Part shown: piece by piece, positions 1 through 64,000 of the stretch | How positions within the stretch are numbered: position 1 is the stretch's first letter | How the letters are laid out: each line of letters starts with the position of its first letter | Source: Obrimoposthia wandeli | Taxonomy: Eukaryota | Length of the DNA: 64,000 bases | NCBI GenBank assembly: GCA_977020255.1 | Contig: CDROCS010001674.1 | Span: 248,001-312,000 of the forward strand | Direction of reading: 5' to 3' | Notes under the pieces: model-generated | Database searches by the model: none | Seen by the model: the letters and a program-made list of their open reading frames with translations, nothing else | What the model was told of the DNA's origin: nothing | Translations under genes and position numbers: made by a program

Positions 1-282
1 TTAACTCATGATCGTGATATTTTACAGCATTGAGTAGGCAGGCATTGTAACTGATAGGCTGCTCTGCAAATGCCTTGAAAGAGACGGTAAAAAGAAGGAT
101 TAATAAGCATGAAATGTAGTGATGAGTCACAGAGAGTCCTTTCTATGTTATTAACGAACAATAAAAATAGAGTGTTGCTCGTTTGTATTTATAACACCGT
201 AATGTACCAATGAGCTAAGTGTTGTTCGAATAATGTTAAATTAATTAATAAAAACGAAAGCTTATAAAAAAGACACAAAAAA

Positions 283-302
283 GGCGCTGAATATTCAGCG
301 CC
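283..302 (-). terminator. Intrinsic terminator of ygiQ
   Basis: Stem ggcgctgaa/ttcagcgcc followed by a T-run on the minus strand, just past the ygiQ stop. Confidence 0.8.
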
Positions 303-313
303 AATTTAATCAA

Positions 314-2731
314 TTATTTTGCTTTTGTTCTGCTTCGATTAGGATTTCCGCCTTGACCTTGACGAGTCGAGGTTGGCTTACCTGGTTTACTTGGGCGGTT
401 GCCTGAAGGTTTACCACTCGCAGATGCAGAGTAATTACCTACATCACTTCCTTGGCTTCTTGAACCAGGCTTATTTCCAGGTTTAGTGCCAGCTTTGCCT
501 ACAGGTTTACCGTTTGACGGAGTATTACCGTTCGACGAGGTATTACCATTTGGTCGGTTACCCGTGGTAGGGCGGCTGCCTGGTGGGCGTTTACCATCTT
601 TACGAATATCTGGCTGATTCGGGTGCTTGGTTGCAAAACGTTTTGCACCATGACGACCTGATTGACGACGTTGTGCTGGCGTTAGCTGTGATTCTTGATC
701 AGAACCTTCTTCAGGCACTAAACAATTGGCGCGATCACCGATAAGGTATTTCTTACCCATTGAAATCAGCGTTTCACGAATAAGCGGCCAGTTAAGTGGA
801 TCGTGATAACGTAATAGGGCTTTATGCACACGACGTTCACGTTCACCTTTTGCAACAAATAATTCTTCACGCTTCTTATATTTAACACGTTTTAGCGGGT
901 TAGTTTCAGAGTGATACATAGAGGTTGCATTACACATCGGTGACGGATAGAAGTTCTGAACCTGATCGCACTCATATTCATATTTCTTTAGCCACAATGC
1001 TAAGTTCAACATATCTTCATTGGTTGAACCCGGGTGCGCTGAAATAAAGTAAGGAATCAGGTATTGTTTCTTACCTGCATCTTTACTGTATTTTTCGAAC
1101 ATATTCTTAAAGCGATCGTATGTGCCCATGCCTGGTTTCATCATCAGGTCTAGGGTGCCTTTTTCTGTGTGTTCAGGCGCAATCTTTAAGTAACCACCCA
1201 CGTGGTGAGTCACAAGTTCACGTACGTATTCAGGCGATTCAACCGCTAAATCGTAACGCACACCCGATGCAATCAATACCTTTTTAATACCATCAACTTT
1301 GCGAGCTTCACGATAAAGATCGATGGTATGTCTATGGTCGGTATTTAGCTTTTCACAGATTTTAGGGAAGATACAAGATGGACGACGACAGTTAATTTCC
1401 GCCTTAGGATCTGAACAGCCTAAGCGGTACATGTTTGCAGTCGGACCACCAAGATCTGAAATAGTACCCGTGAACCCCGGTACTTTATCGCGTATATCTT
1501 TCAGTTCATCAATAATCGATTCTTGAGAACGGTTTTGAATAATACGCCCTTCGTGTTCGGTAATTGAACAGAAGCTACAGCCACCAAAACAACCACGCAT
1601 GATATTCACAGAGGTTTTAATCATGTCGTAAGCTGGAATTTTCGCTTTACCGTATGAAGGGTGTGGAACGCGTGCGAAAGGCAAGCCAAACACAAAATCC
1701 ATTTCTTCAGTTGTTAGTGGAATAGGGGGCGTATTAATCCATAATTCGCGATCACCGTGTTTTTGAGCCAATGCACGAGATGAATACGGGTTCGCTTCTA
1801 AGTGCATTACTCGGCTTGCGTGTGCATACAGAATACGGTCGTTACATAACTTTTCATACGAAGGTAAACGTATATAAGTATTTTTTGGATCATGACGAGA
1901 AGCCGTTACAACGATAGGCTTAGCAACGGGTTCTACCTTTACTTCATCTTCTTGCTTGGTTTTACATTCTTCTTCTGTCGCGTAAGGGTTGATCATAGGC
2001 ATTGCTTTGCCTGGTTTTTCTATACGCGAAGAATCTATTTCTCTGAAGCGTTCAGGAATTTCTTTAATGATAACGGCGGTACCAGCGATATTTTTCATAT
2101 CTTCTAGTTGTTCGCCTTTAGCAATACGGTGAGCGACTTCTACCAAGGCGCGTTCAGCATTACCAAAAAGAAGAATGTCAGCTTTTGCATCGACAATAAC
2201 AGAGCGACGCACTTTATCAGACCAATAGTCGTAGTGCGTTAAGCGACGTAGGCTCGCTTCAATACCACCAAGTACAATCGGTGTTTCTTTATATGCTTCA
2301 CGACAACGCTGAGAATACACAAGAACCGCACGATCAGGGCGTTTACCGCCTTCGTTATTCGGTGTGTAGGCGTCATCATGACGTAATTTACGATCGGCTG
2401 TGTAACGGTTGATCATGGAATCCATGTTACCAGCAGTCAGACCAAAGAATAGGTTCGGTTGACCAAGTTCCATGAAGGCATCTTTATTATCCCATTTAGG
2501 CTGAGCAATAATACCGACACGAAAGCCCTGAGATTCGAGCAAGCGACCGATAACCGCCATGCCGAAACTTGGGTGGTCTACGTACGCATCACCAGTCACG
2601 ATAATAATGTCGCAGCTATCCCAGCCGAGTGCATCCATTTCTTTACGCGTGGTAGGTAAGAAGGGTGCAATTCCGTAGCACTCTGCCCAGTACTTTGGAT
2701 AGCTATTTATTGGTGTTGCTTTCGTGTGCAT
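314..2731 (-). CDS. ygiQ: YgiQ family (UPF0313) radical SAM protein with low-complexity C-terminal tail
   Basis: N-terminal '[11 protein letters not shown]' motif, radical-SAM triad CFGGCSFC, 'AHPG' and '[10 protein letters not shown]' motifs; GAGG RBS. Confidence 0.93.
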
Positions 2732-3212
2732 GTGTTGACCTCAATCTTTGGAGGCGGGAATTATAGCCGTTCAGTAAATGGCTGGCTAGCCCTTATATTT
2801 ACTGACTTTTTGGCACTGTTACGCATGTTTTTTATGTGGTTAAGCATAGTTGTAAATAAATGGGGGGAATAAAACATTTTTTGTTTTAAATAAACCGTGT
2901 TAATCCAGTGTGATGGCTTAGAAGCAGTAAGATACCGATACGAAGCTTAGATTCCAAGAATATCCATGAAATGACTGATAGTTATACTCAAAGACGCATT
3001 ACGGCCAACAATTATCAATCCCAAGCCATTGTTCGGTACAATCGCGATAGCGCATTTATTGGTATGTGGGGTTCATTGCGCGCTTACGGAAAAGCAATAT
3101 TAGAGATAGGTGCAAACCTCTTAGCCTTAATCGAATATTTATGAGAAGTAAACCAACCATGTTGGGTAACAATACTCAGTTAATCACACGAAGATACACA
3201 GTCAAAAAATAA

Positions 3213-3241
3213 ATTGTCAACCTACACAATAGGCTGACAAT
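3213..3241 (-). terminator. Intrinsic terminator of the TRAP operon
   Basis: attgtcaacct...aggctgacaat hairpin with a minus-strand T-run, ~55 bp past the dctM stop. Confidence 0.7.
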
Positions 3242-3294
3242 AAACTAAACAGATATAATGGGACTCAAAAATTAAGTTGCAACAAAACCGTCAA

Positions 3295-4575
3295 TCACTC
3301 TCCATAGATGAATTCAGGTATAGCCAGGACTAAATCAGGGAACACACAAATCAGAATCAAAACAAGAACATTCGCAGCCAAGAACGGTGCCGCACCTAAG
3401 AATATCTTCCCTATTCCCATCTTTGATATAGCAGCACATACATTCAGACATGTACCTACCGGAGGAGTACAAGCTCCCACAGCCAACCCCGTTATCATCA
3501 CAAGACCAAATTGAATAGCACTAACATCTACAGCCTGAGCGGCTGGTAACAACACTGGTGTTAATAGTAAAATTGCTGGACTCACGTCAATGAAAGTACC
3601 TGCAAGTAAAATTAGAAAGGCAGCAGCAAGTAAAAACTGAATTTTATTTAGATCAAGCGAAATAACATAAGCTGCTAGCTGGTCAGGCACACGTTCAAGG
3701 GCAAGGACCCATGTGTAAAGTAAAGAGAAAGCGATGATAACCATGATTTTAGACGTCATCATAGCAGAGTGCTTCAGCGCTAAAGGCAAAGAGGTGAGTG
3801 CGTCCTTACCAACTAGAAAGAAACCAATGATAATTCCATATAACACACCAAGCCCTGCAGATTCAGTTGGCGTTGCAATCCCAAGGACAACACTACCAAC
3901 AACAAGCAAAGGCATGAGCAGTACAAATCCACAGCGCTTAAACTGTTTAGTCACATTTTGCTTGTTGAATTCTACATCTTCTATTGGGAAATCATTTCTG
4001 ATCGATATAAAATAAACAGTTACAAATTGAATAATACCAATAAGGAATCCTGGAATAATCCCTGCCATAAACAGCTTACCAACCGACTCTTGCGCTACTA
4101 TTGCGTATAACACCATAGCCATACTTGGAGGGATAATCATCCCCATAGTGGATGAAGCAACAGTAATACCCGCGGCAAAACTTTTAGAATACCCACGCTT
4201 CTCCATTTCAGGTATAAGAATTGATCCTATCGATGCTGTATCAGATGCGGCAGAGCCAGAAATACCACCAAAAATCATACTTGAGACAACATTTACAAGG
4301 CCAAGTCCACCTTTAAGCCTGCCAACAAACAAAATGCAAAAATCAAGTAGACGTGCAGTTATCCCACCATTGTTCATTACCTGTCCCATTAAGATAAACA
4401 AAGGCAGCGCAATCAGGGAGTAATTATTCATCCCTGCAAATATACGCTGAGGAAGGATCCCTATTAACGTTGGCTGCTCTACAAGGAAATAAGCTATTGT
4501 TGATAAACCCAATGAGAAACCAATAGGTATTCCAAGGATCAAAAGGATAATGAGACTGCTAATTAGAATAAACAT
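3295..4575 (-). CDS. dctM: TRAP transporter large permease (DctM family)
   Basis: Polytopic membrane protein with 'LIALPLFILMG', 'FGGISGSAASD', 'IIPPS' and 'TPPVG' motifs. Confidence 0.92.
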   Translation of the reverse strand: MFILISSLIILLILGIPIGFSLGLSTIAYFLVEQPTLIGILPQRIFAGMNNYSLIALPLFILMGQVMNNGGITARLLDFCILFVGRLKGGLGLVNVVSSMIFGGISGSAASDTASIGSILIPEMEKRGYSKSFAAGITVASSTMGMIIPPSMAMVLYAIVAQESVGKLFMAGIIPGFLIGIIQFVTVYFISIRNDFPIEDVEFNKQNVTKQFKRCGFVLLMPLLVVGSVVLGIATPTESAGLGVLYGIIIGFFLVGKDALTSLPLALKHSAMMTSKIMVIIAFSLLYTWVLALERVPDQLAAYVISLDLNKIQFLLAAAFLILLAGTFIDVSPAILLLTPVLLPAAQAVDVSAIQFGLVMITGLAVGACTPPVGTCLNVCAAISKMGIGKIFLGAAPFLAANVLVLILICVFPDLVLAIPEFIYGE

Positions 4576-4600
4576 TTAGTAAGACCTTCCATGTGATTTT

Positions 4601-5107
4601 TTAATCTTCCGCTTGCCACATTTTTTCGCAATTCTCGTGGCCTGTTAGTACAAGAATTATTTTTATTAAGCAAAACAAAATAACAAAACTAGCACTGATT
4701 GGAATAGCGGCTTGAAAGTACCCTTGTGGTAAACCCAAAGGGTACCACTCAGAATTACCTGTCTTTTGGATCCACGAAATGGAATAATAAAAAAGCGCAC
4801 CATGTAAACCAATAATTAAAATAAGATTGACAAGATATATGTATAACCGAACCTTTAACGAACACAGTTCAGAAAAAAATGTAATAGCGATATGTTCTTT
4901 TCTCGCTACAGCCAAAGCAGAGCCTATAGCAATCGTAAACAAGAAAGCAATTGTGATTGCCTCATTACCTCCAATAATTGTGTCATTAAAAACATACCGC
5001 ATGACAACGAGGATGCAAACCAAAGTAAGGATTAAAAAAAGTAGCACCGAAATAATAAACTCTAGCGATTTTGCGATAATACGTTCCATTTGGATTAGAA
5101 CATTCAT
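4601..5107 (-). CDS. dctQ: TRAP transporter small permease (DctQ family)
   Basis: 168 aa, 4 TM segments, 'VVMRYVFN' and 'EHIAITFF' motifs; lies between dctP and dctM. Confidence 0.88.
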   Translation of the reverse strand: MNVLIQMERIIAKSLEFIISVLLFLILTLVCILVVMRYVFNDTIIGGNEAITIAFLFTIAIGSALAVARKEHIAITFFSELCSLKVRLYIYLVNLILIIGLHGALFYYSISWIQKTGNSEWYPLGLPQGYFQAAIPISASFVILFCLIKIILVLTGHENCEKMWQAED

Positions 5108-5165
5108 AACAATCCCTTTAAATACAAAAGAGCAGATTTACTGCTCTTTTGTTAGTGTTGTGACT

Positions 5166-6188
5166 TTAACCACACTGAGTAGCCGCAGCTTTAGCATTAT
5201 CTATATCGGCCTGAGAAAAAACACCTTTAGAGATAAACGATTGATATACCGGCTTAGTCGCTTTTTTGAAGTTTTCGATCTGTTCTTTGCTAACATAATT
5301 TACTTCCATCGATTTTGACAGTTTTTCAATTACCTCAGCTTCGCTTTTTTCATAAAGATCATCTGATAATGCAAGTGCTTCAACTGCGACTTCATCAAAC
5401 GTTATCTGTAAATCTTTTGGTAGTGAGTTATACCAATCCTTGTTAACTATTAACGGATCTGGCCCCGTAGAATAATTAGCAATAGACATAAACTTTTGCA
5501 CTTCTTCGATTTTTTGACTTGCAATATTCATTGGCGGATTGTCCTGACCGTCAATCACACCAGTTTTAAAAGCCTGATAAGTTTCAGAAAATGGGAGTGT
5601 CTGTGGGCTTTCTTGTAACACGCGTGCAGTCTGAATATAAATCTGCTGCACAGGGACTCGCATCTTAAGACCCTTTAAATCTTCAGGTTTCGTTATTGGG
5701 CGTACATTATTAGTGTATGCACGAAAGCCCTGACTAATACCAACCGCTGGAATATGGTAACTTGTATTTTCCTCTGCTTCATCAAGTACACCTTTAATCC
5801 AATCGCTTCGAACAAGGCATTTTGCTTCATTCCAATCAGCAATCAAATAGGGTAGCTGTAGCATTGACAACCTCGGGTCAACCTCTTCATAAAAACCACC
5901 CCTTGTTCCTTGAAGGATTCCCGTTGTGACTTGATCCATAACCTCACGTTCAGAGCCCATTAAAGAATTGAAGTAATTTTGCACCTCTATACGACCATCG
6001 GTCCTCTTTTCTAGTTCGGCTTTAAAGAAGGTCATTGATTGACTGCGAGGGTCTGATACAGGTTGTTCATTTGAATATTTAAACGTGAAATCGGCTGAGA
6101 ATACAGATGAAGATAAAAACGTTAATGGTATTATTAATGTATAAGAAAATTTTTCAGTGGACTTATTAATATTATTCAAGGTAATCAT
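5166..6188 (-). CDS. dctP: TRAP substrate-binding protein (DctP family)
   Basis: Signal peptide ending VFS-A; 'PEDLKGLKMRV' with the conserved Arg; 'GVIDGQDN'. Confidence 0.92.
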   Translation of the reverse strand: MITLNNINKSTEKFSYTLIIPLTFLSSSVFSADFTFKYSNEQPVSDPRSQSMTFFKAELEKRTDGRIEVQNYFNSLMGSEREVMDQVTTGILQGTRGGFYEEVDPRLSMLQLPYLIADWNEAKCLVRSDWIKGVLDEAEENTSYHIPAVGISQGFRAYTNNVRPITKPEDLKGLKMRVPVQQIYIQTARVLQESPQTLPFSETYQAFKTGVIDGQDNPPMNIASQKIEEVQKFMSIANYSTGPDPLIVNKDWYNSLPKDLQITFDEVAVEALALSDDLYEKSEAEVIEKLSKSMEVNYVSKEQIENFKKATKPVYQSFISKGVFSQADIDNAKAAATQCG

Positions 6189-6293
6189 AAATATCCTATT
6201 TATTAATAAATAGAGAAAGCATTTTTCCCGTCACTTTCTCTATTTTATTAAGTGCATACAATTATTAACTTATATAAATGTGGAATAAAAGTT

Positions 6294-7157
6294 TTAACCG
6301 AAAATACGTTTGAAAATTTCAATGTTTTGGCGGAAACCTTGTTCAAAATCTCCATTACCAGGATGATAAACGCCCTCATAAGAAATAACGCCATCGTAAT
6401 TATCAGCACGCAACGCATCAGCTAAAGGTTGGAATTGCGATCCAAGCTGACCTTCACCCATACGACGGACTTCAAGTGTTGCTCGTGGCGTGTCAACCTG
6501 AACATCTTTAATATGTAAATGGCCAAGGTAACCATCTTTGATTTCATCATAACCATCTGGGAATGCAACTTCATGACACCAGCAATTATTAGCTGGATCC
6601 CAAAGAACCTGAAGTGCATCTTTAGCATCTAATTCATCAATTAATCGACGTGCGGTGTAGTTGGAATTAATTATTGTGCCATTACCAGTCTCAACCACCA
6701 GCTTCAAACCTTCCGAACGAATAAGCTCAACAGCTGGAGCAATCAACGGAGGCATTGCATCCCAGGCTCCATTTGCAACATTCCATTTTTCGGCGCCATT
6801 TCGACCCCATAAAATTTGTTCTTTCTTAGGGGACATAATACGAACAAGCGGTGATTCAAGTTCATGCGCCATTTCAATAACACGCTTAAGAGCATCCATG
6901 TGTTTAGTATGCAATTCATCACCAGGGCGATTAGCACTTGTCATACCAGCAAATATATGGCGAGAAAGGCAAGATACGGGCTTACCATGATGCTGAAGTA
7001 GAGCTTTCATCTCAGCAATTTCGCCTTTAGTATGGTCCCCTACTTCTTTGTCACCAACAAATTGAAGTTCTGCATATTTAATGTCGAACTCGTTCATTAC
7101 CTTCACTGTATGGTCAAGGTTGCGGCTAACACCATCACAGATGATACCTAGTTTCAT
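6294..7157 (-). CDS. Sugar phosphate isomerase/epimerase (xylose-isomerase-like TIM barrel)
   Basis: Metal-ligand motifs 'VVET', 'WDPAN', 'HLHIKD', 'ISYE'. Confidence 0.8.
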   Translation of the reverse strand: MKLGIICDGVSRNLDHTVKVMNEFDIKYAELQFVGDKEVGDHTKGEIAEMKALLQHHGKPVSCLSRHIFAGMTSANRPGDELHTKHMDALKRVIEMAHELESPLVRIMSPKKEQILWGRNGAEKWNVANGAWDAMPPLIAPAVELIRSEGLKLVVETGNGTIINSNYTARRLIDELDAKDALQVLWDPANNCWCHEVAFPDGYDEIKDGYLGHLHIKDVQVDTPRATLEVRRMGEGQLGSQFQPLADALRADNYDGVISYEGVYHPGNGDFEQGFRQNIEIFKRIFG

Positions 7158-7206
7158 AATTTAAATTCCTTTTATTTATATACCGTTATAAGAGTAAGAG
7201 TAAAAC

Positions 7207-8097
7207 CTAGCGATGTAATTCAGCACCTGCGATTTCTTCTAGAACGCGAGTAACAACCCAATTATCGCCTTGAGGGTATTTCGTTTTACCAGCATGGAAA
7301 AGTTGCATTGCAGTTGAAGCTGTAAATAGTGGCACACCAAGATCTTGTGCCATATCAAGAGAAATAGTTAAATCTTTATGCATAGTAGTAATTGAACTAC
7401 CAGTACCTTCAAATTTACGGTCGATTATGTTTTTCAGAGCGGTATTTGACACACCACAACCAGCCCCCGATGTTGAGAACACCTTATACAATGCTTCACC
7501 AGACACACCTGCTTTTGCTGCTAACACAGAGGCCTCAAAAGTTGCAGCGAAAATAGATCCAATTAAAGACTGCAAACAAGATTTAACAACCTGACCGTCA
7601 CCGACATTTTCACCAACATGATGAATAGTAGAAGAGACGGCATCCATGACATCTTTAAAATCACTCAATACAGACGCTGGCGCCGATGCCATCATTGTTA
7701 ACGTTCCTGCTTGAGCCCCTGGGAAGCCCCCACTTACAGGAGTATCAATTAATGAAATTTGGTAATCTTGTAGTTGTTCACCAATTTCTCGAGCTTCCTT
7801 TGGCTTGATAGTAGCCGTAAGAAGAATTGCAGAGCCTGGTGATAAATTTTTGGCAAGACCGTTGTCACCAAAAATAACTGATTTAGCTTGATCGCCATTC
7901 ATAACCATTACATACACAGCGTCAACCTTGCTTGCTAATTCAGCAATGCTTGTTGCAGGTTGACCACCCATAGCAATAAATGCGCTCATACGTTCTGAAC
8001 TGAGATCAAGACCGATTGTTTCAAAGCCATTCTTTAGGAGGTTTTTTGCTAGACCACTGCCCATATCCCCTAAACCGATAACGCCTACATGTTTCAT
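7207..8097 (-). CDS. NAD(P)-dependent beta-hydroxyacid dehydrogenase (3-hydroxyisobutyrate/threonate dehydrogenase family)
   Basis: GVIGLGDMG Rossmann motif, 'DTPVSGG', catalytic Lys in 'VVKSC', 'HKDL'. Confidence 0.88.
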   Translation of the reverse strand: MKHVGVIGLGDMGSGLAKNLLKNGFETIGLDLSSERMSAFIAMGGQPATSIAELASKVDAVYVMVMNGDQAKSVIFGDNGLAKNLSPGSAILLTATIKPKEAREIGEQLQDYQISLIDTPVSGGFPGAQAGTLTMMASAPASVLSDFKDVMDAVSSTIHHVGENVGDGQVVKSCLQSLIGSIFAATFEASVLAAKAGVSGEALYKVFSTSGAGCGVSNTALKNIIDRKFEGTGSSITTMHKDLTISLDMAQDLGVPLFTASTAMQLFHAGKTKYPQGDNWVVTRVLEEIAGAELHR

Positions 8098-8130
8098 CTA
8101 AATTTCCTTATTGCTGGATAAACAAATCAA

Positions 8131-8182
8131 CATTTTGATGTAATACACATCAAAATGACATTTAATGATAAGTAACATATCA
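8131..8182. promoter_or_regulatory. Probable operator pair for the divergent LacI-family regulator
   Basis: Perfect palindrome CATTTTGATGT-AATAC-ACATCAAAATG (8131-8157) plus a second TGATA-N7-TATCA (8166-8182), 34-85 bp upstream of the dehydrogenase start. Confidence 0.6.
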
Positions 8183-9152
8183 ACCTGAGTTGTTAAATAA
8201 TTTAACATTTGCTCAATAATTGCAACTATCAAGGTAAATAAAAAGCATAATAGGAGGTTTTTAGTCCTGTAGTGAGATCTCCATTTTATTTTTAGTAGAT
8301 TATGACATCATATATAGTCATTGATAACATCAAAAAGCATCATTTTTTAGAGTGAAAAATCAATATTTCAGTGCACATATCTAAGCCTAATCACTAAACT
8401 GACAAAGCTAAAGTTAAAAGCCCTCTCCTTTATTTTAGAGCGTTAACTTATGTAACTTGATCTCGTGAAAATTAAATAGCAGCAAAATGTGAGTCTTGTA
8501 ATCTCTAATGAGGAATCATGCTTTATAACGGAAAATCAAAAAATAAATCTACAGTTAGACAAAAGCAAAGCTACGAAAAAAAAGTGGAGATAAAACAAGA
8601 AATAAAAATAAAGCATTTAAAAACATGGAGTTAATTTGTATCATTTAAGAGTAAATCTGTTGTGAAATAACCAATAAATACACATAATTCTAAAAATCAA
8701 TAAAATACGCTCCCTCCAAAGCCTTCAAGACAATAAGTACATGAATACCTTTGATATGAATTATCTGATCTGGAACACTAAATAAATGAAGATGGATTTT
8801 CATACAGTAATGATAAAACCCTCATCTATCCGTACACCAAATCATCATCCCCCGTAGTAAATAACGTCAATTAATAAAAATAAGGATTAAATCATACAAT
8901 TTTAGAGGGAATGAGAAATGCTAAATTTTCTACTGTCACAATATTATAACTACTAAGAAGTGCCGATAATGATGTGAATTGATTTAAATGCAATTATTAA
9001 TGATGTTACTTGATACCTGTTAGAAGCTGATATACGATGCTTTATGGTGATATGTGGGTGAAAATATTGGTCTATAATAAGAGATACAGTCACCAAATCT
9101 CCTTTTTGACATGTTTTCTTACCCGTAGGTATTGATTTTTTGAGGCTGTAAG

Positions 9153-10175
9153 ATGAAGAATATAAGGCTTGTTGATATCGCAAATCTTGCTGATGTGAGC
9201 ACTGCGACAGTAGATCGCGTAATTAATAAGCGCGGGAAGGTGCGCGATCTCACTATTGAACGAGTGACAACTGCTATTGAGCAATTAAAAAAAGAAGCTC
9301 TCAATATTGACGAAACAAAATTAAGTATTCTGAAAGGTCATATTGTCTTCATTTTACCAAGCGGGGCAGGCGCCTCAATAGACGAGAACCTAGTCAAAGC
9401 CATTGAAAATTTACGTCGCGATCTTGGATGTGATTTACGCATCAAATTTTTCCCTAAATTAAACCCACTTGTTCTTCAAGAACTTCTTCTTTCAGTTCTT
9501 AAAGAAGATGGCTTAAGGGGCGTAGCGTTTCATGGCCTTAACCACCCATTAATAATGAAAGCTTTGGATTTATATAAGATTAAAGAGATTCCTTGCGTTG
9601 TACTGCAATCTAAAATTTCCTACGCTGGTGGAATGGTAGGGTATGCAGGAATTGACAACAGGGCCGCAGGTCGTGCGGTTGGGCATTTAATGGGGCGTAA
9701 TTTCCTTAAGAATAAAGGGAAAATAGCTATTTTATGCGGTAGCTCTTTATATCAAAGTCATGAAGATAGAGAGATGGGGTTTAGATCCGCTCTTCGCGAG
9801 GTAAACCCAAACTTGCAAGTATTAGATATTATGTATGGCCATGACGACTCTATAGACAATAAAGACATTATTAGAGAAAAGTTGTTAAAACATGATGATC
9901 TAATTGGTATCTATAATGTAGGTTCAGGAAGTTCAGGCATTATTGAAGCCGTTGTGTCCATGAACAAACAAGATGACATATGTATTGTCGTTCACAATCA
10001 CACCCAACGGACTCAGGAGTGGATTTTTGATGGCGTTGTCGATTTTATTTTAGATCAAGATATGTCAAAAATAACACGCCTTGCTTACGACCAACTGACC
10101 AGCAACACACCTTTATCTGTTGACTCTTCTGTCCGTTTCGACTTGGTATTAAAACAATCAATTAGTTATCGTTAA
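9153..10175 (+). CDS. LacI-family transcriptional regulator
   Basis: HTH 'RLVDIANLADVSTATVDRVIN', periplasmic-binding-protein-like C-terminal domain 'GIDNRAAGR'; divergent from the catabolic operon. Confidence 0.9.
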   Translation: MKNIRLVDIANLADVSTATVDRVINKRGKVRDLTIERVTTAIEQLKKEALNIDETKLSILKGHIVFILPSGAGASIDENLVKAIENLRRDLGCDLRIKFFPKLNPLVLQELLLSVLKEDGLRGVAFHGLNHPLIMKALDLYKIKEIPCVVLQSKISYAGGMVGYAGIDNRAAGRAVGHLMGRNFLKNKGKIAILCGSSLYQSHEDREMGFRSALREVNPNLQVLDIMYGHDDSIDNKDIIREKLLKHDDLIGIYNVGSGSSGIIEAVVSMNKQDDICIVVHNHTQRTQEWIFDGVVDFILDQDMSKITRLAYDQLTSNTPLSVDSSVRFDLVLKQSISYR

Positions 10176-10771
10176 TTTTATTGCTGTGTTGTAATAAATT
10201 TTTTACAAACCCAGTAGAAGAGTGATGGCACAACGAACGAGATCTCATACCCTTTAAAGTATGAGGTCTCAATGATTCAATAAAATGGTTGGTCTAGGAG
10301 ATAGCCAAAACGATCGCGGTAAAGTGGTATTTAAAATAGAGCATCGAGACTCTTACACGTCAACCAGCCCTAAATCTTTTGTCCTTAATAATATAGGGGC
10401 AGTAGGGTTGATTGAACCCCAGTTTAATGACCAAGGGTTTCGTCTGACGATTTAAGTTCATGAAAGAATTTTTTCATGCTGCTACAGAGCAGCATATGTG
10501 GCGCTTAAAATTTACAGCTAACAAGTCGATAAAGCAGGGCTAAAAACAGTTGGCCATGCTCGTGCCTCGTTGATTTTGGGTCTTTGTAAGATCAAAACTT
10601 ATGGTAGATTAAGAATTCTAAGAAGGTTCTGTCCACCGATGAGTCAGCATACCTCTAGCTGACTCGTTTCTGCCCCATTCTCATTTAGAATAATCACTCA
10701 TTCACAGGCCGTTAATACTGTTTTGTGATGCTAAATGTCATGTGGGCACTATTGTAACGATTCCAGAATTG

Positions 10772-10797
10772 AAAAAGACCGCTAATGGCGGCTTTTT
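10772..10797. terminator. Bidirectional intrinsic terminator
   Basis: aaaaagaccgc-taatg-gcggcttttt. Confidence 0.6.
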
Positions 10798-11063
10798 ATC
10801 ATTGATGTACACGCTAGAACAAACAAAACCAAATCTCAGTCAAATAGATCTTTCTATGGCGTAATGGCTTATCACTAGAGTAAACAATGGCATTTTCATC
10901 GAAAGCCTTCTTACGAGCCGCATGACTCACGCCGCTGTATTTCCTCGAACCTTTTACTATGTCGGAAAGGTCTCGCGCGCTATTGTGACGCCCTAACGTT
11001 GCTGAGTATAAATTCATGACCAACGAGCCTACTGTATTGGGTTGATTCACCAAATTATACGAA

Positions 11064-11196
11064 AATGAACGCCGCGTTATACGGGCAATCTTGCGATTTT
11101 AGATTTCACTACGTACCTTGAACTTTTCCCGTAAATACTGAATACACACGCGCCATTTGTTTATTGTGATTTTCCCTCTTAAGTGGGGCGTTAGCA
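11064..11196 (+). repeat. Degenerate integron attC site (Vibrio-type, ~130 bp)
   Basis: Left arm AACGCCGCGTTATACGGG is partly complementary to right arm CCCTCTTAAGTGGGGCGTT; core site GTTAGCA at 11190-11196. Confidence 0.6.
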
Positions 11197-11215
11197 ATAT
11201 AAGGAAATATTACAC

Positions 11216-11611
11216 ATGTCAGGAATTACAGATTTAGATGAACTACTGCGTTCAATGCGCCCAAAGTTGCTTGAAGCCGAGTTCGTGTTTTGTACCATTT
11301 CAGGTAGCCTCAAGGAGCATCTCGAGTTAAAACCAGTTGCTACTTTTGTGGAGTCTGAAGGTTTGACTCTTGTACTCGAAAAATCAGTCGCTGAGAAAGC
11401 AGGTCTGTCTTTTGATGGCACATATAGCCAAATTACACTGACAGTTCACTCCAGTTTAGAGGCTGTTGGTCTTACCGCTGCGGTATCAACCAAATTAGCT
11501 TCAAAAGGCATAAGTGCAAATGTTATAGCGGCGTACTACCACGATCATGTCTTTGTTCAACCCAGCAAGGCGGAAGCTGCAATATCGGCATTAGAAGAGT
11601 TCAGTGCTTAG
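11216..11611 (+). CDS. ACT-domain protein (DUF2241-like), integron cassette gene
   Basis: 'MSGITDLDELLRSMRP', 'VHSSLEAVGLTAA', 'ISANVIAAYYHDHVFV'; flanked by attC sites. Confidence 0.88.
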   Translation: MSGITDLDELLRSMRPKLLEAEFVFCTISGSLKEHLELKPVATFVESEGLTLVLEKSVAEKAGLSFDGTYSQITLTVHSSLEAVGLTAAVSTKLASKGISANVIAAYYHDHVFVQPSKAEAAISALEEFSA

Positions 11612-11624
11612 TGTTGAGTCATAT

Positions 11625-11747
11625 TGCTAACAAACGTTTAAGACGGATTCCCAACGCTGGCAATCTCAGTTCAAGTTGGGTTTTGTGTTTATGGTGCAAT
11701 AGTTTTTGCTGGGTGGTAGCGTTGCTCACCTTAATACGGCTTTATGT
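11625..11747 (+). repeat. Integron attC site (VXR-like), degenerate right end
   Basis: TGCTAACAAACGTTTAAGACGGATTCCCAACGC...GCGTTGCTCACCTTAATACGGCTTTATGT has the typical Vibrio repeat architecture; the core G of GTTATGT is replaced by T. Confidence 0.8.
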
Positions 11748-12184
11748 TTTATCGAGAAATTATGAAAATCCAGAAAATTACGTGGGACGAAGCGCTACCA
11801 GTTAGGCATTGCGTACTGTGGCCAACTAAACCTCTTTTGTTTTGTAAAGTCGAAGGTGATGAAGCAGCAAATCACTATGGTGCTTTTGTTGATGATCAAT
11901 TGGTCTGTGTAGCGTCAATTTATATTGATGGTGACAAAGCTAGATTGAGGAAATTTGCGACGTTACTTGAATTCCAAAGCCGCGGTATTGGAACCAAAGT
12001 TATCAAGCACGTTATTTCTGAGTTGAAAGAGTCAAGTGTTGACTATTTCTGGTGTGACGCGCGTACGAGTGCTTTAGGTTTCTATGAAAAACTGGGGCTT
12101 AAAAAACAAGGGATAGAATTTAAAAAGTCAGGTGTATCATATTATAAAATGGCGGTTCAGTGGAACTTAGAAAAACAAACATAA
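11744..12184 (+). CDS. GNAT family N-acetyltransferase, integron cassette gene (likely start 11762)
   Basis: 'VRHCVLWP', acetyl-CoA motif 'FQSRGIGTK', 'WCDAR', 'GFYEKLG'; the stop codon lies in an ACATAAC R'' box. Confidence 0.88.
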   Translation: MFYREIMKIQKITWDEALPVRHCVLWPTKPLLFCKVEGDEAANHYGAFVDDQLVCVASIYIDGDKARLRKFATLLEFQSRGIGTKVIKHVISELKESSVDYFWCDARTSALGFYEKLGLKKQGIEFKKSGVSYYKMAVQWNLEKQT

Positions 12185-12405
12185 CAATCAGTTGATGCAG
12201 CAACGGTAAGATTGGGACTTCGATATAAATAAGCTTATTTAAATATCAAGCTGGTGGACGGAAACATAAATTATAAAGCTATAGCATTAATTGTTGAACA
12301 ACTGACTCAAGGTAAAGACCGCATGGGTAGCGGCCTTTAGTTGTTGCCATCTTCGTATTAGAATTTGTTCGTCACTCAATTATCATGACAACAAACGACA
12401 CTTCT

Positions 12406-12561
12406 TCATAACAAAGTCCAAACTTGGTATCTAATGGATACAACAGCAACAACAAATAATGTCAATTTGAAAAGTATATTTCCAATGATAGAAAAGCGCT
12501 CGCGCCTTAAGCTTTCTATCTCAAGTCGTAATTTTTCATTTTCTAAAGTTTCATTTTTCAT
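12406..12561 (-). CDS. Putative 51-aa small membrane protein (not in ORF track)
   Basis: Hand translation MKNETLENEKLRLEIESLRRERFSIIGNILFKLTLFVVAVVSIRYQVWTLL; AAGGA RBS 7 nt upstream. Confidence 0.55.
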   Translation of the reverse strand: MKNETLENEKLRLEIESLRRERFSIIGNILFKLTLFVVAVVSIRYQVWTLL

Positions 12562-12721
12562 GGTGTATTCCTTCTATCATTTCACCACACTTTTCATGCA
12601 TAGCTAACTGTGGACTTAGTTTAAAATCGATGTGATCTTCATATATTGTCTAACTAGGTAGGCTTCATCTGATTACTTAAACATGACGGCATTTACGCTG
12701 TTAATACAGCAACTATCTTTT

Positions 12722-12982
12722 TCATTTTTCACCGGTTGAGAGAAACATAACAAACTGCGAAATAGTTTCTTCGTCCATAAAGATTTTTTCAGTGTATGAG
12801 GCACTGGTGTTATCTTGGGAAAGCTTAAACCCAACAAAACTTTCTAATAATTGCCAATGTTCGCATGATGCCGATACAGCGGATATGCCATATTTTTTTC
12901 GATGTATTGCGACTCTACCTGTATGACCAGCTACGCTCTTCTTTATCTAGCCAACTAGCTCAATAGTTTTTACATCTTTCAT
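12722..12982 (-). pseudogene. Hypothetical-protein pseudogene with premature TAG at codon 12
   Basis: 87-codon frame MKDVKTIELVG*IKKSVAGHTGRVAIHRKKYGIS...FLSTGEK* with a single in-frame stop. Confidence 0.4.
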
Positions 12983-13175
12983 ATTTTGCAAAACACTTTC
13001 ATTAAAGACTCAAGAAACAATCCAGGTGACAATAAAATTAATATCTAAATGGTAACTGAAAAAAACAGCGTTCACCAATCGTTTATTCGGTGATTACGTT
13101 ACAAACATTCAAAACGACAACCGAAAACGTTCAGCGAAATCGTGAGCAATAAATAGGGCACGGTAAAAGGTGATT

Positions 13176-13204
13176 AACAAGGCCAGTGAGATGCTGGCCT
13201 TGTT
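13176..13204. terminator. Intrinsic terminator downstream of the 61-aa gene
   Basis: Perfect stem aacaaggccag/ctggccttgtt. Confidence 0.7.
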
Positions 13205-13226
13205 ATTGTGAACAGTAAAATGTCGA

Positions 13227-13412
13227 TTATTTTTTAATGGCCTGCTCGGCTTTGAGTTTGTTGCACTCGGTTATAGGCATTGCTGTCGTGCCAAGCATTT
13301 TGCCATCTTGCATACAGACGACATGAGGAACAGTTACAGTACTTCCACCACTGAAGTTTGCATAAGTAAAACTAGAAAAAAAGAAACACAGTAATATGAG
13401 GGATTTTTTCAT
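13227..13412 (-). CDS. Small secreted protein (61 aa, two Cys in mature part)
   Basis: GGAG RBS, signal peptide MKKSLILLCFFFSSFTYA, its own terminator. Confidence 0.75.
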   Translation of the reverse strand: MKKSLILLCFFFSSFTYANFSGGSTVTVPHVVCMQDGKMLGTTAMPITECNKLKAEQAIKK

Positions 13413-13569
13413 TGCGATTTCTCCATTATATCAGCATACATATTCATAGAATCTACTGGTTAATTAGTGACCTCTATAGGTGCTTAACTAGCAGATTAAG
13501 ATTGCATCGAGACTGCTGAATAGTCACCATATGCAACCTATTAACCATGTTAGACTATATGACTGAAGT

Positions 13570-13637
13570 TAGCCTGAATATAAGCGTTGCAAATAGACGA
13601 TGCCTGCTGGGGCGGTGCACGAGGATGTACATCTTGA
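13570..13637 (+). mobile_element. IS1595-family transposase fragment (relic)
   Basis: Frame from 13587 reads LQIDDACWGGARG, resembling the IS1595 DDE motif 'QIDDAYWGG'; stops on both sides. Confidence 0.35.
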
Positions 13638-13848
13638 ATGATGTTTTAGGGCTTCTGTTTTAGCTCAATCTCTGCATACATGGTAAATGAGTAAAGGAAG
13701 GCTATTAATCAGTTAAACAATCGGGGTAGAACTATACTCAACTAGGATGGGCTGGCAGATCTATTTTGTGTCGTAGTGATCTATAAGATAAGCATGACTC
13801 TTACCTTACTACTGCACATTACATTGACGTTATTGTGTATGAGTAATT

Positions 13849-14340
13849 TTGGAGGTCATTATGGCTATTTCTACTAGGTTAAATGAGTACTTAGACAAAA
13901 ATAACATTATGTATAAAACCGTTCCTCATTTTCATAGCTCGGGTTCAATAAGCAGTGCTATCGCGTCAAGTATTCACCCTAGAAATATCGCAAAAGCAGT
14001 ATTGCTTGTCGACCATGATGGGCACAGAGTTATGGCGGTATTACCCGCAGATAAAAAAATATGTATATCAACATTGAATGAGAAATTTAATGCGACTTAT
14101 CAGCTGATTAAAGAGAAAGATATATATAACTTGTTTGCAGACTGCGAAGGCGGTGCAATTCCACCCGTTGGCAGTGCATTTAATATGACGGTTGTGTGTG
14201 ATGAACTTCTTGATACCTTAGAAGGTGTCTATATTGAAGCCGGGGATCATCAGACGTTATTACAGGTAGATCACGAGGCATTTAAAAGCATTATGGCTAA
14301 TGCGAAACATACACGCTTTAGTGAAGACATGCTTCATTAG
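13849..14340 (+). CDS. YbaK/EbsC-family aminoacyl-tRNA deacylase domain protein (likely start 13861)
   Basis: 'IAKAVLL', 'MAVLPAD', 'FADCEGGAIPPVG', 'YIEAGDH'. Confidence 0.85.
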   Translation: MEVIMAISTRLNEYLDKNNIMYKTVPHFHSSGSISSAIASSIHPRNIAKAVLLVDHDGHRVMAVLPADKKICISTLNEKFNATYQLIKEKDIYNLFADCEGGAIPPVGSAFNMTVVCDELLDTLEGVYIEAGDHQTLLQVDHEAFKSIMANAKHTRFSEDMLH

Positions 14341-14391
14341 GGGGGGAAGCTGTAATGTTGATATTCTATCTTTATCGTAAAGGGGAGGAGT

Positions 14392-14679
14392 ATGTCGAAT
14401 AATATTATTGCGGATAACCAGCCAGTGCTTGTCCAATTAGAAAAAGGCAAAATATACCAGTTTTGTATTTGTGGCTATTCGCACACACAGCCATTTTGTG
14501 ACGATTCACACTTAGGTACTGAATTTGAACCTATATATTTTACGGCAGAAAAAACAGAACAACGTTGGCTATGCCAGTGTAAACAAAGCGGTAATCAACC
14601 GTATTGTGATGGAAGCCATAAGGCGTACTCTGAAAATGATATTGGTCTAGAAGCCCCTAATAAAGATGATTCACAGTAA
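14392..14679 (+). CDS. CDGSH iron-sulfur domain protein (two motifs)
   Basis: CICGYSHTQPFCDDSH and CQCKQSGNQPYCDGSH. Confidence 0.9.
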   Translation: MSNNIIADNQPVLVQLEKGKIYQFCICGYSHTQPFCDDSHLGTEFEPIYFTAEKTEQRWLCQCKQSGNQPYCDGSHKAYSENDIGLEAPNKDDSQ

Positions 14680-14729
14680 CCTTTTTTGTAATCGCGGTAC
14701 GTTTATTAAAGTGAATCGAGAGGAATAAA

Positions 14730-14753
14730 AAAGCCCACAAAAATGTGGGCTTT
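14730..14753. terminator. Bidirectional terminator between the CDGSH gene and dcuC
   Basis: aaagcccaca-aaaa-tgtgggcttt. Confidence 0.75.
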
Positions 14754-14775
14754 GATTGTTAGCATTGGTTAATGC

Positions 14776-14835
14776 TTAAGCGTACATTGCTTATGCATAC
14801 AATGTTTATGTGTACATTGTTTATGCATACATAGG
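14776..14835 (-). repeat. Four diverged 15-bp tandem units duplicating the last five codons of dcuC
   Basis: Minus strand: CCTATGTATGCATAA ACAATGTACACATAA ACATTGTATGCATAA GCAATGTACGCTTAA. Confidence 0.8.
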
Positions 14836-16188
14836 TACAAGAACCACAGTGCCAATAATAACGGTAACTAAACCACAAATAACAGGAACCGATGTACGTT
14901 TAACAACTTCGAATGGGCTGATTTTACCCATACCAGAGGTTGCAACGATAACACCAGAAACTGGTGAAATAGTACGGCCAAGGTTAGAAGCCTGTAGCAT
15001 CGGGATAATCAAGAATGCAGGGTTTAAACCCATTTTACCCGCTAGTGTTGGCGCTAATTCTACGAATGCGTAAAAAGGTGCATTACCAGAACCTGTCGCA
15101 ATAGCGGCAGCAACAGTTAGACCTGTTAGAAGAATCATCAATGCGAAACCACCCGCACCGGCTGCTTCTGCAAGACCAATCAGATTATCGATAGCACCGA
15201 TAGACATAAGGCCTTGAGCAAATACACCTGCAGCAACCAATAGCATTACCACGCCTTTGAATGCATCAGCCATACCTGCATAACAAGATTCTAGATCTTC
15301 CAGTGTTGCTTTACCGTTGAAACGCTTGGTAACGAAATCAACCATTGCACCTAAGAAGATAGAAGCAACAACAATGGTGTAAATGTCTAATGATAGACCT
15401 TTGATTGTTTCGCCATTGAATAAGAATACACCCAGGATAGGTAAGAAAGGCAAGATTGCGTAATACGGAGGTGCTTTCACTTCCATTTCAGAAATGTTGA
15501 CCTTTTCCATTGGCGTATTTTCTTTCTTATCTAGGTATTTATTCCAGAAAAAAGCCGCAGCAGCCATAACGATGATTGCACAAATTGATACAGGAAGAAC
15601 TGTTTCAACAGCAAACACGTGTAATGGCATACCCGCTTTTTCAGCCGCAACAACAACGTCACCAGATGTTGGTGAAAGAATGATTGCTGCTGGTGACGCA
15701 CACACTGCCACAGCGGCAGGGCGGGAAATACCCATTGCCGTCATCATTGGGAAAAGTGTTGCCATTAGTAGTACACCAAGGCCAGTCGCTGAGCTAACAG
15801 CTAAAGACATTAGACAAGCTACGATATAAGCCGCGACTAAAAGAATGTAAGGCGATTTGATGAACGAAAGGGGCTTAGAAAACTGCTTAACCACAACATT
15901 GTTTGCGCCAATGTGTGTCATGTAAGAAGCGAAACCACATAAAAGCATGATTTGCATGCCTAAACCGCCGCCACGGTACTTAAGCATGTATTTCACGAAT
16001 TCAAGTGAATCTGTCAGTATGTTACCTGTTGATGCAATAGATGATGGTAGTACCGTATGGCCTATAGCACCTGCAGTAATAAGAAGCACCAAACCAGCGG
16101 TTAATAATACGCCAGCAGGTTTATAGTTTTTTACAATGAAATAGCCTACAGCGATGGTAACCACCAGGCCAATCAATAGTTCTAACAT
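14821..16188 (-). CDS. dcuC: Anaerobic C4-dicarboxylate transporter DcuC family
   Basis: 'GGLGMQIMLLCGFASYMTHIGAN', 'SATGLGVLLMATLFP', 'ATGSGNAPFYAF', 'LGRTISPVSGV'. Confidence 0.92.
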   Translation of the reverse strand: MLELLIGLVVTIAVGYFIVKNYKPAGVLLTAGLVLLITAGAIGHTVLPSSIASTGNILTDSLEFVKYMLKYRGGGLGMQIMLLCGFASYMTHIGANNVVVKQFSKPLSFIKSPYILLVAAYIVACLMSLAVSSATGLGVLLMATLFPMMTAMGISRPAAVAVCASPAAIILSPTSGDVVVAAEKAGMPLHVFAVETVLPVSICAIIVMAAAAFFWNKYLDKKENTPMEKVNISEMEVKAPPYYAILPFLPILGVFLFNGETIKGLSLDIYTIVVASIFLGAMVDFVTKRFNGKATLEDLESCYAGMADAFKGVVMLLVAAGVFAQGLMSIGAIDNLIGLAEAAGAGGFALMILLTGLTVAAAIATGSGNAPFYAFVELAPTLAGKMGLNPAFLIIPMLQASNLGRTISPVSGVIVATSGMGKISPFEVVKRTSVPVICGLVTVIIGTVVLVPMYA

Positions 16189-16940
16189 AGCTTTTCTCTC
16201 TAACTAAAATGAAATTTTAAAATTGGGTGAATCAAATTTTGATACGTAAGTTAGCTGTCTTGTGAGTCGTTGGTTCAATCCTTTAAATCAATGCAATGTT
16301 ATACCAACCTAGATAAGTATCTGTTCATTCTTGCTGGTTAAAATCGATAATGACTGCGTTAGAAATTTTATAATTAGAACCACTAGTTACTTCAATTTCT
16401 ATCTTGTTCTTACCGATTTTTTCTGCGCAAATTTATGACCATTTACTTCTCCATATTGGTATTAGCAATAAGCCCACAGACTTTTAGTGATTAAGCTAAA
16501 AGGGAATTTGTCGATGTGCTTGCGCTTTTAGAACCGAGATCGTGTTGAATATTTAACCGCATTGTTACTGTATATAGTGATGTTTAAGTCATACAAATAG
16601 CGATGTAATAACAACATGGAAACGTTTATTTCAATCACAAATAAAAACAAAAATGTATATTTATAAAAACATTTTCTTACATATTGTTTGTGAGTAATTT
16701 ACCTAAAAAGGGGGAGAGAGACGACAGTTAACATCATAAGTTATGATCTAAAGCAGGGTTTAAATAAGGGTGTTAATATTGTGCTACAAGTATGAAAAGA
16801 TGCATATATATTACTGTTATAAAGTGATAAATTACGGGTGGTGGTTGTTAAGTGTGCGAATGCCCATTAAGCCGTTATAAACTAAGGGAACTGTTGTTGG
16901 AGTATTATGAGCAAGTGTAACAATATGTAAATTATATGAT

Positions 16941-17813
16941 TTATTTACACTGTTTCTTAACAAAATCAATAAATGCTCTATCTGCCAGTGATAGATATCC
17001 ATTTTTTCGCCAAGCCATTGCAATGTTAAGGTAGACAGGTTTTTTAAATGGGATAGGAATAACGCCTTTTTCATGTTCTGTAACAAGCTCAAGCAATGCT
17101 GATATTGCAAAGTTATGTCGAACTATATTTAGAATCATAGGCAGCAAGTTTGTTTCAAAAGAGATTTTTGGAATGAAATGATGGCTTTGGCACACTTCAT
17201 CAATAAATTCACGATGGAAATATCCCGGCTTAAACATGACTAACTCTTCCTTAAAGAAGTCTTCAAAGCCGATATCTTGTAGGGATGCAAGATGATGACC
17301 TTCACTGACCACTGCAACCATTTGAGATGTAATTAAATGCTCGGTTTCAAGGCGATCTGGTACATCTTCGTTATGTATAACCCCAAGGTCTAATTCCCCG
17401 TCTAACAGCATTTGACGAATAGATTGGGTGCCCGCTTCAATGATGGTGAGTTTCAGGTTGGGATACTGACTTTTAAAGCCCATTAATATTTCAGGGAAAA
17501 AATATGATCCCAACATACTCGGCACCCCTAACTTTACTTCGCCTTTTTCGAGCCCTTTCAGCTCAGCCATTGCAATATTTGCATCGTCAATTTGCTGTAA
17601 AATAAGTCGAGCATGTTTGAGTAAAACCTCACCTTCATGAGTGAGCGATATTTTACGTTCATTTCGATGAAACAAAGGAAATTCTAATTGCTGCTCTAAC
17701 TTTTTGATGGCAACACTTAATGCTGGCTGTGCGATGTGTAATCGTTTCGCTGCGCGGGTGAAGTTCTCTGTTTCTGCAAGTGTGACAAAGTAAGTGAGCA
17801 GGCGAGTGTTCAT
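16941..17813 (-). CDS. LysR-family regulator, divergent from the MFS transporter
   Basis: HTH 'NFTRAAKRLHIAQPALSVAIKKLE'. Confidence 0.92.
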   Translation of the reverse strand: MNTRLLTYFVTLAETENFTRAAKRLHIAQPALSVAIKKLEQQLEFPLFHRNERKISLTHEGEVLLKHARLILQQIDDANIAMAELKGLEKGEVKLGVPSMLGSYFFPEILMGFKSQYPNLKLTIIEAGTQSIRQMLLDGELDLGVIHNEDVPDRLETEHLITSQMVAVVSEGHHLASLQDIGFEDFFKEELVMFKPGYFHREFIDEVCQSHHFIPKISFETNLLPMILNIVRHNFAISALLELVTEHEKGVIPIPFKKPVYLNIAMAWRKNGYLSLADRAFIDFVKKQCK

Positions 17814-17902
17814 GGCTATAACCTTTGGTTATCGAGATGATAGTTATTATATATTTTCATTATTATTAGTATATTGCTACTGTTTGGTTAATACCATTAT
17901 AG

Positions 17903-19183
17903 ATGGCTAGAAAATCATCAATACATGCTATCTATCATCATATTTTGAGTGCTATTGCCATGATTGAAATAAAAACATCTGCCTACCGGCGTGCGAGTTT
18001 TGCATTAGCATTAGGCTCTTTTCTCGTATTTTGTAACTTATACCTTTTTCAACCTATGTTGCCATTAATGGCTGACAAGTTTAACGCGAGCGCTATTCAG
18101 GTTAATTGGTTATTGGCGGCAGGTACATTGACGTTAGCGCTTACTCTTGTGCCATGGGCGGTGGGTTCAGAGATCATTGGGCGTCGTAAAGTGATGATGC
18201 TGAGTCTTTTTTTATTACCCTTTGTTGGTATGGCAATGCTGTTAGCTGATTCCCTATTAATGCTAACGTTAGCACGCGGTGCTATGGGTATATCCTTGGC
18301 GGGTTTTGCCGCTGTCGCTGTGGCTTATATGGCTGAAGAGTTTACTCCAAAAGCATTCATGCTAGCGGTAGGTGGCTATATTAGTGCGAATTCATTAGGG
18401 GGGATCACTGGGCGTTTATATGGTGGTTTCGTCACTGAATATTGGGGATGGGAAGTGGCTGTGATTGGTATGGCTATCTTCAGCCTCTTGGGTGCATTAG
18501 CGGTTAATCGATTATTACCTGAACAGCAATATTTTACTCCACAGAAAGGGCAGCTTCGTACACATAACCGCAGTGTAATTGGTCATTTAAGACAACGAGA
18601 ATTATGGTTAGCTATGCTCATTGGCGGATTAAACTTTGCGTTGTTTGTTAACCTTTACACGGTAATGGGTTTTCGCCTTGTTGCACCCCCGTATTCATTG
18701 CCCATCAGCTTAGCGTCGATGATTTTTCTTTGTTATCTCAGCGGTACTATTACGGCAAAGCTTAGCGGCCGCTGGAGCCAAGTCTACAGCCCGATAAGCG
18801 GCATGGTATTAGGTACAACGGTGAGTGCCGTCGGTATGTGGATTGCCGCTTATAATTCACTGTACGCAATGCTTATTGGTTTATTGTTTATTAGTTCAGG
18901 GGCATTTTTTACACACTCACTGGCATATGCATGGGTCAGTCAAAAAGCGAAAACAGCGAAAGCGACAGCAACGGCGTTATACCTTGTTCATTATTATGTT
19001 GGTGGCAGCGTCGGTGGTTTCTATTTAATCGCGTGTTGGCAATATGGTGCTTGGCATGGTGTGCTTGCTGGTGGCATGGTGCTGTATAGCTTGATTTACC
19101 TGCTATGTTGGCGCTTACATTGCCGTGTTCAATCAAAAGAGAATATAACCGCAGCGTTAAAAGGTACGCACACTGCGGTGTAG
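17903..19183 (+). CDS. MFS transporter (YnfM-like; likely start 17960)
   Basis: 'LYLFQPMLP', motif A 'SEIIGRRKVM', 'AVAYMAEE', 'GYISANSLGG..GR'. Confidence 0.88.
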   Translation: MARKSSIHAIYHHILSAIAMIEIKTSAYRRASFALALGSFLVFCNLYLFQPMLPLMADKFNASAIQVNWLLAAGTLTLALTLVPWAVGSEIIGRRKVMMLSLFLLPFVGMAMLLADSLLMLTLARGAMGISLAGFAAVAVAYMAEEFTPKAFMLAVGGYISANSLGGITGRLYGGFVTEYWGWEVAVIGMAIFSLLGALAVNRLLPEQQYFTPQKGQLRTHNRSVIGHLRQRELWLAMLIGGLNFALFVNLYTVMGFRLVAPPYSLPISLASMIFLCYLSGTITAKLSGRWSQVYSPISGMVLGTTVSAVGMWIAAYNSLYAMLIGLLFISSGAFFTHSLAYAWVSQKAKTAKATATALYLVHYYVGGSVGGFYLIACWQYGAWHGVLAGGMVLYSLIYLLCWRLHCRVQSKENITAALKGTHTAV

Positions 19184-19263
19184 TGCTTATTGCTTGAATC
19201 CAGCGATAAAGCTGAAGTAGAAGAACTAGGGCACGAAGTGCCCTAGGTGTGAAGGTAAGACTA

Positions 19264-20475
19264 TTATTGAATTGCCATCGCAAGTAATGAAATAGGGTGA
19301 ATGGTTTCTAACTGCGTATTTTCTTCAATTTGCCACTTGCAGGTTTCACAGTCTGTGATTGCGAAATCTGCATTTGACTGACGAATTGTCTTAAATAGAT
19401 TTTCACCTATTGCTATCGAGGTATCGTAGTTTTCAGTTTTGAAACCATAGGTACCCGCCAGCCCACAACATTGGCTATCTAACACGACAACCTCTAAACC
19501 AGGGATCATCTTTAACAGTTCAATGGTGTATAAATTACCGCCAGTACGTTCAAGGTGACACGGTGTGTGATAGACGATTTTCTTGTTAATCGGCTTCATT
19601 TTCGGTGTATTACCGTTCATGAATTGTTTAAGTAAAAAGCGGGTCACATATTCAATTTTATCAGCAACATTAGCATTATCGACTTTCAATACATGCGGGT
19701 ATTCTTCACGCAATGTGAAAGAACAGGTTGAAGATGTAGAGACAATAGAAGAATCATACTTCTCAATCGCGGCTTCAAAATTACGCACATTTAGCTTGGC
19801 ATTTTTCTTGGCTTTGTCGAAAAAACCGTTCGCAATTAATGGTACACCACAGCACTTTTCTTTATCCAATAATTGAACACCAATACTCATTGCGTTCATT
19901 ACTTTGACGAAATCTTTACCCAGTTGTGGGTGATTGTAATTCACAAAGCACCCGTGAAAGTAGTGCACTTGTTGAGGGTACAATGCCTGACTGGTGCAGT
20001 TCTGCTTATACCAGCGACGGAACGTGCCGTGTGAATATTTTGGTAATGATTTATGGTCATGCACACCAATGGTTTTATGCATGATTTTCTTAACTGGTTT
20101 AATACTGGTAATCGTGTTTACTATTGGTGCAAATGGTGTCGCAATCGATCCCATTAAATCAGTATGGCTCAGTACAAAATCACGAATGGTTTTAATGTTT
20201 AACGGCATTTTTGCATGTTCGTCACGTGCAACCGCAATCATGTCGCCAATCTTCACGCCTGAAGGGCAAGCCGTTTCGCAGCGCTTACAGTTAGTACACA
20301 GCTTTAAGGTTTCGTCATAAAATTCTGGGCTTTTTAGGCGTAAACGTTCGCCATCAGGGCCGCATTGTTTAGGCCCTGGGTATTCAGGGTTTGCTTTGGC
20401 AACAGGGCAATAAACGGTACACACTGTGCACTTAATACATTGGTCAAAGCTAGTGTCTTTCTGTAGAAGGCTCAT
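19264..20475 (-). CDS. glpC: Anaerobic glycerol-3-phosphate dehydrogenase subunit C
   Basis: Two 4Fe-4S motifs ([24 protein letters not shown]) plus CCG domains; 'GPDGERLR'. Confidence 0.95.
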
Positions 20476-21800
20476 GCGACAGTCCTTTCTTTTTTATTCT
20501 GATTTTGGCGTGCGGTATGTTTACTGATCATTTGTTCTGCAACGTGGAATCCGGTGCTGATTGCAACGCCACTGCCACACCCTTCGAACACGGGATCGTA
20601 GTGTGCCAATAGTGCGCCTGCGCAGAATAGATTCTCAATGGTTTGATTATTAGCAGAAGCTTGCAGTTGATCATTACATACCACGCCCATCTTCAAAAAT
20701 GGGTGCGCTTTTGATGTGAAAAATTCAGGTTGGTACCACTGGTCACGGTCTGGAATAGCAACAGTATCAAGGTTGAAAATGGGCTCACTAATACTTAAAC
20801 GTTGTGCAGCCATACCACGGCTGAAGAAACTGCCTGTTGCAATTAAATAGTTATCAGCGATTAATGGCATATCACGATGATTACGAGTGAATATACGTTT
20901 TAATTCACCATCTTCAAAATCACCACGTTGTACTTCGTCACCCACAAGGATGATTCCACCCAGCATTTTAAAATGAGACTTCATGGCCTCTTCTAAACGA
21001 ATACCTAATAACGAGGGGGGCATGGTAGGTAGTTCGCAAATCGTAAAGCCCGTTAAGCCTTCAAGCAATTTGATTGTTGCTGCGCCATCGCCGTTGCCAA
21101 ATACCGCAGGCAATACCACGAGGTCCGCTTTACCCACTGCTTGAATCATTGATTTAGCAAAAGCGTGTAATTTGCGTTCATCACGTAATACACGTGAAAT
21201 ATCGATAGAGCGGAATTCACAAGGGTTACGCTGCATCTCTTCAAAATCAGGCAGTTCAACTGCTGCCGTGGTGATTTTTACATCTTTGAATTGCGCTAAT
21301 TTTGAAAGGTTATCAGCAGCTAATTTAGGCTGGAAATCACGGAAACCATCGATTGTTACCAATGCAATATGATTGAGCTCGCCAGCAGTGTTGGTTAGCG
21401 GAAATTGATGCACAGTTTGCTGCGATAGCCACGTTGAACGAAAGGTTCCCATCGGTGTTAAGCGTAGGTGGTTCGTTTCATCTTCCTGTGAAGAAAGGTA
21501 GATACCACGCGCTTTGATCATCTCTTGATACCAGTCTAATGCATCTTGTACTTTTCTTTTACCCAGCTTGCAGTAAGGGTGCTCTGGGTTTTGCTGTTGT
21601 AATTCATTGAATGCCGCCATTGGGTGATAAACAGGCTGTCCATCTGGAAGTCGGCTTAAGAAATCAATAGAGCCTGACGAGAAGTGAAGAGCACTTTGGC
21701 CAGCCGCAATCACGGCTGTTTTCATTCCAGCTTCTGCACAACGAATAGCACAACTTAACCCTGCTACACCGCCACCTATAATTAAGCTATCGAATTTCAT
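20472..21800 (-). CDS. glpB: Anaerobic glycerol-3-phosphate dehydrogenase subunit B
   Basis: '[13 protein letters not shown]', '[10 protein letters not shown]', 'GCGSGVA'. Confidence 0.95.
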
Positions 21801-23503
21801 AATGCGACCTCACTCTTGTTCTTATTTGTATTCGTTTTTGTAGCGGCAGAATAGTCAGTATCTAGGTTTGGCATTGTTAATGATGTGAGATCAGCATCTG
21901 GAATATCACTGACACCAAATAAACCTTCATAAATCCAATAGGTGAATTCCGCCTCACGTAATGCATCTCCCCAAAAAACGGGTTTAATGCCTTTCCAACG
22001 TTCTTCTAGAAAATCACTCAGTAAATGGCTCGCTTCTGTACCTGAGCTCTTACCGTATTCTGAAAACAATCCTGCTGCGCGATAAGAACAAAGTTCACCT
22101 TGACAAGGCCCCATACCAACACGGGTACGGCGGCGTAAATCAACAAGGTTATGTACGTCTAATTCTTTAATGGCGTATTCAACTTCGCCACTGGTTACCA
22201 TTTCGCATTCACAAATAACAGCTTGGCTTTTTTTATCATTCTTTAAGAATTTTTCTGCACGTTCGCCATGGCGATAATACGCTGATTGATAAATAGGCTT
22301 AGCAAGGCTGGCAGTATGCTTGACTTTTTTCTGTGCTTGCTCTGAACCGGGTAAAGGTTTGGTATGCGTGGTACAAGGTTGAGTGTTACCCAGTTTCTTG
22401 GCGATTAGATCTGTTGCCCATTCAGCCATCATGCGATAAGTCATTAACTTACCGCCAGTGATTGTAATGAAGCCGTCCATACCATCGCGTTCAGCATGAT
22501 CTAACAGCACAATGCCACGGCTAATATTTCGACCAGTGGTATCGCCATCGACGGCAACCAGAGGGCGAACACCGGCATAAGCACGTAATACGCGGGCATT
22601 TGCCATAATAGGCGCGAGTTTTGTGCCTTCTTCAAGTAGCACATCGATTTCACGACTGGTTACGTGAAGGTCATCAATCTTGTCGTAATCAATACGTTCA
22701 GACGTTGTACCAATTAGTGAGATGGTATCGCCCGGAACCAAAATGTCGGCATCAGAGGGTTTACGGCAACGGTTGATCACTAAATTGTTGATACGATAAT
22801 CAAGGATTAACAATGAGCCTTTAGCAGGGAACATTTTGATATTCAAATCACCGTATTCGCAGATTTGTTGTCCCCATATTCCTGCAGCATTGATCACTTG
22901 CTTTGATCGAATATCGAAATGCTCCCCCGTCTTCATATTCAGGCAACGTACACCACGCACAGCATGTCCTTCACGGATAAGCCCGGTAACATGGGTGTGA
23001 TTAAATAAACGTGCGCCATGCTCAACAGCATCTAATACATTAGAAGACGTGAGACGGAATGGGTCGATAGTACCGTCGGGTACTTTTACCGCACCAATTA
23101 AATTTGGGTTACAGTTTGGTTCTAAACGAAGGGCTTCTTCAGGGCTTAATTGCTCGACATCAATGTCTGCACGGCCACAAGCTGTAAGGAAGGATTTTTG
23201 AAAATCAAGATCATCATCAGGTAGGGAGATGAATAAACCTTGCGTGTCTTCAACACAATGACGAGCGATATTTTTAAGTATACGGTTTTCTTGAATGCAC
23301 TCGCGTGCCGATTCTTCATCCGTTACTGCATAACGCGCACCTGAGTGCAGTAATCCATGGTTACGACCCGTCGTGCCCGATGCAAGATCATCTCTTTCGA
23401 CCAAGATACATTTGATGCCTCGCAGTGCACAGTCACGCATTATGCCTGTACCAGTTGCACCACCACCAATAATAACAACGTCTGTTTCTAACCAACTAGT
23501 CAT
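21797..23503 (-). CDS. glpA: Anaerobic glycerol-3-phosphate dehydrogenase subunit A
   Basis: GGGATG FAD motif, '[16 protein letters not shown]', 'ICECE', 'GPCQG'; 4-bp overlaps with glpB and glpC. Confidence 0.96.
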
Positions 23504-23599
23504 GTTCGTTTTCGCTTATAGTTTTTAACCAGCTCATACAGAATCTGTTTGATTCCCTATCATATAGGCATAAATATGCCACTTTATGTCAGGTTATAA

Positions 23600-23650
23600 T
23601 TTGATCCAAACCACACTAGTGAGTGATCGCGCATTCGTTCGCGCATTTTT
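23600..23650. promoter_or_regulatory. Possible CRP site(s) and GlpR operator region upstream of glpA
   Basis: TTTGA-N6-CCACA (23600-23615), AGTGA-N6-GCGCA and repeated cgcgcatt; resemblance only. Confidence 0.35.
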
Positions 23651-23736
23651 GTGCGGTTCTACGTATTTTTGAGTGATAAAAACAAAAAAAAGGACCATAA
23701 GATCCTTTTTTTAGATTCATAACGAGCTTTAACGTA

Positions 23737-24924
23737 TTAGTTTATCGATATTCTTTCTGTGATTTTCTGACGCTCATCATTTTCATATTGATGATCAATA
23801 GGATGAAAGTGGCTGCAATCTCGCCCTGAGTTTTTACATTGATAAAGCGCAAGATCTGCCCTTTCGAGCATTGAAGCTAAAGTATCGTTTTCAGAATAAG
23901 TTGAAATGCCAATACACGTAGTAATGCTAAGTAATTGATTCTCTATATCAATAGGCATTTTTAGCTCACGAATAGCCATTAGCATTCGGTTTGAGATTTT
24001 TATTGCGGTAGCGGATGGGCAGCCGGGCAAGAATAAAATAAACTCTTCACCACCGTAGCGGCCAAACAAATCCGTTTTACGAATTTTACCTTGCACGAAA
24101 GCGGTAAAGCCAGTTAGTACTTTGTCACCAACACTATGTCCCCAGGTGTCGTTAATACGCTTGAATTTATCAATATCAAAAAGTAATAGAGAAAAAGATT
24201 TATTATTTTGACTGCACTCCATCATGTTTTTTTTTCCGAGACGTAAGAGCATCCGTCGATTATAAATACCGGTTAATGGGTCCAAAATAGCTTGGCGGTA
24301 TAATCTCATCAGCATGTGTAATTTTGATACTTGCGACCAAATTACCATTATCGCTAAAACGCTTTGTAGCCAATAGATCGCTAAATACTCAGGTGCAAAT
24401 AAATGCTCTGTATAATAATCTGCGGAGATTTGAATTATGACTGTAATAGAAAGCAAAGATAGGCTTTCTTTAAACGTGACAGGAAAAATGGTGAGTACAG
24501 CAATGTGAATAATAGGTAGTAGGGTATAGATATATCCGTATTTAAGGTTGCTATCGGGAAAATCTAATATCACTAAACAATAGAGATAAAAAATATTCAA
24601 GGAAAGAGTGAGTAATGCAATACAGAGTTGTATTTGCCTTAATGAGTGAAATTGATATTTATTAAGGGCAAGAAAGAAAAAGAAGCTACCCAGAAATAAT
24701 CGAGCAAATGTGATTTTTATACTTTGATCTGATGTTAAAAAGAGAATATCAAAGGGAATCCATAGAATAAGTAGTATGCCCAGCACGGTTGAAAGTATAA
24801 TTATACGGCTTCGAAGATAATCACTACGTGTATTTTTAAAGCTTAAAGAGTGTGATCGAGAACTCCATAGGTCATAGTAATATGCCATCTTAGATGTGAT
24901 TTTTTTGACTGAACTTTCTCGCAT
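23737..24924 (-). CDS. Membrane-bound diguanylate cyclase (GGDEF)
   Basis: Multiple N-terminal TM segments, 'DPLTGIYNRR', 'DIDKFKRINDTWGH', I-site RKTD and active GGEEF. Confidence 0.92.
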   Translation of the reverse strand: MRESSVKKITSKMAYYYDLWSSRSHSLSFKNTRSDYLRSRIIILSTVLGILLILWIPFDILFLTSDQSIKITFARLFLGSFFFFLALNKYQFHSLRQIQLCIALLTLSLNIFYLYCLVILDFPDSNLKYGYIYTLLPIIHIAVLTIFPVTFKESLSLLSITVIIQISADYYTEHLFAPEYLAIYWLQSVLAIMVIWSQVSKLHMLMRLYRQAILDPLTGIYNRRMLLRLGKKNMMECSQNNKSFSLLLFDIDKFKRINDTWGHSVGDKVLTGFTAFVQGKIRKTDLFGRYGGEEFILFLPGCPSATAIKISNRMLMAIRELKMPIDIENQLLSITTCIGISTYSENDTLASMLERADLALYQCKNSGRDCSHFHPIDHQYENDERQKITERISIN

Positions 24925-25186
24925 TAACCATACTCACTAGTTATTAGTCATGAATTCAAAGCATTGAAGAAGAGAGGCTGACTAACTGAGGTATTTATAG
25001 ATTCATCATTATTCAATTAATACACCCTTAAAACCGTGATCTTGATCCAATAAATTTCTGTTGAAAATGAGGATATGCGTCATTGTTCACATGAAGGATA
25101 AAAAAGTTTGCGAATGACAGAAAATATTGATGCATTCACATTTCGATACAGGTTGGTATAATCAACCCCCATTTTTCTGAGACAGA

Positions 25187-25864
25187 ATGATCATGCTCAC
25201 TGGCTACTTAATGTTTCTTATCCCTGCTTTATTAGGGGCACAATGTATTCTGACACTGGTATTGGTTAAAGGTAAAATTTGCCCGGGTCAACGTGGGCGA
25301 GTGCATAAAACACTTCCGATCATTCTTGCTGGCTGGCTTTTATGTGTAGCGACTCAACCGTTAGCAGTATTGCCGTTGCTCACTTTGGCTTTTTTCACGT
25401 TTAAAGTGAAAACAGGTAAAACGCGTGATGCGGGTCCTATTAAGATTTTGATAGCATCGAATATGTTGGCTGCAATTAGCTGGTTAATGTTGCTACCCAC
25501 CATGACATTGCCTCAAGTAGGCATGAGCTTTATGGCAATCGCTTTGTTTGGCAGCCTATTGGCGCACTTATTACTGACTCAAGCGCGAACTCGGCTACAA
25601 GCATTCCACCGTATTTTACCGTTTGTTGGGTTTGGTAGTGCGATAGCATCGATTCTGTTCATGCTTTGGCAATTAGGGCGTATTGATGAAGCAATGGTAA
25701 CCACATTAACAACAAGCATAGTGGGTGCTTTAGTGCTTATGTTGGTTGCTTTGTTAGTGTGGGCTGGTCATCTTCTATTGAGTCGCACTGTTAATCGTTG
25801 GCAGTTACTGGCGGCATCGGCCTTGTTGGTGTTATCAGGTTCGATGCAATTGGTTATCTTTTGA
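25187..25864 (+). CDS. Conserved hypothetical polytopic membrane protein
   Basis: 225-aa hydrophobic ORF with 'ICPGQRGR' motif; followed by a terminator. Confidence 0.75.
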   Translation: MIMLTGYLMFLIPALLGAQCILTLVLVKGKICPGQRGRVHKTLPIILAGWLLCVATQPLAVLPLLTLAFFTFKVKTGKTRDAGPIKILIASNMLAAISWLMLLPTMTLPQVGMSFMAIALFGSLLAHLLLTQARTRLQAFHRILPFVGFGSAIASILFMLWQLGRIDEAMVTTLTTSIVGALVLMLVALLVWAGHLLLSRTVNRWQLLAASALLVLSGSMQLVIF

Positions 25865-25896
25865 TAAGTTAATCCGATTAAAACGTGTATAGACCT

Positions 25897-25928
25897 AAAA
25901 GCGCCTCTTTTATAAAGGCGCTTTTTTT
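25897..25928 (+). terminator. Intrinsic terminator
   Basis: aaaagcgcct...aggcgcttttttt. Confidence 0.75.
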
Positions 25929-25992
25929 GTATCAGTCTTCAGTGCGGGGTCTATTATTGTAAAAGGAGAACAATAATAGGATTGGAGGCGGT

Positions 25993-26181
25993 ATGGAAAT
26001 CAATAACCTACTAAGAATGGATGGGAATATTGTTTTTAGTATTGTTAATGAAAGGCTTAGATTAGAGTGTGGCAGTGTTTCTGAGCTGGTAAGTCGTTAT
26101 GAATTAGATGAAGCCGAACTTATTGAAAAAATGGATGAATATGGTTTTCGATATGATCCGCTTTGTAATCAATTTCGATAA
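25993..26181 (+). CDS. DUF4250-like small protein
   Basis: GGAGG RBS; 'SIVNERLR', 'GFRYD...NQFR' C-terminus. Confidence 0.75.
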   Translation: MEINNLLRMDGNIVFSIVNERLRLECGSVSELVSRYELDEAELIEKMDEYGFRYDPLCNQFR

Positions 26182-26316
26182 TCTAGCGCTCATATAACCA
26201 CGTTATGCACTTACTATTTGAATCTAAGTTACCTTTTATATGAAAATTTTAATAAAAAAACGGCCATTATTAGGTCGTTTTTTTGTATTGAAAAGTCATT
26301 TGCTGTGGTTATCGCT

Positions 26317-27240
26317 TTAAGCGGCTTTAATGCCATCTAAGTGTGTTTGGCATTGCTGCCTCGCTGTCGCAAAAAAAGCCTTTAGGTAGTGGCGATCTTG
26401 TTCTGAAGCGCGAACTGCTGCAAATAAACGACGCCATAGCCCTTTACCTAGTGGCTTGCTAACGATTAAGCCTTGGCGATCAAAATCATGAATCGCCCAA
26501 TTGGGTAGGGCTGCGACACCTAAACCCGCCGAGACCATTTGCACCAGCATTAATGTGTTATCCGCTTGTTTCCAAGCTTTGGGTTCGATGCCCGCAGGCT
26601 GAAGAAAGTGCTTCACCACATCTAATCGATTCTTTTGTACCGGATAAGTCAGCATTATATGTTCAAGTAAGTCTTCAGGTTCAATTACTGCTTTATCCGC
26701 GAGCGGAGATTGAGGTGATACGATTAAGCGCATCTCAAAATCAAATAAAGGTTCGTAATGTACCTCGTTGCGATGCTGAATATCTGACGTGATGACTAAA
26801 TCTAACTCACCAGCAGCGAGCGCAGGTATAGGTTCAAAACCAAAGCCAGAAGAAAAATCTAACGTCACAGAAGGCCAATGTACTTGATATTCCTTCAATG
26901 CAGGCATTAACCATTGAAAGCAGGAATGGCATTCAATCGCCATATGCAAGCGACCATTAATGTCTTCTTTAAGATTGGCTAATTCATGCTCTGCTTTTGA
27001 TAAGCGCGGTAAAATATCATTCGCCAACCGAAGTAATATTTCACCTTCAGATGTGAATTTAACAGGGCGAGTTTTACGTAGAAAAAGTTGCCCACCGAGC
27101 CGCTGCTCTAAATCTTTTAATTGGTGTGACAATGCCGATTGTGTAAGGCACAAGGTATTTGCAGTCGCTGTTAGCGAACCGGTATCGCGAAGAACGGATA
27201 GGGTTCTTAGGTGCTTAATTTCTATCATGAAGTTTACCAA
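26317..27240 (-). CDS. metR: LysR-family methionine regulator MetR
   Basis: 'IEIKHLRTL', 'LTQSALSHQ', 'IECHSCFQWL'; divergent from metE. Confidence 0.95.
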   Translation of the reverse strand: MVNFMIEIKHLRTLSVLRDTGSLTATANTLCLTQSALSHQLKDLEQRLGGQLFLRKTRPVKFTSEGEILLRLANDILPRLSKAEHELANLKEDINGRLHMAIECHSCFQWLMPALKEYQVHWPSVTLDFSSGFGFEPIPALAAGELDLVITSDIQHRNEVHYEPLFDFEMRLIVSPQSPLADKAVIEPEDLLEHIMLTYPVQKNRLDVVKHFLQPAGIEPKAWKQADNTLMLVQMVSAGLGVAALPNWAIHDFDRQGLIVSKPLGKGLWRRLFAAVRASEQDRHYLKAFFATARQQCQTHLDGIKAA

Positions 27241-27286
27241 CGTCCTTGTGTATTACATGAATATATTTAATGTACCCGTAAATTGT

Positions 27287-27310
27287 GGATGTGTAAACAT
27301 CTAGACGTCT
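27287..27310. promoter_or_regulatory. Three tandem MetJ boxes
   Basis: GGATGTGT-AAACATCT-AGACGTCT, the last a perfect Met box, in the metR-metE intergenic region; a MetR-like TGAA-N5-TTAA lies near 27258. Confidence 0.85.
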
Positions 27311-27482
27311 ACTTCTGCGTTGGGTTCATTTATGACTATTCTGAAAAACACCAACAAACCCACCAAGATATTGATTATTAGTTTTACTCATAATGATTCT
27401 GAATAATTCGATGTTGTTCATAATGATTACTTCCGTCATTGTTTAGCCATCCATACCGCTAAAGACTCAGCAGGGAAAGACT

Positions 27483-29786
27483 ATGACAATAACAACAGAG
27501 AACAAAACAGTAACGCATATCCTCGGTTACCCACGAGTAGGCTCACAACGTGAATTAAAATTTGCACAAGAAAAGTATTGGCGCGGTGAGATTGAACAAA
27601 GTGAATTAAAAGAAGTGGGTAGCTTACTGCGTCATCGTCACTGGGGCGATCAAGTAGGTGCAGGGTTAGATTATGTGTCTGTTGGTGATTTTGCTTGGTA
27701 CGATCATGTTCTTAACACCAGCATGCTTTTAGGTCATATACCTAAGCGTCATGATAATGGCTTTCCTGATTTAGATACATTGTTTCGTATTGCCCGTGGT
27801 AAAGCACCGACAGGTTGTTCGTGTGCAGCATCTGACATGACTAAATGGTTCAATACGAACTATCACTATATTGTTCCAGAGTTTACGAAAGATGATCAGT
27901 TCAATGTAAGCTGGCAGCAACTGTTTGAAGAAGTCGCTGAAGCAAAAAAAGCAGGACATAAAGTTAAGCCTGTTCTTCTAGGGCCTGTATCTTACTTATG
28001 GTTAGGTAAGGAAAAAGAAGAAGGCTTTGACCGTCTATCTCTTCTTCCGCGTTTATTGGCAGCCTATCAGCAAATTTTAAGTAAATTAGAAGCGTTAGGG
28101 GTGGAGTGGGTTCAAATTGATGAACCCGTACTTGCGCTAGAATTACCTAAGCCATGGGCTGAATCATTTAAGTTGGCTTACCAAGTACTGAATGGTAACA
28201 CCAAGCTATTACTAACCACGTACTTCGACAATATTACGCATCACCTTGATAAAATTGTAGAGCTGAACATCGACGGTTTGCATGTCGATTTATCTGCAGC
28301 ACCAGAACAGCTAAATGCCGTGGTAGATGCACTGCCAGAAAACTGGGTGTTATCAGCAGGGGTAGTGAATGGACGCAACGTGTGGCGTGCTGATTTATCG
28401 CATGTACTTGAACTATTGCAGCCAGTGAAAGCGAAGTTAGGGCAGCGATTATGGGTTGGTAGTTCATGTTCATTGCTTCATAGCCCAATCGATCTAGACC
28501 TTGAAACAGATCTGTCACCAGAGGTGCGCCAGTGGCTATCTTTTGCTAAACAGAAATGCCGTGAAATTTCTTTAGTGGCACAAGCGCTAGACGGCAATGC
28601 TATCGCAATACAAGAATGTGCAAAATACAGTGCGCCGATTAAAGCACGTGCAACCAGCGCATTGGTCAATAACCCAGATGTTCGCCAGCGCACCAATGCA
28701 ATAACCGCTGCGTTAGCCGAACGTAAAGCACCGTATGCAGAACGTACTCGTCAGCAACGTGCAGCGCTTAATTTACCGTTATTACCGACAACAACAATTG
28801 GTTCTTTCCCTCAAACCAATGAAATTCGTACCCAACGTCGTGATTTCAAAGCGGGTTACCTTACTGAAGCTGACTACAACACTGCGTTAAAAGGGCACAT
28901 CGCTGATGCCATTCAACGCCAAGAAGATTTAGATCTCGATGTGTTTGTACACGGTGAAGCAGAACGTAACGACATGGTGGAATACTTTGCAGAATTGCTG
29001 GAAGGTTTTGCTGTAACCCGTTTTGGTTGGGTACAAAGTTACGGCTCTCGTTGTGTTAAACCTGCGGTTATTGTTTCTGATATTTACCGTGCAAAACCAA
29101 TGACAGTAGAGTGGGCGACATACGCACAATCGTTAACTAACAAGTTAGTAAAAGGGATGCTTACAGGCCCAGTTACCATTCTGGGTTGGACATTCCCACG
29201 TGAAGATCTGTCTCGTGAAGGTATTGCGAATCAAATTGCTTTGGCACTGCGTGATGAAGTGTCAGATCTTCAAGCGGCAGGCATTAAAATTATTCAAATT
29301 GATGAGCCAGCAATCCGTGAAGGTTTACCATTAAAAGAAAGCCAATGGCAGGCGTACCTTGATTGGGCGGTAAATGCATTCAAGATTTCAGCGGCAAGCG
29401 CAGAACCACAAACCCAAATTCATACTCACATGTGTTACAGCGAATTTAATCACATTATCAAATCAGTTGCCGCACTGGATGCCGATGTTATTACTATCGA
29501 AACATCACGTTCAGACATGGAATTGCTAAAAGCCTTTGAAGAGTTTGATTACCCGAACGAAATTGGACCCGGCGTTTACGATATTCACTCGCCAAACATT
29601 CCATCGATTGAGCAAATTGTTCACTTAGTAGAAAAAGCTGAAACACTTATCCCAATTGAACGCCTATGGATAAACCCTGATTGCGGACTAAAAACACGTA
29701 ACTGGGAAGAAACAGAAGCCGCATTGCGTAGTATGGTAGAAGCGACGAAGAAATTACGTGAACAGTGGCAGGCAAAAGCGGTTTAA
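27483..29786 (+). CDS. metE: Cobalamin-independent methionine synthase
   Basis: 'KWFNTNYHY', '[10 protein letters not shown]', '[13 protein letters not shown]', Zn ligands 'HTHMCY' and 'NPDCGLKTR'. Confidence 0.97.
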
Positions 29787-29848
29787 AGCCAAACATTGAA
29801 AGGGACAGAAAAGACATTTATAGCTTTTAAATAGAAAATGTCAGATAT

Positions 29849-29898
29849 AAAAAAGACGAGGCTGCTTAATATAAATAAGCAGTACTCGTCTTTTTTTT
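29849..29898. terminator. Bidirectional terminator between metE and the META gene
   Basis: Long hairpin aaaaaagacgag-gctgctta...taagcagt-a-ctcgtctttttt. Confidence 0.75.
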
Positions 29899-29937
29899 CA
29901 ATTCTGTACTTAGTACTTTCGATTGAATCCGAAAGAA

Positions 29938-30375
29938 TTACTTAATGCTGTTACGTTCAAATGTTAGCGTGTGGCCAGCATTAGTTAATGTCATTAGGTT
30001 GCCAGAAACGTTTACGTCGCTCCAGTCACTTAATGCTTTAGTCATTGTTTGTTCCATCGCCATTGCAGGTTCAGGACATGCCATCATCGTCATACCCATC
30101 TTTTCGATGCGTAGTTTGCCATCTTTAAGCTCAGCTTGACCGAAGTAGCGATTACAACCAGAGTGACCGTTAGCCCCTAAACCATCGGTTAATTCAAGGT
30201 TTGGTGCCTTGAACGGTTCAGGAAGATCAAGTGCTTTACTATCTACTTGAGTTAGCACCCAGTTGTTATTAACAAGATCACCTTCAGATGCCACTCTCGT
30301 TACATCAGAGTCGTTGTTTGCACATGCTGCAAGAATGATAGGTAGTGCTAAAACTGCTAGTAAACGTTTTTTCAT
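29938..30375 (-). CDS. META-domain (HslJ-like) lipoprotein
   Basis: Start MKKRLLAVLALPIILAAC has a lipobox; 'GHSGCNRYFG', 'TMMACP'. The ORF-track start at 30444 looks too far upstream. Confidence 0.88.
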   Translation of the reverse strand: MKKRLLAVLALPIILAACANNDSDVTRVASEGDLVNNNWVLTQVDSKALDLPEPFKAPNLELTDGLGANGHSGCNRYFGQAELKDGKLRIEKMGMTMMACPEPAMAMEQTMTKALSDWSDVNVSGNLMTLTNAGHTLTFERNSIK

Positions 30376-30718
30376 TGTATGTATCCTATAAATAATTATC
30401 GTCATTATATTGGCTAAATGCTGAACATACACTAAAGAAAACAAAAATAAGGTAAGTTGGGTATAACTCTAATGCTTAAGACTATTATCACAAAGAAAAT
30501 AATGAACAGTGTTAGAACGGTGTCATATCTTAAATGCTTTTTTATAAGAACCTAATAAAAAATGAAATATTAGAAGGAAATAGCACTATTTATAGATCTA
30601 TTTTTTGAGCAGTACAATGTTTGATAACCCATCACTATATTTAAAGCCAACCAATAGCATGGCTGGATATAATAAGGGCAAAGGGTTAGATTCGCCATTG
30701 TTCGAGGTGTTGTTCAGG

Positions 30719-32407
30719 CTATGACTTTTTATCGACCATGTGTAAATGCACATCTTGTTGTGGGAATGGAATCGACAAGCCTTCGCGGTCGAAGCGCATC
30801 TTCACTTCACGGGTTACATCCCAGTACACATCCCAATAGTCTTCTGTTTTTACCCAAGGGCGAACAATAAAATCAACGGATGACGTATTTAACGTATGCA
30901 ACTTGATGGTTTTTTCTGGTTGACGTAGCACCATCGGGTGATCATCGATAATGTCATTTAATACTTTCTCTGCAAGCTCAACATCGTCGCTATAACCAAT
31001 ACCGAAAACCATATCAACCCGACGAACACGCTCATGGGTGACGTTCTTGATAATATCGCCCCAAATTTTGCTGTTAGGTACAATAATTATTTGGTTATCG
31101 AAGGTTTTGATTGTGGTGTTAACCAGGCTCATATGGCTAACCTTACCCGATACACTACCAGCTTCTACAAAGTCACCAACATCAAATGGACGATAGATAA
31201 GTAGCATCATGCCTGACGCGAAATTTGATAGGGTATCTTGCAATGCAAAACCAATAATCACACCCGCCACACCAAAACCAGTCAGAATAGGGGCAAGGTT
31301 CAAGCCAACTTGAGATAACGCAATAAGTAAACCAATGAAGAACACGCCTTTACCCGACATTGAGATAAAGAATTCTTGCATGAGTTGCGATAACTTCAAA
31401 TTGGGAGACGATACTGCACGCTTAACCATTTTTCGGGTGAGTTTTTTAAGTAAACGGAACACAAAAATAATGGCGATAAAAATAAGGAGCTTAAATAACA
31501 TTTGCGGTGCATTTAGATAAATCCACAATGTAATGCCGCTAGTCCATGTCGCAATAATCGACATGATGACTTTTACGTTCAACAAATCATTGGTTAAATT
31601 ACCCGTAGATTCAAAAAGCTGTTGCTTATATTTTGCAGTATCAAGCTTCATTTTATCTGCTAGCTGAACGAGAAATTGCAAGCTATCGGTATCACTCGCT
31701 ACTTTTCGTTGTGCAAGTAAATGTAATAATTGTACCGAAGATTTTTCACCTTCAGATGCCGATTTTAACTGCTTAGCTAAAACTTCTTCTTGTTGGCTAT
31801 CGAAGGTTAAAGATGCCGACATAAATTCTAGGCGATGATCGATATCATCAATTAATGCTTGTACTTTTTCAGGTGATTCTTCGCCCAGTAGTTTTAACCA
31901 TTGATAGTTAACCCATTGCTCACCTAATAAGCGGGTTGAAAATCGTCGAGATTCATCAAGTTTTTTTTGTGCAATGAGTTTTTCTTCACTACCAGCTTTA
32001 TCTAGTGTTATTTCACCTTCTTCGATTTTCTTTAAAAAGAAAGCCGACGCTTGGGAAATGAATTTAACCTGCTGTTGAACATGTTTAAGTAGAAGCGGTT
32101 GCGTTTCTTCTGTTCTCTCTGGGATTAAATTTTTAATAACATCACGAAGATCGTTATTTTTATTTAAAAGCTGCAAATTAACGACATCTTTGGCTGATCC
32201 CGTCATGGTTGAGGCTTCAGCAACAAGTTGTGAGATTTCGTTATTTAATTTATTTAACTTTTCGATTTGAGGTGATACGACATCAATTTGAGGCGATACG
32301 ATGTCTATTTGAGACTGCGGGGGTTCGTTTTGTGCGAAACAGAACGATGATATAAAAACGCATAAGAAAGCCAATACACGCATTTCAATGATACTCCTGC
32401 AAACCAC
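30719..32407 (-). CDS. MscS-family mechanosensitive channel with large periplasmic N-domain (likely start 32383)
   Basis: Signal-like N-terminus, 'GVIIGFALQDTLSNFASG', 'RPFDVGD', 'RRVDMVFGIGY', 'IPFPQ'. Confidence 0.9.
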   Translation of the reverse strand: MVCRSIIEMRVLAFLCVFISSFCFAQNEPPQSQIDIVSPQIDVVSPQIEKLNKLNNEISQLVAEASTMTGSAKDVVNLQLLNKNNDLRDVIKNLIPERTEETQPLLLKHVQQQVKFISQASAFFLKKIEEGEITLDKAGSEEKLIAQKKLDESRRFSTRLLGEQWVNYQWLKLLGEESPEKVQALIDDIDHRLEFMSASLTFDSQQEEVLAKQLKSASEGEKSSVQLLHLLAQRKVASDTDSLQFLVQLADKMKLDTAKYKQQLFESTGNLTNDLLNVKVIMSIIATWTSGITLWIYLNAPQMLFKLLIFIAIIFVFRLLKKLTRKMVKRAVSSPNLKLSQLMQEFFISMSGKGVFFIGLLIALSQVGLNLAPILTGFGVAGVIIGFALQDTLSNFASGMMLLIYRPFDVGDFVEAGSVSGKVSHMSLVNTTIKTFDNQIIIVPNSKIWGDIIKNVTHERVRRVDMVFGIGYSDDVELAEKVLNDIIDDHPMVLRQPEKTIKLHTLNTSSVDFIVRPWVKTEDYWDVYWDVTREVKMRFDREGLSIPFPQQDVHLHMVDKKS

Positions 32408-32517
32408 AACCCATTTATCTTATAAACAACTATAGCCGCCAAATTAGCGACGTTAGTAATAAATTATAACGGGTTAAAATGTGCGCACGATCTGTTGTCG
32501 AAGGTCGTGGTATTTCA

Positions 32518-32895
32518 CTAAGCCAGATCTTGTTGGCATAAGAAATGATGTTGCGGGTACTGCCAGCACCAATCCGGAGACCAGCACTCTTGGTTTAGAA
32601 TGATCGTCATAGGTTGGCGTTGATGTAATAAAATAGGCTGTAATAATGGATAGTTCTTACGATCGCAGATAAGCGTATCACAGGCGGAAGCTGCGATCGT
32701 TTCTGCTAACAATGGTATATCTAAGTGAGATGTATGAGAAAACGACATTAGATCATTTCGGTGTAAATACGTCATGAAATGCTTGGTTAATGATAGCGGC
32801 GACGTGAGTACACCTATTAATCGTGGGGTTGTCTCAAGGGTATTCAACAGTTTCATCCAAGCCTGTACTTGGGTGATTTCCTTATATTTCGGCAT
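32518..32895 (-). CDS. Hypothetical protein
   Basis: 125-aa ORF with GGAG RBS; no family recognised. Confidence 0.65.
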   Translation of the reverse strand: MPKYKEITQVQAWMKLLNTLETTPRLIGVLTSPLSLTKHFMTYLHRNDLMSFSHTSHLDIPLLAETIAASACDTLICDRKNYPLLQPILLHQRQPMTIILNQECWSPDWCWQYPQHHFLCQQDLA

Positions 32896-33269
32896 GTATT
32901 GATGTCTCCCTCACAAACTTGATTGTATATTTAGATATAGCTGCCAATTAATAACAACAGTGTTTTTTTACAAGTATAGCAGTCTAGAAAAATTAGACAC
33001 CTAGGATGTCAGGGATACGTAAAAAGAGGCTAAAAATAGAAAATTAATTGTCCGATCTGTCGCATAAATAATAAAACCCCGATAAAGAATAGGTATTAAT
33101 ACAACGTACTATTGGTTCGTTTTTACCGTAAACTATGCAGAAAAATCACTATTACTACCTTAGGGGTAGTATTCTTAGGGCTTACCCGTTGAGTAACGGG
33201 TTCTGAAAGTTAAAAAAGGGCCACTAGATGCAGCCCAATTGAAGATGGTAAAAGCCTTGCTGGTGATGC

Positions 33270-33560
33270 GTCGACGATTGCCATTCTTATAGATACAGAG
33301 ACATGATTTGTTCTCTATCTCGACCTAGTTCTCTTAATACTTCATACGCCACTATTGATCCCATTGAATGGGATACCAATATGATTTCATCATTCTGGTG
33401 CTCGATAAGAAGGTCTTTTACTTGCTCATATGGTAGGGCTTTTACTAAAGCAATAACCAGTTTGTTAGTGTTCTTCACTCTTTGGGAAAAATACTCTCAT
33501 AACGTATCCACTTGATTGATGAACTGACCTCTCAAGTGCAAACCAGAAGAACGCGACATG
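33270..33560 (-). pseudogene. Alpha/beta-hydrolase gene relic
   Basis: Fragment 'EIILVSHSMGSIVAYEVLRELGR' carries a nucleophile-elbow motif; N- and C-terminal parts are missing or stopped. Confidence 0.6.
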
Positions 33561-33771
33561 GAGTAATTGTTTGGTGAGGACTATGTCTTATATAAAGACT
33601 CGTAAGTAATTGGTTTTAATATTTTAATTGATAATCACTAATGTGACCATAGATTTCATTTTTTGCGAAGCGAATATCATTATTCTGGCTAGAGTATTTG
33701 CACTGCTAATGTATCATAGCTCAAGAATTATAAATCAAATCAATGGTTAACGATACATTAAGGACTAGGTT

Positions 33772-35382
33772 ATGCACTTACGGAAAACACTTCCATTTTT
33801 GGCTTTATCTCCTCTATTTATGAGTCAGCTCTCTTTGGCAGATGAGGTTAGCGCAAGAATTATCAATGGAACAAAAAGTGATAGTGAAAGCTGGCCATTT
33901 ATGGTGGCTTTAGTTTCTAAAAATCGCGATGTAAATGACGGCCAATTCTGCGGAGCCAGTTTTATAGGTGGGCGTTATATATTAACAGCGGCGCATTGTG
34001 TTAATACGAAAGAAGCACAAGATTTGGATGCAGTTATAAGCATTTCAGATCTGACTCAGGATGATGTTGCAGAACATAGATACAGCGTCAAAGAAGTTTA
34101 CATTCACTCAAGCTATGAGAATGCATCTAGTGGTAATGACATCGCTATTTTAGAGCTTGAAGATGAGGTAGATTACACACCCGTAAATTTGGCGGATAAG
34201 CATTTACGCAACAACCTTTCAACAGGTGAGACTTTAACTGTTATGGGGTGGGGGGATCAAGATCCTGATCGAGAAACAACGCGATTTAATAGCGAGCTAT
34301 ATCAAGTCGATGTTCCTCTAGTAGATCAAAATGTGTGTTCTTCTACCCTGGGTTATTCAACGGTTACGGAAAATGCATTTTGTGCAGGTTTTACAACAGG
34401 TGGTTATGACTCTTGCCAGGGAGACAGTGGTGGACCGATAGTTGTTTCTAATGGCGGCACTTATGAACAACTTGGTATCGTGAGTTGGGGTAATGGCTGT
34501 GCAGAAGCTGGAAACTACGGTGTTTATGCGAATGTGAGCTATTTTGCAGACTGGATTTTGGGGAAAACTCAAGGATTTAGTTACCGTCAATCAGAGTTTG
34601 TTGGCGTTAGCCTTTTAGGTGCTTATTCACATACCTTTTCTATTCGAAATAATACAGATCAAGTTATTAGAACCTCTGGAGCGACGGTAACTGGCTCCGA
34701 TGCTTCGATAAAATCAAATGATTGTTCTGCGATTGAAGTTGACGGAACTTGTGAAATTACGATCGATTACAATGTTGGGGAATTAGATTTTGGTAATGTA
34801 TCGGTTAAAATGCATACGGATCTTGCAGAAACTCCTAGCTTTGATTTAGCGGTGTCATATCTTGGTACTCAAAGTGCTTCTATAAGTGTTAGCGATATGA
34901 TTTCTATTGCTAATAGTGGAGTATATTCTTCTACAAATTCATGGGTTCAGAATGGTAGTTTAATTCAAACTCCAGCTCTGGGTGACAATGAATTCTCGCA
35001 ATTAGCGATTACAGGTTTAGCTGCTGGGAGTTTATCTTTCAATTTAAACGTATCAACCGAAAAACACTATGATTTTTTTAACATATATATCAATGGACAT
35101 TTATATGATCGAATGAGTGGCGTTGGATCTGGTGAGCTTACCATAGGCTTACCTAGAGATAATAATACGGTTGTATTTGAGTACAAGAAAGATGGAAGTG
35201 TGTTATTCGGTGATGATCGAGTAACTATCAGTAATTTTACTCATTTAACTGATACTCCGTCTTTAATACCAGATGGGAACTCTGCAGAGAGGAACTCTGG
35301 TGGTAGCGGTGGTTCTATAAACTGGCTCTCTATACTTTCTTTAGGCATGTTAGCGTTAGTAAGAAGACGATTTTATAGCTAA
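33772..35382 (+). CDS. Secreted trypsin-like serine protease with GlyGly-CTERM anchor (Ves-like)
   Basis: Signal peptide, RIING activation site, LTAAHC / DIAIL / GDSGGP triad, C-terminal 'SGGSGGSINWLSILSLGMLALVRRR'. Confidence 0.93.
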   Translation: MHLRKTLPFLALSPLFMSQLSLADEVSARIINGTKSDSESWPFMVALVSKNRDVNDGQFCGASFIGGRYILTAAHCVNTKEAQDLDAVISISDLTQDDVAEHRYSVKEVYIHSSYENASSGNDIAILELEDEVDYTPVNLADKHLRNNLSTGETLTVMGWGDQDPDRETTRFNSELYQVDVPLVDQNVCSSTLGYSTVTENAFCAGFTTGGYDSCQGDSGGPIVVSNGGTYEQLGIVSWGNGCAEAGNYGVYANVSYFADWILGKTQGFSYRQSEFVGVSLLGAYSHTFSIRNNTDQVIRTSGATVTGSDASIKSNDCSAIEVDGTCEITIDYNVGELDFGNVSVKMHTDLAETPSFDLAVSYLGTQSASISVSDMISIANSGVYSSTNSWVQNGSLIQTPALGDNEFSQLAITGLAAGSLSFNLNVSTEKHYDFFNIYINGHLYDRMSGVGSGELTIGLPRDNNTVVFEYKKDGSVLFGDDRVTISNFTHLTDTPSLIPDGNSAERNSGGSGGSINWLSILSLGMLALVRRRFYS

Positions 35383-35559
35383 TTAACATCATGCACAGTG
35401 AGATCTAATTCTTTGCTTAACTGTAACTTCATGCTGTAAAGGATAAAAATAACACGTTGATAACGTAGCTTCTTCGTTTATAAGCGAGCATAAGAGTGAG
35501 TAAAGTTATTCTTACAAGTGTGTCAGTTTAACCCCTGCCTAGCCCTCTTCAACGGAGGG

Positions 35560-35782
35560 CTACTTGCTTTTCACCATTCGCTAAAGTGAACTCAAACCGC
35601 AGGTTTTCGGCACTTCCGCATCACTGTTCACTGTTCACTGCATTCTATGTATACACTTCGTTGAATTTAACGGGGGCGCCTCGGATACCGCCACTGGGAA
35701 TAATCGCAGCCAGTTCTATAGGGAATCGGTGACCCACTAACACCTCTTGGGCAGATACGTTCTTTATCTTCTCGAACTCATC
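35560..35782 (-). pseudogene. Relic of a P2-like (PBSX-family) phage portal protein C-terminus
   Basis: Hand translation DEFEKIKNVSAQEVLVGHRFPIELAAIIPSGGIRGAPVKFNEVYT*, then VNSDAEVPK after frameshifts; resembles the portal motif 'DEF..IKN.S..D.L..HR.P'. Confidence 0.65.
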
Positions 35783-35869
35783 TTAATCAATTGGCAATAA
35801 ACAAAAAAAAGCCCCCTTTCAAGAAGGAGGCAATAGTACCATCGCTATTATTATTCTTTACAATACGGG

Positions 35870-36634
35870 TTAACCGAAATCACCGTTTACGTAACCACGA
35901 GTACGATCGTCGCGTGGGCTGCTAAACAGTGCATGTGTATCGTCGTGTTCAACCAATTCACCCATTAAGAAAAATGCAGTGCGGTCTGAAATACGACGTG
36001 CTTGCTGCATAGAGTGGGTAACGATAACAATGGTGAAATCTTTCTTAAGTGATTCCATCAAATCTTCTATCTTCTTGGTGGCAATGGGGTCTAGTGCTGA
36101 AGTGGGTTCATCCATAAGGATAACCTCTGGCTCCATGGCAATTGTACGGGCAATACATAAACGCTGCTGCTGACCACCAGAAAGACCAAATGCATGCGAC
36201 TTAAGACGATCTTTAACTTCATCCCACAGTGCTGCACCGCGTAGTGATTGTTCTACTACGCCATCTAATACTTTTTTATCTTTAATGCCTTGAGCACGCA
36301 AACCATAAGCCACGTTCTCGTAAATGCTCATTGGGAATGGATTTGGCTTCTGAAAAACCATTCCGACTTTAATGCGAAGTTGAGCAACGTCAATGTTGCC
36401 GTATACATCTTCGCCATCCATAGATAATAAACCGTCGATTTTAACGCCTTCAATAAGGTCGTTCATACGGTTAAGGCAACGTAGTAGGGTAGATTTACCA
36501 CAACCTGATGGACCAATTAATGCCGTAACCTGACGGTTTGGAATAGGTAGACAGATTTGCTTAAGAGCCTGATTTTCGCCGTAGAATAGGTTTAGGTTAT
36601 CAATATTAAATTTGTTCATCTTCATCTTCCTCAA
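35870..36634 (-). CDS. pstB: Phosphate ABC transporter ATPase (likely start 36619 or 36625)
   Basis: GPSGCGKST, '[18 protein letters not shown]', '[13 protein letters not shown]'. Confidence 0.96.
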
Positions 36635-36637
36635 AAA

Positions 36638-37528
36638 TTAGTAAGTCGCAGTATTAAAGCGGCTAGCAATCAGTTTCGTTAGCATGTTAATCATCAGAAC
36701 TATCACAATTAGAACGGTTGCCGTTGCGTAGGCTTGTTGCCATTCATGAATGGTGTATAGCTCTTGCGTTAATTTATACAGGTGAACTGTTAACGTACGA
36801 CCCGAGTCAAGAACACTCTCGGGAATACGAGCAACCATACCTGCGGTCATGAATACGGGTGCTGATTCACCGATAACACGACCCACGCTGAGGATGATAG
36901 AGGTTACGATACCAGGCATAGCGCTAGGTAAGATAAGTCTCCAGATGGTGTAAATTTTAGATGAACCTAGTGCATACGAACCTTCGCGGTAAGTTTGCGG
37001 TACCGACATTAAAGCTTCTTCTGTTGTACGAATAATAACAGGAAGAATCAAAATACTAAGGGTGAGTGCCCCTGATAGAATCGAATAACCAAAGCCAAGC
37101 ACGACAACAAAGAATGTCATACCGAACAGGCCGTAGATAATCGATGGAATACCCGCTAATGATTCAGTACAAAAGCGAATAACCTTAACCCATTTGCTGC
37201 CCACAGCGGCGTATTCAGTCAGGTAAATTGCCGTCATGATACCCAGTGGAGCGGCAACAGCAATCGATGCTGCAACCATGTATAGCGTGGCAACAATCAT
37301 TGGCCAAATGCCAGATTCGTCACCAATTGTTGTGTAGTTACTTGAAATGAATGACCAGTCTACAAATGCTAAGCCATTACTTAAAATGTACCAAACAACC
37401 CACATAAGGAAACCCACGGTAATACCAGCAGATAACCAAATAACACCGAGTGAAAGTTTATCTTTTAATAATTGTGACGCTTTGTTTTTCGTGTTCAAAG
37501 ACACAGTGCGTTTAATTGTATCTGACAT
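36638..37528 (-). CDS. pstA: Phosphate ABC transporter permease
   Basis: 'LAGIPSIIYGLFG', 'GRVIGESAP'. Confidence 0.94.
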   Translation of the reverse strand: MSDTIKRTVSLNTKNKASQLLKDKLSLGVIWLSAGITVGFLMWVVWYILSNGLAFVDWSFISSNYTTIGDESGIWPMIVATLYMVAASIAVAAPLGIMTAIYLTEYAAVGSKWVKVIRFCTESLAGIPSIIYGLFGMTFFVVVLGFGYSILSGALTLSILILPVIIRTTEEALMSVPQTYREGSYALGSSKIYTIWRLILPSAMPGIVTSIILSVGRVIGESAPVFMTAGMVARIPESVLDSGRTLTVHLYKLTQELYTIHEWQQAYATATVLIVIVLMINMLTKLIASRFNTATY

Positions 37529-37533
37529 AATAA

Positions 37534-38445
37534 TTACCTCGCACGCTCACGGTTTAAGTACAGTAAAGCGGCGTTCAACGTCATAATGAAAACAAGAAGA
37601 ACAATACCAGTCGCGTATAAAGCACTTGCGTGAATGCCTGTTGCGTAAGACATTTCAATCGCAATGTTTGCTGTAAGCGTACGCGCTGAATCGAGAAGAC
37701 CTTCAGGCATGGCCGGTGAGTTACCCATAACCATGATGATGGCCATCGTTTCACCTAAAGCACGGGCGATACCCAAAATTACGCCAGTCATAATGCCTGA
37801 GCGCGCTGCTGGTAATAAAAGCTTGAAGATTGTAAACATATGAGATGCCCCAAGCGCTAAAGAACCTTCTTTATATACGCGGGGTACAGCTCGAATCGAG
37901 GTTTCAGATACGGTGATAACGGTCGGTAAAATCATTACTGCAAGTACGATAATACCCGCTAGAACCGTGTTACCTGCTGGTACATTAAAGATACTTTGGA
38001 TAAGCGGAACAATAATAACTAAACCAAAGAAGCCGTAAACAACCGATGGAATACCTGCAAGTAATTCAATTAAAGGGCGAACAATGTTTGCAAGGCGTTT
38101 AGGTGCCACTTCCGCAATGAAAATTGCCGTTAAGACACCAACAGGCACACCCAAAATAACAGCGCCAGCGGTAGAGACTAATGATGCAACGATCATTGGG
38201 GCAATACCGAACAGGGCGGGTGGTAACCAATCTGTGCCTAGAACGATGTTTGTTACACCAGCATGTGCAAATGCCGCGTAACCTTCTCTAAAAATAAAAT
38301 AACCGATAGTGATTAAAGACAAAATACCGATAGCGGCACTTAGCATAAAAAGGTGTTTGAAGAACAGTTCGCGCCAATCAATCACTTTTTTTGATTTTAG
38401 TGATGAAGCTTTAACTGTCTTCTCAATACTGTTTGCGATGGTCAT
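37534..38445 (-). CDS. pstC: Phosphate ABC transporter permease
   Basis: 'LAGIPSVVYGFFG', 'ARALGETMA'. Confidence 0.94.
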   Translation of the reverse strand: MTIANSIEKTVKASSLKSKKVIDWRELFFKHLFMLSAAIGILSLITIGYFIFREGYAAFAHAGVTNIVLGTDWLPPALFGIAPMIVASLVSTAGAVILGVPVGVLTAIFIAEVAPKRLANIVRPLIELLAGIPSVVYGFFGLVIIVPLIQSIFNVPAGNTVLAGIIVLAVMILPTVITVSETSIRAVPRVYKEGSLALGASHMFTIFKLLLPAARSGIMTGVILGIARALGETMAIIMVMGNSPAMPEGLLDSARTLTANIAIEMSYATGIHASALYATGIVLLVFIMTLNAALLYLNRERAR

Positions 38446-38587
38446 AATTTCATAACTCCAAATACCAACAACGTCACTATTACTAAAACTTATATGCGTA
38501 ACATCAAGCTAAATAGTGGTAGGGAAAAACCTATATCGTTGTGGTAGAAAATAACGCTTGGCAACTACCAAGCGTTATTAAAGTGGT

Positions 38588-39412
38588 TTAGTTAATTGCA
38601 ATGTAGCCTTTAGCTGAAACAATTTTCTGTGCTTCAGTGGTTAGCGCCCAATCTAAGAAAGACTGCGTTGTTGGGTTAATTTTGCTTGCCTTGTAAAGCA
38701 CAAGGAAAGGACGTTGAACTTGGTATTCACCAGACTTGATAGCAGCAACTGAAGGTACGTGACCGTCGATTGATAGTGCCTTTAGTGAATCATCTACAGT
38801 ACCAAGAGAGATATAGCCAATTGCGAACGGGTTGTTAGCAACTGTTGTTTTAAGTTGGCCGTTACCACTTGTAACCTGAGCACGCTGAGAGATAGCTGAT
38901 ACTTTAATGTCGTTAATTTTTTTCTTCAGCGACATGATGTCTTCGAAAGCACCGCGTGTACCAGATGCTGTGTCGCGTGTTACCACTACGATTGGCTTAT
39001 CTTCACCGCCAACTTGGTTCCAGTTAGTGATTTCACCTTTGTAAATCTTCGTTACGTCTTCTTTTGATAAATCAGTGATTGGGTTCTTGTTGTTAACCAC
39101 TACAGCGATACCATCACGTGCAACGACGATTTCTTTTAAATCATCTGATTTCTCTGAATCTTTAAGATTACGAGAACTCATGCCTAAATCAGCAGAACCA
39201 TCGGTTGCGGCACGAACACCGGCTGATGAACCTGGGCCTTGAACTTCAACAAAAACAGTAGAATTTTCTTGGCTGTAAGTTTCACCAAACACTTCCATTA
39301 ATGGTGTAACTGAACTTGAACCTACAACAGAGATAGTTTCGTTTGCAACTGCAGCAGCACTGAATGCCATTGAACCTGCAAGAGCTAGTGCACCGATAAC
39401 CTTTGTTTTCAT
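38588..39412 (-). CDS. pstS: Phosphate-binding protein (short PstS type)
   Basis: Signal peptide, 'VGSSSVTPL', 'GPGSSAG', 'ARDGIAVVVN', 'SGTRGAF'. Confidence 0.93.
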   Translation of the reverse strand: MKTKVIGALALAGSMAFSAAAVANETISVVGSSSVTPLMEVFGETYSQENSTVFVEVQGPGSSAGVRAATDGSADLGMSSRNLKDSEKSDDLKEIVVARDGIAVVVNNKNPITDLSKEDVTKIYKGEITNWNQVGGEDKPIVVVTRDTASGTRGAFEDIMSLKKKINDIKVSAISQRAQVTSGNGQLKTTVANNPFAIGYISLGTVDDSLKALSIDGHVPSVAAIKSGEYQVQRPFLVLYKASKINPTTQSFLDWALTTEAQKIVSAKGYIAIN

Positions 39413-39486
39413 TTTCCTAATCCTTTACATGCTGGCTTAATTGCCAATAGGTTTTGAATGAACGAGGCCTAGGTTAAGAGATCTTT

Positions 39487-39526
39487 ATGACAGTTATGTT
39501 TCAGAAGTTTGAACCATATATGACAT
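39487..39526 (-). promoter_or_regulatory. PHO box array (PhoB sites) upstream of pstS
   Basis: Four heptamers at an exact 11-bp period on the minus strand: ATGTCAT-atat-GGTTCAA-actt-CTGAAAC-ataa-CTGTCAT. Confidence 0.75.
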
Positions 39527-39817
39527 TGGCATAAATACCGTCGAAGAAGGGGTAACAGCGTTGCTAAATGAAAGGAAGCACTTGATATATGAAGCTCTTG
39601 ATATATAAAGGGGACTTGTTATTTTCGTCAAATAAATGACGGAGTAATCAAAAAAATGACGGTAAATTCACACTTACTATTTGAAATACAATGAATTGTT
39701 AATGTTTTTTGTGATCTAGTTCTATCTTTTTGAAGGTTATGTAGTGATAATGCATTTCACATAATTATAAGTACCTATTTTAAGAATAGGTGCGTAAAAA
39801 GTTCTTTTGAGGTTCCA

Positions 39818-41446
39818 ATGTCTTTTTCCTTAAAAAATGTATCTATCCGTTATCAGGTTTTATTGCCTGTCTTCTTAATCATTGTTGTTCTATTTACCTC
39901 GCTTTGGGTGACGAAAAGTAATCTTGAAGCTGAACAGAAAGCTATAATGGCTAATACTAATTCACTGGTTGAGTACAAAGATGCGCTCGCAAATGTGGAT
40001 GACAAAGTATATCCGCTACGAATCAATGCTGTTTATGCTATCTATGATGCGTCGCGCCGCAGTATTTTCCAAAATGAATTACGTGCCGCTACCACAGACA
40101 TTACTAATGGTCTTCAAGCACTTAATAAGCAACCTGAGTTTAAATCGGATACCGATACAGTTAAATCGGCAATCACTGATTATATTAATTACTCGAACCG
40201 TGCAGTCGCGCTATTTAATGAATATGATAATGGCAACGTAACTGAACAAGAAAAATCGAATTTTATTGCGCAATACCGCGTTGTGGGCAATAAAATGGTC
40301 TCGACGATCAATACCTTGTCTCTGCGCGTAAATGTGTACGCAACGGCGAGCATGGAACAAAGTGCTCAGAATAATAAAAGTTTGATGAATACGGCAACGA
40401 TTGCGATTATGTTGGCGTTTGCATTTGCGACCATAGTTGCATGGTGGTTATCGGGCTTAATTGTTAACCCGATTGTAAAACTGCAACAGATTATGCGTAA
40501 TGTGGCTCAGGGAAACCTTCAGGTTCGTGCTGAACAAGATGGCACTAATGAGCTTGCCGAACTCAGTGGCGATATCAATAAAACGGTTATTCAGCTTCAT
40601 ACAACAGTCGATTCATTAATTCGCATTAGTGAAGATGTTGCTTCTGCATCGACAGAGCTTGCAGCTGTAATGACTCAGTCTGAAGCCAATGCACAGCTTG
40701 AGCTTAATGAGATCGATCAGGTTGCTTCTGCGGTAAATGAATTATCAAGTACAGCAGATAATGTAAGTGATAATGCGACAGCGGCTGATGCAATGGCGAA
40801 GCAAACCGATGAACTAGCCAAAGAAGGTATGAACATCTTTGAGCAAAGCAATGCGGCGAGTGTGCAAATGACGCAAACTTTGTCGGAAGCTGCCGGTGTT
40901 GTAACGCGCTTAAAAGATCAATCAGAGCAAATCAGTAATGTAGTCGAAGTGATTCGCAGTATTTCAGAGCAAACTAACCTATTAGCACTGAATGCTGCTA
41001 TTGAAGCTGCGCGTGCGGGTGAATCTGGTCGCGGTTTTGCGGTGGTTGCAGATGAAGTACGCATGCTTGCGGCACGCACACAAACGTCGACACAAGAAAT
41101 TCAAGTGATTATCGAAGAATTACAATCACAATCAAGCAATGCGAATGAAAGCATGCAATCAAGCTTGGAAATGTTAGAACGAAACCAGCGTTTTGCGCAT
41201 CAAGCGAATGATTCACTTGTCGGTATCACTGAATCTGTTATTCAGATTAGCGATATGAATACGCAAGTGGCGACAGCGGCAGAGCAACAGTCACAGGTAA
41301 CGCAAGACATTAACCGTAACGTTACTAATATGTCTGAAATCGTGAATCAAAACGTAGCTGGCATTAGTCAAAGTGCAACTGCAAGCCATGAGTTATCTGA
41401 ATTAGCTGAAAGGCAGAAACAACAGCTTTCTTTCTTTAAGCTGTAA
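39818..41446 (+). CDS. Methyl-accepting chemotaxis protein (4HB-type sensor, HAMP)
   Basis: Two TM segments, HAMP domain, '[31 protein letters not shown]'. Confidence 0.95.
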
Positions 41447-41585
41447 GGCCATCGTAAATGAGTATGTGGTCATTTTTCTGAATAAATTGATGATCATTAA
41501 CTTATCCAGATGGGTATAATCTGACTTACAATAGTAATTATATAGTTACTACAAAGAGGCCTGCTTATGCAGGTCTTTTTTATTA

Positions 41586-42563
41586 ATGAAACGTATCTTC
41601 ATAAATAAATATTTTCATGAAAGCATAGCGTATGGGGCTCTTATGCTAAAAAAAGCGCAACAAATGGTCGTGTTTAATGCATTAACAAAACAACAAAGTT
41701 TTACGCGAGCTGCGCAATTACTCAATATTTCACGCACTCAGGTGAGTAAGCAGATACAACAACTAGAAGAAAGGCTAGGGGTTCAGCTTGTTCAGCGTAC
41801 AACGCGTTCATTTGCGTTAACAGAAGCGGGGCGGTCTTTTGCTGTTCATTGTGCGAATGTAGTGGGTGAAATTAATGAAGCGGAAAGTGAGCTACTGTCT
41901 GATACCGATTCGTTGCAAGGCGCATTACGGGTAGGTATTGCCCAATCTTTTGCCTCTAATCATATTGCCCCTTTTATTTCTGATTTTCATGATTTATACC
42001 CACAGCTCGATTTGGAAATGAGCCTGTTTGATTACCGTGTCGATTTAATCGCAGAGCAACTCGACCTATGGATTGGCTTTATGGATTCACCACCAGAAGG
42101 TTTTGTTGCGCGTCATCTTATCGATTGTAATTTTGTATTAGCGGCGAGCCCTGCTTACTTAGCTAAACATGGTGTGCCTTATCACCCGAATGATTTGAAA
42201 GATCACAACTGCATTACGTACTTTAGTCGAGAGCGAAAAGATAATGTATGGAGCTTTCGTAAAGAAGAAGAAAGCCACCAGATTAAAGTGAAAGGGAACT
42301 ATCGTGTCGACTCGGCAGATTCGATTCGTGATGCAACATTAACGGGGAATGGCATTGGTTACCTTGCCACGTACTTACTAAAAGATGAGTTGCAAAAAGG
42401 AAAACTCATACGCCTTATGCCAGATTGGGATTTAACCCAATATATGCCGCTATATGCGGTTTATCCTCGGCATAAATACTTGCCACAAAAGGTGCAAGTA
42501 TTTATCGATTTCATACGGAACCATATTGGAAAGCCAGCTTACTGGGATCGAAGCATTTTTTAA
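41586..42563 (+). CDS. LysR-family regulator (likely start 41643)
   Basis: 'SFTRAAQLLNISRTQVSKQIQQLEERLGVQLVQRTTR'. Confidence 0.9.
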   Translation: MKRIFINKYFHESIAYGALMLKKAQQMVVFNALTKQQSFTRAAQLLNISRTQVSKQIQQLEERLGVQLVQRTTRSFALTEAGRSFAVHCANVVGEINEAESELLSDTDSLQGALRVGIAQSFASNHIAPFISDFHDLYPQLDLEMSLFDYRVDLIAEQLDLWIGFMDSPPEGFVARHLIDCNFVLAASPAYLAKHGVPYHPNDLKDHNCITYFSRERKDNVWSFRKEEESHQIKVKGNYRVDSADSIRDATLTGNGIGYLATYLLKDELQKGKLIRLMPDWDLTQYMPLYAVYPRHKYLPQKVQVFIDFIRNHIGKPAYWDRSIF

Positions 42564-42749
42564 TTGTTGTAAAAATAACCGTTCTTAAAAGAGCGGTTGT
42601 GTGATCAACGTCTCAAAATACCCGCTATTGTCACCCGTAGGGATAATAGTATCCCGCTACAGAACCAATCCTGCCGATTTCGTTTGCTTTGCTTGAAAAT
42701 CCATCAGATTTCCCGTTTATTGTTAATTACATGTAGTTTTGCATAACAA

Positions 42750-42765
42750 TTTGAACCTTGTCACA
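42750..42765. promoter_or_regulatory. CRP site upstream of the nucleoside transporter
   Basis: TTTGA-accttg-TCACA; nupC-type genes are CRP/CytR-regulated. Confidence 0.55.
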
Positions 42766-42823
42766 TTTCGTTACTTCACTAGAATGCGTCCGCAATCGTT
42801 TACTAAAACAATAACAGTGGAGA

Positions 42824-44047
42824 ATGCTCGTGAATTACTTGGTCAGTGTATTAGGTATCATTACGCTATTTGCGGTTGCCGTATTATTTTCAGAAAATCG
42901 CCGCGCAATTAATTTACGAACTGTCGGTGGTGCTTTTTCCATCCAGCTCATTTTTGCAGGTTTCATTTTATACGTGCCGGTTGGTCGTGAAGTCTTGAAC
43001 AGTGTGTCTGATGCTGTATCTGGCATTATCGGCTATAGCCGCGTGGGTACTGAGTTTTTATTTGGCGAACTCGCACAGTTTAAATTGGGCTTTATCTTCG
43101 CTGTTAACGTATTGCCGACGATTGTGTTCTTTTCTGCGCTTATCTCTGTTCTTTATTACTTAGGCATAATGGGATGGGTCATCAGTGGTTTAGGCGGGTT
43201 ACTTCAGCGTTTCCTTGGCACAAGCCGCACTGAATCAATGTCTGCTACTGCTAATATTTTTGTAGGTTCAGTTGAAGCCCCTCTTGTTGTTCGTCCCTAT
43301 TTATTGAAAATGAGCCGCTCTGAATTATTTGCAGTGATGGTAGGTGGTTTAGCCTCTGTTGCTGGTGGCACAATGGTTGGCTACGCTGGCTTAGGTGTTG
43401 ATATTAGCTATTTGATTGCTGCAAGCTTTATGTCTGCCCCTGCTGGTTTGATGATGGCAAAGATTCTGGTTCCGCAAACTGAAGTGATTACGGAAGAATC
43501 ACAAATGGCAGATGAAGATGATGATGAGCCGGTTAATATCATTGATGCCGCTTCGCGTGGTGCCCTTAGTGGTTTGCAAATCGCCACCGCAGTGGGTGCA
43601 AGTTTATTGGCAATTATTAGCTTAATTGCATTAATCAACGGTGGTTTAGGCCATATTGGCAATTGGGTTGGCATTGATAACTTTAGCTTAGAGCTTATTT
43701 TTGGTTACTTGTTCGCACCTGTAGCTTGGTTGATTGGTGTACCTTGGTCTGAAGCGATGGTTGCTGCAAGTTTGATTGGTAAGAAAATAGCCGTTAACGA
43801 ATTTGTTGCCTTCGCAGATTTAATGGAAGTTAAAGATCAGCTAAGTTCTCATTCACAAGCTATTGTGACTTTTGCATTGTGTGGTTTTGCTAATCTAACC
43901 TCAATAGCAATGCTAATGGGTGGGCTAGGTGGCGTTGTACCAAGTCGTCGTCCTGATATTGCCCGTTTAGGTCTGAAAGCGATTTTTGCTGCAACATTGT
44001 CTAACTTAATGAGTGCAACCGTTGCGGGTATCTTCTTATCGTTTTAA
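42824..44047 (+). CDS. NupC/CNT-family nucleoside:cation symporter
   Basis: 'ANIFVG..EAP', 'ASVAGG', 'NEFVAF', 'LCGFAN'. Confidence 0.92.
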   Translation: MLVNYLVSVLGIITLFAVAVLFSENRRAINLRTVGGAFSIQLIFAGFILYVPVGREVLNSVSDAVSGIIGYSRVGTEFLFGELAQFKLGFIFAVNVLPTIVFFSALISVLYYLGIMGWVISGLGGLLQRFLGTSRTESMSATANIFVGSVEAPLVVRPYLLKMSRSELFAVMVGGLASVAGGTMVGYAGLGVDISYLIAASFMSAPAGLMMAKILVPQTEVITEESQMADEDDDEPVNIIDAASRGALSGLQIATAVGASLLAIISLIALINGGLGHIGNWVGIDNFSLELIFGYLFAPVAWLIGVPWSEAMVAASLIGKKIAVNEFVAFADLMEVKDQLSSHSQAIVTFALCGFANLTSIAMLMGGLGGVVPSRRPDIARLGLKAIFAATLSNLMSATVAGIFLSF

Positions 44048-44193
44048 TACATATTTAGATGATCTAGTACGTGTCTAAATAGATATTGCAAGAACGCTAT
44101 ACGGTAGAATGAACAGAGGGCTTAGGCTCTCTGTTTGTGTATCTGATGAATACAATGGAAGAGGCTGGGGTATGTTTTATTCCGGCAATAAGA

Positions 44194-44216
44194 AAGCCCG
44201 CACTGAATGCGGGCTT
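44194..44216 (-). terminator. Intrinsic terminator closing a small minus-strand transcript
   Basis: aagcccgca-ctgaa-tgcgggctt stem; nupC already has its own terminator near 44112-44136. Confidence 0.65.
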
Positions 44217-44262
44217 AATACTTTCTTCGTGCAAGACCTAAGGACAACCTAATACTAGTCAC
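44215..44262 (-). CDS. Candidate 15-aa small ORF (MTSIRLSLGLARRKY) or sRNA
   Basis: TATAAT at 44293-44298, GGAG RBS 10 nt before a GTG, stop codon abutting the terminator. Confidence 0.4.
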   Translation of the reverse strand: MTSIRLSLGLARRKY

Positions 44263-44414
44263 AGTGGTTCTTCTCCGTGTCTCAAATATGATATTATAAA
44301 GTGTACAACATGATCGAATAGTGCTTTGTTGATGCTTTTTCTCATGTTTATGAACGAAGAATATATTTTAAGTTGTTATCATTTAAGCCATTCATTAAAT
44401 AGTAGACACGTATT

Positions 44415-44693
44415 ATGAAATCACCTGTCGATAAATTATTAGGCAAGCATCAAGATTTGATTCATACCGATGGAATGAAAGTAACATCTCATACTCATCG
44501 AGAAGACAACGACAATTGGTTTTTGCATACGTTGATGATTGAAGGGTGCGATGCACCGTTCAAATTTAAGCGAAAAAAGAGATACAAAAACCTGAAAGGG
44601 AAGCTTGTTAATATGACCTATTACGTTGATTTCGATATCGTTGCAGGTTTCGAGATTGAAACCATGCGAGTAATTAGAATCAAATTGCACTAG
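44415..44693 (+). CDS. Conserved hypothetical protein (92 aa)
   Basis: Protein-like composition, converges on the downstream gene; no family recognised. Confidence 0.7.
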   Translation: MKSPVDKLLGKHQDLIHTDGMKVTSHTHREDNDNWFLHTLMIEGCDAPFKFKRKKRYKNLKGKLVNMTYYVDFDIVAGFEIETMRVIRIKLH

Positions 44694-44767
44694 GTAAGCG
44701 ACGTACTGCACCAACGCATGTTAATGCAGTAGTTTTATTGGTTTTCGATTACGTACCGATTAGATGT

Positions 44768-45763
44768 TTATTGTGTCTTGGTTGCGTTTTCCCAATCGGT
44801 AAGCAGTTTCATTATCTGGCGTGAATCTTTCGGCGTTGCCGCAGGGCGTTGAAGCGATAATTGTCCATTTTCTAGGGCTTCACGAATTAGCCTTACTTGA
44901 TACAAGAATCCGTTACCTTGTGCAGGCACGGTAATTGTTTCGCCTGGTTGCTCGTAAGTGGTGATCACCATTTGATTACCCTCAGCTTCTGGCAACCAAG
45001 GGTTAGAGACTAGCTGTAAGCTGCCTTTACTTCCCAGTACTGTAAATTCAGCATGCAAGCCATAATCTTCAGCGGTATGAAGCTGACATATTGTGTTGTT
45101 TGAAAATTGAATGGTGGCAGCCGATTCACAAATGTTGCCGTCTTCCCCTCGTCGTCCTGATGCCGTAACCGTATAGTTATCGAAAATAGTATCGCCAAAC
45201 GCTTGCTGCATAATCAAGTGTGCAAGCGATGCAGGGTAACAGCCTAAATTGTACAGCGCACCTTTGCTTTCAGGGTTAACAAATTGGGCGATAGAGGCAC
45301 AATATTGACCGTTGATTGAGCGAATGTCGCCAATAACATCACTATTAATCACGTCACTGATTCTTTTTGCAAGTGGGTGCGTGAGGTACATTAAACCTTC
45401 AGTAAAGAAAACATTATTTTTAGCGACTGCTGCTAATGCTTCGTCGGTTTTAGCCATATCAACAGAAAGTGATTTCTCACAAAGAATCGCTTTACCCGCA
45501 TTGGCCGCTTTAATAATAAAGTCATGATGCAGGTGGTTGGGCAGGGCGATATAAATAATATCAACATTATCGTCGTTAATTAGAGCATCGTAATCATTAT
45601 GTACATGAGCAATGCCGTACTTCTTAGCAAAGGCAGCTAAAGGTGCTTGCGACCGTCCAGCGACGGAATACAGCGTTGTATTGCCTTCTTCTACAATGGC
45701 ATCTGCCATTACACCAGAAATAAAACTGGTACCTAGAATGCCCCAATTAAGTGTCTTTTCCAT
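44768..45763 (-). CDS. Gfo/Idh/MocA-family oxidoreductase
   Basis: 'WGILGTSFIS', 'YIALPNHLH', 'LCEKS', 'GALYNLGCY'; TAATG-coupled to the upstream ABM gene. Confidence 0.9.
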   Translation of the reverse strand: MEKTLNWGILGTSFISGVMADAIVEEGNTTLYSVAGRSQAPLAAFAKKYGIAHVHNDYDALINDDNVDIIYIALPNHLHHDFIIKAANAGKAILCEKSLSVDMAKTDEALAAVAKNNVFFTEGLMYLTHPLAKRISDVINSDVIGDIRSINGQYCASIAQFVNPESKGALYNLGCYPASLAHLIMQQAFGDTIFDNYTVTASGRRGEDGNICESAATIQFSNNTICQLHTAEDYGLHAEFTVLGSKGSLQLVSNPWLPEAEGNQMVITTYEQPGETITVPAQGNGFLYQVRLIREALENGQLSLQRPAATPKDSRQIMKLLTDWENATKTQ

Positions 45764-46068
45764 TATTTGATGTCCGTGGTGAGTAGTTGGGTTTCAAATG
45801 CTTGGACGAGATCGGTTAGCCCTGCCTGAATAAAACGTTGGGTGTGCTCTGCATGAAAGTGTGTTTCAAATGCTTCTTGGTTGTCATAACGCTCCCAGAA
45901 GATAAATCGACGGGGATCTTTCTTATCTTGAAGAGGGATTGCCATTGAGCATCCCTTTTCGCTGTTCATACCGTCACAAAAATCTTGAATAGCCGTGATA
46001 GCAATATTGAGGTCGCTCTCGGGTTTAATGCGTAGTTCTGCAGTAATGAACAAGCCTTGCTTAAACAT
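45763..46068 (-). CDS. Antibiotic-biosynthesis-monooxygenase (putative quinol monooxygenase) family protein
   Basis: 'SEKGC', 'FIFWERY...AFETHFHAEHT'; start chosen at MFKQGLF (ORF track gives 46149). Confidence 0.8.
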   Translation of the reverse strand: MFKQGLFITAELRIKPESDLNIAITAIQDFCDGMNSEKGCSMAIPLQDKKDPRRFIFWERYDNQEAFETHFHAEHTQRFIQAGLTDLVQAFETQLLTTDIK

Positions 46069-46251
46069 AACGTTTTCCATATCCATCAAAAGTAACAGTG
46101 TGCAAAAAGTATCACTGTGAAAAATGTAGCAGTGCGAAAAACACTGCAAAAAAAAAGAGTGATATACAAAGTGAGAGGGTTAATTTAATTGACTAGCCAC
46201 AGTTGATAAACGATCATTTAGTTTGTTGTTTATAAACTATAGGTTGTTAAT

Positions 46252-47142
46252 GTGGATAGATTGAAAAGTATGCAAGCATTTGTTTCTGTTGTTCAACACG
46301 GCAGTTTTTCAGGGGCTGCTGCTGATTGTTCTGTTACCCCAACCATGATAGGTAAACACATCAAGTTTCTGGAAGTACACCTTGGTACTAAGCTATTAAA
46401 TCGAACGACTCGCAAGCAATCTTTAACGGAAGCAGGGCAGATTTACTACTTGGAATGTAAGCGAATATTAGATGATATCGCAGAGGCCGAAAACAGTTTG
46501 CAAACGTTAGAGAATAAACCGAAAGGTACGGTACGTATTAATTCGCCTGTTACGTTTGGTAATATTGTTCTGGCACCAATCGTTGCTGATTTTCTACAAG
46601 ACTATCCTGAAATTAATATCGATTTTACCTTAGATAATAGTTTGATTGACCCATTACATGATCCTTTTGATGTTGTGATTCGCATTGGTGTACTGGCGAG
46701 CTCATCATTAATTGCCCGTGAAATAGCACGGTATGAAATGGTGTTTTGCGCATCAGAAAATTATTTACTGGAACATGGTACCCCAGCGTCACTCGATGAG
46801 TTGTTAAGGCACCAGTGTTTAGGGTTTAGCTATGGGGACGTTCACGCCAACCTTGCCTTGCGACTAGACACGTTAGCATTTGATAAGCAACATACAAGGC
46901 TTACATCAAACAGTGGGCAAGCATTGAAAGTGGCAGCTTTAAAAGGTGCGGGAATCTTACTCCAACCTCGTTTACTGCTAAATGATGAGCTGAAAAGTGG
47001 GCAATTAGTAGAGATTCTAAGCAGTGATACACCCAAGCCAATGCCTGTACATCTCTTATATAGACACAAAGCATTGCCGTTAAAAACACGTGCTTTTGTT
47101 GAGTTTTTATTAACGGCAATGCATCGAACGGATAAAGCTTAG
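46252..47142 (+). CDS. LysR-family regulator, divergent from ABM and Gfo genes
   Basis: 'MDRLKSMQAF', 'GSFSGAA', 'LLNRTTRKQSLTEAG'. Confidence 0.92.
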   Translation: MDRLKSMQAFVSVVQHGSFSGAAADCSVTPTMIGKHIKFLEVHLGTKLLNRTTRKQSLTEAGQIYYLECKRILDDIAEAENSLQTLENKPKGTVRINSPVTFGNIVLAPIVADFLQDYPEINIDFTLDNSLIDPLHDPFDVVIRIGVLASSSLIAREIARYEMVFCASENYLLEHGTPASLDELLRHQCLGFSYGDVHANLALRLDTLAFDKQHTRLTSNSGQALKVAALKGAGILLQPRLLLNDELKSGQLVEILSSDTPKPMPVHLLYRHKALPLKTRAFVEFLLTAMHRTDKA

Positions 47143-47183
47143 CTAATGGCTATGAATCGTTGCAGCTAACAACGGTTATTGGA

Positions 47184-47981
47184 TCAATTTTTAAGGCTAC
47201 ATCTGCCGCCTTTTATGTAGCGAATATTGCGATATTCAGCGGTGATAGGCACACTGTTTTGATCAAACTCGCCAGCCCATCCCGATATTTCACTGTCTGT
47301 TGCCCATATATTCGCCATTATTCGTAATGGGCTATCTGTACTTGTTGGCGTAGGATCTGATGATGTATTCTTAACTTTGAATACAAGTTTTCCATCAATA
47401 AACCATTGAATCGCACGTTTAGTCCATTTAATACCATAACGGTGGAATTCTTCAGAGGCATCAAAATCTAAGAAAATGAGCCTTGCATGGTCATTGCTGT
47501 AATTATCATCGTTTGTCCAATAGTTAATTTGTAGCAGGTTGGTATTGTCACCTAAAAATTCGATATCGATTTCATTATGTTTACCATTACTTGCCTCCGT
47601 TTTATCGTACGGACCTGCAAATAAGAAAAAGGAGGTAATCACACCATCTGCCGCGGCGGGCTTTATTTCGGCTTCAAAGCATCCGTAGTTATAAAAATCA
47701 TGGCTACGTAATTCCCCTGATTGAAAAGTAAGATTTTGCGGATCTGTTGAATCTGGCGTATTAGAAAGTGTAATTGCCATTCCGTTTGTTGAAAAAGAAA
47801 CAGCTTCAGATTCCCAGCGATTAATAAAAGGAAAACCATTACTCCAGCCATCAGCTAGCCACCATAACTGCTCATTCATATTCGTTAGCGGATCATCAAA
47901 GCTAGTTGCTGAAAATGACGGTGTAGCCACTAAAAGAGCGATAAATAAAGGCATTGTGCGAAATGAAGAAGAGGTGGTCAT
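47184..47981 (-). CDS. Secreted GH16 beta-glucanase (licheninase/ExoK-like)
   Basis: Signal peptide ending SFS-A, intact EIDIEF catalytic motif, 'GVITSFF', 'FHRYGIKW', 'IMANIW'; start chosen at MTTSSS (ORF track gives 48062). Confidence 0.9.
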   Translation of the reverse strand: MTTSSSFRTMPLFIALLVATPSFSATSFDDPLTNMNEQLWWLADGWSNGFPFINRWESEAVSFSTNGMAITLSNTPDSTDPQNLTFQSGELRSHDFYNYGCFEAEIKPAAADGVITSFFLFAGPYDKTEASNGKHNEIDIEFLGDNTNLLQINYWTNDDNYSNDHARLIFLDFDASEEFHRYGIKWTKRAIQWFIDGKLVFKVKNTSSDPTPTSTDSPLRIMANIWATDSEISGWAGEFDQNSVPITAEYRNIRYIKGGRCSLKN

Positions 47982-48104
47982 AGAGTCATACTTTTTAATG
48001 AGTGAAGTACAAAAGTGTAGCAGTGAGATTAAACGATGAAGGTTGAACTGTGTGCCAAACATAAGACAAAAATGTATTAAATGGTATTTATCTGAGAATG
48101 AAGA

Positions 48105-49550
48105 CTAGTTAGTTGTCGTGGGGGTTAAAATAGCCTTATTTCCCCGGGCTTTGTACCAAAGTGACACTAAAATCAAAGAATTTGTATTGATGTTGTACGA
48201 TGCATTCGGTGCGTTATTTTTATAAACACCAGCAGGAATAACACGAGAACTTCGACTGTTCTCAATAACCGCTTGCCTTAAAATATCACTAAACGCATCG
48301 TCAAAAATAACGCTCAGACCAAATGCAATTTTATTGCTAAATACTTGTGGGTTTTCGATGGGTTTACCACCAGCAGAGGTGCTTAGCCAGCTTTTGCCAT
48401 AGAAATAGATATTGTTATAAGCAAACCATGGGCTTTTACTTATCGCATCTTCAGCGAAGATCCATAATTTTCCTGATTGACTATATTGTTGTATATGCAA
48501 TTGATAAATAACGTTTAGTTGATTCCACCATGCTGTACTTTCACCGAGTTCAATTGCTTGCAATACATAGGGGTCTGTGGTGAAAAAAGGGACATTACGG
48601 GTGTCGATATATAATGGGATATTATCGACATTGACGATATCGATGTGATCGCGAGCAAAGCTGTTCGTTACATCTAACCCCGCTAACTGATATCCCTGCG
48701 CTGCGTATTGTAAATAGCCTAATCGCCCTTCCTGACGGTAAAACTCATCATTCTTTTGATACCGCGTACCATAAAGCGTTTTTTCGTGCACAGCGCGAGA
48801 CAGTAACCAACGTTTGGTTATTATATTCACCTGTTTTTGAAAGTGTGGTTTTTGTTGTGTTGTTATTTCAAGCCAGATGAGCAGCCGACCAATATCAAGT
48901 GCCGACCATCCGTTGCCATTTCTATTATTTTTTTTACCCGAAGGTAGCCCCGTTTCTGTGTTGTATTCACGGTTAGGTAGCTGGTCATTATAAAGTGGCA
49001 TTGTTGTTAGGGTGGTTAAAATACGGTTTAGTTTAGCATCTGCCTGTACGGTGGTGATCAGTTCGAGTGCTTCTAGTGCAAGGGTAGCACCGATGTCGCT
49101 GCCAATATCCCACATGGTGGTATGATGATAGCCTTGGACTGAATCAGTTAACCCCGTTTGTTTATTTTCATTTCGTTTAAAATAATAACTCGCCTTTTTA
49201 GCAAGTAGCCATTCTTGCCGTGATATTTTGTCGAGAGACAATACTATCTCAGTGCTTACTTTTGATGAGTCCAATGTACGAAAAAGAGAATTCTCACTCA
49301 TATCTAGTCGATTGTTTTTCGATTGGACGTCGTTTTCAATGAGAATAGCAGGAGCAATAGCGCGTCTTTGGAACGTAATTTTTTCTGGTGGTTGTTGGTT
49401 ATTTTGTTGAGATACACTTCGTCCGCCATAGAAACTGGGTTGTTCAGGTTCTTTGCTCTCTTCATTGCTATAGGCGAAAAAACTCATAACAAACAATAAG
49501 CTTGTAACATAAGTACGGCATATTGTTCGTTGTGTTTTATGGCATAGCAT
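48105..49550 (-). CDS. DUF3131-domain secreted protein (putative beta-glucan-active (alpha/alpha)6 enzyme)
   Basis: Signal peptide ending AYS-N; 'YF..N....TGL..SV.GY...TMWDIGS', 'LPNREY', 'GWSALDIGRLL', 'EGRLGY'. Confidence 0.8.
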   Translation of the reverse strand: MLCHKTQRTICRTYVTSLLFVMSFFAYSNEESKEPEQPSFYGGRSVSQQNNQQPPEKITFQRRAIAPAILIENDVQSKNNRLDMSENSLFRTLDSSKVSTEIVLSLDKISRQEWLLAKKASYYFKRNENKQTGLTDSVQGYHHTTMWDIGSDIGATLALEALELITTVQADAKLNRILTTLTTMPLYNDQLPNREYNTETGLPSGKKNNRNGNGWSALDIGRLLIWLEITTQQKPHFQKQVNIITKRWLLSRAVHEKTLYGTRYQKNDEFYRQEGRLGYLQYAAQGYQLAGLDVTNSFARDHIDIVNVDNIPLYIDTRNVPFFTTDPYVLQAIELGESTAWWNQLNVIYQLHIQQYSQSGKLWIFAEDAISKSPWFAYNNIYFYGKSWLSTSAGGKPIENPQVFSNKIAFGLSVIFDDAFSDILRQAVIENSRSSRVIPAGVYKNNAPNASYNINTNSLILVSLWYKARGNKAILTPTTTN

Positions 49551-49856
49551 AATGAAGTCTCAATCCTTTGATACAATCAATATATGGTAAATATCTGATT
49601 ATTCAAGATTAATAGCGTGATGTTAGTAAGGTTATGAGTAAATATGTGAATTTGTATTCTTCGTACGTTCGTTATTATCATAAAAATGTATCGTAATTGA
49701 GATTGCATAAAGAAAGTGTTGGAATGTTGCTTTTGGGATTGTTTGAACTGAGTTTGGCTCGTTATTATTAACATATACCCAGTTACCTCAAGGTGTAGGG
49801 TTCAGAGTTTTATTGTGCTAGGGATGGTTCGATTAACGATTGGTAATGAGTGAGAT

Positions 49857-50528
49857 TTGTTGAAAGTGACCAGACAAAATAAGATTATTTTTACCCAATC
49901 GCATCCACTAAAATTACAGATAGGTGCAGATTCTTTACGCTTTAAACGTGCTGACTTACCTCATTTTAATCAAGTATTCACTTCTCGTTCTTATTTACTG
50001 CCTCGCTCATCGGCATTACGGTTAAAAGCATATCTAAATGAAAAAACATTGTTTCTACAGCCTTTTGGGCATTTAGATGAAGCAGAAGTGTTGCTTGCTT
50101 TCTCGTTTGGCGATGCGCCACCAGTAAACCAACATCTACAACAAATTGCATTAAGCTGCCGAAAGTATAAGCCGTCATTACCCTTGTTATTGCAGCAAGA
50201 AATCGCCGACGGTATGTTATTTAACAATCGCGACATATACAGTATCAAGGCTGCGGAATATCAGACAACCACAGATGTTGCAGCAGCAGCTTTATCCCTT
50301 ACATCGAAACGAAAAGTGATGATTGTTGCACAGGCGTGGCATGCTCAGCGCTGTATCGACACGTGTAAGATGTTGGGTTGGGATGTTATAGGGTTACGAT
50401 GTTCTAATCTATTTCCCAAAGATGACCCTCAACCATGGGTACGTCACCCTTTAAATTGGGTGATAAAAGAGAGCCACAGAGAACAAGCCGCTGGGTATGA
50501 AATTAGTGAGCAATTTCAGCTGATTTAG
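49857..50528 (+). CDS. Hypothetical protein with a DUF218/YdcF-like core
   Basis: TTG start; 'LLAFSFG', 'LLLQQEIA', 'QTTTDVA', 'MIVAQAWHAQRC'; lies 61 bp upstream of the T1SS ABC gene. Confidence 0.6.
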   Translation: MLKVTRQNKIIFTQSHPLKLQIGADSLRFKRADLPHFNQVFTSRSYLLPRSSALRLKAYLNEKTLFLQPFGHLDEAEVLLAFSFGDAPPVNQHLQQIALSCRKYKPSLPLLLQQEIADGMLFNNRDIYSIKAAEYQTTTDVAAAALSLTSKRKVMIVAQAWHAQRCIDTCKMLGWDVIGLRCSNLFPKDDPQPWVRHPLNWVIKESHREQAAGYEISEQFQLI

Positions 50529-50589
50529 CCTACTTTTGTGTCTCAAATTTCGGTACTTGTGCCTATACTTCATATTCCACTGATGGAGT

Positions 50590-52413
50590 ATGGAGCAAGG
50601 GATTTTGCTAGTTGATAAATTGAAGCAGGCGTTTACCGCGAGTAAGAAAGATATCGCTTTTGTCGGGCTATTTAGCTTGGCCATTAACTTTCTTGTTTTA
50701 ACACTACCACTTTACAGCCTGCAATTATTTGATCGTGTGTTAAGCAGTTCAAGTTTAGATACATTGTTTGCTTTACTCACCATTGCTGTTGTATTGCTAA
50801 CAGCACAAGCCATTATTGAGCATCTTCGTACACAGTTACTTCAAAAATCGGGTTTAAAGCTCGATGTATCACTCAGCCCTTCTTTATTAGCAGATAGTAT
50901 TCGTCAATCATCTAAGCAAAATCGTATAAGTAAGCAAGGTTTACAAGATCTTGCTGAGTTACGTAACTTTTTAGTCTCACCTTCAACCTCTGCCATTTTT
51001 GATATCCCATGGATTCCGATTTTTTTAATCATCCTATTTATGCTTCATCCTTATATTGGTGCAATAGCATTAGTTGGCAGTATTATATTTTCTGTTCTCG
51101 CTATTCTAATGATGTATGCGGCAAGAAAGCCGAGTGAGTATTCTAAAAGTTTAGGTATGAAAACTAATATGGAGTTGAATGATTACCTACGAAATGCCCC
51201 TACATTAAGGGCGATGGGTATGGCTGATAGCATTGGTTTGATTTGGAATAAGCGCAACAGAGAGCTGTTAAAACTGCAGTGGTTAGTCAATTCAAGAACA
51301 GGGCAATTGCTCGCCATTAGTCGTTATTTTAGAACGCTACTGCAAGTGGTTATTCTAACTGTGGGGGTAATGTTAGCGTTAGAACAGCAGCTTGGTACGG
51401 GCGCTATCATTGCGAGTTCCATTATTATGGCAAGAGTATTATCACCCTTTGAGCAAGCTGTTGCGGGTTGGAAATCATGGTATAGCGCGTATTTAGCTTA
51501 TAAACGCTTAAGTCATTATGAAGGCGAAGTGTCGAGTGAAATGAAAACAGCATTACCAGAGCCCAAAGGTGAGTTGCTGCTAAAGAATGTTGGTCTGCGG
51601 TTTGATAGCCAAAAAGAACCAGTACTACAAAATATTAGCTTCAAATTGGGTGCGGGTAATGCGTTGGCTATTATGGGTAACAGTGGCTCGGGTAAATCAA
51701 CATTAGCATCGATGATTATGGGGATTCATCGACCGTCGATGGGATCAATCAAGATCGATGGCGCGGCAATTGAGCTATGGCCTGAAGAACAGTTTGGTCG
51801 CCATATCGGTTTTTTACCGCAAGAGGTGGGGTTACTAACGGGTACGGTAGCTGAGAATATTTGTCGATTTAGTCAGGCTCCAGCAGAGAAAATCATTCAC
51901 GCTGCTCGCCTAGCTTGTATTCACGAACTGATCATATCTTTACCTAATGGGTATGACACTTATTTAGGCGAAGGTGGATTACAGCTATCGGGTGGTCAGA
52001 AGCAACGCATCGGTTTAGCGCGGGCTATTTTCTCAAACCCAAGCTTACTTATTTTAGATGAACCGAATTCTAATTTGGATCCTGAAGGGGAAGTCGCATT
52101 AGCGATTGTTCTTCAATACTGCAAAGAGAATGCAATTACAGTGGTGATGATTAGCCATCGCCCTGGTTTTTTACGTCAAATGGATTGGGTTATTGTATTA
52201 AAAGACGGCAAAATTGAAAAAGCGGGCACATGCGATAAGTTCTTAGGCGCAATGTCTGAAGTAGAAAAAGAGCCGTTACAAACCGTCGCTAATAATAACC
52301 CTAAAACCACTAATTCAAATTGTTCTACTCCTAGAGCATCAAGCTCTGAGCAATCATCATTAAAAAAGACAGTAGCCAAACAAGCAGAAGCAATGGGAGA
52401 TAACCGTGGATGA
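50590..52413 (+). CDS. Type I secretion ABC transporter, PrtD/AprD type (no C39 domain)
   Basis: 'LYSLQLFDRVLSS.S..TL', Walker A GNSGSGKST, 'LSGGQKQRIGLARA', 'LDEPNSNLD'. Confidence 0.93.
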   Translation: MEQGILLVDKLKQAFTASKKDIAFVGLFSLAINFLVLTLPLYSLQLFDRVLSSSSLDTLFALLTIAVVLLTAQAIIEHLRTQLLQKSGLKLDVSLSPSLLADSIRQSSKQNRISKQGLQDLAELRNFLVSPSTSAIFDIPWIPIFLIILFMLHPYIGAIALVGSIIFSVLAILMMYAARKPSEYSKSLGMKTNMELNDYLRNAPTLRAMGMADSIGLIWNKRNRELLKLQWLVNSRTGQLLAISRYFRTLLQVVILTVGVMLALEQQLGTGAIIASSIIMARVLSPFEQAVAGWKSWYSAYLAYKRLSHYEGEVSSEMKTALPEPKGELLLKNVGLRFDSQKEPVLQNISFKLGAGNALAIMGNSGSGKSTLASMIMGIHRPSMGSIKIDGAAIELWPEEQFGRHIGFLPQEVGLLTGTVAENICRFSQAPAEKIIHAARLACIHELIISLPNGYDTYLGEGGLQLSGGQKQRIGLARAIFSNPSLLILDEPNSNLDPEGEVALAIVLQYCKENAITVVMISHRPGFLRQMDWVIVLKDGKIEKAGTCDKFLGAMSEVEKEPLQTVANNNPKTTNSNCSTPRASSSEQSSLKKTVAKQAEAMGDNRG

Positions 52414-53704
52414 ATCAGAATTTGATACGAATCGATTAATCTGGGTTGGGTGTATTTTCATTCTTCTCACTGTGGGTGGCTTTATTTTATGGGCAACAAC
52501 CGCAAAGCTTAGTTCTGCGTCGGTTGCTTCTGGTACGTTAGTCGTGGAGTCACAGCGTAAGAAGGTACAACACCTTGAAGGTGGTTGGGTAAAAGCGATT
52601 TATGTGTCGGAAGGTCAAAAAGTGGAAGTGGGCGATGTATTAGTCGAACTTGCAAACAGTCGAGCTGAATCCGATTTTCGGCGCTTAATATTACGTGCTG
52701 TTTCTCTGCAAGCACAACACGACCGATTATCGACTGAATTGAGTAACCGAAAAGATCTTGTATGGAGTAATCTTTTTTTTGATGAAATTGAAGAAGGGCA
52801 GTTGGCCAATATTATTAATAGCCAACAGCTACAATATCAACAGTCTGTGCTTCATGAAGAGCTTCGAGAAGGCCAATATCAACAACGAAAAGTGCTATTA
52901 CAAGAACAAATCAGAGGGACGGGTTTTCAGCTTAGTGCGATTCAACGTCAGTTAGATTTGGCTAACGAAGAAATACAGATGACGACAAGTTTACTTAAAA
53001 AAGGCTTTGTTTCAAAAACACGGGTACTTCAAATTAAACGCTATCATGCGGGTATTGATGCTCAAAAAGCAGAACTAAAAGGCGAAAGTGAAGTATTAGC
53101 TCAACAGCTATTGTCTTTAGAACAAGATTACAAGTCTGAGAGTATTGAATTTAAACAGGGTCTTACCGCTCAAATTGAACAATCAGAAAAAGAGCTGCGT
53201 GATGTTAAGCAAGCGCTTAAATCGGCAAGAGATGTGCGTGAAAGAGTCAAAATTCGCAGTGAACATACTGGAACTGTGGTTGGATTAAACATTCATAGTA
53301 TCGGGGGTGTGGTTAATGCGGGTGATGTCATTATGGAAATAGTACCAGATAGCGATGCATTGATCGTTGAAGCTGTGGTTAAACCAGAAGACATTGATGT
53401 GGTCCGCCAAGGCTTGGCAGCAAAAGTACGATTGAGTGCTTACAATATCCGCCGTACGCCACCCGTTCAAGGTGAAGTCATTTATGTTGCAGCAGACAGA
53501 CTTCAACCTCGAACAGATAATAGCCCTACAGGTTATGTAGTCAAAATTAAGCTAGATCCAAATGAAATTAAGATGTTAGATAATATCGAACTGTACCCAG
53601 GCATGCCTACTGAAGTGTTTATTTTATTAGAAGATAAAACACTATGGGATTATTTAACGGCACCATTATTTAGTTCTTATTATCGAGCATTTAGAGAGTC
53701 ATGA
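52406..53704 (+). CDS. Type I secretion membrane-fusion protein (HlyD/PrtE family)
   Basis: 'VQHLEGGWV', long coiled coil, 'LYPGMPTEV'; 8-bp overlap with the ABC gene. Confidence 0.93.
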   Translation: MDESEFDTNRLIWVGCIFILLTVGGFILWATTAKLSSASVASGTLVVESQRKKVQHLEGGWVKAIYVSEGQKVEVGDVLVELANSRAESDFRRLILRAVSLQAQHDRLSTELSNRKDLVWSNLFFDEIEEGQLANIINSQQLQYQQSVLHEELREGQYQQRKVLLQEQIRGTGFQLSAIQRQLDLANEEIQMTTSLLKKGFVSKTRVLQIKRYHAGIDAQKAELKGESEVLAQQLLSLEQDYKSESIEFKQGLTAQIEQSEKELRDVKQALKSARDVRERVKIRSEHTGTVVGLNIHSIGGVVNAGDVIMEIVPDSDALIVEAVVKPEDIDVVRQGLAAKVRLSAYNIRRTPPVQGEVIYVAADRLQPRTDNSPTGYVVKIKLDPNEIKMLDNIELYPGMPTEVFILLEDKTLWDYLTAPLFSSYYRAFRES

Positions 53705-53777
53705 TGAATATTGGTTATTAAGGTTGGGTATAGGGGTTTAGCTTGGATAACTCAGGTTAGTTCATAAAGGGATAGGA

Positions 53778-54029
53778 GTGCCTCTCATGGTGTTTTGGTT
53801 AAGTTTTTATGCGTTCTTCTTTATTGTTTCTGTGTGTATTGGTTACCATAAAGGCAATTTAATCGCAGGTGTGTTATTGGGTTATGTTCTTGGTCCTATT
53901 GGGGCTGTTTTGATGTATATGAGTAAAGACCGTAAGCATATCGAATGCCCTTCATGCCATGCTAATATTCATAAAAACTCTTATTTTTGCCCTGAATGTC
54001 GATGTAAGGTGATGAATGCTGTGGCTTAA
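53778..54029 (+). CDS. Small membrane protein with a C-terminal zinc ribbon
   Basis: Two hydrophobic segments with 'LGPIG', then CPSC-x10-CPEC. Confidence 0.7.
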   Translation: MPLMVFWLSFYAFFFIVSVCIGYHKGNLIAGVLLGYVLGPIGAVLMYMSKDRKHIECPSCHANIHKNSYFCPECRCKVMNAVA

Positions 54030-54060
54030 AAATCCGCCTTAACGAGTATTTTGATACAAC

Positions 54061-54088
54061 AAAAAAGCCACTCGAACGAGTGGCTTTT
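54061..54088. terminator. Bidirectional terminator between the T1SS operon and the RTX gene
   Basis: aaaagccactcg-aa-cgagtggctttt. Confidence 0.85.
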
Positions 54089-54124
54089 GTTTATTAGGCG
54101 GTGTTTTGTATTAGAAAGGAATGG

Positions 54125-57100
54125 TTAGCTTATTTCTGAACCATTAAAGTTAATCTTGTCGGTGTCACTATCACTCCAGATCGTGACTTCGTTCCCATCA
54201 CCATTACTGAACGTGTAACCAAATAATCCATCAGTATCAATATTACTGGCTTCGTAGGCCTCACGAAGCTCATTGGATAAGTCGGCGTTGTTATCTGATA
54301 GCTCCCAACCAAACCCTTCAAGTTGCAGTGAGTCTGCTCCTGAGCACACGAATTGTCCGTTGGTTGCACTGTCGGTTTCGTTTAACAGTACTTTATCTAA
54401 AGCAACTTTCAGCTGAGCATCATTAGCATTAACTACAACCCCTTCAATTTGTTGGAGTGCAGATTGCGTCATGTCAATAATTTGCCCATTGTTGTCGCTA
54501 CCAACCGCTAATAGGTCGAACCCATCACCGCCATTAATATTGGTGTCATTCTTATCGAAGATTAATGTATCGTTACCGCTGCCCGCAAATAATTGGTCAA
54601 TGCCAGCACCACCATCCAGTACATCATCACCGCTTTGACCAAAGAGTAAATCATCGCCTGAATCACCATGAAGGGTATCGTTACCGATGCCGCCATCAAG
54701 GCTATCGTCATTGTCTCCGCCAGCGAGTGTGTCGTTATCACCACCGCCTGATAATGTATCGTCACCACTACCACCGGTTAATGAGTCATTCCCAGAACCG
54801 CCGTACAAGGTATCTGCTCCAGTATCTCCAGATAGAGAATCGCTCCCTGTTTCACCATAAAGAACATCATCACCGGAACCACCTTTTAAGGTGTCATTTC
54901 CTTCGCCAGCCCATAAGGTATCATTACCAGAATCACCTTTAAGCGTATCGTTACCAATATCACCTTTTAAGATATCGTTACCTGAACCGCCTGAAAGGAT
55001 GTCATTACCAGCTCCGCCATCCAGCTGATCGTCATTATTTTGGCCGTAGAGCTTGTCATCACCGTCGTCGCCAGTAAGTACATCGTTACCGCTACCACCG
55101 TATAACTTGTCGTTGTCAGCACCACCTGAAAGCGTATCATCACCAGATCCCGCGCTCAGTGTATCAGCACCTTCACCGCCAGATAATAAGTCTGAACCTG
55201 AACCCGATGTGAGTTTATCGTTGCCTTCGCCACCGTCTAACGTGTTGTTACCATCGCCAGCAAAAAGTGTGTCAGAGCCTAACCCTCCAACAAGAATATC
55301 ATTCCCTTTACCTGCGGTTACTGTATCGTTGCCATCGCCGCCATCTAAGGTATTGTCACCAGAATCGGCATTGAGTATGTCGTTACCCTCACCACCACTT
55401 AAGCGGTCATTTCCTGACCCTGCTGTTAGAGTATCATCGCCATCACCGCCTTCGAGGGTGTCATTACCGTCGAAGCCTTCTAGTCGGTCATTACCTGCAT
55501 CACCCCGCAGAATATCATCAGCAGCAGCTCCGTAAAGCACATCGTTATCGTCGCCACCTTCAAGGGTGTTGTTACCACTATTTGCATGTAATTCATCGTT
55601 GCCAGCACCGCCTAATAGTGTGTCATCACCTTCACCAGCAAAGAGTTTGTCTGCACCGTCACCACCCAGTAATCGGTCGTTACCGTCGCCGCCCAGCAGA
55701 ACGTCGTCGCCTAATTCACCTGAAAGTGTATCGTTGCCTGCTCCTCCTTCGATGGTATCGATACCTGCGCCACCAGAAAGGTTATCATTGCCTTCTGCAC
55801 CGCTTAGTTTGTCTGAACCAGAACCCGCAATAACGGTATCATTGCCACTGCCACCATAAAGGGTGTTATCACCTTCCCCAAGGTCAATGGTGTTATTACC
55901 TGCTTCACCATAGACGGTGTCATTGCCGTCGCCAGCAATAATTGTATCGTTACCTGCACCTGCATAGAGGGCATCATCGCCAGCGCCACCTTGAATTGTA
56001 TCTTGGTCTGCGCCGCCGTATAACGTATCGTTTTGGCTGCTACCGATTAATGTATCATCACCCGCGCCACCAAATATCTGATGGCTCCCTGTTGCCGCTG
56101 CGATTAGCGTATCATCACCGCCTTCACCAAGAAGGGTGTCTTGGCCATCATCAGTAATCGTATCGTTACCATCACCGCCAGCTAAGAAGTCGTACCCATC
56201 ACCACCGATTAATGTATCATCGCCAGCACCACCAAATAATGCATCGTTGCCATCGCCACCATCGAGTAAATCGCTGCCTGAACCTGCATCGATATGATCA
56301 TCGCCAAGCCCTGCGGTAATTGTGTCATCGCCGTCGCCGGCAAATATCTGGTCGTTGCCATCGCCAGCATCAATGGTATCGCTGTTAATACCACCATAAA
56401 TGTTATCAGCACCTGATCCTGCGGTGATTTGGTTGCTACCCGCTTCGCCATAAATTGTGTCGTCGCCATCACCCGCATTAATAACATCATTACCGCTACC
56501 AGCGTAAATGGTGTCATTACCTGCGTTCGACGTAATTGTATCATTGCCTGAACCACCGCCAAGAATGTCAGCTTCGTCGGCACTCACAAGAGTATCGTTA
56601 CCAGCATCACCGTAAAGCTGGCTAATACCTAAGTCGCCATCAAGGCTGTCATTACCATCACCACCTGCGAGAAGGTCATCTCCTTGTCCGCCGAGTAAGG
56701 TATCATTACCAACACCTCCGACTAAGATGTCATTACCATCACCGCCCTCTAAGCTATCGTCACCAGAACCGCCAAGTAAGGTATCAGCTCCTTCAGCGCC
56801 TTGCAGGTTGTCATCACCGCTATGACCTTCGAGTAAATCATCACCTTGACCTGCGAGTAAGGTATCGTTATCGGCACCGCCGTAAAGGGCATCGTTTTCG
56901 TTAGACCCAGTTAAAGTATCCTCACCTTGACCGCCGAAGAGTGAACTGCTGTTTGTACCTGCGTTAATGGTGTCGTTGCCGTTTTCGCCATAAAGCGCGT
57001 TATTACCTTGCTCACCATGAATAATATCGTCACCAGCGCCAGCATAAACGGTATCGACACCGTCACCAGCGTAGATTGTATCTATACCTGCTCCGGCGAA

Positions 57101-58852
57101 TACTTCATCGTTGCCTGTACCAGCTTGAATTAAATCATTGCCGCTGCCGGTGAATACATCATCATCACCAATGCCTGACGTGATTGTATTGTCACCATCA
57201 CCTGCATAAATCACATCATGCCCATCACCAGCATCAATGGTGTCGTTACCTTCGGCACTGTAAATCGTGTCGTTATCTGTGCCGGTATTTATGGTGTTAT
57301 TACCCGCACCTGCAAAAACGGTATCGTGTCCTGCGCCGGTATTGATTGTGTCGTTACCGGTATCGGTATAAACCGTATCGTCGCCATCATCCGCGGTTAC
57401 AGTGTTATTGCCGGTTTCACCATAAATGGTATCGTTACCTGTGCCGCCATCAATAAAGTCATCACCTTCACCTGCATAGATGAAATCATCACCCGCGCCT
57501 GCATTTATAATGTCATTGCCTTCATTAGCATGAAGGATATCGGAGCCGTCACCACCCTCTAATACATCATTGCCTGCGCCACCAAAGAGTTGGTCACTAT
57601 CAGCGCCCCCGACAAGTTGGTCGTTGCCTAGGCCGCCATAAACCATATCGGCACCAGCCCCACCCGTAATGATATCGTCACCAGCTTCTCCAAACAGGTT
57701 ATCGTTACCATCACCACCTGATAGATTGTCGTTACCATCACCACCGAGTAGCAAATCATTGTCTGCGCCGCCTTCAATAATATCAGCGCCATCACCGCCT
57801 AAAATGAAATCGTCACCAGCACCACCAGTGATGATATCGTCACCAGCGTCACCATGAATTTCATCTTTTCCTTCGCCACCAGATAAAGTGTCAATGCCTA
57901 AGCCACCGAATAAACTGTCGTTACCAGTGCCACCTGTAAGGGTGTCATTGCCATCATCACCGAGTAATATGTCGTTACCTGCACCACCATCGATAATATC
58001 GTCGCCCAACTCACCTAAAAGGGTGTCATCACCATCGTCACCGAATAATGTATCGTTTCCATCGCTACCTAAGAGGGTATCGTTATCAGAACCGCCATAA
58101 AGGGTATCGTCACCGTTACCACCTACGAGTACATCGTCGCCTTCATCGCCATAAAGAGTATCGTTGTTGATATCTCCGTCGATAAAGTCATTCCCCGTAC
58201 CACCGTAAATAGTATCTGAACCTTGTTGTCCAAATAGGCTATCGTTACCCGCTCCACCTGAAATTGTGTCGTTGTAGATGTTATTCGCGATAAATTCTAC
58301 TGATTCTATATCGGTAATATCTTTTCCATCGGGACCAACAAGTGTGAATGAAATTAGCTGTTCAGCACCGACTTCATCAGCAGTAAAAGCGATATCAACA
58401 ATAACATCACCATTTTCATCAATTGTCGCAGGTATCGTTTTTATAACGTTACCATCTTGGTCTGTTAACTCGACGGTGATTGCCGTGAATGCGGTATTAA
58501 CTGAAAATTTTGTTGTTATTGATCCTGATTGATCAACGACATAGTTACCTAAGCGAGCACTGTGAGAAATTTGTTCTTGTTCATCATCAGAAGAAGCGGT
58601 GTATTTATAAACAGTTTGTGCATCTCCCCAGTTGTCATTCGTTGCCGGTTTTGCTGGAGGTTCTGTACCATACTCAACATCCCCTAAAATGGTATCTGAA
58701 CCATCACCACCAGATAACAGATCACTACCTTCACCACCGACTACAAAATCATCTCCAGCTTTTGCATCGACTTCATCATTACCAGATCGCGTATTGATGT
58801 TATCGTCTTGAGTTGTCCCGTCCACTTTGTCGTTGAATTTCGTTCCTTCCAT
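54125..58852 (-). CDS. Giant RTX-repeat Ca2+-binding protein (1575 aa), probable T1SS substrate
   Basis: No Sec signal; ~6 N-terminal nonapeptides, a ~135-aa unique domain, ~137 contiguous GGxGxDxLx repeats, and a C-terminal non-repeat secretion domain; GAGG RBS. Confidence 0.93.
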   Translation of the reverse strand: MEGTKFNDKVDGTTQDDNINTRSGNDEVDAKAGDDFVVGGEGSDLLSGGDGSDTILGDVEYGTEPPAKPATNDNWGDAQTVYKYTASSDDEQEQISHSARLGNYVVDQSGSITTKFSVNTAFTAITVELTDQDGNVIKTIPATIDENGDVIVDIAFTADEVGAEQLISFTLVGPDGKDITDIESVEFIANNIYNDTISGGAGNDSLFGQQGSDTIYGGTGNDFIDGDINNDTLYGDEGDDVLVGGNGDDTLYGGSDNDTLLGSDGNDTLFGDDGDDTLLGELGDDIIDGGAGNDILLGDDGNDTLTGGTGNDSLFGGLGIDTLSGGEGKDEIHGDAGDDIITGGAGDDFILGGDGADIIEGGADNDLLLGGDGNDNLSGGDGNDNLFGEAGDDIITGGAGADMVYGGLGNDQLVGGADSDQLFGGAGNDVLEGGDGSDILHANEGNDIINAGAGDDFIYAGEGDDFIDGGTGNDTIYGETGNNTVTADDGDDTVYTDTGNDTINTGAGHDTVFAGAGNNTINTGTDNDTIYSAEGNDTIDAGDGHDVIYAGDGDNTITSGIGDDDVFTGSGNDLIQAGTGNDEVFAGAGIDTIYAGDGVDTVYAGAGDDIIHGEQGNNALYGENGNDTINAGTNSSSLFGGQGEDTLTGSNENDALYGGADNDTLLAGQGDDLLEGHSGDDNLQGAEGADTLLGGSGDDSLEGGDGNDILVGGVGNDTLLGGQGDDLLAGGDGNDSLDGDLGISQLYGDAGNDTLVSADEADILGGGSGNDTITSNAGNDTIYAGSGNDVINAGDGDDTIYGEAGSNQITAGSGADNIYGGINSDTIDAGDGNDQIFAGDGDDTITAGLGDDHIDAGSGSDLLDGGDGNDALFGGAGDDTLIGGDGYDFLAGGDGNDTITDDGQDTLLGEGGDDTLIAAATGSHQIFGGAGDDTLIGSSQNDTLYGGADQDTIQGGAGDDALYAGAGNDTIIAGDGNDTVYGEAGNNTIDLGEGDNTLYGGSGNDTVIAGSGSDKLSGAEGNDNLSGGAGIDTIEGGAGNDTLSGELGDDVLLGGDGNDRLLGGDGADKLFAGEGDDTLLGGAGNDELHANSGNNTLEGGDDNDVLYGAAADDILRGDAGNDRLEGFDGNDTLEGGDGDDTLTAGSGNDRLSGGEGNDILNADSGDNTLDGGDGNDTVTAGKGNDILVGGLGSDTLFAGDGNNTLDGGEGNDKLTSGSGSDLLSGGEGADTLSAGSGDDTLSGGADNDKLYGGSGNDVLTGDDGDDKLYGQNNDDQLDGGAGNDILSGGSGNDILKGDIGNDTLKGDSGNDTLWAGEGNDTLKGGSGDDVLYGETGSDSLSGDTGADTLYGGSGNDSLTGGSGDDTLSGGGDNDTLAGGDNDDSLDGGIGNDTLHGDSGDDLLFGQSGDDVLDGGAGIDQLFAGSGNDTLIFDKNDTNINGGDGFDLLAVGSDNNGQIIDMTQSALQQIEGVVVNANDAQLKVALDKVLLNETDSATNGQFVCSGADSLQLEGFGWELSDNNADLSNELREAYEASNIDTDGLFGYTFSNGDGNEVTIWSDSDTDKINFNGSEIS
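54560..58258 (-). repeat. 27-bp-period RTX nonapeptide array (~137 units, residues 199-1431)
   Basis: Parsed by hand; the span equals 137 x 27 bp exactly, with one 8-residue unit compensated by one 10-residue unit. Confidence 0.9.
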
Positions 58853-58926
58853 TTGAACCTCTCAATATTGGTTAATACGCCGTCTATGTGATGGCAGTCG
58901 ATATGTGATAATCATGTTCATAAACT

Positions 58927-58945
58927 TAGGCATTAAGAATGCCAA
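58927..58945 (-). promoter_or_regulatory. Possible sigma-54 promoter or palindromic operator upstream of the RTX gene
   Basis: Minus strand TTGGCATTCTTAATGCC gives GG-N10-GC; it is also a GGCATT-N3-AATGCC palindrome, ~75 bp before the ATG. Confidence 0.4.
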
Positions 58946-59211
58946 AAATTAACGATTTTTTAAAAAAAACCAAATAAGCATCAAGCTAAACATCACTAAA
59001 ACAAAGTGTTTAGGTATTAATTTTTTGTTTTTATTGGTTTTTTGTGCTTTTTGTTTTCATCTTTATGAGTGCTGTATAATAAAAGCACTTAATGAAGGGT
59101 AGTGTTTTTTCTGGGCATTGCCACTGAGTATGTATGCACTTATATGCTTATTTTCATTTTGAGAGGATAAATTGAAAAAAGAAGACTGTAGGATATTTTT
59201 AAAATGCGAAA

Positions 59212-60204
59212 TCAGAAGGTAAAAGAGTATGAAATAGAGAACGCACCATCTATAAATCGGCCTGTATCTTCTCCTCGATCTGATGAATTCCAGCGGTTAC
59301 CTGAGTAGTTATTATATTGGATGGTAATTGTGCCAGGGTGCCAATCGAAGTAACCAAATCCATAGGTGAAATCAGGATTCCAAGGCTGCTTTTGGCTGCT
59401 ATCAAAATAATAAAATGCAGTCGCATTGACATACCAATTGCCGAATATTGAATACTTACAGCCTAAACTCAGGGTTTTGTGGCCTTGTTTATAGGTTGAT
59501 GATGCAAGATCGAAGTATTCAGGGGTGAAGTTAAAATCTGTTTGACAGCCTATGGCTCCTTCCTCAGTAAAAGACAGCCAATCAATAAACGGTTTAGTAA
59601 TAGGAAACTTCCAACCCAAAGACCATGTACCCTGATCAAAGTTCGTGACGGGTTGCTCTTCTGTTGCTTTAAAGCGATTACCGCCGTAGTTGGCATACAT
59701 CAAGCTGAAGGTATAAGGACGCCAATCACTGTAGCCAAAAACATAGGTGAAATCAGGGTTCCACGCTTGTTGCTGATCACCGTCTATGTAGTAGTACAGT
59801 GTACTTGCGACAAACCAATTTCCTAATATTGTGTATTTTAACGATAACGTCGCGGTTGCGTTATTGTTAGTCGGCCCAGTCGTAGCATTGGCGGGCAGGT
59901 TAGCTGCAGATGTTTGAAGCATAGGATAACCAAGCGCAAAATTACCGCTTAAACCGTGTAACCATGAACGGTCTTCATTATCGTCATCCCATTCTTCAAA
60001 TGGCAAATCAAAAGAACTGGATACACCTTTCCAAATTAAATCGGATTCAGCTGGCTTAGGCTCTTCATCCAAGCTAATTGCTTTTGTAAAGTTGGGTGAT
60101 ATCGGTTTGGGGGCTTGTTTAGCCGTTTCAGCCATATACTCACTCGATACCGCAATAGATGAACATAGCAAACAGGGAAAATATAGAAATAATAATTTAT
60201 GCAT
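59212..60204 (-). CDS. Predicted outer-membrane beta-barrel protein with an internal 57-aa duplication
   Basis: Signal peptide, aromatic amphipathic strands, C-terminal FSISYSFTF (BAM-type terminal Phe), two copies of 'WNPDFTY.FGY.DW.P'. Confidence 0.75.
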   Translation of the reverse strand: MHKLLFLYFPCLLCSSIAVSSEYMAETAKQAPKPISPNFTKAISLDEEPKPAESDLIWKGVSSSFDLPFEEWDDDNEDRSWLHGLSGNFALGYPMLQTSAANLPANATTGPTNNNATATLSLKYTILGNWFVASTLYYYIDGDQQQAWNPDFTYVFGYSDWRPYTFSLMYANYGGNRFKATEEQPVTNFDQGTWSLGWKFPITKPFIDWLSFTEEGAIGCQTDFNFTPEYFDLASSTYKQGHKTLSLGCKYSIFGNWYVNATAFYYFDSSQKQPWNPDFTYGFGYFDWHPGTITIQYNNYSGNRWNSSDRGEDTGRFIDGAFSISYSFTF

Positions 60205-60441
60205 TGGCTTGCTTATGGTTGTTAAAGTTACTTACAATGGATGCGCGCAAAGTCACAGATAATTAACAAGTTACACCTAATTTAATTATGAAGTGACTTT
60301 TTTGTCTAATTTTTTGGCTATCGTCATAAAGGTTACTAGACTCTGTTATATATGCCATATGTTTCTTATTAATTGACTTTAATCTTAGCTAATGCGGTTG
60401 GTTGGCATGTTGGGTAGGAATGAAAAGAAGGTGCTACACCG

Positions 60442-61701
60442 ATGAGAGACATTTTACTGGTTGATGACAATCGAACAATGCTGATGTTCATGGAAAAAAT
60501 GCTGACAAAGCGTGGTTTCAATGTCATTACAGCAAATGACGGTTTGCAAGCGCTGGAAGTGTTGAAAGTCAATCCACACATACAGTTTGTACTCAGTGAT
60601 TGGATGATGCCTGAAATGGACGGCATAGAATTGTGCACACGTTTAAAGTCAGGTAATTACTCTCGGTATATTTTTTTCGTTTTGTTATCAGGTAAAGATG
60701 ATCAAGCTTCGATAATCAATGGTATCAATGCCGGGGCTGATGATTTTGTTGTAAAAGATACCCATGTTGATGAGCTTGATGCACGTATTAGAGCAGGGTT
60801 CAGAACATTAGCGCTACATAATGAAATAACAGAGAAAAATAATGAGCTTGATGGTGCTTATGCGACCATTCAGAAAGATTTAGAGTCTGCAGGTGAACTT
60901 GTTCGTCGCTTATTACCATCCCAAAAGAAACTGACAGGTGTAGAGCTCAGTTATGTATCTATACCCAGTGCTCAGATTGGTGGTGATATGTTGGGCTATA
61001 TGCAGCTTGATGAAGATCATGTGGCGTTTTATTTACTTGATGTCGCAGGGCATGGTGTGTCGTCTGCCTTGATGTCATTTTCGGTTCAGCAAAGTATTTC
61101 AACGAATTCGGGTAAAGGCTCAATCGTTAAAATGCAAACATCAGAGCCGCCGTATTATGAAATTACCTCACCCAAAGATGTACTCAAGCAACTCAATGAT
61201 ATTTATTTAAGCGATGATGAAAACCTATTGTATTTCACCATGGTTTACTCGGTCCTGAATGTGAAAACGGGGCTTTTATCATTTTCGAGTGCAGGGCATC
61301 CGCCCTTAGTTTGGTTACATGCTGAATTAAATGATGCTGAATTTATTGGTCAAGATAGTTTTGTTGTCGGAGCGTTTGATTTTGTTGAGTTCCAAACGGC
61401 AGAAATTCAATTGGAACCGGGCGATAAAATTTGGATATATTCAGATGGGCTTACAGAAGCAGAACATGAAACGAAACAATTTTCAGAAGAAGGGTTGAGA
61501 CAAGCCGTTATCGATTTAAATCATCACTCCACTGCCGTTCAAACAGAATTATTGGTTAATCGAGTCAGAGATTGGCAAAAGTCAGAACAATTTGATGATG
61601 ATGTTAGCGTACTGGCAGTAGAGTGGACAGGTTATTCAGAAGGGGAACAAACATGCAATACGAAGTTATCAACAAGGGTCAATGCACAGTTCTTCAAATA
61701 A
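60442..61701 (+). CDS. Response-regulator receiver fused to a PP2C/SpoIIE phosphatase (RsbU/RsbP-like)
   Basis: REC 'LLVDD' and 'SDWMMPEMDG'; PP2C 'GGD', 'LLDVAGHG', 'YSDGLTE', 'DDVS'. Confidence 0.93.
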   Translation: MRDILLVDDNRTMLMFMEKMLTKRGFNVITANDGLQALEVLKVNPHIQFVLSDWMMPEMDGIELCTRLKSGNYSRYIFFVLLSGKDDQASIINGINAGADDFVVKDTHVDELDARIRAGFRTLALHNEITEKNNELDGAYATIQKDLESAGELVRRLLPSQKKLTGVELSYVSIPSAQIGGDMLGYMQLDEDHVAFYLLDVAGHGVSSALMSFSVQQSISTNSGKGSIVKMQTSEPPYYEITSPKDVLKQLNDIYLSDDENLLYFTMVYSVLNVKTGLLSFSSAGHPPLVWLHAELNDAEFIGQDSFVVGAFDFVEFQTAEIQLEPGDKIWIYSDGLTEAEHETKQFSEEGLRQAVIDLNHHSTAVQTELLVNRVRDWQKSEQFDDDVSVLAVEWTGYSEGEQTCNTKLSTRVNAQFFK

Positions 61702-61985
61702 ATGAAGGGCGGTTTGACGCTAAATTAGCACCGAGTTTTCGTCAAGAAATTGAATCTTTAGCGGGTAGCATTGATTCACATCTTGTGCTGGATTTGACGA
61801 ACGTCCGCTTTATGGATAGCAGTGGTCTTGGTGCTGTTATGGGCGTATATAAAATGTTAAAGGGTAAAAAAATTAGTGTTGTTAACCCGCAGCGAGCTGT
61901 AAGAGAGCTCTTGAAGTTGACTCGAATGGACAAATTGATTTTGAGTTATGAAACGGTTGAAGACGCTGTTGCGACCACAGTATAA
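61653..61985 (+). CDS. STAS anti-anti-sigma-factor-like protein (RsbV/SpoIIAA type)
   Basis: 'LDLTNVRFMDSSGLG' with the phosphoacceptor Ser; GGGGA RBS supports a start at 61653 (49-bp overlap with the PP2C gene). Confidence 0.92.
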   Translation: MQYEVINKGQCTVLQINEGRFDAKLAPSFRQEIESLAGSIDSHLVLDLTNVRFMDSSGLGAVMGVYKMLKGKKISVVNPQRAVRELLKLTRMDKLILSYETVEDAVATTV

Positions 61986-61996
61986 GGAATAGCTTA

Positions 61997-63145
61997 ATGA
62001 AAGGGATGATTCTGGCTGCGGGCAAAGGGACGCGAGTAAAGCCAATAACACAGACGATACCTAAACCAATGATTCCAATTCTCGGAAAGCCAGTGATGGA
62101 ATCAATGATCCAACTCTTTGCCGCGCACGGTATAGATCAAATTGTTGTAAATACCAGCCATCTGGCTGAAGTTATAGAAAACTACTTTAGTGATGGGCAT
62201 CATTTTAATGTTCAGCTTTCTTATTCCTACGAAGGGGAAATGAAAGGCGGTAAATTTATCAGTAAAGCATTAGGTTCTGCTGGTGGAATGAAAAAAATTC
62301 AAGATTTTTCCGGTTTCTTTGATGAAACATTTGTTGTTGTATGTGGTGATGCTTGGATCGATCTTGATCTCACTGAGGCGGTAAGACGTCACAAAGAGTT
62401 AGGTGGTATTGCAACGATTATTTCGAAAGAAGTTGAATTAAGTGAAGTCAGTAAATATGGCGTAGTTGTTACCGACGATAACGGTAGAATTACTTCTTTT
62501 CAAGAAAAGCCAAGTGCTGAAGAAGCCCTGTCGACACAGATTAACAGCGGTATTTATATTTTCGAGCCTGCAATTTTTGATTTTATTCCAAAGGAAGAAG
62601 AATTCGATATTGGTAGCCAGTTATTCCCATTATTGGTTGAGAAAGATATCACCTTCTATGCGACTAAGATGGATTTCCAGTGGTTAGATGTTGGTAATAT
62701 CAGTGATATTTGGGGTGTTACCAGCGAAATATTACATGGTAAAGTGCCGGGCTATCCTGTTCCTGGCACCCAAGTTAAACCTGGCGTGTGGGTGGGTATC
62801 AATACGGTATTTGATCTCGACAAATGTAATATTACCCCTCCTGTCATTATCAGTAGCGGTTGCGAAATTCAAAATGGTGCGACAATTACTGGTCCTGCCT
62901 TAATAGGTTCAAACTGTAAAATTGAATCTGAAGCGGTGATCAGCCAAAGCATAGTGTGTGACTATATCCATATCTCTGGTTCTGCTTATATTGATAATAA
63001 AACTGTTTTTGGTGATTACTTCATTAGTCATGATGGTTTTACTCAATCTTTAATTGAAATGGATGCCATTCATATACTGAAAGATAGGCGTGTAACGCAA
63101 TCTGTAGTCGTGAACAGAACAAACGTTCCAGCGTTTACACCTTAA
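61997..63145 (+). CDS. NDP-sugar pyrophosphorylase, CugP-like (non-GalU UDP-glucose pyrophosphorylase), with C-terminal left-handed beta-helix
   Basis: 'ILAAGKGTRVKPIT.TIPKPMIPIL', 'SYSYEG', 'KALGSAGGMKKIQDFSGFFDETFVVVCGDA.IDLDL', 'FQEKP'; matches cyanobacterial CugP as I recall it. Confidence 0.8.
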   Translation: MKGMILAAGKGTRVKPITQTIPKPMIPILGKPVMESMIQLFAAHGIDQIVVNTSHLAEVIENYFSDGHHFNVQLSYSYEGEMKGGKFISKALGSAGGMKKIQDFSGFFDETFVVVCGDAWIDLDLTEAVRRHKELGGIATIISKEVELSEVSKYGVVVTDDNGRITSFQEKPSAEEALSTQINSGIYIFEPAIFDFIPKEEEFDIGSQLFPLLVEKDITFYATKMDFQWLDVGNISDIWGVTSEILHGKVPGYPVPGTQVKPGVWVGINTVFDLDKCNITPPVIISSGCEIQNGATITGPALIGSNCKIESEAVISQSIVCDYIHISGSAYIDNKTVFGDYFISHDGFTQSLIEMDAIHILKDRRVTQSVVVNRTNVPAFTP

Positions 63146-63194
63146 ATATTTAAAGACTAGGTTTTTTATTCATTTATTTGTAAGGAACTGCCCG

Positions 63195-63647
63195 ATGGAA
63201 ACGGTTAAGTACGAATTCAAACAGCAATATAAGAGTTCCCTTGAAGTGTCTAGAAATATTGCTGATGATGTTAAGGCGTATTGGGCTGATATTGGTTTAG
63301 GACCAGAAGTTATAGACCAAATCGAATTATGCTTAGTAGAAATGGTGAATAACGCTTACGAGCACGCTTATCACTCTGAAGATGGTTGTCCTATAGAGCT
63401 TACCTCTTATCTTAATGACAAGAATGAGTTAGTAACTGAAATCTCTGATTATGGACAATCCATGTCTAAGGATGAATTTACGAAAGCGGTTAATAATGAA
63501 TTTATAGAACCGGATCCTGATGATCCTGAAACATGGGTAACATCAGGTCGTGGTTTTATTATTGTCGTTCAGTTAACCGATAACCTTGAATATGTAAACT
63601 TAGGCGATAAAAATACATTCAGGTTATACAAAAATACGAATGGCTAA
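63195..63647 (+). CDS. RsbW/SpoIIAB-like Ser kinase (anti-sigma-factor type HATPase)
   Basis: N-box 'EMVNNAYEHA', 'ISDYG', 'SGRG'. Confidence 0.9.
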   Translation: METVKYEFKQQYKSSLEVSRNIADDVKAYWADIGLGPEVIDQIELCLVEMVNNAYEHAYHSEDGCPIELTSYLNDKNELVTEISDYGQSMSKDEFTKAVNNEFIEPDPDDPETWVTSGRGFIIVVQLTDNLEYVNLGDKNTFRLYKNTNG

Positions 63648-63664
63648 TATTTTAAAGGGGTAGT

Positions 63665-64000
63665 ATGAGAATATTATGGCTAGTAATGGTTTTATTCTCA
63701 TTATCATCTTGCGCTATAAATGATTCTAATAATAACTGGCACGTGAATACGCAAGCTTTAGATGGAACATGGCAGCTTGAGATAATTGATGAAAAGCAAA
63801 ATAACAGCAGCATTGAAAATGTTGATGTACCCAATAATTGGCACTCAGTTGGAATAGAACATGCTGGTGTTGCCTATTATCGTAGAACATTTTCTATGAG
63901 ACCTATTAATAAAGAAGCGCGCTATTGGATTGATTTCTCTGCTGTAGATTATTTTGCTGAAGTTAGTGTTAACAATAAATTGGTTGGAAGCCATGAAGGG
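63665..64000 (+). CDS. GH2-family glycoside hydrolase lipoprotein, 5' part only (runs off the window; not in ORF track)
   Basis: Hand translation MRILWLVMVLFSLSSCAIND...VPNNW...GVAYYRRTF...RYWIDFSAVDYFAEVSVNNKLVGSHEG: lipobox LSSC plus GH2 N-terminal sugar-binding motifs. Confidence 0.8.
   Translation, partial: MRILWLVMVLFSLSSCAINDSNNNWHVNTQALDGTWQLEIIDEKQNNSSIENVDVPNNWHSVGIEHAGVAYYRRTFSMRPINKEARYWIDFSAVDYFAEVSVNNKLVGSHEG

What the first reader, a model, noticed from the sequence alone, without database searches (positions are those of the whole stretch)
47184..64000. Candidate undescribed beta-glucan/RTX matrix system with its own precursor enzyme, export pore, T1SS and partner-switch control
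SEEN: about 17 kb of contiguous genes: GH16 glucanase, DUF3131 protein, DUF218-like protein, PrtD/PrtE-type T1SS, zinc-ribbon protein, giant RTX protein, outer-membrane barrel, then REC-PP2C, STAS, CugP-like pyrophosphorylase, RsbW and a GH2 lipoprotein in one tight operon. KNOWN: EPS clusters often carry their own nucleotide-sugar synthase, trimming glycanases (e.g. GH16 ExoK in the S. meliloti exo cluster) and an outer-membrane pore. V. fischeri Syp uses STAS/RsbW/PP2C control, and V. vulnificus pairs a T1SS-secreted Ca-binding matrix protein (CabA) with its brp EPS locus. INFERENCE: this locus makes, trims and exports a glucose polymer and secretes a long rod protein that scaffolds it. The gene set does not match syp, vps, brp, cps or bcs as I know them. 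No glycosyltransferase is in the window; I predict it lies just beyond 64000.
Basis: partly seen in the sequence, partly recalled or inferred. Interest (0 to 1): 0.88.

Follow-up and report, generated by a model that had tools for sequence, protein, structure and literature searches.

The report
Partner-switch-gated beta-glucan synthase gene cluster
This Photobacterium stretch is the left half of a widely conserved but apparently unstudied gene cluster that probably makes and remodels a glucose polymer in the cell envelope, is controlled by a phosphorylation "partner switch" with no sigma factor, and in some strains carries an optional secreted calcium-binding repeat protein.

Summary
The gene list is confirmed; only the DUF218 call is weak. 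The window ends in the GH2 gene. In relatives with 88-91% identical DNA, the operon continues with GH9, a 616-aa BcsA-like GT2 without PilZ, three DUF3131 proteins, an unknown protein and a soluble GT2. So the predicted glycosyltransferase exists.

The core is PP2C phosphatase, STAS, CugP-like nucleotidyltransferase, RsbW-like kinase, GT2 and DUF3131 proteins. It recurs in Photobacterium, Vibrio, Aliivibrio, Shewanella, Ferrimonas, Thiothrix and Methylophilaceae. It recurs without the nucleotidyltransferase in Paracoccus and an acidobacterial contig.

The DUF3131 model belongs to the fold clan of beta-1,2-glucan enzymes. [quoted passage not shown] All the glycanase-like proteins are exported or envelope-anchored.

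The T1SS and RTX protein are an accessory. Orthologues sit in the same place in Vibrio and Aliivibrio, but two clean deletions removed them in a close Photobacterium lineage.

Reading: an undescribed synthase-dependent beta-glucan system under partner-switch control. Linkage type is unresolved, and the RTX "scaffold" role is untested.

First-stage notes of this scan on another piece of the same genome already describe the GT2/DUF3131 half. I found no paper on the cluster.

The parts
47184..48062 (-). GH16 beta-glucanase, lichenase-like, with a signal peptide
   Evidence: PF00722 at 3.9e-35. NCBIfam BglS at 201 bits, below its cutoff. Best solved relatives are bacterial 1,3-1,4-beta-glucanases (1gbg, 1.6e-36). 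It lies at the other end of the cluster in Vibrio L010 and L011.
48105..49550 (-). [quoted passage not shown]
   Evidence: PF11329 at 1.3e-91. AF2 model has pLDDT 80. Foldseek top 18 hits are all SGL clan. VIA-align gives Z 34.5 to the GH189 cyclization domain 8wy1, with unrelated six-hairpin enzymes at Z 22 or less. The family profile hits 8wy1 at 4e-6. It lacks several acidic residues that paralogues a and b conserve.
49857..50528 (+). YdcF/DUF218-like protein; weak call, lineage-specific, probably not part of the system
   Evidence: PF02698 at 17 bits, below cutoff. Nearest atlas cluster is YdcF family, score 0.95. Found only in the P. profundum-group loci.
50590..52413 (+). T1SS ABC permease/ATPase, PrtD type
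   Evidence: TIGR01842 at 612 bits, above the 510 cutoff. Deleted in L004-L006, which keep the first 8 nt of the gene, fused at a GGGAT microhomology.
52406..53704 (+). T1SS periplasmic adaptor, HlyD/PrtE type
   Evidence: TIGR01843 at 339 bits, above the 209 cutoff. Overlaps the ABC gene by 8 nt.
53778..54029 (+). Small membrane protein with two TM helices and a C-terminal CxxC...CxxC zinc ribbon
   Evidence: Weak DZR and Zn_ribbon_15 hits. Two hydrophobic segments. Retained in clusters that lost the T1SS and RTX genes (L004-L007), and present in Vibrio and Aliivibrio.
54063..54088 (.). Bidirectional intrinsic-terminator-like hairpin between the convergent zinc-ribbon and RTX genes
   Evidence: 11-bp stem with T runs on both strands.
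54125..58852 (-). 1575-aa RTX repeat protein, presumed T1SS substrate; short non-repeat N-domain (about residues 55-200) and a C-terminal tail of about 140 aa
   Evidence: 55 HemolysinCabind stretches. 81 GxGxD motifs, mostly at 9-residue spacing; 22% Gly and 18% Asp. N- and C-terminal non-repeat parts have orthologues in Aliivibrio L088 and Vibrio L010 and L011, but not in Shewanella L008.
59212..60204 (-). Outer-membrane beta-barrel protein, about 12 strands, with an internal duplication; candidate channel
   Evidence: Atlas neighbours are OM barrel, OmpG and KdgM-like clusters. The low-confidence model (pLDDT 61) has 12 strands; best folds are FapF, NanC and OmpG. Conserved with the cluster at 51-75% protein identity in P. 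gaetbulicola, Vibrio, Aliivibrio and Ferrimonas, whether or not the RTX gene is present.
60442..61701 (+). Response-regulator receiver fused to a PP2C (SpoIIE/RsbU-type) phosphatase
   Evidence: PF00072 at 1.2e-23 and PF07228 at 3.2e-39. First gene of the operon in all gammaproteobacterial loci. The input domain is CHASE3 in Methylobacillus and HAMP in Paracoccus.
61653..61985 (+). STAS anti-sigma-antagonist-type protein (110 aa from the internal ATG; the ORF opens at 61623)
   Evidence: PF01740 at 7.1e-17. Canonical phospho-serine motif DSSGLG.
61997..63145 (+). CugP-like sugar-1-phosphate nucleotidyltransferase, probably a UDP-glucose pyrophosphorylase
   Evidence: PF00483 at 5.1e-55 plus a left-handed beta-helix C-domain. 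50-58% identical over the full length to proteins of Prochlorococcus, Synechococcus, Nostoc, Microcystis and others.
63195..63647 (+). RsbW/SpoIIAB-type serine kinase, 150 aa
   Evidence: PF13581 at 1.7e-19. Weak RsbW and SpoIIAB NCBIfam hits. N-box and G-box motifs are present.
63666..64000 (+). N-terminus of a GH2 lipoprotein, cut by the window end
   Evidence: LSSC lipobox. Orthologues are 725-732-aa GH2 proteins. Nearest solved relatives are beta-mannosidase-type GH2 enzymes (5n6u, 2.8e-43).

Best explanation
The window holds the left part of a synthase-dependent beta-glucan system.

**Proposed mechanism.** The order of steps is inferred, not shown.
1. A CugP-type enzyme makes UDP-glucose.
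2. A BcsA-like membrane GT2 lies just beyond the window. It has no PilZ domain, and QRFKY stands in place of QxxRW. It polymerises the glucose and passes the chain into the periplasm.
3. Three DUF3131 proteins encoded downstream of the GT2 cut, transfer or cyclise the chain. One is membrane-anchored, with a gene that overlaps the GT2 gene; two are lipoproteins. A fourth, secreted paralogue is encoded in the window. All belong to the fold clan of beta-1,2-glucan enzymes.
4. GH9, GH2 and GH16 enzymes trim the product.
5. A small outer-membrane barrel may let it out.

**Control.** Output is gated after translation by a partner switch. An unidentified sensor kinase phosphorylates the receiver domain and so sets the activity of the PP2C phosphatase. 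The phosphatase dephosphorylates the STAS protein. Unphosphorylated STAS captures the RsbW-like kinase, or acts directly, and frees or activates the target. The operon encodes no sigma factor, so the target is probably the synthase or the nucleotidyltransferase.

**Accessory module.** The PrtD/PrtE T1SS and the RTX protein were ancestral to Vibrionaceae versions but are dispensable. They are probably a secreted calcium-binding partner of the glucan.
For: - **Continuation of the operon.** Relatives with 88-91% identical DNA carry GH2, GH9, GT2, three DUF3131 genes, a 358-aa gene and a 425-aa GT2.
- **GT2 identity.** It matches BcsA (TIGR03030, 208 bits; 7lby, 6.5e-36). None of 120 homologues has a recorded PilZ domain. 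It is the most conserved protein of the cluster, at 77-86% identity across genera against 39-48% for the kinase.
- **Core synteny.** The core is kept in Photobacterium, Vibrio, Aliivibrio, Shewanella, Ferrimonas, Thiothrix, Pseudomethylobacillus and Methylobacillus. Partner switch, GT2 and DUF3131 also occur together in Paracoccus and a Thermoanaerobaculia contig.
- **DUF3131 fold.** Z 34.5 to GH189, 27-31 to GH144, Cgs, GH192 and GH194, and 23.8 to GH162; other six-hairpin enzymes score 22 or less. The family profile hits 8wy1 at 4e-6.
- **Location.** Every glycanase-like protein has a signal peptide, lipobox or TM anchor.
- **Switch parts look functional.** STAS has the phospho-serine motif, and the kinase has N and G boxes.
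- **No uptake genes.** No sugar-uptake or cytoplasmic catabolic gene lies in the cluster.
- **Possible expression.** Marine-sediment RNA-library contigs from a relative about 92% identical cover REC-PP2C through GH2. This is weak evidence, because DNA carry-over is not excluded.
Against: - No product, phenotype or protein interaction has been measured.
- **Linkage type is contradictory.** The SGL-clan fold points to beta-1,2. The lichenase-like GH16 points to beta-1,3-1,4. GH9 points to beta-1,4. The GH2 is nearest to beta-mannosidases.
- **The nucleotide and sugar specificity is inferred from homology only.** The best NCBIfam hit of the nucleotidyltransferase is a mannose-1-phosphate guanylyltransferase, below its cutoff.
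- **The altered QxxRW motif could mean unusual chemistry.**
- **The target of the switch is unknown.** Paracoccus and Thermoanaerobaculia clusters lack the nucleotidyltransferase. An Acidobacteriaceae locus and a Thiothrix locus pair the switch with the nucleotidyltransferase and have no GT2 nearby.
- **The continuation was seen only in relatives.** It was not read in the window's own DNA.
Confidence: 0.65

Rival explanations
1. The locus makes an extracellular biofilm-matrix beta-glucan. The giant RTX rod, secreted by the adjacent T1SS, is its obligatory scaffold. The barrel is the polymer export pore.
For: - RTX orthologues with matching non-repeat ends sit between the zinc-ribbon and barrel genes in Photobacterium, Vibrio renipiscarius, V. 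maerlii and Aliivibrio salmonicida.
- A different T1SS and RTX protein abuts the operon in a Shewanella (L008).
- In Paracoccus the cluster's GH16 is itself fused to RTX repeats.
- The L004 junction shows that the T1SS was ancestral and later deleted.
Against: - The T1SS and RTX genes are missing from intact clusters. These are P. gaetbulicola L007; L004-L006, where they were lost by two separate deletions; Shewanella L009 and L089; Ferrimonas L090; Thiothrix L012; and Methylophilaceae L018 and L093.
- The cluster has no BcsC, PgaA, Wza or AlgE-type polymer exporter. The barrel model has only about 12 strands, the size of oligosaccharide or peptide channels.
- No binding between the RTX protein and a glucan has been shown.
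Confidence: 0.2
2. The product is an osmoregulated-periplasmic-glucan-like or cyclic beta-1,2-type glucan. In this split version of the Cgs and Opg logic, the GT2 elongates and exports the chain, and stand-alone GH189-like DUF3131 proteins set its length or cyclise it in the periplasm. This is a special case of the best explanation, not an alternative to it.
For: [quoted passage not shown]
- NCBI labels Brucella Cgs (BMEI1837; that this locus is Cgs is my own recollection) as a DUF3131 protein (PMC6382750).
- An OpgC-family glucan acyltransferase (PF10129, 1.6e-48) follows GT2-DUF3131 in Paracoccus.
- All the accessory enzymes face the envelope, and the outer-membrane barrel is small.
- The DUF3131 genes of Shewanella piezotolerans form a module under salt shock in a network study (PMC8371737).
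Against: - The GT2 matches BcsA and not OpgH.
- The GH16 and GH9 relatives act on beta-1,3-1,4 and beta-1,4 bonds.
- The clan-defining catalytic residues were not mapped.
- The DUF3131 proteins are too far from the characterised GH144 and GH192-194 enzymes for a sequence match.
- The salt-shock evidence is indirect.
Confidence: 0.3
3. The locus is a catabolic beta-glucan utilisation cluster for laminarin, lichenan or beta-1,2-glucan. Its secreted glycanases happen to lie next to unrelated signalling and secretion genes.
For: - It holds many glycoside hydrolase genes: GH16, GH9, GH2 and four DUF3131 genes.
- Photobacterium gaetbulicola has biochemically proven beta-1,2-glucanases elsewhere in its genome (PMC12102758).
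Against: - A processive membrane GT2 and a sugar-nucleotide synthase are co-transcribed with the hydrolases. The GT2 gene overlaps the first downstream DUF3131 gene.
- The cluster has no sugar transporter, phosphorylase or cytoplasmic glucosidase.
- The cluster's DUF3131 proteins in P. gaetbulicola are not the characterised PgSGL enzymes.
- The same synteny is kept in methylotrophs and in Thiothrix.
Confidence: 0.05

Closest known systems
Bacterial cellulose synthase (BcsA-BcsB-BcsZ-BcsC)
   Same: It has a processive, membrane-embedded GT2 with N- and C-terminal TM segments. That GT2's best family and structure matches are BcsA. A periplasmic endoglucanase is co-transcribed, here GH9 in place of GH8 BcsZ.
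   Different: There is no PilZ domain, and no BcsB or BcsC-like gene in about 30 kb of context. The motifs are altered, with SED for TED and QRFKY for QxxRW. Control is by a partner switch and not by c-di-GMP. Three or four SGL-clan proteins are present that no bcs operon has.
[quoted passage not shown]
   Same: DUF3131 is structurally closest to the Cgs cyclization domain (Z 34.5 to 8wy1, Z 28-31 to 8rf9, 8rfe and 8rf0). It matches that domain at profile level.
   Different: Here the (alpha/alpha)6 module is a set of separate exported proteins, not a cytoplasmic domain. The polymerase is a GT2 and not a GT84. There is no GH94 domain.
Osmoregulated periplasmic glucan system OpgH/OpgG/OpgD/OpgC
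   Same: The logic is the same: a GT2 in the inner membrane plus periplasmic glucan-processing enzymes. An OpgC-family acyltransferase is embedded in the Paracoccus version.
   Different: The GT2 does not hit any OpgH model. The periplasmic enzymes are SGL clan and not GH186 OpgG/D. The Photobacterium cluster has no OpgC.
Vibrio fischeri Syp regulation by SypA (STAS) and SypE (RsbW-REC-PP2C); from my own knowledge of the literature
   Same: A STAS protein with a phosphorylatable serine, an RsbW-type kinase and a receiver-controlled PP2C phosphatase sit in a polysaccharide locus. No sigma factor is encoded as a target.
   Different: Kinase and phosphatase are separate proteins here. The polysaccharide genes are unrelated: a single BcsA-like synthase, against the multi-GT syp locus. 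A nucleotidyltransferase gene lies between the STAS and kinase genes.
Sinorhizobium meliloti ExoK and ExsH glycanases with the PrsDE T1SS, and Vibrio vulnificus CabA with brp; from my own knowledge of the literature
   Same: A GH16 endo-glycanase and a PrtD/PrtE-type T1SS with an RTX substrate lie beside polysaccharide genes. The Paracoccus version has a GH16-RTX fusion like ExsH.
   Different: Here the GH16 has a Sec signal and no RTX repeats. The RTX protein is almost pure repeat, with no enzyme domain. The polysaccharide machinery is different.

Membership tests
Bcs cellulose synthase system | BcsA catalytic subunit with a C-terminal PilZ c-di-GMP-binding domain | tested here: not met
   The protein has 616 aa. 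No PF07238 is recorded for it or for 120 homologues. BcsA models match only below their cutoffs (208 bits against 699).
Bcs cellulose synthase system | Conserved D, DxD, TED and QxxRW motifs | tested here: not met
   DAD and QTPQ-type motifs are present, but TED is SED and QxxRW is QRFKY.
Bcs cellulose synthase system | BcsB partner and BcsC outer-membrane exporter in the operon | tested here: not met
   None is among the called genes of L001-L007, L088-L091 or L095.
RsbU/RsbV/RsbW-type partner switch | PP2C phosphatase, a STAS protein with a phosphorylatable serine, and a GHKL serine kinase | tested here: met
   PF07228, PF01740 and PF13581 hits. DSSGLG motif, and kinase N and G boxes.
RsbU/RsbV/RsbW-type partner switch | A sigma factor as the kinase's binding target, encoded with the module | tested here: not met
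   No sigma gene lies in the operon in any locus. A sigma-70-family gene lies nearby only in the two Aliivibrio loci.
CugP-type UDP-glucose pyrophosphorylase | Full-length similarity to the cyanobacterial non-GalU enzyme (NTP_transferase domain plus a left-handed beta-helix) | tested here: met
   50-58% identity over 339-382 residues to proteins of more than 60 cyanobacterial genomes, including Prochlorococcus. That these are CugP rests on my own knowledge of the family.
CugP-type UDP-glucose pyrophosphorylase | UTP and glucose-1-phosphate specificity | not testable with these tools
   NCBIfam gives only sub-threshold hits to several NDP-sugar synthases; the best is a mannose-1-P guanylyltransferase, 175 bits against a cutoff of 440.
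SGL clan (GH144, GH162, GH189, GH192-194) | Single (alpha/alpha)6 barrel closest to clan members | tested here: met
   Z 23.8-34.5 to every clan family, against 22 or less for other six-hairpin enzymes. Foldseek top 18 hits are all clan members.
SGL clan (GH144, GH162, GH189, GH192-194) | Clan-defining Glu/Phe/Tyr triad and catalytic acids (PMC12102758) | not tested
   No residue-level superposition was available. D316, E334 and E367 are invariant in 14 DUF3131 sequences. Paralogue c has lost a conserved W-D pair and two Tyr; paralogue w has lost five acidic positions.
SGL clan (GH144, GH162, GH189, GH192-194) | Activity on beta-1,2-glucan | not testable with these tools
   There is no sequence-level match to the characterised enzymes 8xuj, 8xuk or 5gzk.
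Type I secretion system with RTX substrate | ABC transporter, membrane-fusion protein, and a substrate with GGxGxD nonapeptides and a C-terminal non-repeat tail | tested here: met
   TIGR01842 and TIGR01843 both score above their cutoffs. 55 RTX stretches and a C-terminal tail of about 140 aa.
Type I secretion system with RTX substrate | TolC-type outer-membrane partner in the locus | tested here: not met
   None is present. The adjacent 330-aa barrel is not TolC-like, so the partner is presumably encoded elsewhere.
OPG system (OpgGH) | OpgH-type GT2 and OpgG/OpgD (GH186) | tested here: not met
   No OpgH or OpgG model hit for any cluster protein. Only the Paracoccus version has OpgC.

The most novel reading that the evidence does not exclude
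This is a third, split route to beta-1,2-type (possibly cyclic) envelope glucans. A BcsA-like GT2 exports a nascent chain, and stand-alone periplasmic GH189-like DUF3131 proteins cut it to length or cyclise it. The whole pathway is switched on and off by a sigma-less partner switch. The output of that switch is a metabolic or biosynthetic enzyme, either the CugP-type UDP-glucose pyrophosphorylase or the synthase itself, and not a transcription factor.
Probability: 0.3. Interest if true: 0.85.

Novelty: new variant of a known kind. Interest (0 to 1): 0.66.

Why it matters
- **A large unstudied synthase family.** The GT2 is at least 58% identical across Gamma-, Beta-, Alpha- and Deltaproteobacteria and Acidobacteriota. 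It occurs in tractable bacteria such as Aliivibrio fischeri, Shewanella and Methylobacillus. I found no paper on it or on DUF3131 as an enzyme.
- **A testable substrate class for DUF3131.** Placing it in the beta-1,2-glucan enzyme clan, nearest the Cgs cyclase domain, gives the family a substrate class to test. It also suggests where to look for envelope glucans in bacteria that lack Cgs.
- **A test case for partner switches with non-sigma outputs.** The switch has no sigma factor. It is paired with the synthase in some lineages. In an Acidobacteriaceae locus it is paired with a UDP-sugar enzyme flanked by glycogen phosphorylase and pyrophosphatase genes.

Tried and rejected
- **Window's own downstream DNA.** An exact-protein look-up of the window's RsbW-like protein found nothing. 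The continuation was therefore read only in relatives.
- **DUF3131 = PgSGL1/PgSGL3?** I tested whether the cluster's DUF3131 proteins are the characterised Photobacterium gaetbulicola beta-1,2-glucanases (GH192 and GH194). They are not: phmmer of the P. gaetbulicola cluster proteins finds no solved structure.
- **Genome-collection scan.** Co-occurrence therefore rests on about 20 loci, not on a census.
- **Literature.** Searches for DUF3131, PF11329, CugP, partner switching with pyrophosphorylase and polysaccharide, antagonist with cellulose synthase and PP2C, and the Shewanella locus tags found no description of the cluster.
- **T1SS/RTX as a recent insertion.** Rejected. The L004 junction keeps the first bases of the ABC gene, so the block was deleted there.
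- **High GC of the RTX gene as a sign of foreign origin.** Rejected. It follows from 22% Gly and 18% Asp codons.
- **Outer-membrane barrel fold.** The model is low-confidence (pLDDT 61), so its fold matches say only 'small, roughly 12-strand barrel'.
- **RNA evidence.** It is limited to metatranscriptome contigs of a relative and cannot prove transcription.

Full report
**1. Observation**

Pfam and NCBIfam give the following:
- GH16 at 3.9e-35; the best NCBIfam model is lichenase BglS, below its cutoff.
- DUF3131 at 1.3e-91.
- A PrtD-type ABC exporter and a HlyD-type adaptor, both above their NCBIfam cutoffs.
- An 83-aa protein with two TM helices and a weak zinc-ribbon hit.
- A 1575-aa protein with 55 RTX stretches.
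- REC+PP2C, STAS, NTP_transferase with a left-handed beta-helix, and an RsbW-type HATPase_c_2 kinase.

The last gene starts at 63666 with an LSSC lipobox. In orthologues it is a 725-732-aa GH2 protein.

Two calls are weaker:
- 'DUF218-like' scores only 17 bits in Pfam. The protein atlas does place it beside YdcF clusters.
- The 'barrel' has only a sub-threshold PLA1 hit. It has OM-barrel neighbours in the atlas and a low-confidence 12-strand model.

Gene spacing supports one operon from REC-PP2C into GH2, with gaps of -49, 11, 49 and 18 nt. A bidirectional terminator stands between the zinc-ribbon and RTX genes.

**2. Organism, and what lies beyond the window**

The nucleotidyltransferase is 95-97% identical to proteins of the Photobacterium profundum, frigidiphilum and indicum group. 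The window's own proteins are not on record by exact match, so I read the continuation in relatives whose DNA is 88-91% identical across the shared region.

In a P. profundum assembly (L002) and two others (L001, L003), the operon continues as follows:
- GH2, then GH9 (567 aa).
- A 616-aa GT2.
- Three DUF3131 proteins of 439, 465 and 460 aa.
- A 358-aa unknown and a 425-aa soluble GT2.
- An unrelated TRAP transporter follows.

First-stage notes of this scan on another piece of the same genome describe the same GT2, DUF3131, GH9 and GH2 operon. I did not read that DNA myself.

**3. The synthase**

- The GT2 matches BcsA models and structures (TIGR03030 at 208 bits, below its cutoff; 7lby at 6.5e-36).
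- It has hydrophobic segments at both ends.
- It has no PilZ domain, and none is recorded for 120 homologues.
- It carries SED in place of TED and QRFKY in place of QxxRW.
- It is the best-conserved protein of the cluster, at 77-86% identity between Photobacterium, Vibrio, Aliivibrio and Shewanella.
- It stays at or above 58% identity in Ferrimonas, Leucothrix, Methylobacillus, Paracoccus, a deltaproteobacterial MAG and a Thermoanaerobaculia MAG.
- All source names for these proteins are generic.

**4. DUF3131**

Single sequences find no solved structure. The cluster's proteins in P. gaetbulicola are therefore not the characterised PgSGL1 or PgSGL3 enzymes of PMC12102758.

An AF2 model of the window's protein has pLDDT 80. 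Its fold matches are:
- Foldseek: the top 18 hits are all beta-1,2-glucan enzymes, from GH144, GH192, GH189/Cgs, GH194 and GH162.
- VIA-align: Z 34.5 to 8wy1, 27-31 to GH144, Cgs, GH192 and GH194, and 23.8 to GH162.
- Every other six-hairpin enzyme scores 22 or less.

A Brucella paper lists BMEI1837 under the NCBI label 'DUF3131 domain-containing protein'. From my own knowledge, that locus is Cgs.

Predicted locations, all facing the envelope:

| Protein | Feature |
|---|---|
| DUF3131 paralogue a | TM anchor; its gene overlaps the end of the GT2 gene |
| DUF3131 paralogues b and c | Lipoboxes |
| DUF3131 paralogue w (in the window) | Signal peptide |
| GH2 | Lipoprotein |
| GH9 and GH16 | Signal peptides |

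Paralogue c has lost a conserved W-D pair and two tyrosines. Paralogue w has lost five acidic positions that a and b conserve. Another first-stage note suggested that c is a pseudoenzyme, and my alignment agrees with the residue loss.

**5. Conservation of the cluster**

The tblastn maps and called-gene tables cover about 20 loci.

- **Full core.** The order PP2C phosphatase, STAS, nucleotidyltransferase, kinase, (GH2), (GH9), GT2, DUF3131 a, b, c occurs in Photobacterium, Vibrio, Shewanella and Ferrimonas. In Aliivibrio the partner-switch and GT2-DUF3131 blocks are on opposite strands. Thiothrix, Pseudomethylobacillus and Methylobacillus have the same upstream order. They carry one or two DUF3131 genes after the GT2, and Thiothrix shows only a weak kinase match.
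- **Input domain varies.** It is REC in Gammaproteobacteria, CHASE3 in Methylobacillus and HAMP in Paracoccus.
- **Full phosphorelay.** A Thermoanaerobaculia contig carries a hybrid histidine kinase, Hpt, REC-PP2C, kinase and STAS around GT2, GH2 and four DUF3131 genes.
- **Paracoccus.** It lacks the nucleotidyltransferase. It has an OpgC-family acyltransferase (1.6e-48) right after GT2-DUF3131, and a GH16 fused to RTX repeats.
- **Switch without GT2.** An Acidobacteriaceae locus reads glycogen phosphorylase, nucleotidyltransferase, STAS, inorganic pyrophosphatase, with REC-PP2C and kinase genes divergent and no GT2 nearby. A Thiothrix locus pairs REC-PP2C and STAS with the nucleotidyltransferase.

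The switch therefore travels with the synthase in some lineages and with the sugar-nucleotide enzyme in others. Its direct target cannot be named from synteny.

**6. The nucleotidyltransferase**

It is 50-58% identical over its full length to a protein present in Prochlorococcus, Synechococcus, Microcystis, Nostoc and many other cyanobacteria. Substrate specificity remains inferred.

**7. T1SS, RTX protein, zinc ribbon and barrel**

The RTX protein has 81 GxGxD motifs, a non-repeat N-domain at about residues 55-200, and a C-terminal tail of about 140 aa.
- Those unique ends have orthologues at the same position, next to the barrel gene, in Aliivibrio salmonicida, V. renipiscarius and V. maerlii.
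- They have none in the Shewanella locus, whose adjacent T1SS and RTX protein is a different one.
- In L004-L006, which share 96% identity in the nucleotidyltransferase, the ABC+MFP block and the RTX gene are both absent while the zinc-ribbon gene between them remains.
- The L004 junction keeps the first 8 nt of the ABC gene, fused at a GGGAT microhomology. These are deletions, not insertions in the window.
- P. gaetbulicola, two Shewanella, Ferrimonas, Thiothrix and the Methylophilaceae also lack the block.

The barrel and the zinc-ribbon protein do not depend on the T1SS.
- The barrel is kept at 51-75% protein identity in P. gaetbulicola, Vibrio, Aliivibrio and Ferrimonas.
- It has an internal duplication with a near-invariant WNPDFTY-FGY-DWRP motif in each half.
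- Its model resembles FapF, NanC and OmpG-size channels.

**8. Accessory hydrolases**

| Enzyme | Nearest solved relatives |
|---|---|
| GH16 | Bacterial 1,3-1,4-beta-glucanases |
| GH9 | Endo-beta-1,4-glucanases |
| GH2 | Beta-mannosidase-type enzymes |

GH2 and GH9 hold the same positions in Methylophilaceae as in Photobacterium, so they are ancestral. Vibrio, Aliivibrio and some Shewanella have lost them. These affinities conflict with the beta-1,2 signal from DUF3131, so the linkage type of the product is open.

**9. Expression**

Contigs from marine-sediment RNA libraries cover REC-PP2C through GH2, and some bridge gene boundaries. They come from a relative about 92% identical. DNA carry-over cannot be excluded, so this is only a hint.

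**10. Verdict**

It has its own UDP-sugar enzyme, glycanases, a candidate channel and a sigma-less partner switch, and a synthase lies just outside the window.

The T1SS and RTX genes are a recurrent but dispensable accessory. The fold evidence, the OpgC link and the small barrel make a periplasmic or released beta-1,2-type glucan at least as likely as a biofilm fibre.

I rate it a new variant of known kinds (synthase-dependent glucan systems; partner-switch control of polysaccharide) with good experimental handles.

Noticed in passing
window 50590-50603 and 53768-53780; L004 6440-6460: In a relative, the T1SS ABC+adaptor block was deleted precisely. The junction keeps the ABC start codon and the next few bases, joined at a GGGAT microhomology. 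The RTX gene was removed by a second, separate deletion, leaving the zinc-ribbon gene between them.
   Followed up: yes
window 59212-60204 (-): The outer-membrane barrel is an internal duplication. Each half carries a near-invariant WNPDFTY-FGY-DWRP ... NY-GNR motif across Photobacterium, Vibrio, Aliivibrio and Ferrimonas. That is unusually strict conservation for a plain porin.
   Followed up: partly
L086 7323-12273 and 5505-7262: An Acidobacteriaceae locus reads glycogen phosphorylase, CugP-like nucleotidyltransferase, STAS, inorganic pyrophosphatase. REC-PP2C and an RsbW-like kinase are divergent, and no GT2 is nearby. This suggests the partner switch can act on the sugar-nucleotide step itself.
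   Followed up: partly
L092 1693-3561 and 10738-11979: The Paracoccus tibetensis version has a GH16 fused to RTX repeats, like ExsH. An OpgC-family glucan acyltransferase follows directly after GT2-DUF3131, and one DUF3131 protein is fused to a GDSL esterase.
   Followed up: partly
L002 15591-17441 (GT2 of the nearest relative): The BcsA-like synthase has QRFKY where processive GT2 enzymes have QxxRW, and SED where they have TED. It also has an insertion of about 60 residues of charged sequence between the FCCGAGS and SED motifs.
   Followed up: no
L010 16273-17655, L009 16406-17794, L011 16276-17658: The third DUF3131 paralogue has lost a conserved Trp-Asp pair and two tyrosines that paralogues a and b and the Thiothrix/Methylophilaceae copies keep (the Trp-Asp pair and one of the tyrosines are also kept in w). 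It may be a binding protein and not an enzyme.
   Followed up: partly
L089 20129-20455; L094 5115-5483 and 16418-18493; L012 5876-7222: Hpt proteins and hybrid histidine kinases sit in or beside the cluster in Shewanella halifaxensis, a Thermoanaerobaculia contig and Thiothrix. They point to a phosphorelay feeding the REC-PP2C. No such kinase is visible in the window.
   Followed up: no
L088 18782-21146; L095 7355-9864: In the two Aliivibrio loci, a GGDEF-EAL or EAL protein and a sigma-70-family gene lie next to the GT2 gene. Other genera do not have them there.
   Followed up: no
window 54000-59000: GC rises to about 50% over the RTX gene, against about 40% around it. The rise follows from its 22% Gly and 18% Asp codons and is no sign of foreign origin.
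   Followed up: yes
window 60300-64000: Marine-sediment metatranscriptome libraries hold contigs about 92% identical that cover the whole partner-switch operon. A related Photobacterium may express it in sediment.
   Followed up: partly
window 42824-47142: The genes to the left are a nucleoside transporter, a GFO/IDH/MocA oxidoreductase, an ABM monooxygenase and a LysR regulator. They are not conserved with the cluster in other genera, so the left border of the system is the GH16 gene.
   Followed up: partly

What the first reader, a model, noticed from the sequence alone, without database searches (positions are those of the whole stretch)
55046..57934. One-sided aromatic ladder hidden in the RTX array: a possible glucan-binding or self-assembly face
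SEEN (hand count, repeat 1 = GGAGNDSLF): between repeats 13 and 119, position 9 is F/Y/H in 35 odd-numbered repeats but only 2 even-numbered ones. Repeats 21-51 give 16 consecutive odd repeats with an aromatic residue. The single 8-residue unit (79) is offset by a 10-residue unit (81), keeping the register. The phase flips to even repeats at both ends (2-8 and 124-136). KNOWN: in RTX beta-rolls, positions 7 and 9 point outward and alternate repeats stack on the same sheet; exposed aromatic rows are typical carbohydrate-stacking surfaces. INFERENCE: selection maintains a long aromatic track on one face that could bind the polysaccharide made by the neighbouring genes or drive lateral filament pairing.
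Basis: partly seen in the sequence, partly recalled or inferred. Interest (0 to 1): 0.75.

Follow-up and report, generated by a model that had tools for sequence, protein, structure and literature searches.

The report
Conserved one-sided aromatic ladder on RTX rod
A secreted, calcium-binding rod protein of a Photobacterium-like marine bacterium carries a single row of about 35 stacked Tyr/Phe/His side chains along one side; the row is conserved in relatives from four genera, the protein occurs only in genomes that also have an unstudied sugar-polymer gene cluster, and what the row does is still untested.

Summary
In repeats 13-119, position 9 is F/Y/W/H in 35 odd and 2 even repeats. Sixteen consecutive odd repeats (21-51) are aromatic, and the phase flips at both ends (permutation P<1e-5).

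It is not a generic RTX property. Of 119 unrelated long RTX arrays, only one reaches a comparable bias.

It is under selection:
- 26 orthologues (Photobacterium, Aliivibrio, Vibrio, Shewanella; 46-72% identity) keep the same pattern.
- Odd position 9 is as conserved as the buried core residue (0.86 bits). The neighbouring outward row (2.06 bits) and the opposite face (2.04 bits) vary freely.
- Array length varies from 57 to 83 turns, always by whole 18-residue turns. The DNA shows no 54-bp bias that would explain this.

AlphaFold2 gives one continuous beta-roll (pLDDT 97.8).

The gene sits with its own type I secretion system inside a GT2/DUF3131/GH16 glucan cluster. The RTX family was found only in genomes that carry DUF3131 (35/35 Vibrionaceae, 15/15 Shewanellaceae).

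The function is inferred, not shown. The likeliest role is a calcium-triggered stacking seam for lateral association in a protein-glucan matrix, as with CabA. A classical sugar-stacking platform is less likely: the row is single-file, spaced 4.8 Å, and almost free of Trp.

Earlier scan notes cover the glucan cluster on other DNA but not this ladder.

The parts
54125..58852 (-). RTX protein gene, 1575 aa, 155.9 kDa, computed pI 4.05, 279 Asp
   Evidence: ORF list and translation; PF00353 E=3.2e-290 with 55 stretches; composition
58682..58852 (-). N-terminal mini beta-roll, aa 1-57 (six short strands)
   Evidence: AF2 model of aa 1-225, DSSP strands every 9 residues; PF00353 hit at aa 32-58
58277..58627 (-). 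Inserted jelly-roll beta-sandwich domain, aa ~76-192, with CBM-like/Ig-like matches
   Evidence: AF2 shows eight long strands, pLDDT ~85-92. VIA-align gives Z 6.5-8 to many CBMs (CBM4, 15, 22, 35, alginate- and porphyran-binding modules, MLG SGBP-B), FlgD and PGP3, which is below the level that proves kinship. Weak FlgD_ig Pfam hit. No sequence homologues in the length-restricted protein search.
54560..58258 (-). Uninterrupted array of 137 nonapeptide units (aa 199-1431), about 68 beta-roll turns
   Evidence: Segmentation; Asp at position 6 is 96% identical between the two orthologues in this assembly
55046..57934 (-). Central ladder, units 13-119: aromatic position 9 on 35 odd vs 2 even units (the finding)
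56882..57718 (-). Longest unbroken run: 16 consecutive rungs, units 21-51 (aa 379-657)
   Evidence: Columns 23-45 are 100% aromatic in 21 homologues. AF2 of aa 361-675 gives pLDDT 97.8, pTM 0.91 and one continuous beta-roll; the ladder-side strands of units 25-41 are longer than three residues (4-5). Foldseek top hits are CyaA RTX blocks (rmsd 2.0 Å over 87 columns to 5cxl) and the Ca-dependent beta-helix 3p4g.
58043..58231 (-). N-end block with aromatics on the opposite sheet (units 2, 4, 6, 8)
   Evidence: columns 81-95% aromatic across the family
54587..54937 (-). C-end block with aromatics on the opposite sheet (units 124, 126, 128, 134, 136)
   Evidence: columns 95-100% aromatic across the family
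56072..56179 (-). Compensating 8-residue and 10-residue units (units 78-81) that keep the 18-residue register
   Evidence: the same pair is called in many homologues
54128..54559 (-). Family-specific C-terminal domain (aa 1432-1575), presumed cap plus secretion signal
   Evidence: 66% identical in the C506 orthologue. Only 4 short fragments among 1.84 billion representatives. 26 genomic loci found. No Pfam or PDB match.
50590..52413 (+). Type I secretion ABC transporter, PrtD type
   Evidence: TIGR01842 612 bits, cut-off 510; conserved next to the RTX gene in Vibrionaceae
52406..53704 (+). Type I secretion HlyD-family adaptor
   Evidence: TIGR01843 339 bits, cut-off 209; synteny
59212..60204 (-). 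Conserved 330-aa gene just upstream of the RTX gene on the same strand, with weak OMPLA-like similarity
   Evidence: PF02253 E=5.9e-6, just below cut-off; 61-83% identical and syntenic in all Vibrionaceae loci
48105..49550 (-). DUF3131 protein, one of the paralogues of the glucan cluster
   Evidence: PF11329 E=1.3e-91; syntenic in Photobacterium, Aliivibrio and Vibrio
47184..48062 (-). GH16 beta-glucanase-like gene
   Evidence: PF00722 E=3.9e-35; BglS/ExoK-like but below cut-offs
61997..63145 (+). Sugar-1-phosphate nucleotidyltransferase (precursor supply). A BcsA-like GT2 and a second DUF3131 follow just beyond the window end (L034).
   Evidence: PF00483 E=5e-55; GT2 616 aa with CelA 207 bits, below cut-off, and DUF3131 E=2.6e-143 in L034

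Best explanation
The gene encodes a type-I-secreted, calcium-folded beta-roll rod of about 68 turns, roughly 33 nm long. Over its central ~100 repeats, every second repeat puts a Tyr, Phe or His at position 9. Two repeats make one turn, so these residues line up in single file on the outer surface of one of the two sheets, one rung per 4.8 Å, where they must stack on each other. Shown here: the row exists, it is family-specific, and it is held by purifying selection as tightly as the hydrophobic core. The register between the row and both termini is also preserved through at least 12 length changes. The protein is an accessory of a GT2/DUF3131 beta-glucan gene cluster. Inferred: once calcium folds the rod outside the cell, the stacked row forms a hydrophobic seam on an otherwise very acidic rod. 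This seam stiffens the rod and, above all, serves as a lateral docking line. The most likely partners are other copies of the rod, so that rods pair or bundle into a calcium-dependent scaffold that works together with the co-encoded glucan. The opposite-face aromatic blocks at the two ends probably pack against the N-terminal sandwich and the C-terminal cap, or contact neighbouring rods.
For: The ladder is real and non-random. It is conserved in the second orthologue in this assembly at 67.5% identity: 33 odd vs 2 even, 40 of 48 rungs kept, and the window's two even exceptions are Ser there. It is conserved in 26 loci from four genera. Summed over the family, the central region has 906 aromatics on the ladder face against 75 on the other. 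In ladder columns Y is 426, F 328 and H 93, against L 14, V 7 and I 5. Entropy at odd position 9 is 0.86 bits, comparable to the core at 0.57-0.82, while odd position 7 is 2.06 and even position 9 is 2.04. The pattern is not generic: 119 unrelated long arrays have median z 0.74 against a family median of 5.3, with one outlier. Array lengths are 57-83 whole turns and never an odd multiple of 9 aa. Same-phase and opposite-phase units are equally similar in DNA, 52.8 vs 52.4%, and shared 14-mers fall at even lag 26 times and odd lag 18 times. AF2 gives a continuous beta-roll with pLDDT 97.8 and strands at positions 7-9, and the fold matches RTX blocks. Published geometry: the X residues of XUX point outward (PMC6891781). 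A beta-roll face engineered to be hydrophobic dimerises and gels only with calcium (PMC5618222). A single-file tyrosine ladder is the proposed dimer seam of ice-nucleation solenoids (PMC10727499). CabA of V. vulnificus is an RTX-motif protein with its own T1SS inside an EPS locus; it multimerises with calcium and builds matrix only when EPS is present (PMC4584020). Genome context and nesting in DUF3131 genomes.
Against: There is no direct evidence of oligomerisation. A protein-protein interface usually constrains neighbouring surface positions as well, yet the adjacent outward row is free. The rung pattern along the rod is not palindromic, so an antiparallel dimer would leave gaps facing rungs. 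Fifteen of the 65 genomes carrying the DUF3131 cluster lack an intact RTX gene, so the protein is dispensable for the cluster. In most Shewanella genomes the RTX gene is far from the cluster.
Confidence: 0.45

Rival explanations
1. The ladder is a purely intramolecular stabiliser. The stacked aromatic row zips successive turns and sets the stiffness or folding rate of an unusually long, uncapped stretch of beta-roll, and it contacts nothing else.
For: Only one row is constrained and Y and F interchange freely. Unrelated RTX arrays show a mild general excess of same-face aromatic pairs, ratio 1.42 at lag 18 against 1.0 at lag 9. Designers placed Trp pairs at i and i+18 to stabilise minimal beta-rolls (PMC2174480).
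Against: Stability alone does not explain why one sheet is used and the other avoided (lag-1 pairs 6 vs 16.5 expected). It does not explain why 118 of 119 other long arrays manage without such a ladder. It does not explain why the face relation to both termini is preserved through all length changes, or why certain rungs are invariably His (units 27 and 99, 19/21 each).
Confidence: 0.28
2. The ladder is a glucan-binding track. The aromatic row binds the beta-glucan made by the neighbouring GT2/DUF3131 genes along the rod.
For: The RTX family occurs only in genomes with the DUF3131 cluster: 35 of 35 RTX-positive genomes among 201 Vibrionaceae, and 15 of 15 among 151 Shewanellaceae; no DUF3131-negative genome has it. 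In Vibrionaceae the gene sits inside the cluster. Beta-solenoids often bind polysaccharides lengthwise, for example AlgE R-modules, which appear among the fold and sequence hits.
Against: Co-occurrence shows a shared pathway, not a binding site. The adjacent polar row is unconstrained. The 4.8 Å spacing forces ring-on-ring stacking, so ring faces are largely occupied (inference). Trp is almost absent, 6 of about 924. The N-terminal jelly-roll resembles CBMs and is a more ordinary candidate.
Confidence: 0.17
3. The ladder is a historical by-product. The alternation merely records an ancestral 18-residue duplication unit and is not selected.
For: One unrelated protein (P0053) has a near-perfect 18-residue super-repeat that looks recently duplicated.
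Against: Here the units are only about 53% identical in DNA, with no phase signal. The rungs are nevertheless kept at core-like conservation across four genera while flanking positions drift.
Confidence: 0.03

Closest known systems
CabA/CabBC of Vibrio vulnificus (PMC4584020)
   Same: Both are Vibrionaceae proteins with RTX-motif calcium-binding repeats. Both are encoded with their own type I secretion genes inside an exopolysaccharide locus. CabA multimerises with calcium and builds matrix only when the EPS is present.
   Different: As I recall, CabA is small with few motifs. This protein has 137 units, a different EPS system (GT2/DUF3131 rather than brp) and family-specific terminal domains. 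No aromatic ladder has been described for CabA. Homology beyond the repeats was not tested.
ExpE1 with ExpD1/ExpD2 in the Sinorhizobium meliloti galactoglucan cluster (PMC1403797, citing Moreira et al. 2000)
   Same: A secreted calcium-binding repeat protein and a PrtD/PrtE-type T1SS are encoded within an EPS biosynthesis cluster and are needed for EPS production or secretion.
   Different: The organism, polymer and protein size are all different. No ladder is known. The requirement for polymer production was not tested here.
Tyrosine ladder of bacterial ice-nucleation protein solenoids (PMC10727499, PMC3196904)
   Same: It is a single-file, strictly conserved aromatic residue at one fixed position of each coil of a very long beta-solenoid. 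It is proposed as the seam along which two solenoids pair.
   Different: INPs have a 16-residue coil without calcium, the ladder is Tyr only, and they are outer-membrane anchored proteins. Here the turn is 18 residues and calcium-bound, the ladder is a Tyr/Phe/His mix, and the protein is secreted by a T1SS.
Engineered hydrophobic-face beta-rolls (Leu and DLeu beta-roll of CyaA block V; PMC5618222) and designed Trp-pair beta-rolls (PMC2174480)
   Same: Outward residues of alternate repeats on one sheet were made hydrophobic. The face forms only on calcium binding and then drives dimerisation or gelation. Trp at i and i+18 was used as a stacking pair.
   Different: Those are man-made, use both outward rows (eight Leu) and span about four turns. 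This is natural, uses one row only, is aromatic and runs for dozens of turns.
Classical RTX cytolysins and serralysin-type RTX enzymes (HlyA, CyaA, AprA)
   Same: They share the nonapeptide beta-roll, the T1SS and the acidic character. CyaA RTX blocks are the best sequence and fold matches.
   Different: This protein has no pore-forming or catalytic domain, and no acyltransferase gene was seen beside it. Solved blocks have ten repeats or fewer and carry aromatics on both faces. This array is continuous and one-sided.

Membership tests
RTX calcium-binding beta-roll proteins (PF00353) | Tandem GGxGxDxUx nonapeptides | tested here: met
   PF00353 E=3.2e-290 with 55 stretches; 137 units parsed
RTX calcium-binding beta-roll proteins (PF00353) | Parallel beta-roll fold with strands at XUX | tested here: met
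   AF2 pLDDT 97.8 with strands at positions 7-9 of all 35 units modelled; Foldseek hits to CyaA RTX blocks. This is a prediction, not a solved structure.
Type I secretion substrates | Dedicated ABC transporter and membrane-fusion protein encoded nearby | tested here: met
   TIGR01842 (612 > 510 bits) and TIGR01843 (339 > 209 bits) lie adjacent and are syntenic in relatives
Type I secretion substrates | Uncleaved C-terminal secretion signal; actual secretion | not testable with these tools
   A conserved 144-aa C-terminal domain is present but no signal model or experiment is available
RTX pore-forming toxins (HlyA/CyaA type) | Hydrophobic pore-forming domain, acylation sites and an RtxC-type acyltransferase | tested here: not met
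   PF00353 is the only Pfam family for the whole protein. NF033943 scores 636 bits against a cut-off of 1000, and only over repeats. None of the neighbouring ORFs scanned against Pfam is an acyltransferase.
EPS-locus RTX matrix proteins (CabA-like / ExpE1-like) | RTX-repeat protein plus its own T1SS embedded in, or co-inherited with, a polysaccharide synthesis cluster | tested here: met
   Synteny with GT2, DUF3131 and GH16; perfect nesting in DUF3131 genomes in two bacterial families
EPS-locus RTX matrix proteins (CabA-like / ExpE1-like) | Calcium-dependent multimerisation and EPS-dependent matrix function | not testable with these tools
   Needs biochemistry and genetics
Planar (type A-like) carbohydrate-binding aromatic platforms | Coplanar exposed aromatic rings, typically rich in Trp/Tyr and spaced about one disaccharide apart, with conserved polar partners | tested here: inconclusive
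   Rungs lie one strand apart, W <1% and F 35%, and the neighbouring outward row is unconstrained. These points argue against membership, but ring geometry could not be measured because no coordinates were available.
Solenoid aromatic-ladder pairing seams (INP type) | Single-file, conserved aromatic at one fixed position of successive coils on the solenoid exterior | tested here: met
   Exterior placement rests on published beta-roll geometry (PMC6891781).
Solenoid aromatic-ladder pairing seams (INP type) | Pairing of two solenoids along the ladder | not testable with these tools
   No multimer prediction or experiment is available

The most novel reading that the evidence does not exclude
The ladder is a natural calcium-triggered zipper. 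After secretion, the 33-nm beta-roll rods fold and then pair or bundle along their aromatic seams, with the opposite-face end blocks acting as staggered lap joints. This would form fibres or sheets that scaffold an as yet uncharacterised beta-glucan, giving a new class of RTX matrix polymer and the natural counterpart of engineered hydrophobic-face beta-roll hydrogels.
Probability: 0.2. Interest if true: 0.8.

Novelty: new variant of a known kind. Interest (0 to 1): 0.6.

Why it matters
RTX beta-roll faces are usually treated as variable, functionless surfaces that engineers are free to rewrite (PMC5618222). Here a natural family keeps one outward row as strictly as its core for dozens of turns, on one sheet only, and accepts length changes only in whole turns. 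This points to a defined functional surface on a "pure repeat" protein that has no other recognisable cargo.

The family is co-inherited with a widespread, unstudied GT2/DUF3131 glucan system in marine Vibrionaceae and Shewanella. It therefore offers a concrete handle on what that system builds outside the cell.

It also gives protein engineers a natural template for long, calcium-switchable, amphipathic rods.

If the ladder turns out to be only a stabiliser, the result is still a useful design rule for very long beta-rolls.

Tried and rejected
- A search with the N-terminal domain (aa 60-198) in the length-restricted protein database found nothing.
- The genome search 'relatives' is impossible for this assembly. 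It is a 1.35-Gb, 6912-contig assembly in which the window lies on a bacterial contig.
- The exhaustive representative search with the C-terminal domain found only four short fragments. The family was reached only through genome contigs.
- I suspected that the DUF3131 genes are the beta-1,2-glucanases characterised in Photobacterium gaetbulicola (PMC12102758). Neither DUF3131 copy matches any PDB sequence, including the solved PgSGL3 and EeSGL1. The link therefore remains unconfirmed and I do not name the polymer.
- The ESM Atlas was busy on both attempts.
Model coordinates are not exposed, so solvent exposure, ring stacking and contacts of the end blocks with the terminal domains could not be measured. 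No multimer prediction exists.
- The PDB profile search with the C-terminal domain gave nothing meaningful.
- No RNA run holds the gene, so expression was not examined and read laying was not used.
- Rejected: a recent tandem duplication as the cause.
- Rejected: the pattern as a generic RTX property.
- Rejected: toxin identity.
Full report
THE OBJECT. The finding lies inside one ORF, window 54125..58852 on the minus strand, 1575 aa. Pfam sees only RTX nonapeptide repeats (PF00353, E=3.2e-290, 55 stretches). A dynamic-programming parse gives 137 consecutive units from aa 199 to 1431, with one 8-residue and one 10-residue unit that cancel within 27 residues. The protein is 155.9 kDa, with computed pI 4.05 and 279 Asp. 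At the DNA level the repeats are old: TRF finds only short stretches at about 75% matches, and mean unit-to-unit identity is about 53%.

CHECK OF THE OBSERVATION.
- Units 13-119 have F/Y/W/H at position 9 in 35 odd and 2 even units (44 and 46).
- Units 21-51 give 16 consecutive aromatic odd units.
- The phase is reversed in units 2-8 and 124-136.
- The stated coordinates are exactly units 13-119.
Permutation of the 48 aromatic labels among the 137 units gives 16.3 +/- 2.7 same-face neighbours against 33 observed. It gives 16.5 adjacent pairs against 6 observed (P = 6e-5). The phase-run scan statistic never reached 33 in 20,000 shuffles (maximum 25).

WHERE THE WINDOW COMES FROM. The window is on contig C1674 of a 1.35-Gb, 6912-contig assembly, so it is a bacterial contig inside a much larger assembly. 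The gene content is gammaproteobacterial. The RTX protein's closest relatives are in Photobacterium kagoshimensis (72%) and P. jeanii (71%). A second, related bacterium in the same assembly (contig C506) carries a colinear orthologue at 67.5% identity. Within the repeat array the two differ by only one indel, of 36 residues, i.e. two turns.

IS THE LADDER CONSERVED? Yes, in all relatives examined.
- In the C506 orthologue the count is 33 odd against 2 even. Forty of the 48 rungs remain aromatic, and the window's two even-unit exceptions are Ser there.
- The C-terminal domain (aa 1432-1575) is rare in protein databases, with only four fragments among 1.84 billion representatives. A scan of species genomes nevertheless found 26 loci in Photobacterium (14), Aliivibrio (3), Vibrio (4) and Shewanella (5). 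Their ORFs are 1400-1892 aa, apart from one truncated copy in V. fortis.
- All intact copies show the same architecture: a short aromatic block on one sheet at the N-end, a long ladder on the other sheet, and a flip back at the C-end. Summed over the family, the central region has 906 aromatics on the ladder face and 75 on the other.
- In 21 non-redundant sequences (46-72% identical to the window protein), 44 position-9 columns are at least 70% aromatic. Of these, 35 are odd and 9 even, and all the even ones lie at the two ends.
- Those columns contain Y 426, F 328 and H 93, but only L 14, V 7, I 5 and W 6. Several rungs are nearly invariant His (units 27 and 99 at 19/21, unit 15 at 16/21).

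WHAT KIND OF CONSTRAINT IS IT? In units 21-51 the column entropy at odd position 9 is 0.86 bits. That is the same as the buried position 8 (0.57-0.82). The other outward position of the same strands (odd position 7) has 2.06 bits, and position 9 on the opposite sheet has 2.04 bits. Selection therefore holds a single file of residues, not a two-row surface patch.

A second, independent sign of selection is length variation. The array between fixed anchors is 57, 58, 59, 60, 66, 68, 70, 72, 75, 76, 79, 81 or 83 turns of 18 residues, plus 0-2 residues from isolated 10-mers. It is never an odd multiple of nine. Thirteen distinct lengths need at least 12 indel events; if parity were free, the chance of this would be about 2^-12. 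The DNA offers no mechanical reason. Same-phase and opposite-phase units are equally similar (52.8 vs 52.4%), and shared 14-mers occur at even lags 26 times and odd lags 18 times. The relation between the ladder face and both termini is therefore itself conserved.

IS IT GENERIC TO RTX ARRAYS? No. I took the 120 best-scoring long RTX proteins from many families as background.
- Their aromatic frequency at position 9 is similar (0.25 against 0.29 in the family).
- The same-face excess is mild: ratio 1.42 at lag 18 and 1.0 at lag 9, against 2.3 and 0.33 in the family.
- Their longest one-sided runs are mostly 2-4 rungs, against 13-14 in the family by the same strict criterion.
- In a per-protein permutation test the background median z is 0.74 and the family median 5.3. 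Only one background protein, P0053, is comparable at z 4.4.
P0053 is a near-perfect 18-residue super-repeat with a Tyr face and an Arg/His face. This shows that two-faced beta-rolls arise elsewhere, apparently there by recent duplication.
A paralogue in one Photobacterium genome (L035, 1968 aa, 199 units) puts about 60 aromatics on one face and none on the other.

STRUCTURE. AlphaFold2 on aa 361-675 with the 21-sequence family alignment gives pLDDT 97.8 and pTM 0.91. The model is one unbroken beta-roll with a strand at positions 7-9 of every unit. The ladder-side strands of units 25-41 are longer than three residues (4-5), extending into the next unit. Foldseek's best matches are CyaA RTX blocks (rmsd 2.0 Å over 87 columns to block V) and the calcium-bound beta-helix of the Marinomonas antifreeze protein. 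No solved beta-roll is nearly as long.

Published structures establish that U of XUX points into the roll and the two X residues point outward (PMC6891781). They also establish that each strand contributes two exposed residues to one of two faces (PMC5618222). It follows that the rungs lie on the exterior of one sheet, 4.8 Å apart. At that spacing aromatic rings cannot lie flat side by side and must stack.

The N-terminal 225 residues fold as a six-strand mini beta-roll, a disordered loop and an eight-strand jelly-roll. The jelly-roll's best structural neighbours include many carbohydrate-binding modules, but at Z 6.5-8, which does not prove kinship.

GENOMIC CONTEXT. Convergent with the RTX gene are a PrtD-type ABC exporter and a HlyD adaptor, both above NCBIfam cut-offs. 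Upstream on the same strand lies a conserved 330-aa gene with weak OMPLA-like similarity. Further out lie a DUF3131 gene and a GH16 glucanase-like gene on one side. On the other side lie a response-regulator phosphatase, a sugar-1-phosphate nucleotidyltransferase and an anti-sigma-type kinase. Just beyond the window end come a GH2-like gene, a BcsA/CelA-like GT2 (207 bits, below cut-off) and another DUF3131. This arrangement recurs in Photobacterium, Aliivibrio and Vibrio.

Genomes with the RTX family carry four DUF3131 paralogues.
- Among 201 Vibrionaceae species genomes, 35 have an intact family member and all 35 have DUF3131. Nine further DUF3131 genomes lack an intact copy (one has a broken one), and none of the 157 DUF3131-negative genomes has it. 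Fisher's P is about 1e-31 without phylogenetic correction.
- Among 151 Shewanellaceae genomes the same nesting holds: 15 of 15, seven DUF3131 genomes without the RTX, and 129 with neither. In most of them the two loci are megabases or contigs apart.
The RTX protein is thus an accessory of this glucan system. The linkage type of the polymer is unknown. I could not confirm by sequence that these DUF3131 proteins are the beta-1,2-glucanases solved from P. gaetbulicola and Endozoicomonas. Two earlier notes from this scan on other DNA describe the same GT2/DUF3131 cluster as an unstudied glucan system.

MECHANISM. Shown: a selected, single-file aromatic row on one sheet of a continuous calcium beta-roll in a T1SS-linked accessory protein of a glucan cluster.

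Inferred, and my preferred reading (about 0.45): the row is a stacking seam that appears only when calcium folds the rod outside the cell. It stiffens the rod and provides a hydrophobic line for lateral association, most likely with other rods, in a matrix that also contains the glucan. The precedents are close.
- An engineered hydrophobic beta-roll face dimerises and gels only with calcium (PMC5618222).
- A single-file tyrosine ladder is the proposed pairing seam of ice-nucleation solenoids (PMC10727499).
- CabA of V. vulnificus, an RTX-motif protein with its own T1SS inside an EPS locus, multimerises with calcium and builds matrix only when the EPS is present (PMC4584020).
- ExpE1 with ExpD1/D2 is the rhizobial parallel (PMC1403797).

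Rivals:
- A purely internal stabiliser (0.28). This fits the single row and the free Y/F exchange, but not the strict one-sidedness, the rarity among other long arrays, the parity-preserving indels or the fixed His rungs.
- A glucan-binding track (0.17). This fits the co-inheritance. Against it are the free neighbouring polar row, the stacked geometry, the near absence of Trp and the CBM-like N-terminal domain, which is a more ordinary candidate.
- A neutral relic of 18-residue duplication (0.03). The conservation data contradict this.
The readings are not mutually exclusive.

NOVELTY AND VERDICT. The protein is a member of the RTX/T1SS substrate class and is not a toxin. It has no pore-forming or catalytic domain, no acyltransferase gene was seen nearby, and its NCBIfam toxin score is below cut-off and confined to the repeats. 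Full-text searches found no description of a natural one-sided aromatic ladder in a beta-roll. I therefore class it as a new variant of a known kind: a long RTX rod with a conserved aromatic seam, co-inherited with an uncharacterised glucan system. The proposed functions remain hypotheses, and self-association has better precedent than sugar stacking. Interest 0.6.

Noticed in passing
L001 (G000:C506:505500-514500), ORF + 2818..7809: A second, colinear orthologue (67.5% identity, one 36-aa indel within the array) lies on a 3.8-Mb contig of the same assembly. The assembly therefore holds at least two related Photobacterium-like bacteria, plus several other contigs with giant RTX ORFs of 2380 to 10635 aa open frames.
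   Followed up: partly
L035 (G125:C12:616800-623700): This is a paralogue in one Photobacterium genome: 1968 aa, 199 units, with about 60 position-9 aromatics all on one face and none on the other, including the C-terminal block. The end 'flip' is therefore not universal in the wider family.
   Followed up: partly
P0053, aa ~780-900: An unrelated 2586-aa RTX protein (source name: Sneathiella sp., Ig-like domain-containing) has a near-perfect 18-residue super-repeat. One sheet is all Tyr and the other all Arg/His/Lys. It is an independent two-faced beta-roll, apparently from recent duplication.
   Followed up: partly
window 58277-58627 (-), aa 76-192: A jelly-roll beta-sandwich is inserted between a six-strand mini beta-roll (aa 1-57) and the main array. 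Its structural neighbours include many CBMs (Z 6.5-8), which is not conclusive. It could be the real glycan- or surface-binding part.
   Followed up: partly
window units 15, 27, 99 (aa 333, 441, 1089) and family columns 4 and 51: Certain rungs are almost invariably His, usually flanked by Phe (F-H or F-H-Y). This hints at pH- or metal-dependent behaviour of the seam.
   Followed up: no
L025 (Vibrio fortis); G077:C2:94430-94803: The RTX gene is truncated (582-aa open frame) or broken into small frames in some species that keep the DUF3131 cluster. Fifteen further cluster-bearing genomes show no copy. The protein is a dispensable accessory.
   Followed up: partly
L034 (G000:C1674:311001-318485), just beyond the window end: The contig ends 6.5 kb after the window. 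This stretch holds an RsbW-like kinase, a GH2-like gene (not seen in V. fortis at the same place), a BcsA-like GT2 of 616 aa and a second DUF3131.
   Followed up: partly
window 59212-60204 (-): A 330-aa gene with weak phospholipase-A1 (OMPLA barrel) similarity always sits immediately upstream of the RTX gene, on the same strand, in Vibrionaceae. It may be an outer-membrane partner.
   Followed up: no
window units 22-50, even units: The face opposite the ladder is Thr-rich at position 7 (42-65%) and Asp/Thr/Asn/Ser at position 9, and it is variable. The rod is therefore amphipathic, with one aromatic line and one polar, acidic face.
   Followed up: partly
window 54125-58852: Near-identical DNA (shares 0.31-0.60 of sampled words) occurs in food and invertebrate-gut metagenome runs. 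No RNA run holds it.
   Followed up: no

Follow-up and report, generated by a model that had tools for sequence, protein, structure and literature searches.

The gene at positions 54125..58852 on the minus strand of the window (the whole 64,000-nucleotide stretch of DNA that was analysed, to which all positions below refer) encodes a 1575-aa protein made almost entirely of RTX nonapeptides. This protein is probably a cargo-free substrate of the PrtD-type type I secretion system encoded next to it, and would fold with calcium into a rod of ~33 nm with a structural role at the cell surface or in the biofilm matrix. The encoding bacterium is Photobacterium-like. The protein is an extreme new example of an already known kind, and it does not define a new class of system.

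The RTX gene and its product

The coding sequence is complete. A ribosome-binding site, GAGAGG, lies 5' of the ATG, and a bidirectional hairpin terminator (54063..54088) separates the gene from the transporter genes, which are convergent to it. The product has a mass of 156 kDa, a pI of 4.05 and one Cys, and both the acidic pI and the single Cys match the general character of RTX proteins (PMC3034196). PF00353 (HemolysinCabind) was the only Pfam family found, in 55 stretches with an E-value of 3e-290. RTX-type repeats account for 78% of the protein, or 87% when other RTX-like units are included. The initial annotation had read this reading frame as 1575 aa of nearly pure RTX repeat, with few non-repeat parts and with repeats already at the extreme N-terminus, and the anatomy bears it out. 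Six degenerate RTX units occupy residues 3-56 (58685..58846, minus strand), where AlphaFold2 gave low confidence (pLDDT 47-58). The non-repeat parts are a family-specific domain of ~140 aa (residues 59-198; 58259..58678, minus strand), which we call the head domain, and a C-terminal region of 144 aa (residues 1432-1575; 54128..54559, minus strand), presumed to comprise a beta-roll cap and an uncleaved type I secretion signal. Between the two lie 137 RTX nonapeptides in a single register (residues 199-1431; 54560..58258, minus strand), predicted to form a continuous beta-roll. The maximum of the Kyte-Doolittle profile (19-residue mean) was 1.02, in a window within the head domain, indicating that there is no hydrophobic segment.

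Register and conservation of the repeat array

Arranged with nine residues per row starting at residue 199, the sequence stays in register in 137 of 137 rows, up to residue 1431. Position 8, the U of the RTX definition GGxGxDxUx (PMC3034196), is L, I or V in 137/137 units; D fills position 6 in 122/137 and G fills position 4 in 117/137. The autocorrelation of Gly reached 246 at lag 9, compared with 1-89 for lags 1-8. The array had been described as uninterrupted. As far as the register goes this holds across all 137 rows; it does not hold for residues 901-927 (56072..56152, minus strand), directly after unit 78, where irregular units of 8, 9 and 10 residues compensate one another. Because their net length is 27 residues, the register is kept past this segment.

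Photobacterium profundum and an Aliivibrio each have a full-length orthologue, and another is encoded on a second bacterial contig (C506) of the same assembly. The four orthologues contain 121 (Aliivibrio), 137, 137 and 141 units and their units align one for one; the arrays differ by three indels (108, 36 and 36 aa), all of them whole 18-aa turns. Relative to the P. profundum orthologue, dN/dS was ~0.08 overall and 0.05-0.09 in each of the three parts of the protein, and the gene is under purifying selection. In an independent food-metagenome run, contigs tiled the entire gene collinearly with zero indels within the ORF. None of the RNA runs contained the gene. Since these contigs tile the gene and three orthologues share its architecture, the array is real, and we rejected an assembly artefact on the same grounds. 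Recent tandem amplification was likewise rejected: DNA repeats are merely short patches of 24, 27 and 54 nt (72-79% matches), and the units align one-to-one across species.

We also placed the array among other RTX proteins, using a sample confined to proteins of 866-2756 aa. Repeat-rich giant RTX proteins were common in it, with in-register runs to 105 units and up to 200 units in total (n=248). The rarity implied by the earlier statement that RTX toxins and enzymes typically carry a few to a few dozen repeats was overstated, as other families also have in-register runs, of 74-105 units. Nor did the idea of an unprecedented repeat number survive, given that ~170-200 Ca sites were predicted earlier for larger RTX proteins (PMC3034196) and that the sample itself extends to 200 units. 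By a strict unit score, the RTX coverage of the protein was 0.83, the highest of the 252 proteins scored.

Predicted fold of the array

We modelled the protein with AlphaFold2 in two overlapping parts, residues 1-1000 and 851-1575, from a three-sequence alignment and with no Ca2+ in the model. AlphaFold2 is prone to regular solenoids when repeats are regular. The models placed a short strand at each nine residues across the whole array, with pLDDT of 80-98 and pTM of 0.61 and 0.73, and predicted one continuous beta-roll running through the irregular segment, not several separate short rolls. Foldseek matched these models to solved RTX beta-rolls only (CyaA, RsaA, region IV of MpAFP, lipases and serralysins), and the top match was the CyaA RTX domain 7usl_C with an E-value of 2e-9. 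By prediction, then, the protein combines an RTX beta-roll fold with its acidic pI. The length of the rod, like its straightness, was computed, not read from coordinates, the length as 68.5 turns x 4.8 A = ~33 nm, and the rigid rod of ~68 coils and ~30 nm proposed in the initial annotation is supported in silico to this extent. If the prediction holds, the array would be a single domain of ~1230 residues and ~33 nm with roughly 130 Ca2+ sites, far beyond the beta-roll segments of ~100-340 aligned columns among the solved-structure matches.

The irregular segment raises the question whether the array is one rod or a structure of two arms or multiple segments, with rolls of 78 and 56 units hinged or cut at residues 901-927. 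We regard such a division as unlikely, if worth keeping in view. In three orthologues the irregularity follows unit 78; in Aliivibrio, where 12 upstream units are missing, it follows unit 66. Across the four orthologues the segment is the best-conserved stretch of the array, with 83% of its variable repeat positions invariant against an array mean of 23%, and pLDDT falls to ~84 there. However, in both models the roll runs on across the segment, with strand spacings of 9, 9, 8, 9, 10 and 9 and a pLDDT of at least 84 (84-91 for the block). A net length of 27 residues leaves the register intact, and on either side of the segment the aromatic face described below stays in phase. Instead of being a silent bulge, the hyper-conserved segment might serve as a hinge or as a site of processing or binding, which speaks against the single rod that we prefer.

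One face of the predicted roll is rich in aromatic residues

Aromatic residues pointing outward make up 27% on one face of the predicted roll versus 8-13% on the other, in 4/4 orthologues. One sheet carries a conserved ladder of Tyr, Phe and Leu, and the opposite sheet is rich in Thr, Ser and Asp. Conservation of position 9 is higher on the aromatic face. In 15 other long arrays the asymmetry between faces was much weaker, at most ~13 points and usually below 10, so that aromatic content is similar on both faces of the long-run arrays checked, unlike here. In engineered proteins, a hydrophobic beta-roll face leads to calcium-dependent cross-linking and hydrogels (PMC6473919).

The head domain and the C-terminal region

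The first half of the head domain is probably a disordered linker. Its residues ~111-189 have six or seven beta-strands and may adopt an Ig-like sandwich. The AlphaFold2 pLDDT of the head domain was 34-67. The profile FlgD_ig matched with an E-value of 3.6e-4, which fell below threshold. When the head-domain alignment was compared by hhalign with Big_6, Big_9, PKD, Cadherin-like and SdrD_B, the probability was at most 39%, and "Ig-like" is therefore a weak lead. A phmmer search with the head domain against 1.84 billion representatives returned 15 matches, five of them fragments of the same family and the remainder weak and from Ig-like repeat arrays. The proteins P0121-P0124 and P0130 are metagenomic fragments. 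An ESM Atlas search with the head domain gave no usable match. A word search with residues 62-196 in the band of 866-2756 aa gave no match, and was uninformative, as it missed the orthologues too; a word search with residues 1-200 was dominated by RTX proteins that matched the N-terminal units.

The C-terminal region had no relative in Pfam or PDB, and PDB sequence searches with both the head and the C-terminal regions gave nothing meaningful. It is 95% identical to that of the P. profundum orthologue and 53-66% identical to those of the two more distant orthologues; within the assembly it is common only to the orthologue on contig C506. Its AlphaFold2 pLDDT was 37-68. In the family, PDB-sequence and hhalign searches, no known enzyme or toxin was identified in the unique domain, in agreement with the absence of recognisable cargo claimed at the outset. 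No toxin or enzyme module was found in the protein, and its head and C-terminal regions may possess a hidden activity.

Secretion genes and neighbourhood

Directly downstream of the RTX gene, and convergent to it, lie two genes of a type I secretion system, an arrangement kept in 4/4 loci. The first (50590..52413, plus strand; Pfam ABC_tran and ABC_membrane) encodes an ABC permease/ATPase of the PrtD type, which has no C39-like domain at its N-terminus (for the transporter classes see PMC8277102). It scored 612 bits against TIGR01842 (cut-off 510), compared with 271 bits against the HlyB model TIGR01846 (cut-off 726), to which it aligned only from model position 136. The second (52406..53704, plus strand) encodes a HlyD-family periplasmic adaptor of type I secretion (TIGR01843, 339 bits, cut-off 209).

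Directly upstream of the RTX gene, on the same strand in 4/4 loci, is a gene for a 330-aa outer-membrane beta-barrel protein (59212..60204, minus strand) with a signal peptide, an internal duplication, a C-terminal Phe and a weak PLA1 match. Its nearest ESM Atlas clusters bear the name outer membrane beta-barrel protein. We infer that the barrel may be a partner of the RTX protein. The flanking genes include glycan-related ones (GH16, DUF3131 and a nucleotidyl transferase; in relatives GH2/GH9 or GT2), and it is only through this neighbourhood that the RTX protein is tied to glycan genes. A partner-switching module is also near the locus.

The barrel gene bears on the possibility that the protein is a cell-anchored fibre or adhesin. 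The rod would then be held by the barrel or by its N-terminal end in the secretion channel, for instance, with its head or aromatic face turned towards a surface, a host or a partner cell. The constant position of the barrel gene agrees with this, as does the small beta-rich domain near the N-terminus, the part that is last out of the cell. Array length is kept at 121-141 units, and adhesins form a large, known class among RTX proteins (PMC3034196, PMC12077191). On the other hand, searches detected no families of retention modules, LapG sites or Ig-repeat extenders, the C39-like domain that typifies exporters of the LapB/HlyB type is missing from the ABC transporter, and the head domain is without a confirmed ligand-binding fold. 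Specifically, a retention module of the LapA/MpIBP type or a LapG family had no Pfam/NCBIfam match, and the place at the N-terminus is taken by six RTX units; the sole LapD-like score belonged to an unrelated gene (23737-24924), in its GGDEF part. An Ig-like or cadherin-like extender array is absent, with one possible Ig-like domain at most (~111-189). We therefore rejected a LapA-type two-step RTX adhesin, for want of retention module, LapG and extender array, and we consider anchoring in some other form possible while doubting it.

Comparison with known RTX systems

The preferred reading, a secreted structural fibre, which the initial annotation had offered beside an S-layer-like component, is plausible by analogy with oscillin and CabA (PMC3034196, PMC4584020) and also fits the conserved aromatic face. 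Oscillin of Phormidium uncinatum has 646 aa and 46 repeats, is rod-shaped and forms surface fibrils (PMC3034196). Like the present protein it consists of almost only nonapeptide repeats with no enzymatic or toxic cargo, and it binds calcium (PMC3034196). Unlike it, oscillin has three times fewer repeats, is cyanobacterial and glycosylated, and is linked to gliding motility. The likeness is one of description. We know of no head domain or partner barrel in oscillin.

CabA/MfpA of Vibrio vulnificus and V. parahaemolyticus has a pI of 3.95, is unfolded without Ca2+, and folds and multimerises with Ca2+ (PMC4584020). A dedicated type I system exports CabA, which builds matrix only together with exopolysaccharide (PMC4584020). 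The evidence that the present protein may share the Ca2+-dependent folding and multimerisation, the exopolysaccharide-dependent matrix assembly and the c-di-GMP control of CabA/MfpA is indirect, namely its aromatic face and the glycan and regulatory genes nearby. Shared with CabA are the origin in Vibrionaceae, the acidic, calcium-binding type and the lack of a catalytic domain. However, CabA has 190 aa and forms one operon with its transporter, whereas the protein studied here has 1575 aa, is encoded convergently to the transporter genes, and additionally has the 137-unit roll, the head domain and the conserved barrel gene.

RTX S-layer proteins (RsaA of Caulobacter and SlaA of Serratia; PMC3034196; PDB 6p5t) are encoded alongside PrtD/RsaD-type systems, as here, and have a structural surface role with calcium-dependent assembly (PMC3034196). 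They consist of a large non-RTX lattice part and few C-terminal RTX repeats (five in RsaA), whereas here the repeats span residues 199-1431 of 1575. An S-layer architecture of the RsaA type was rejected, the large lattice-forming or anchoring non-RTX part not being present. Very long in-register runs also occur in P0206, in the G8-domain family P0140, P0149, P0179 and P0189, and in the 74-unit family P0003 and P0136. They have uninterrupted runs of 74-105 units and carry no functional annotation in the database match tables. In contrast to the present protein they have additional recognisable domains (nuclease, G8, peptidase and others) or more than one separate block, and their coverage is at most 0.68 versus 0.81-0.83 here.

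The RTX domain of CyaA (PDB 7usl, 6sus, 5cxl; PMC9120197, PMC10511787) shows the same nonapeptide beta-roll, and undergoes C-terminal capping and Ca2+-driven templated folding from C to N (PMC9120197, PMC10511787). CyaA differs in having ~40 repeats in five linker-separated blocks, acylation, pore-forming and enzyme domains, and a transporter with a C39-like domain. Pfam and NCBIfam searches of the protein and of the ORFs from ~33.8 kb to the window end revealed no HlyC/RtxC acyltransferase gene or acylated segment. A pore-forming RTX cytolysin of the HlyA, CyaA or LtxA type was rejected, with no hydrophobic pore domain, no acyltransferase and no HlyB-type transporter. Two parts of the initial annotation held up here: no pore-forming, enzyme, extender-array or LapA-type module appeared in the Pfam/NCBIfam scans, and its view that the protein is not a toxin agrees with the lack of a hydrophobic domain, the lack of an acyltransferase in the scanned neighbours and the PrtD-type transporter without a C39-like domain.

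An antagonistic protein of another sort, bacteriocin-like or membrane-active, whose active part would be the unrecognised head or C-terminal region, strikes us as highly improbable. Many-repeat RTX bacteriocins of unexplained mechanism exist, NodO makes channels without an obvious hydrophobic domain (both PMC3034196), and two regions of ~140 aa here are without identified relatives. However, the protein lacks a pore domain of hydrophobic or amphipathic character, and repeats make up most of it by either count given above. In its neighbourhood we recognised neither an acyltransferase nor a small gene of the immunity type; the genes there are glycan genes and regulatory genes of the biofilm type.

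Ice binding or calcium storage can be all but dismissed: Foldseek did list 3p4g, a beta-helical antifreeze domain that depends on Ca2+, position 7 is Thr-rich on one face (37/68 units) and each molecule would offer ~130 Ca2+ sites, but the 3p4g match (TM-score 0.16-0.35, rmsd 11-13 A) reflects a shared Ca-bound solenoid fold, the Thr/Asx row is not regular with position 3 a mixture of A, D, S, E and T, the nearest named organism is a deep-sea Photobacterium, and calcium is in large excess in seawater, so that storage has no obvious value. Seawater contains roughly 10 mM Ca2+, which makes the calcium sink of the initial annotation unlikely; calcium is therefore better taken as a folding cofactor.

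Proposed mechanism and implications

In the structural-fibre model, the RTX protein would be threaded out unfolded through the type I system with its C-terminus leading. Once in calcium-rich medium, the C-terminal region would cap the first turns, and the 137 nonapeptides would then stack turn upon turn, binding roughly one Ca2+ each. The product would be a right-handed beta-roll of ~68 turns, a stiff acidic rod of ~33 nm x 2-3 nm with the small head domain near its N-terminal end. Through the aromatic face, such rods may associate laterally with each other or with polysaccharide in a calcium-dependent manner, with an outcome that would resemble the fibrils of oscillin and the matrix protein CabA of Vibrio.

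A bolder version can be imagined, and we rate its chances as low. Here the family would be a natural calcium-gated, self-assembling nanorod of fixed length: the ladder would zip laterally or along a beta-glucan from the neighbouring genes, the barrel would hold one end, and the 8+9+10 bulge would be a docking site or hinge. The rod would then be a spacer or strut of ~33 nm setting the architecture of protein-glucan layers under partner-switch control.

Repeat-dominated RTX proteins without assigned function are abundant. The protein described here could be a model for vectorial calcium-driven folding in type I secretion, free of the block-and-linker complications of CyaA. It is also a potential biomaterial, a ready-made calcium-switchable rod, as engineered beta-rolls with a hydrophobic face already form hydrogels (PMC6473919). 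For the Vibrionaceae, a structural role would extend the CabA-type idea of a calcium-folded matrix scaffold to a far larger protein.

The repeat array and its predicted fold

The RTX protein (1575 residues by ORF translation) is encoded at 54125-58852 (-), with a GAGAGG ribosome-binding site ahead of its ATG and a bidirectional hairpin terminator past its stop (54063-54088). HemolysinCabind was its sole Pfam family, found in 55 stretches (E 3e-290). Throughout residues 199-1431, all 137 nine-residue rows kept one register: position 8 was Leu, Ile or Val in 137/137 units, position 6 was Asp in 122/137 and position 4 was Gly in 117/137. Gly-Gly autocorrelation was 246 at lag 9 versus 1-89 at lags 1-8. 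Six additional degenerate units occupied residues 3-56, and the non-repeat stretches were residues 59-198 (the head domain) and 1432-1575 (the C-terminal region). The description in the initial annotation thus stands, with its word "uninterrupted" needing one qualification: at residues 901-927, the sole irregularity, units of 8, 9 and 10 residues occur, and their sum restores the register. The protein is strongly acidic (pI 4.05; 338 Asp+Glu versus 29 Lys+Arg), with one Cys and no hydrophobic segment.

The initial annotation had named an AlphaFold prediction as a check. With three-orthologue alignments, AlphaFold2 was run on two overlapping pieces, residues 1-1000 (mean pLDDT 81.3, pTM 0.61, array pLDDT 80-96) and 851-1575 (mean pLDDT 83.5, pTM 0.73, array pLDDT 90-98). 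Both models predicted one continuous roll, with a strand of three to four residues in every nine. Across residues 901-927 the strand spacing was 9, 9, 8, 9, 10, 9 and the block pLDDT 84-91, so that the roll is predicted to carry on unbroken with a small bulge. On these models, the array probably forms a single continuous beta-roll. Model confidence was low outside the array, with pLDDT of 47-58 in the N-terminal units, 34-67 in the head domain and 37-68 in the C-terminal region. All Foldseek matches in the PDB were RTX beta-rolls. The best was the CyaA RTX domain (7usl_C, E 2e-9); the others were RsaA, the Ca-dependent antifreeze solenoid 3p4g, and family I.3 lipases and serralysins. Locally, the closest superposition was on CyaA block V (3.7 Å over 113 columns). 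Parallel strands are spaced 4.8 Å apart. The predicted rod length of ~33 nm is the arithmetic product of 68.5 turns and this spacing.

An old and stably inherited array

The RTX gene showed zero differences from contigs of the probable source run, and independent food-metagenome contigs covered it entirely and collinearly at ~97-99% identity, with no indels in the ORF. Near-identical copies (window 54000-59300) occurred in metagenome contigs from food (58% of sampled words) and from an invertebrate gut, and in those of a run on another organism, suggesting a wide spread of the carrier bacterium among samples of marine animals or seafood. None of the RNA runs contained the gene.

When species genomes were pattern-scanned with the head domain, two orthologous loci emerged, in Photobacterium profundum ATCC BAA-1252 (1573 aa, 90% identical, 137 units) and Aliivibrio sp. 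1S175 (1445 aa, 64% identical, 121 units). The window contig (C1674) belongs to a 1.35-Gb assembly of 6912 contigs; the assembly is presumably eukaryotic and the contig evidently bacterial. A fourth, full-length orthologue lies on another bacterial contig of the same assembly (C506, 3.78 Mb; C506:508449-513311, or L009:450-5312 in locus coordinates; 1620 aa, 141 units, 67% identical, synteny kept), so the assembly contains at least two Vibrionaceae-like genomes.

The four arrays aligned unit by unit. Their only indels were of 108, 36 and 36 residues, all multiples of 18 and hence whole turns of a roll with two repeats per turn, a pattern resting on three events with a chance expectation of ~1 in 8. 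Between the window and P. profundum, dN/dS was 0.087 in the N-terminal part, 0.076 in the array and 0.046 in the C-terminal part. Periodicity in the array DNA was confined to short patches (24, 27 or 54 nt) with 72-79% matches. Taken together, the alignment, dN/dS and sparse periodicity indicate an old, stably inherited array. Recent amplification was rejected, given the low identity of the short patches and the alignment of units across orthologues.

Two unlike faces and a conserved irregular segment

The two sheets of the predicted roll are unlike each other. Position 9 was aromatic or His in 37/69 units on one face versus 11/68 on the other, formed by alternate units. All four orthologues carried more outward aromatic residues on one face (27% versus 8-13%), and position 9 was better conserved there (0.57-0.96 versus 0.35-0.82). 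Fifteen other long RTX arrays had a far smaller face difference, at most ~13 points. Since beta-rolls engineered to carry a hydrophobic face undergo calcium-dependent cross-linking into hydrogels (PMC6473919), the aromatic face is, by analogy, a plausible physical basis of self-association.

No window of the array was more conserved than residues 901-927 (56072-56152 (-)), where 83% of normally variable positions were invariant against a mean of 23%; the segment follows unit 78 in three orthologues. Such conservation argues for some function, candidates being a hinge, a docking site or a processing site.

Secretion genes and neighbourhood

Two type I secretion genes, for an ABC exporter and an HlyD-family adaptor, are convergent with the RTX gene. 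The 607-aa exporter passed the PrtD model with a score of 612 bits; its alignment to the HlyB model began only at position 136, and it therefore lacks a C39-like domain. RTX toxins are served by transporters with this domain, while PrtD, LipB and HasD have none (PMC8277102); RsaA is exported by an adjoining ABC and adaptor pair (PMC3034196). Almost certainly, the RTX protein would be secreted by this type I system. A putative 83-aa ORF with weak zinc-ribbon matches (53778-54029 (+)) separates the adaptor gene from the terminator.

Immediately upstream of the RTX gene, on the same strand in 4/4 loci, lies a gene for an outer-membrane barrel protein of 330 aa (59212-60204 (-); 330-346 aa across loci). 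Its counterparts are at L001:8454-9479 (P. profundum), L002:8616-9656 and L010:391-1401. The protein carries a signal peptide, ends in Phe and is internally duplicated, with two copies of a motif around NPDFTY; a family search gave a weak PLA1 match and no named family. Neighbouring genes encode a response-regulator PP2C phosphatase, a STAS protein, a nucleotidyl transferase and an RsbW-like kinase, the transferase gene sitting within this RsbU/V/W-like partner-switching module. GH16 and DUF3131 genes lie near the locus in the window, and GH2 and GH9, or GT2, with more DUF3131, in relatives. By gene neighbourhood, the locus fits a surface or matrix polysaccharide setting. Glycan-related genes flank it in all relatives (window 47184-49550 and 60442-63647; L001:1111-5035; L002:1502-2884, 7214-8491 and 18457-20016). 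Unrelated to the RTX finding, glpABC (anaerobic glycerol-3-phosphate dehydrogenase) and then a gene for a GGDEF diguanylate cyclase that scores as SiaD-like occupy 19264-24924 (-).

The head domain and the C-terminal region

Six or seven strands were predicted at residues 111-189 of the head domain, and its match to FlgD Ig-like fell below threshold (20.9 bits for a cut-off of 27, E 3.6e-4). An exhaustive phmmer search of 1.84 billion representatives returned just 15 proteins: five contig-end fragments of the same N-terminal layout (MEGTK start, RTX units, head domain, array start) and ten weak matches to Ig-like repeat arrays (Big_6, Big_9, PKD, Cadherin-like, SdrD_B). Profile-profile probability against such repeats was at most 39%, and neither a PDB sequence search nor the ESM Atlas yielded relatives. 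These results point to a family-specific domain, perhaps a single beta-sandwich. No enzyme or toxin sign emerged from Pfam, phmmer, profile-profile, PDB sequence or ESM Atlas searches, in keeping with the earlier view that the protein carries no recognisable cargo.

The C-terminal 144 residues had no family match and no hit in a PDB sequence search; within the assembly, they were common only to the C506 orthologue. As CyaA block V needs a C-terminal cap to fold (PMC6473919, PMC9120197), this region may by analogy be both cap and secretion signal.

Comparison with other RTX proteins

A word search with the array matched more than 6700 proteins (866-2756 aa, E < 1e-50). For comparison, a single unit rule was applied to 248 large RTX proteins of this size range, from the best 120 matches per search. 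Their longest in-register run had a median of 23 units; among the matches listed, the longest were 105 (a nuclease-bearing protein), 93-99 (a G8-domain family) and 74 (another family). The RTX orthologues reached 78 strictly, 121-141 by hand across the irregularity, and 125-141 by the unit rule, which includes an RTX-like row past the array. Total units rose to 200 in the sample versus 130-150 in the orthologues, and RTX coverage was at most 0.68 versus 0.81-0.83. By handle, the G8-domain family comprises P0140, P0149, P0161, P0179 and P0189 (83-99 in-register units), the nuclease-bearing protein is P0206 (105), and P0003, P0136, P0143, P0176 and others have exactly 74 units at the C-terminal end; the database match tables held no functional annotation for these groups.

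A 2010 survey put the predicted Ca sites of two larger RTX proteins at 170-200 and described oscillin, a rod-shaped fibril protein of 646 residues with 46 repeats (PMC3034196). In Vibrio vulnificus, a dedicated type I system serves CabA, a matrix protein of 190 aa that binds calcium, folds and multimerises in response to Ca2+, and requires exopolysaccharide (PMC4584020). Together with the long runs elsewhere, these precedents make the RTX protein an extreme case of a kind already known rather than the first of a new one.

A proposed structural rod and its alternatives

Repeat anatomy, the predicted continuous roll, the adjoining PrtD-type secretion genes, conservation with purifying selection, and face asymmetry form the established part. 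An anchored, adhesin-like fibre is possible though improbable. Similarly doubtful is a two-arm structure, hinged or processed at the conserved irregular segment, where the models keep the roll unbroken; it is compatible with the functional readings. An antagonistic protein is very unlikely, and an ice-binding or calcium-store role, despite the antifreeze match, is the least credible.

We somewhat favour type I export of a single calcium-folded rod with a structural role. The protein would leave the cell unfolded, C-terminus leading. The C-terminal region would then cap the roll, and calcium would drive folding turn by turn, as shown for CyaA (PMC9120197, PMC10511787), giving a rod of ~33 nm with ~130 Ca2+. 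The aromatic face may mediate lateral association or polysaccharide binding, and the rod would be structural, at the cell surface or in the matrix.
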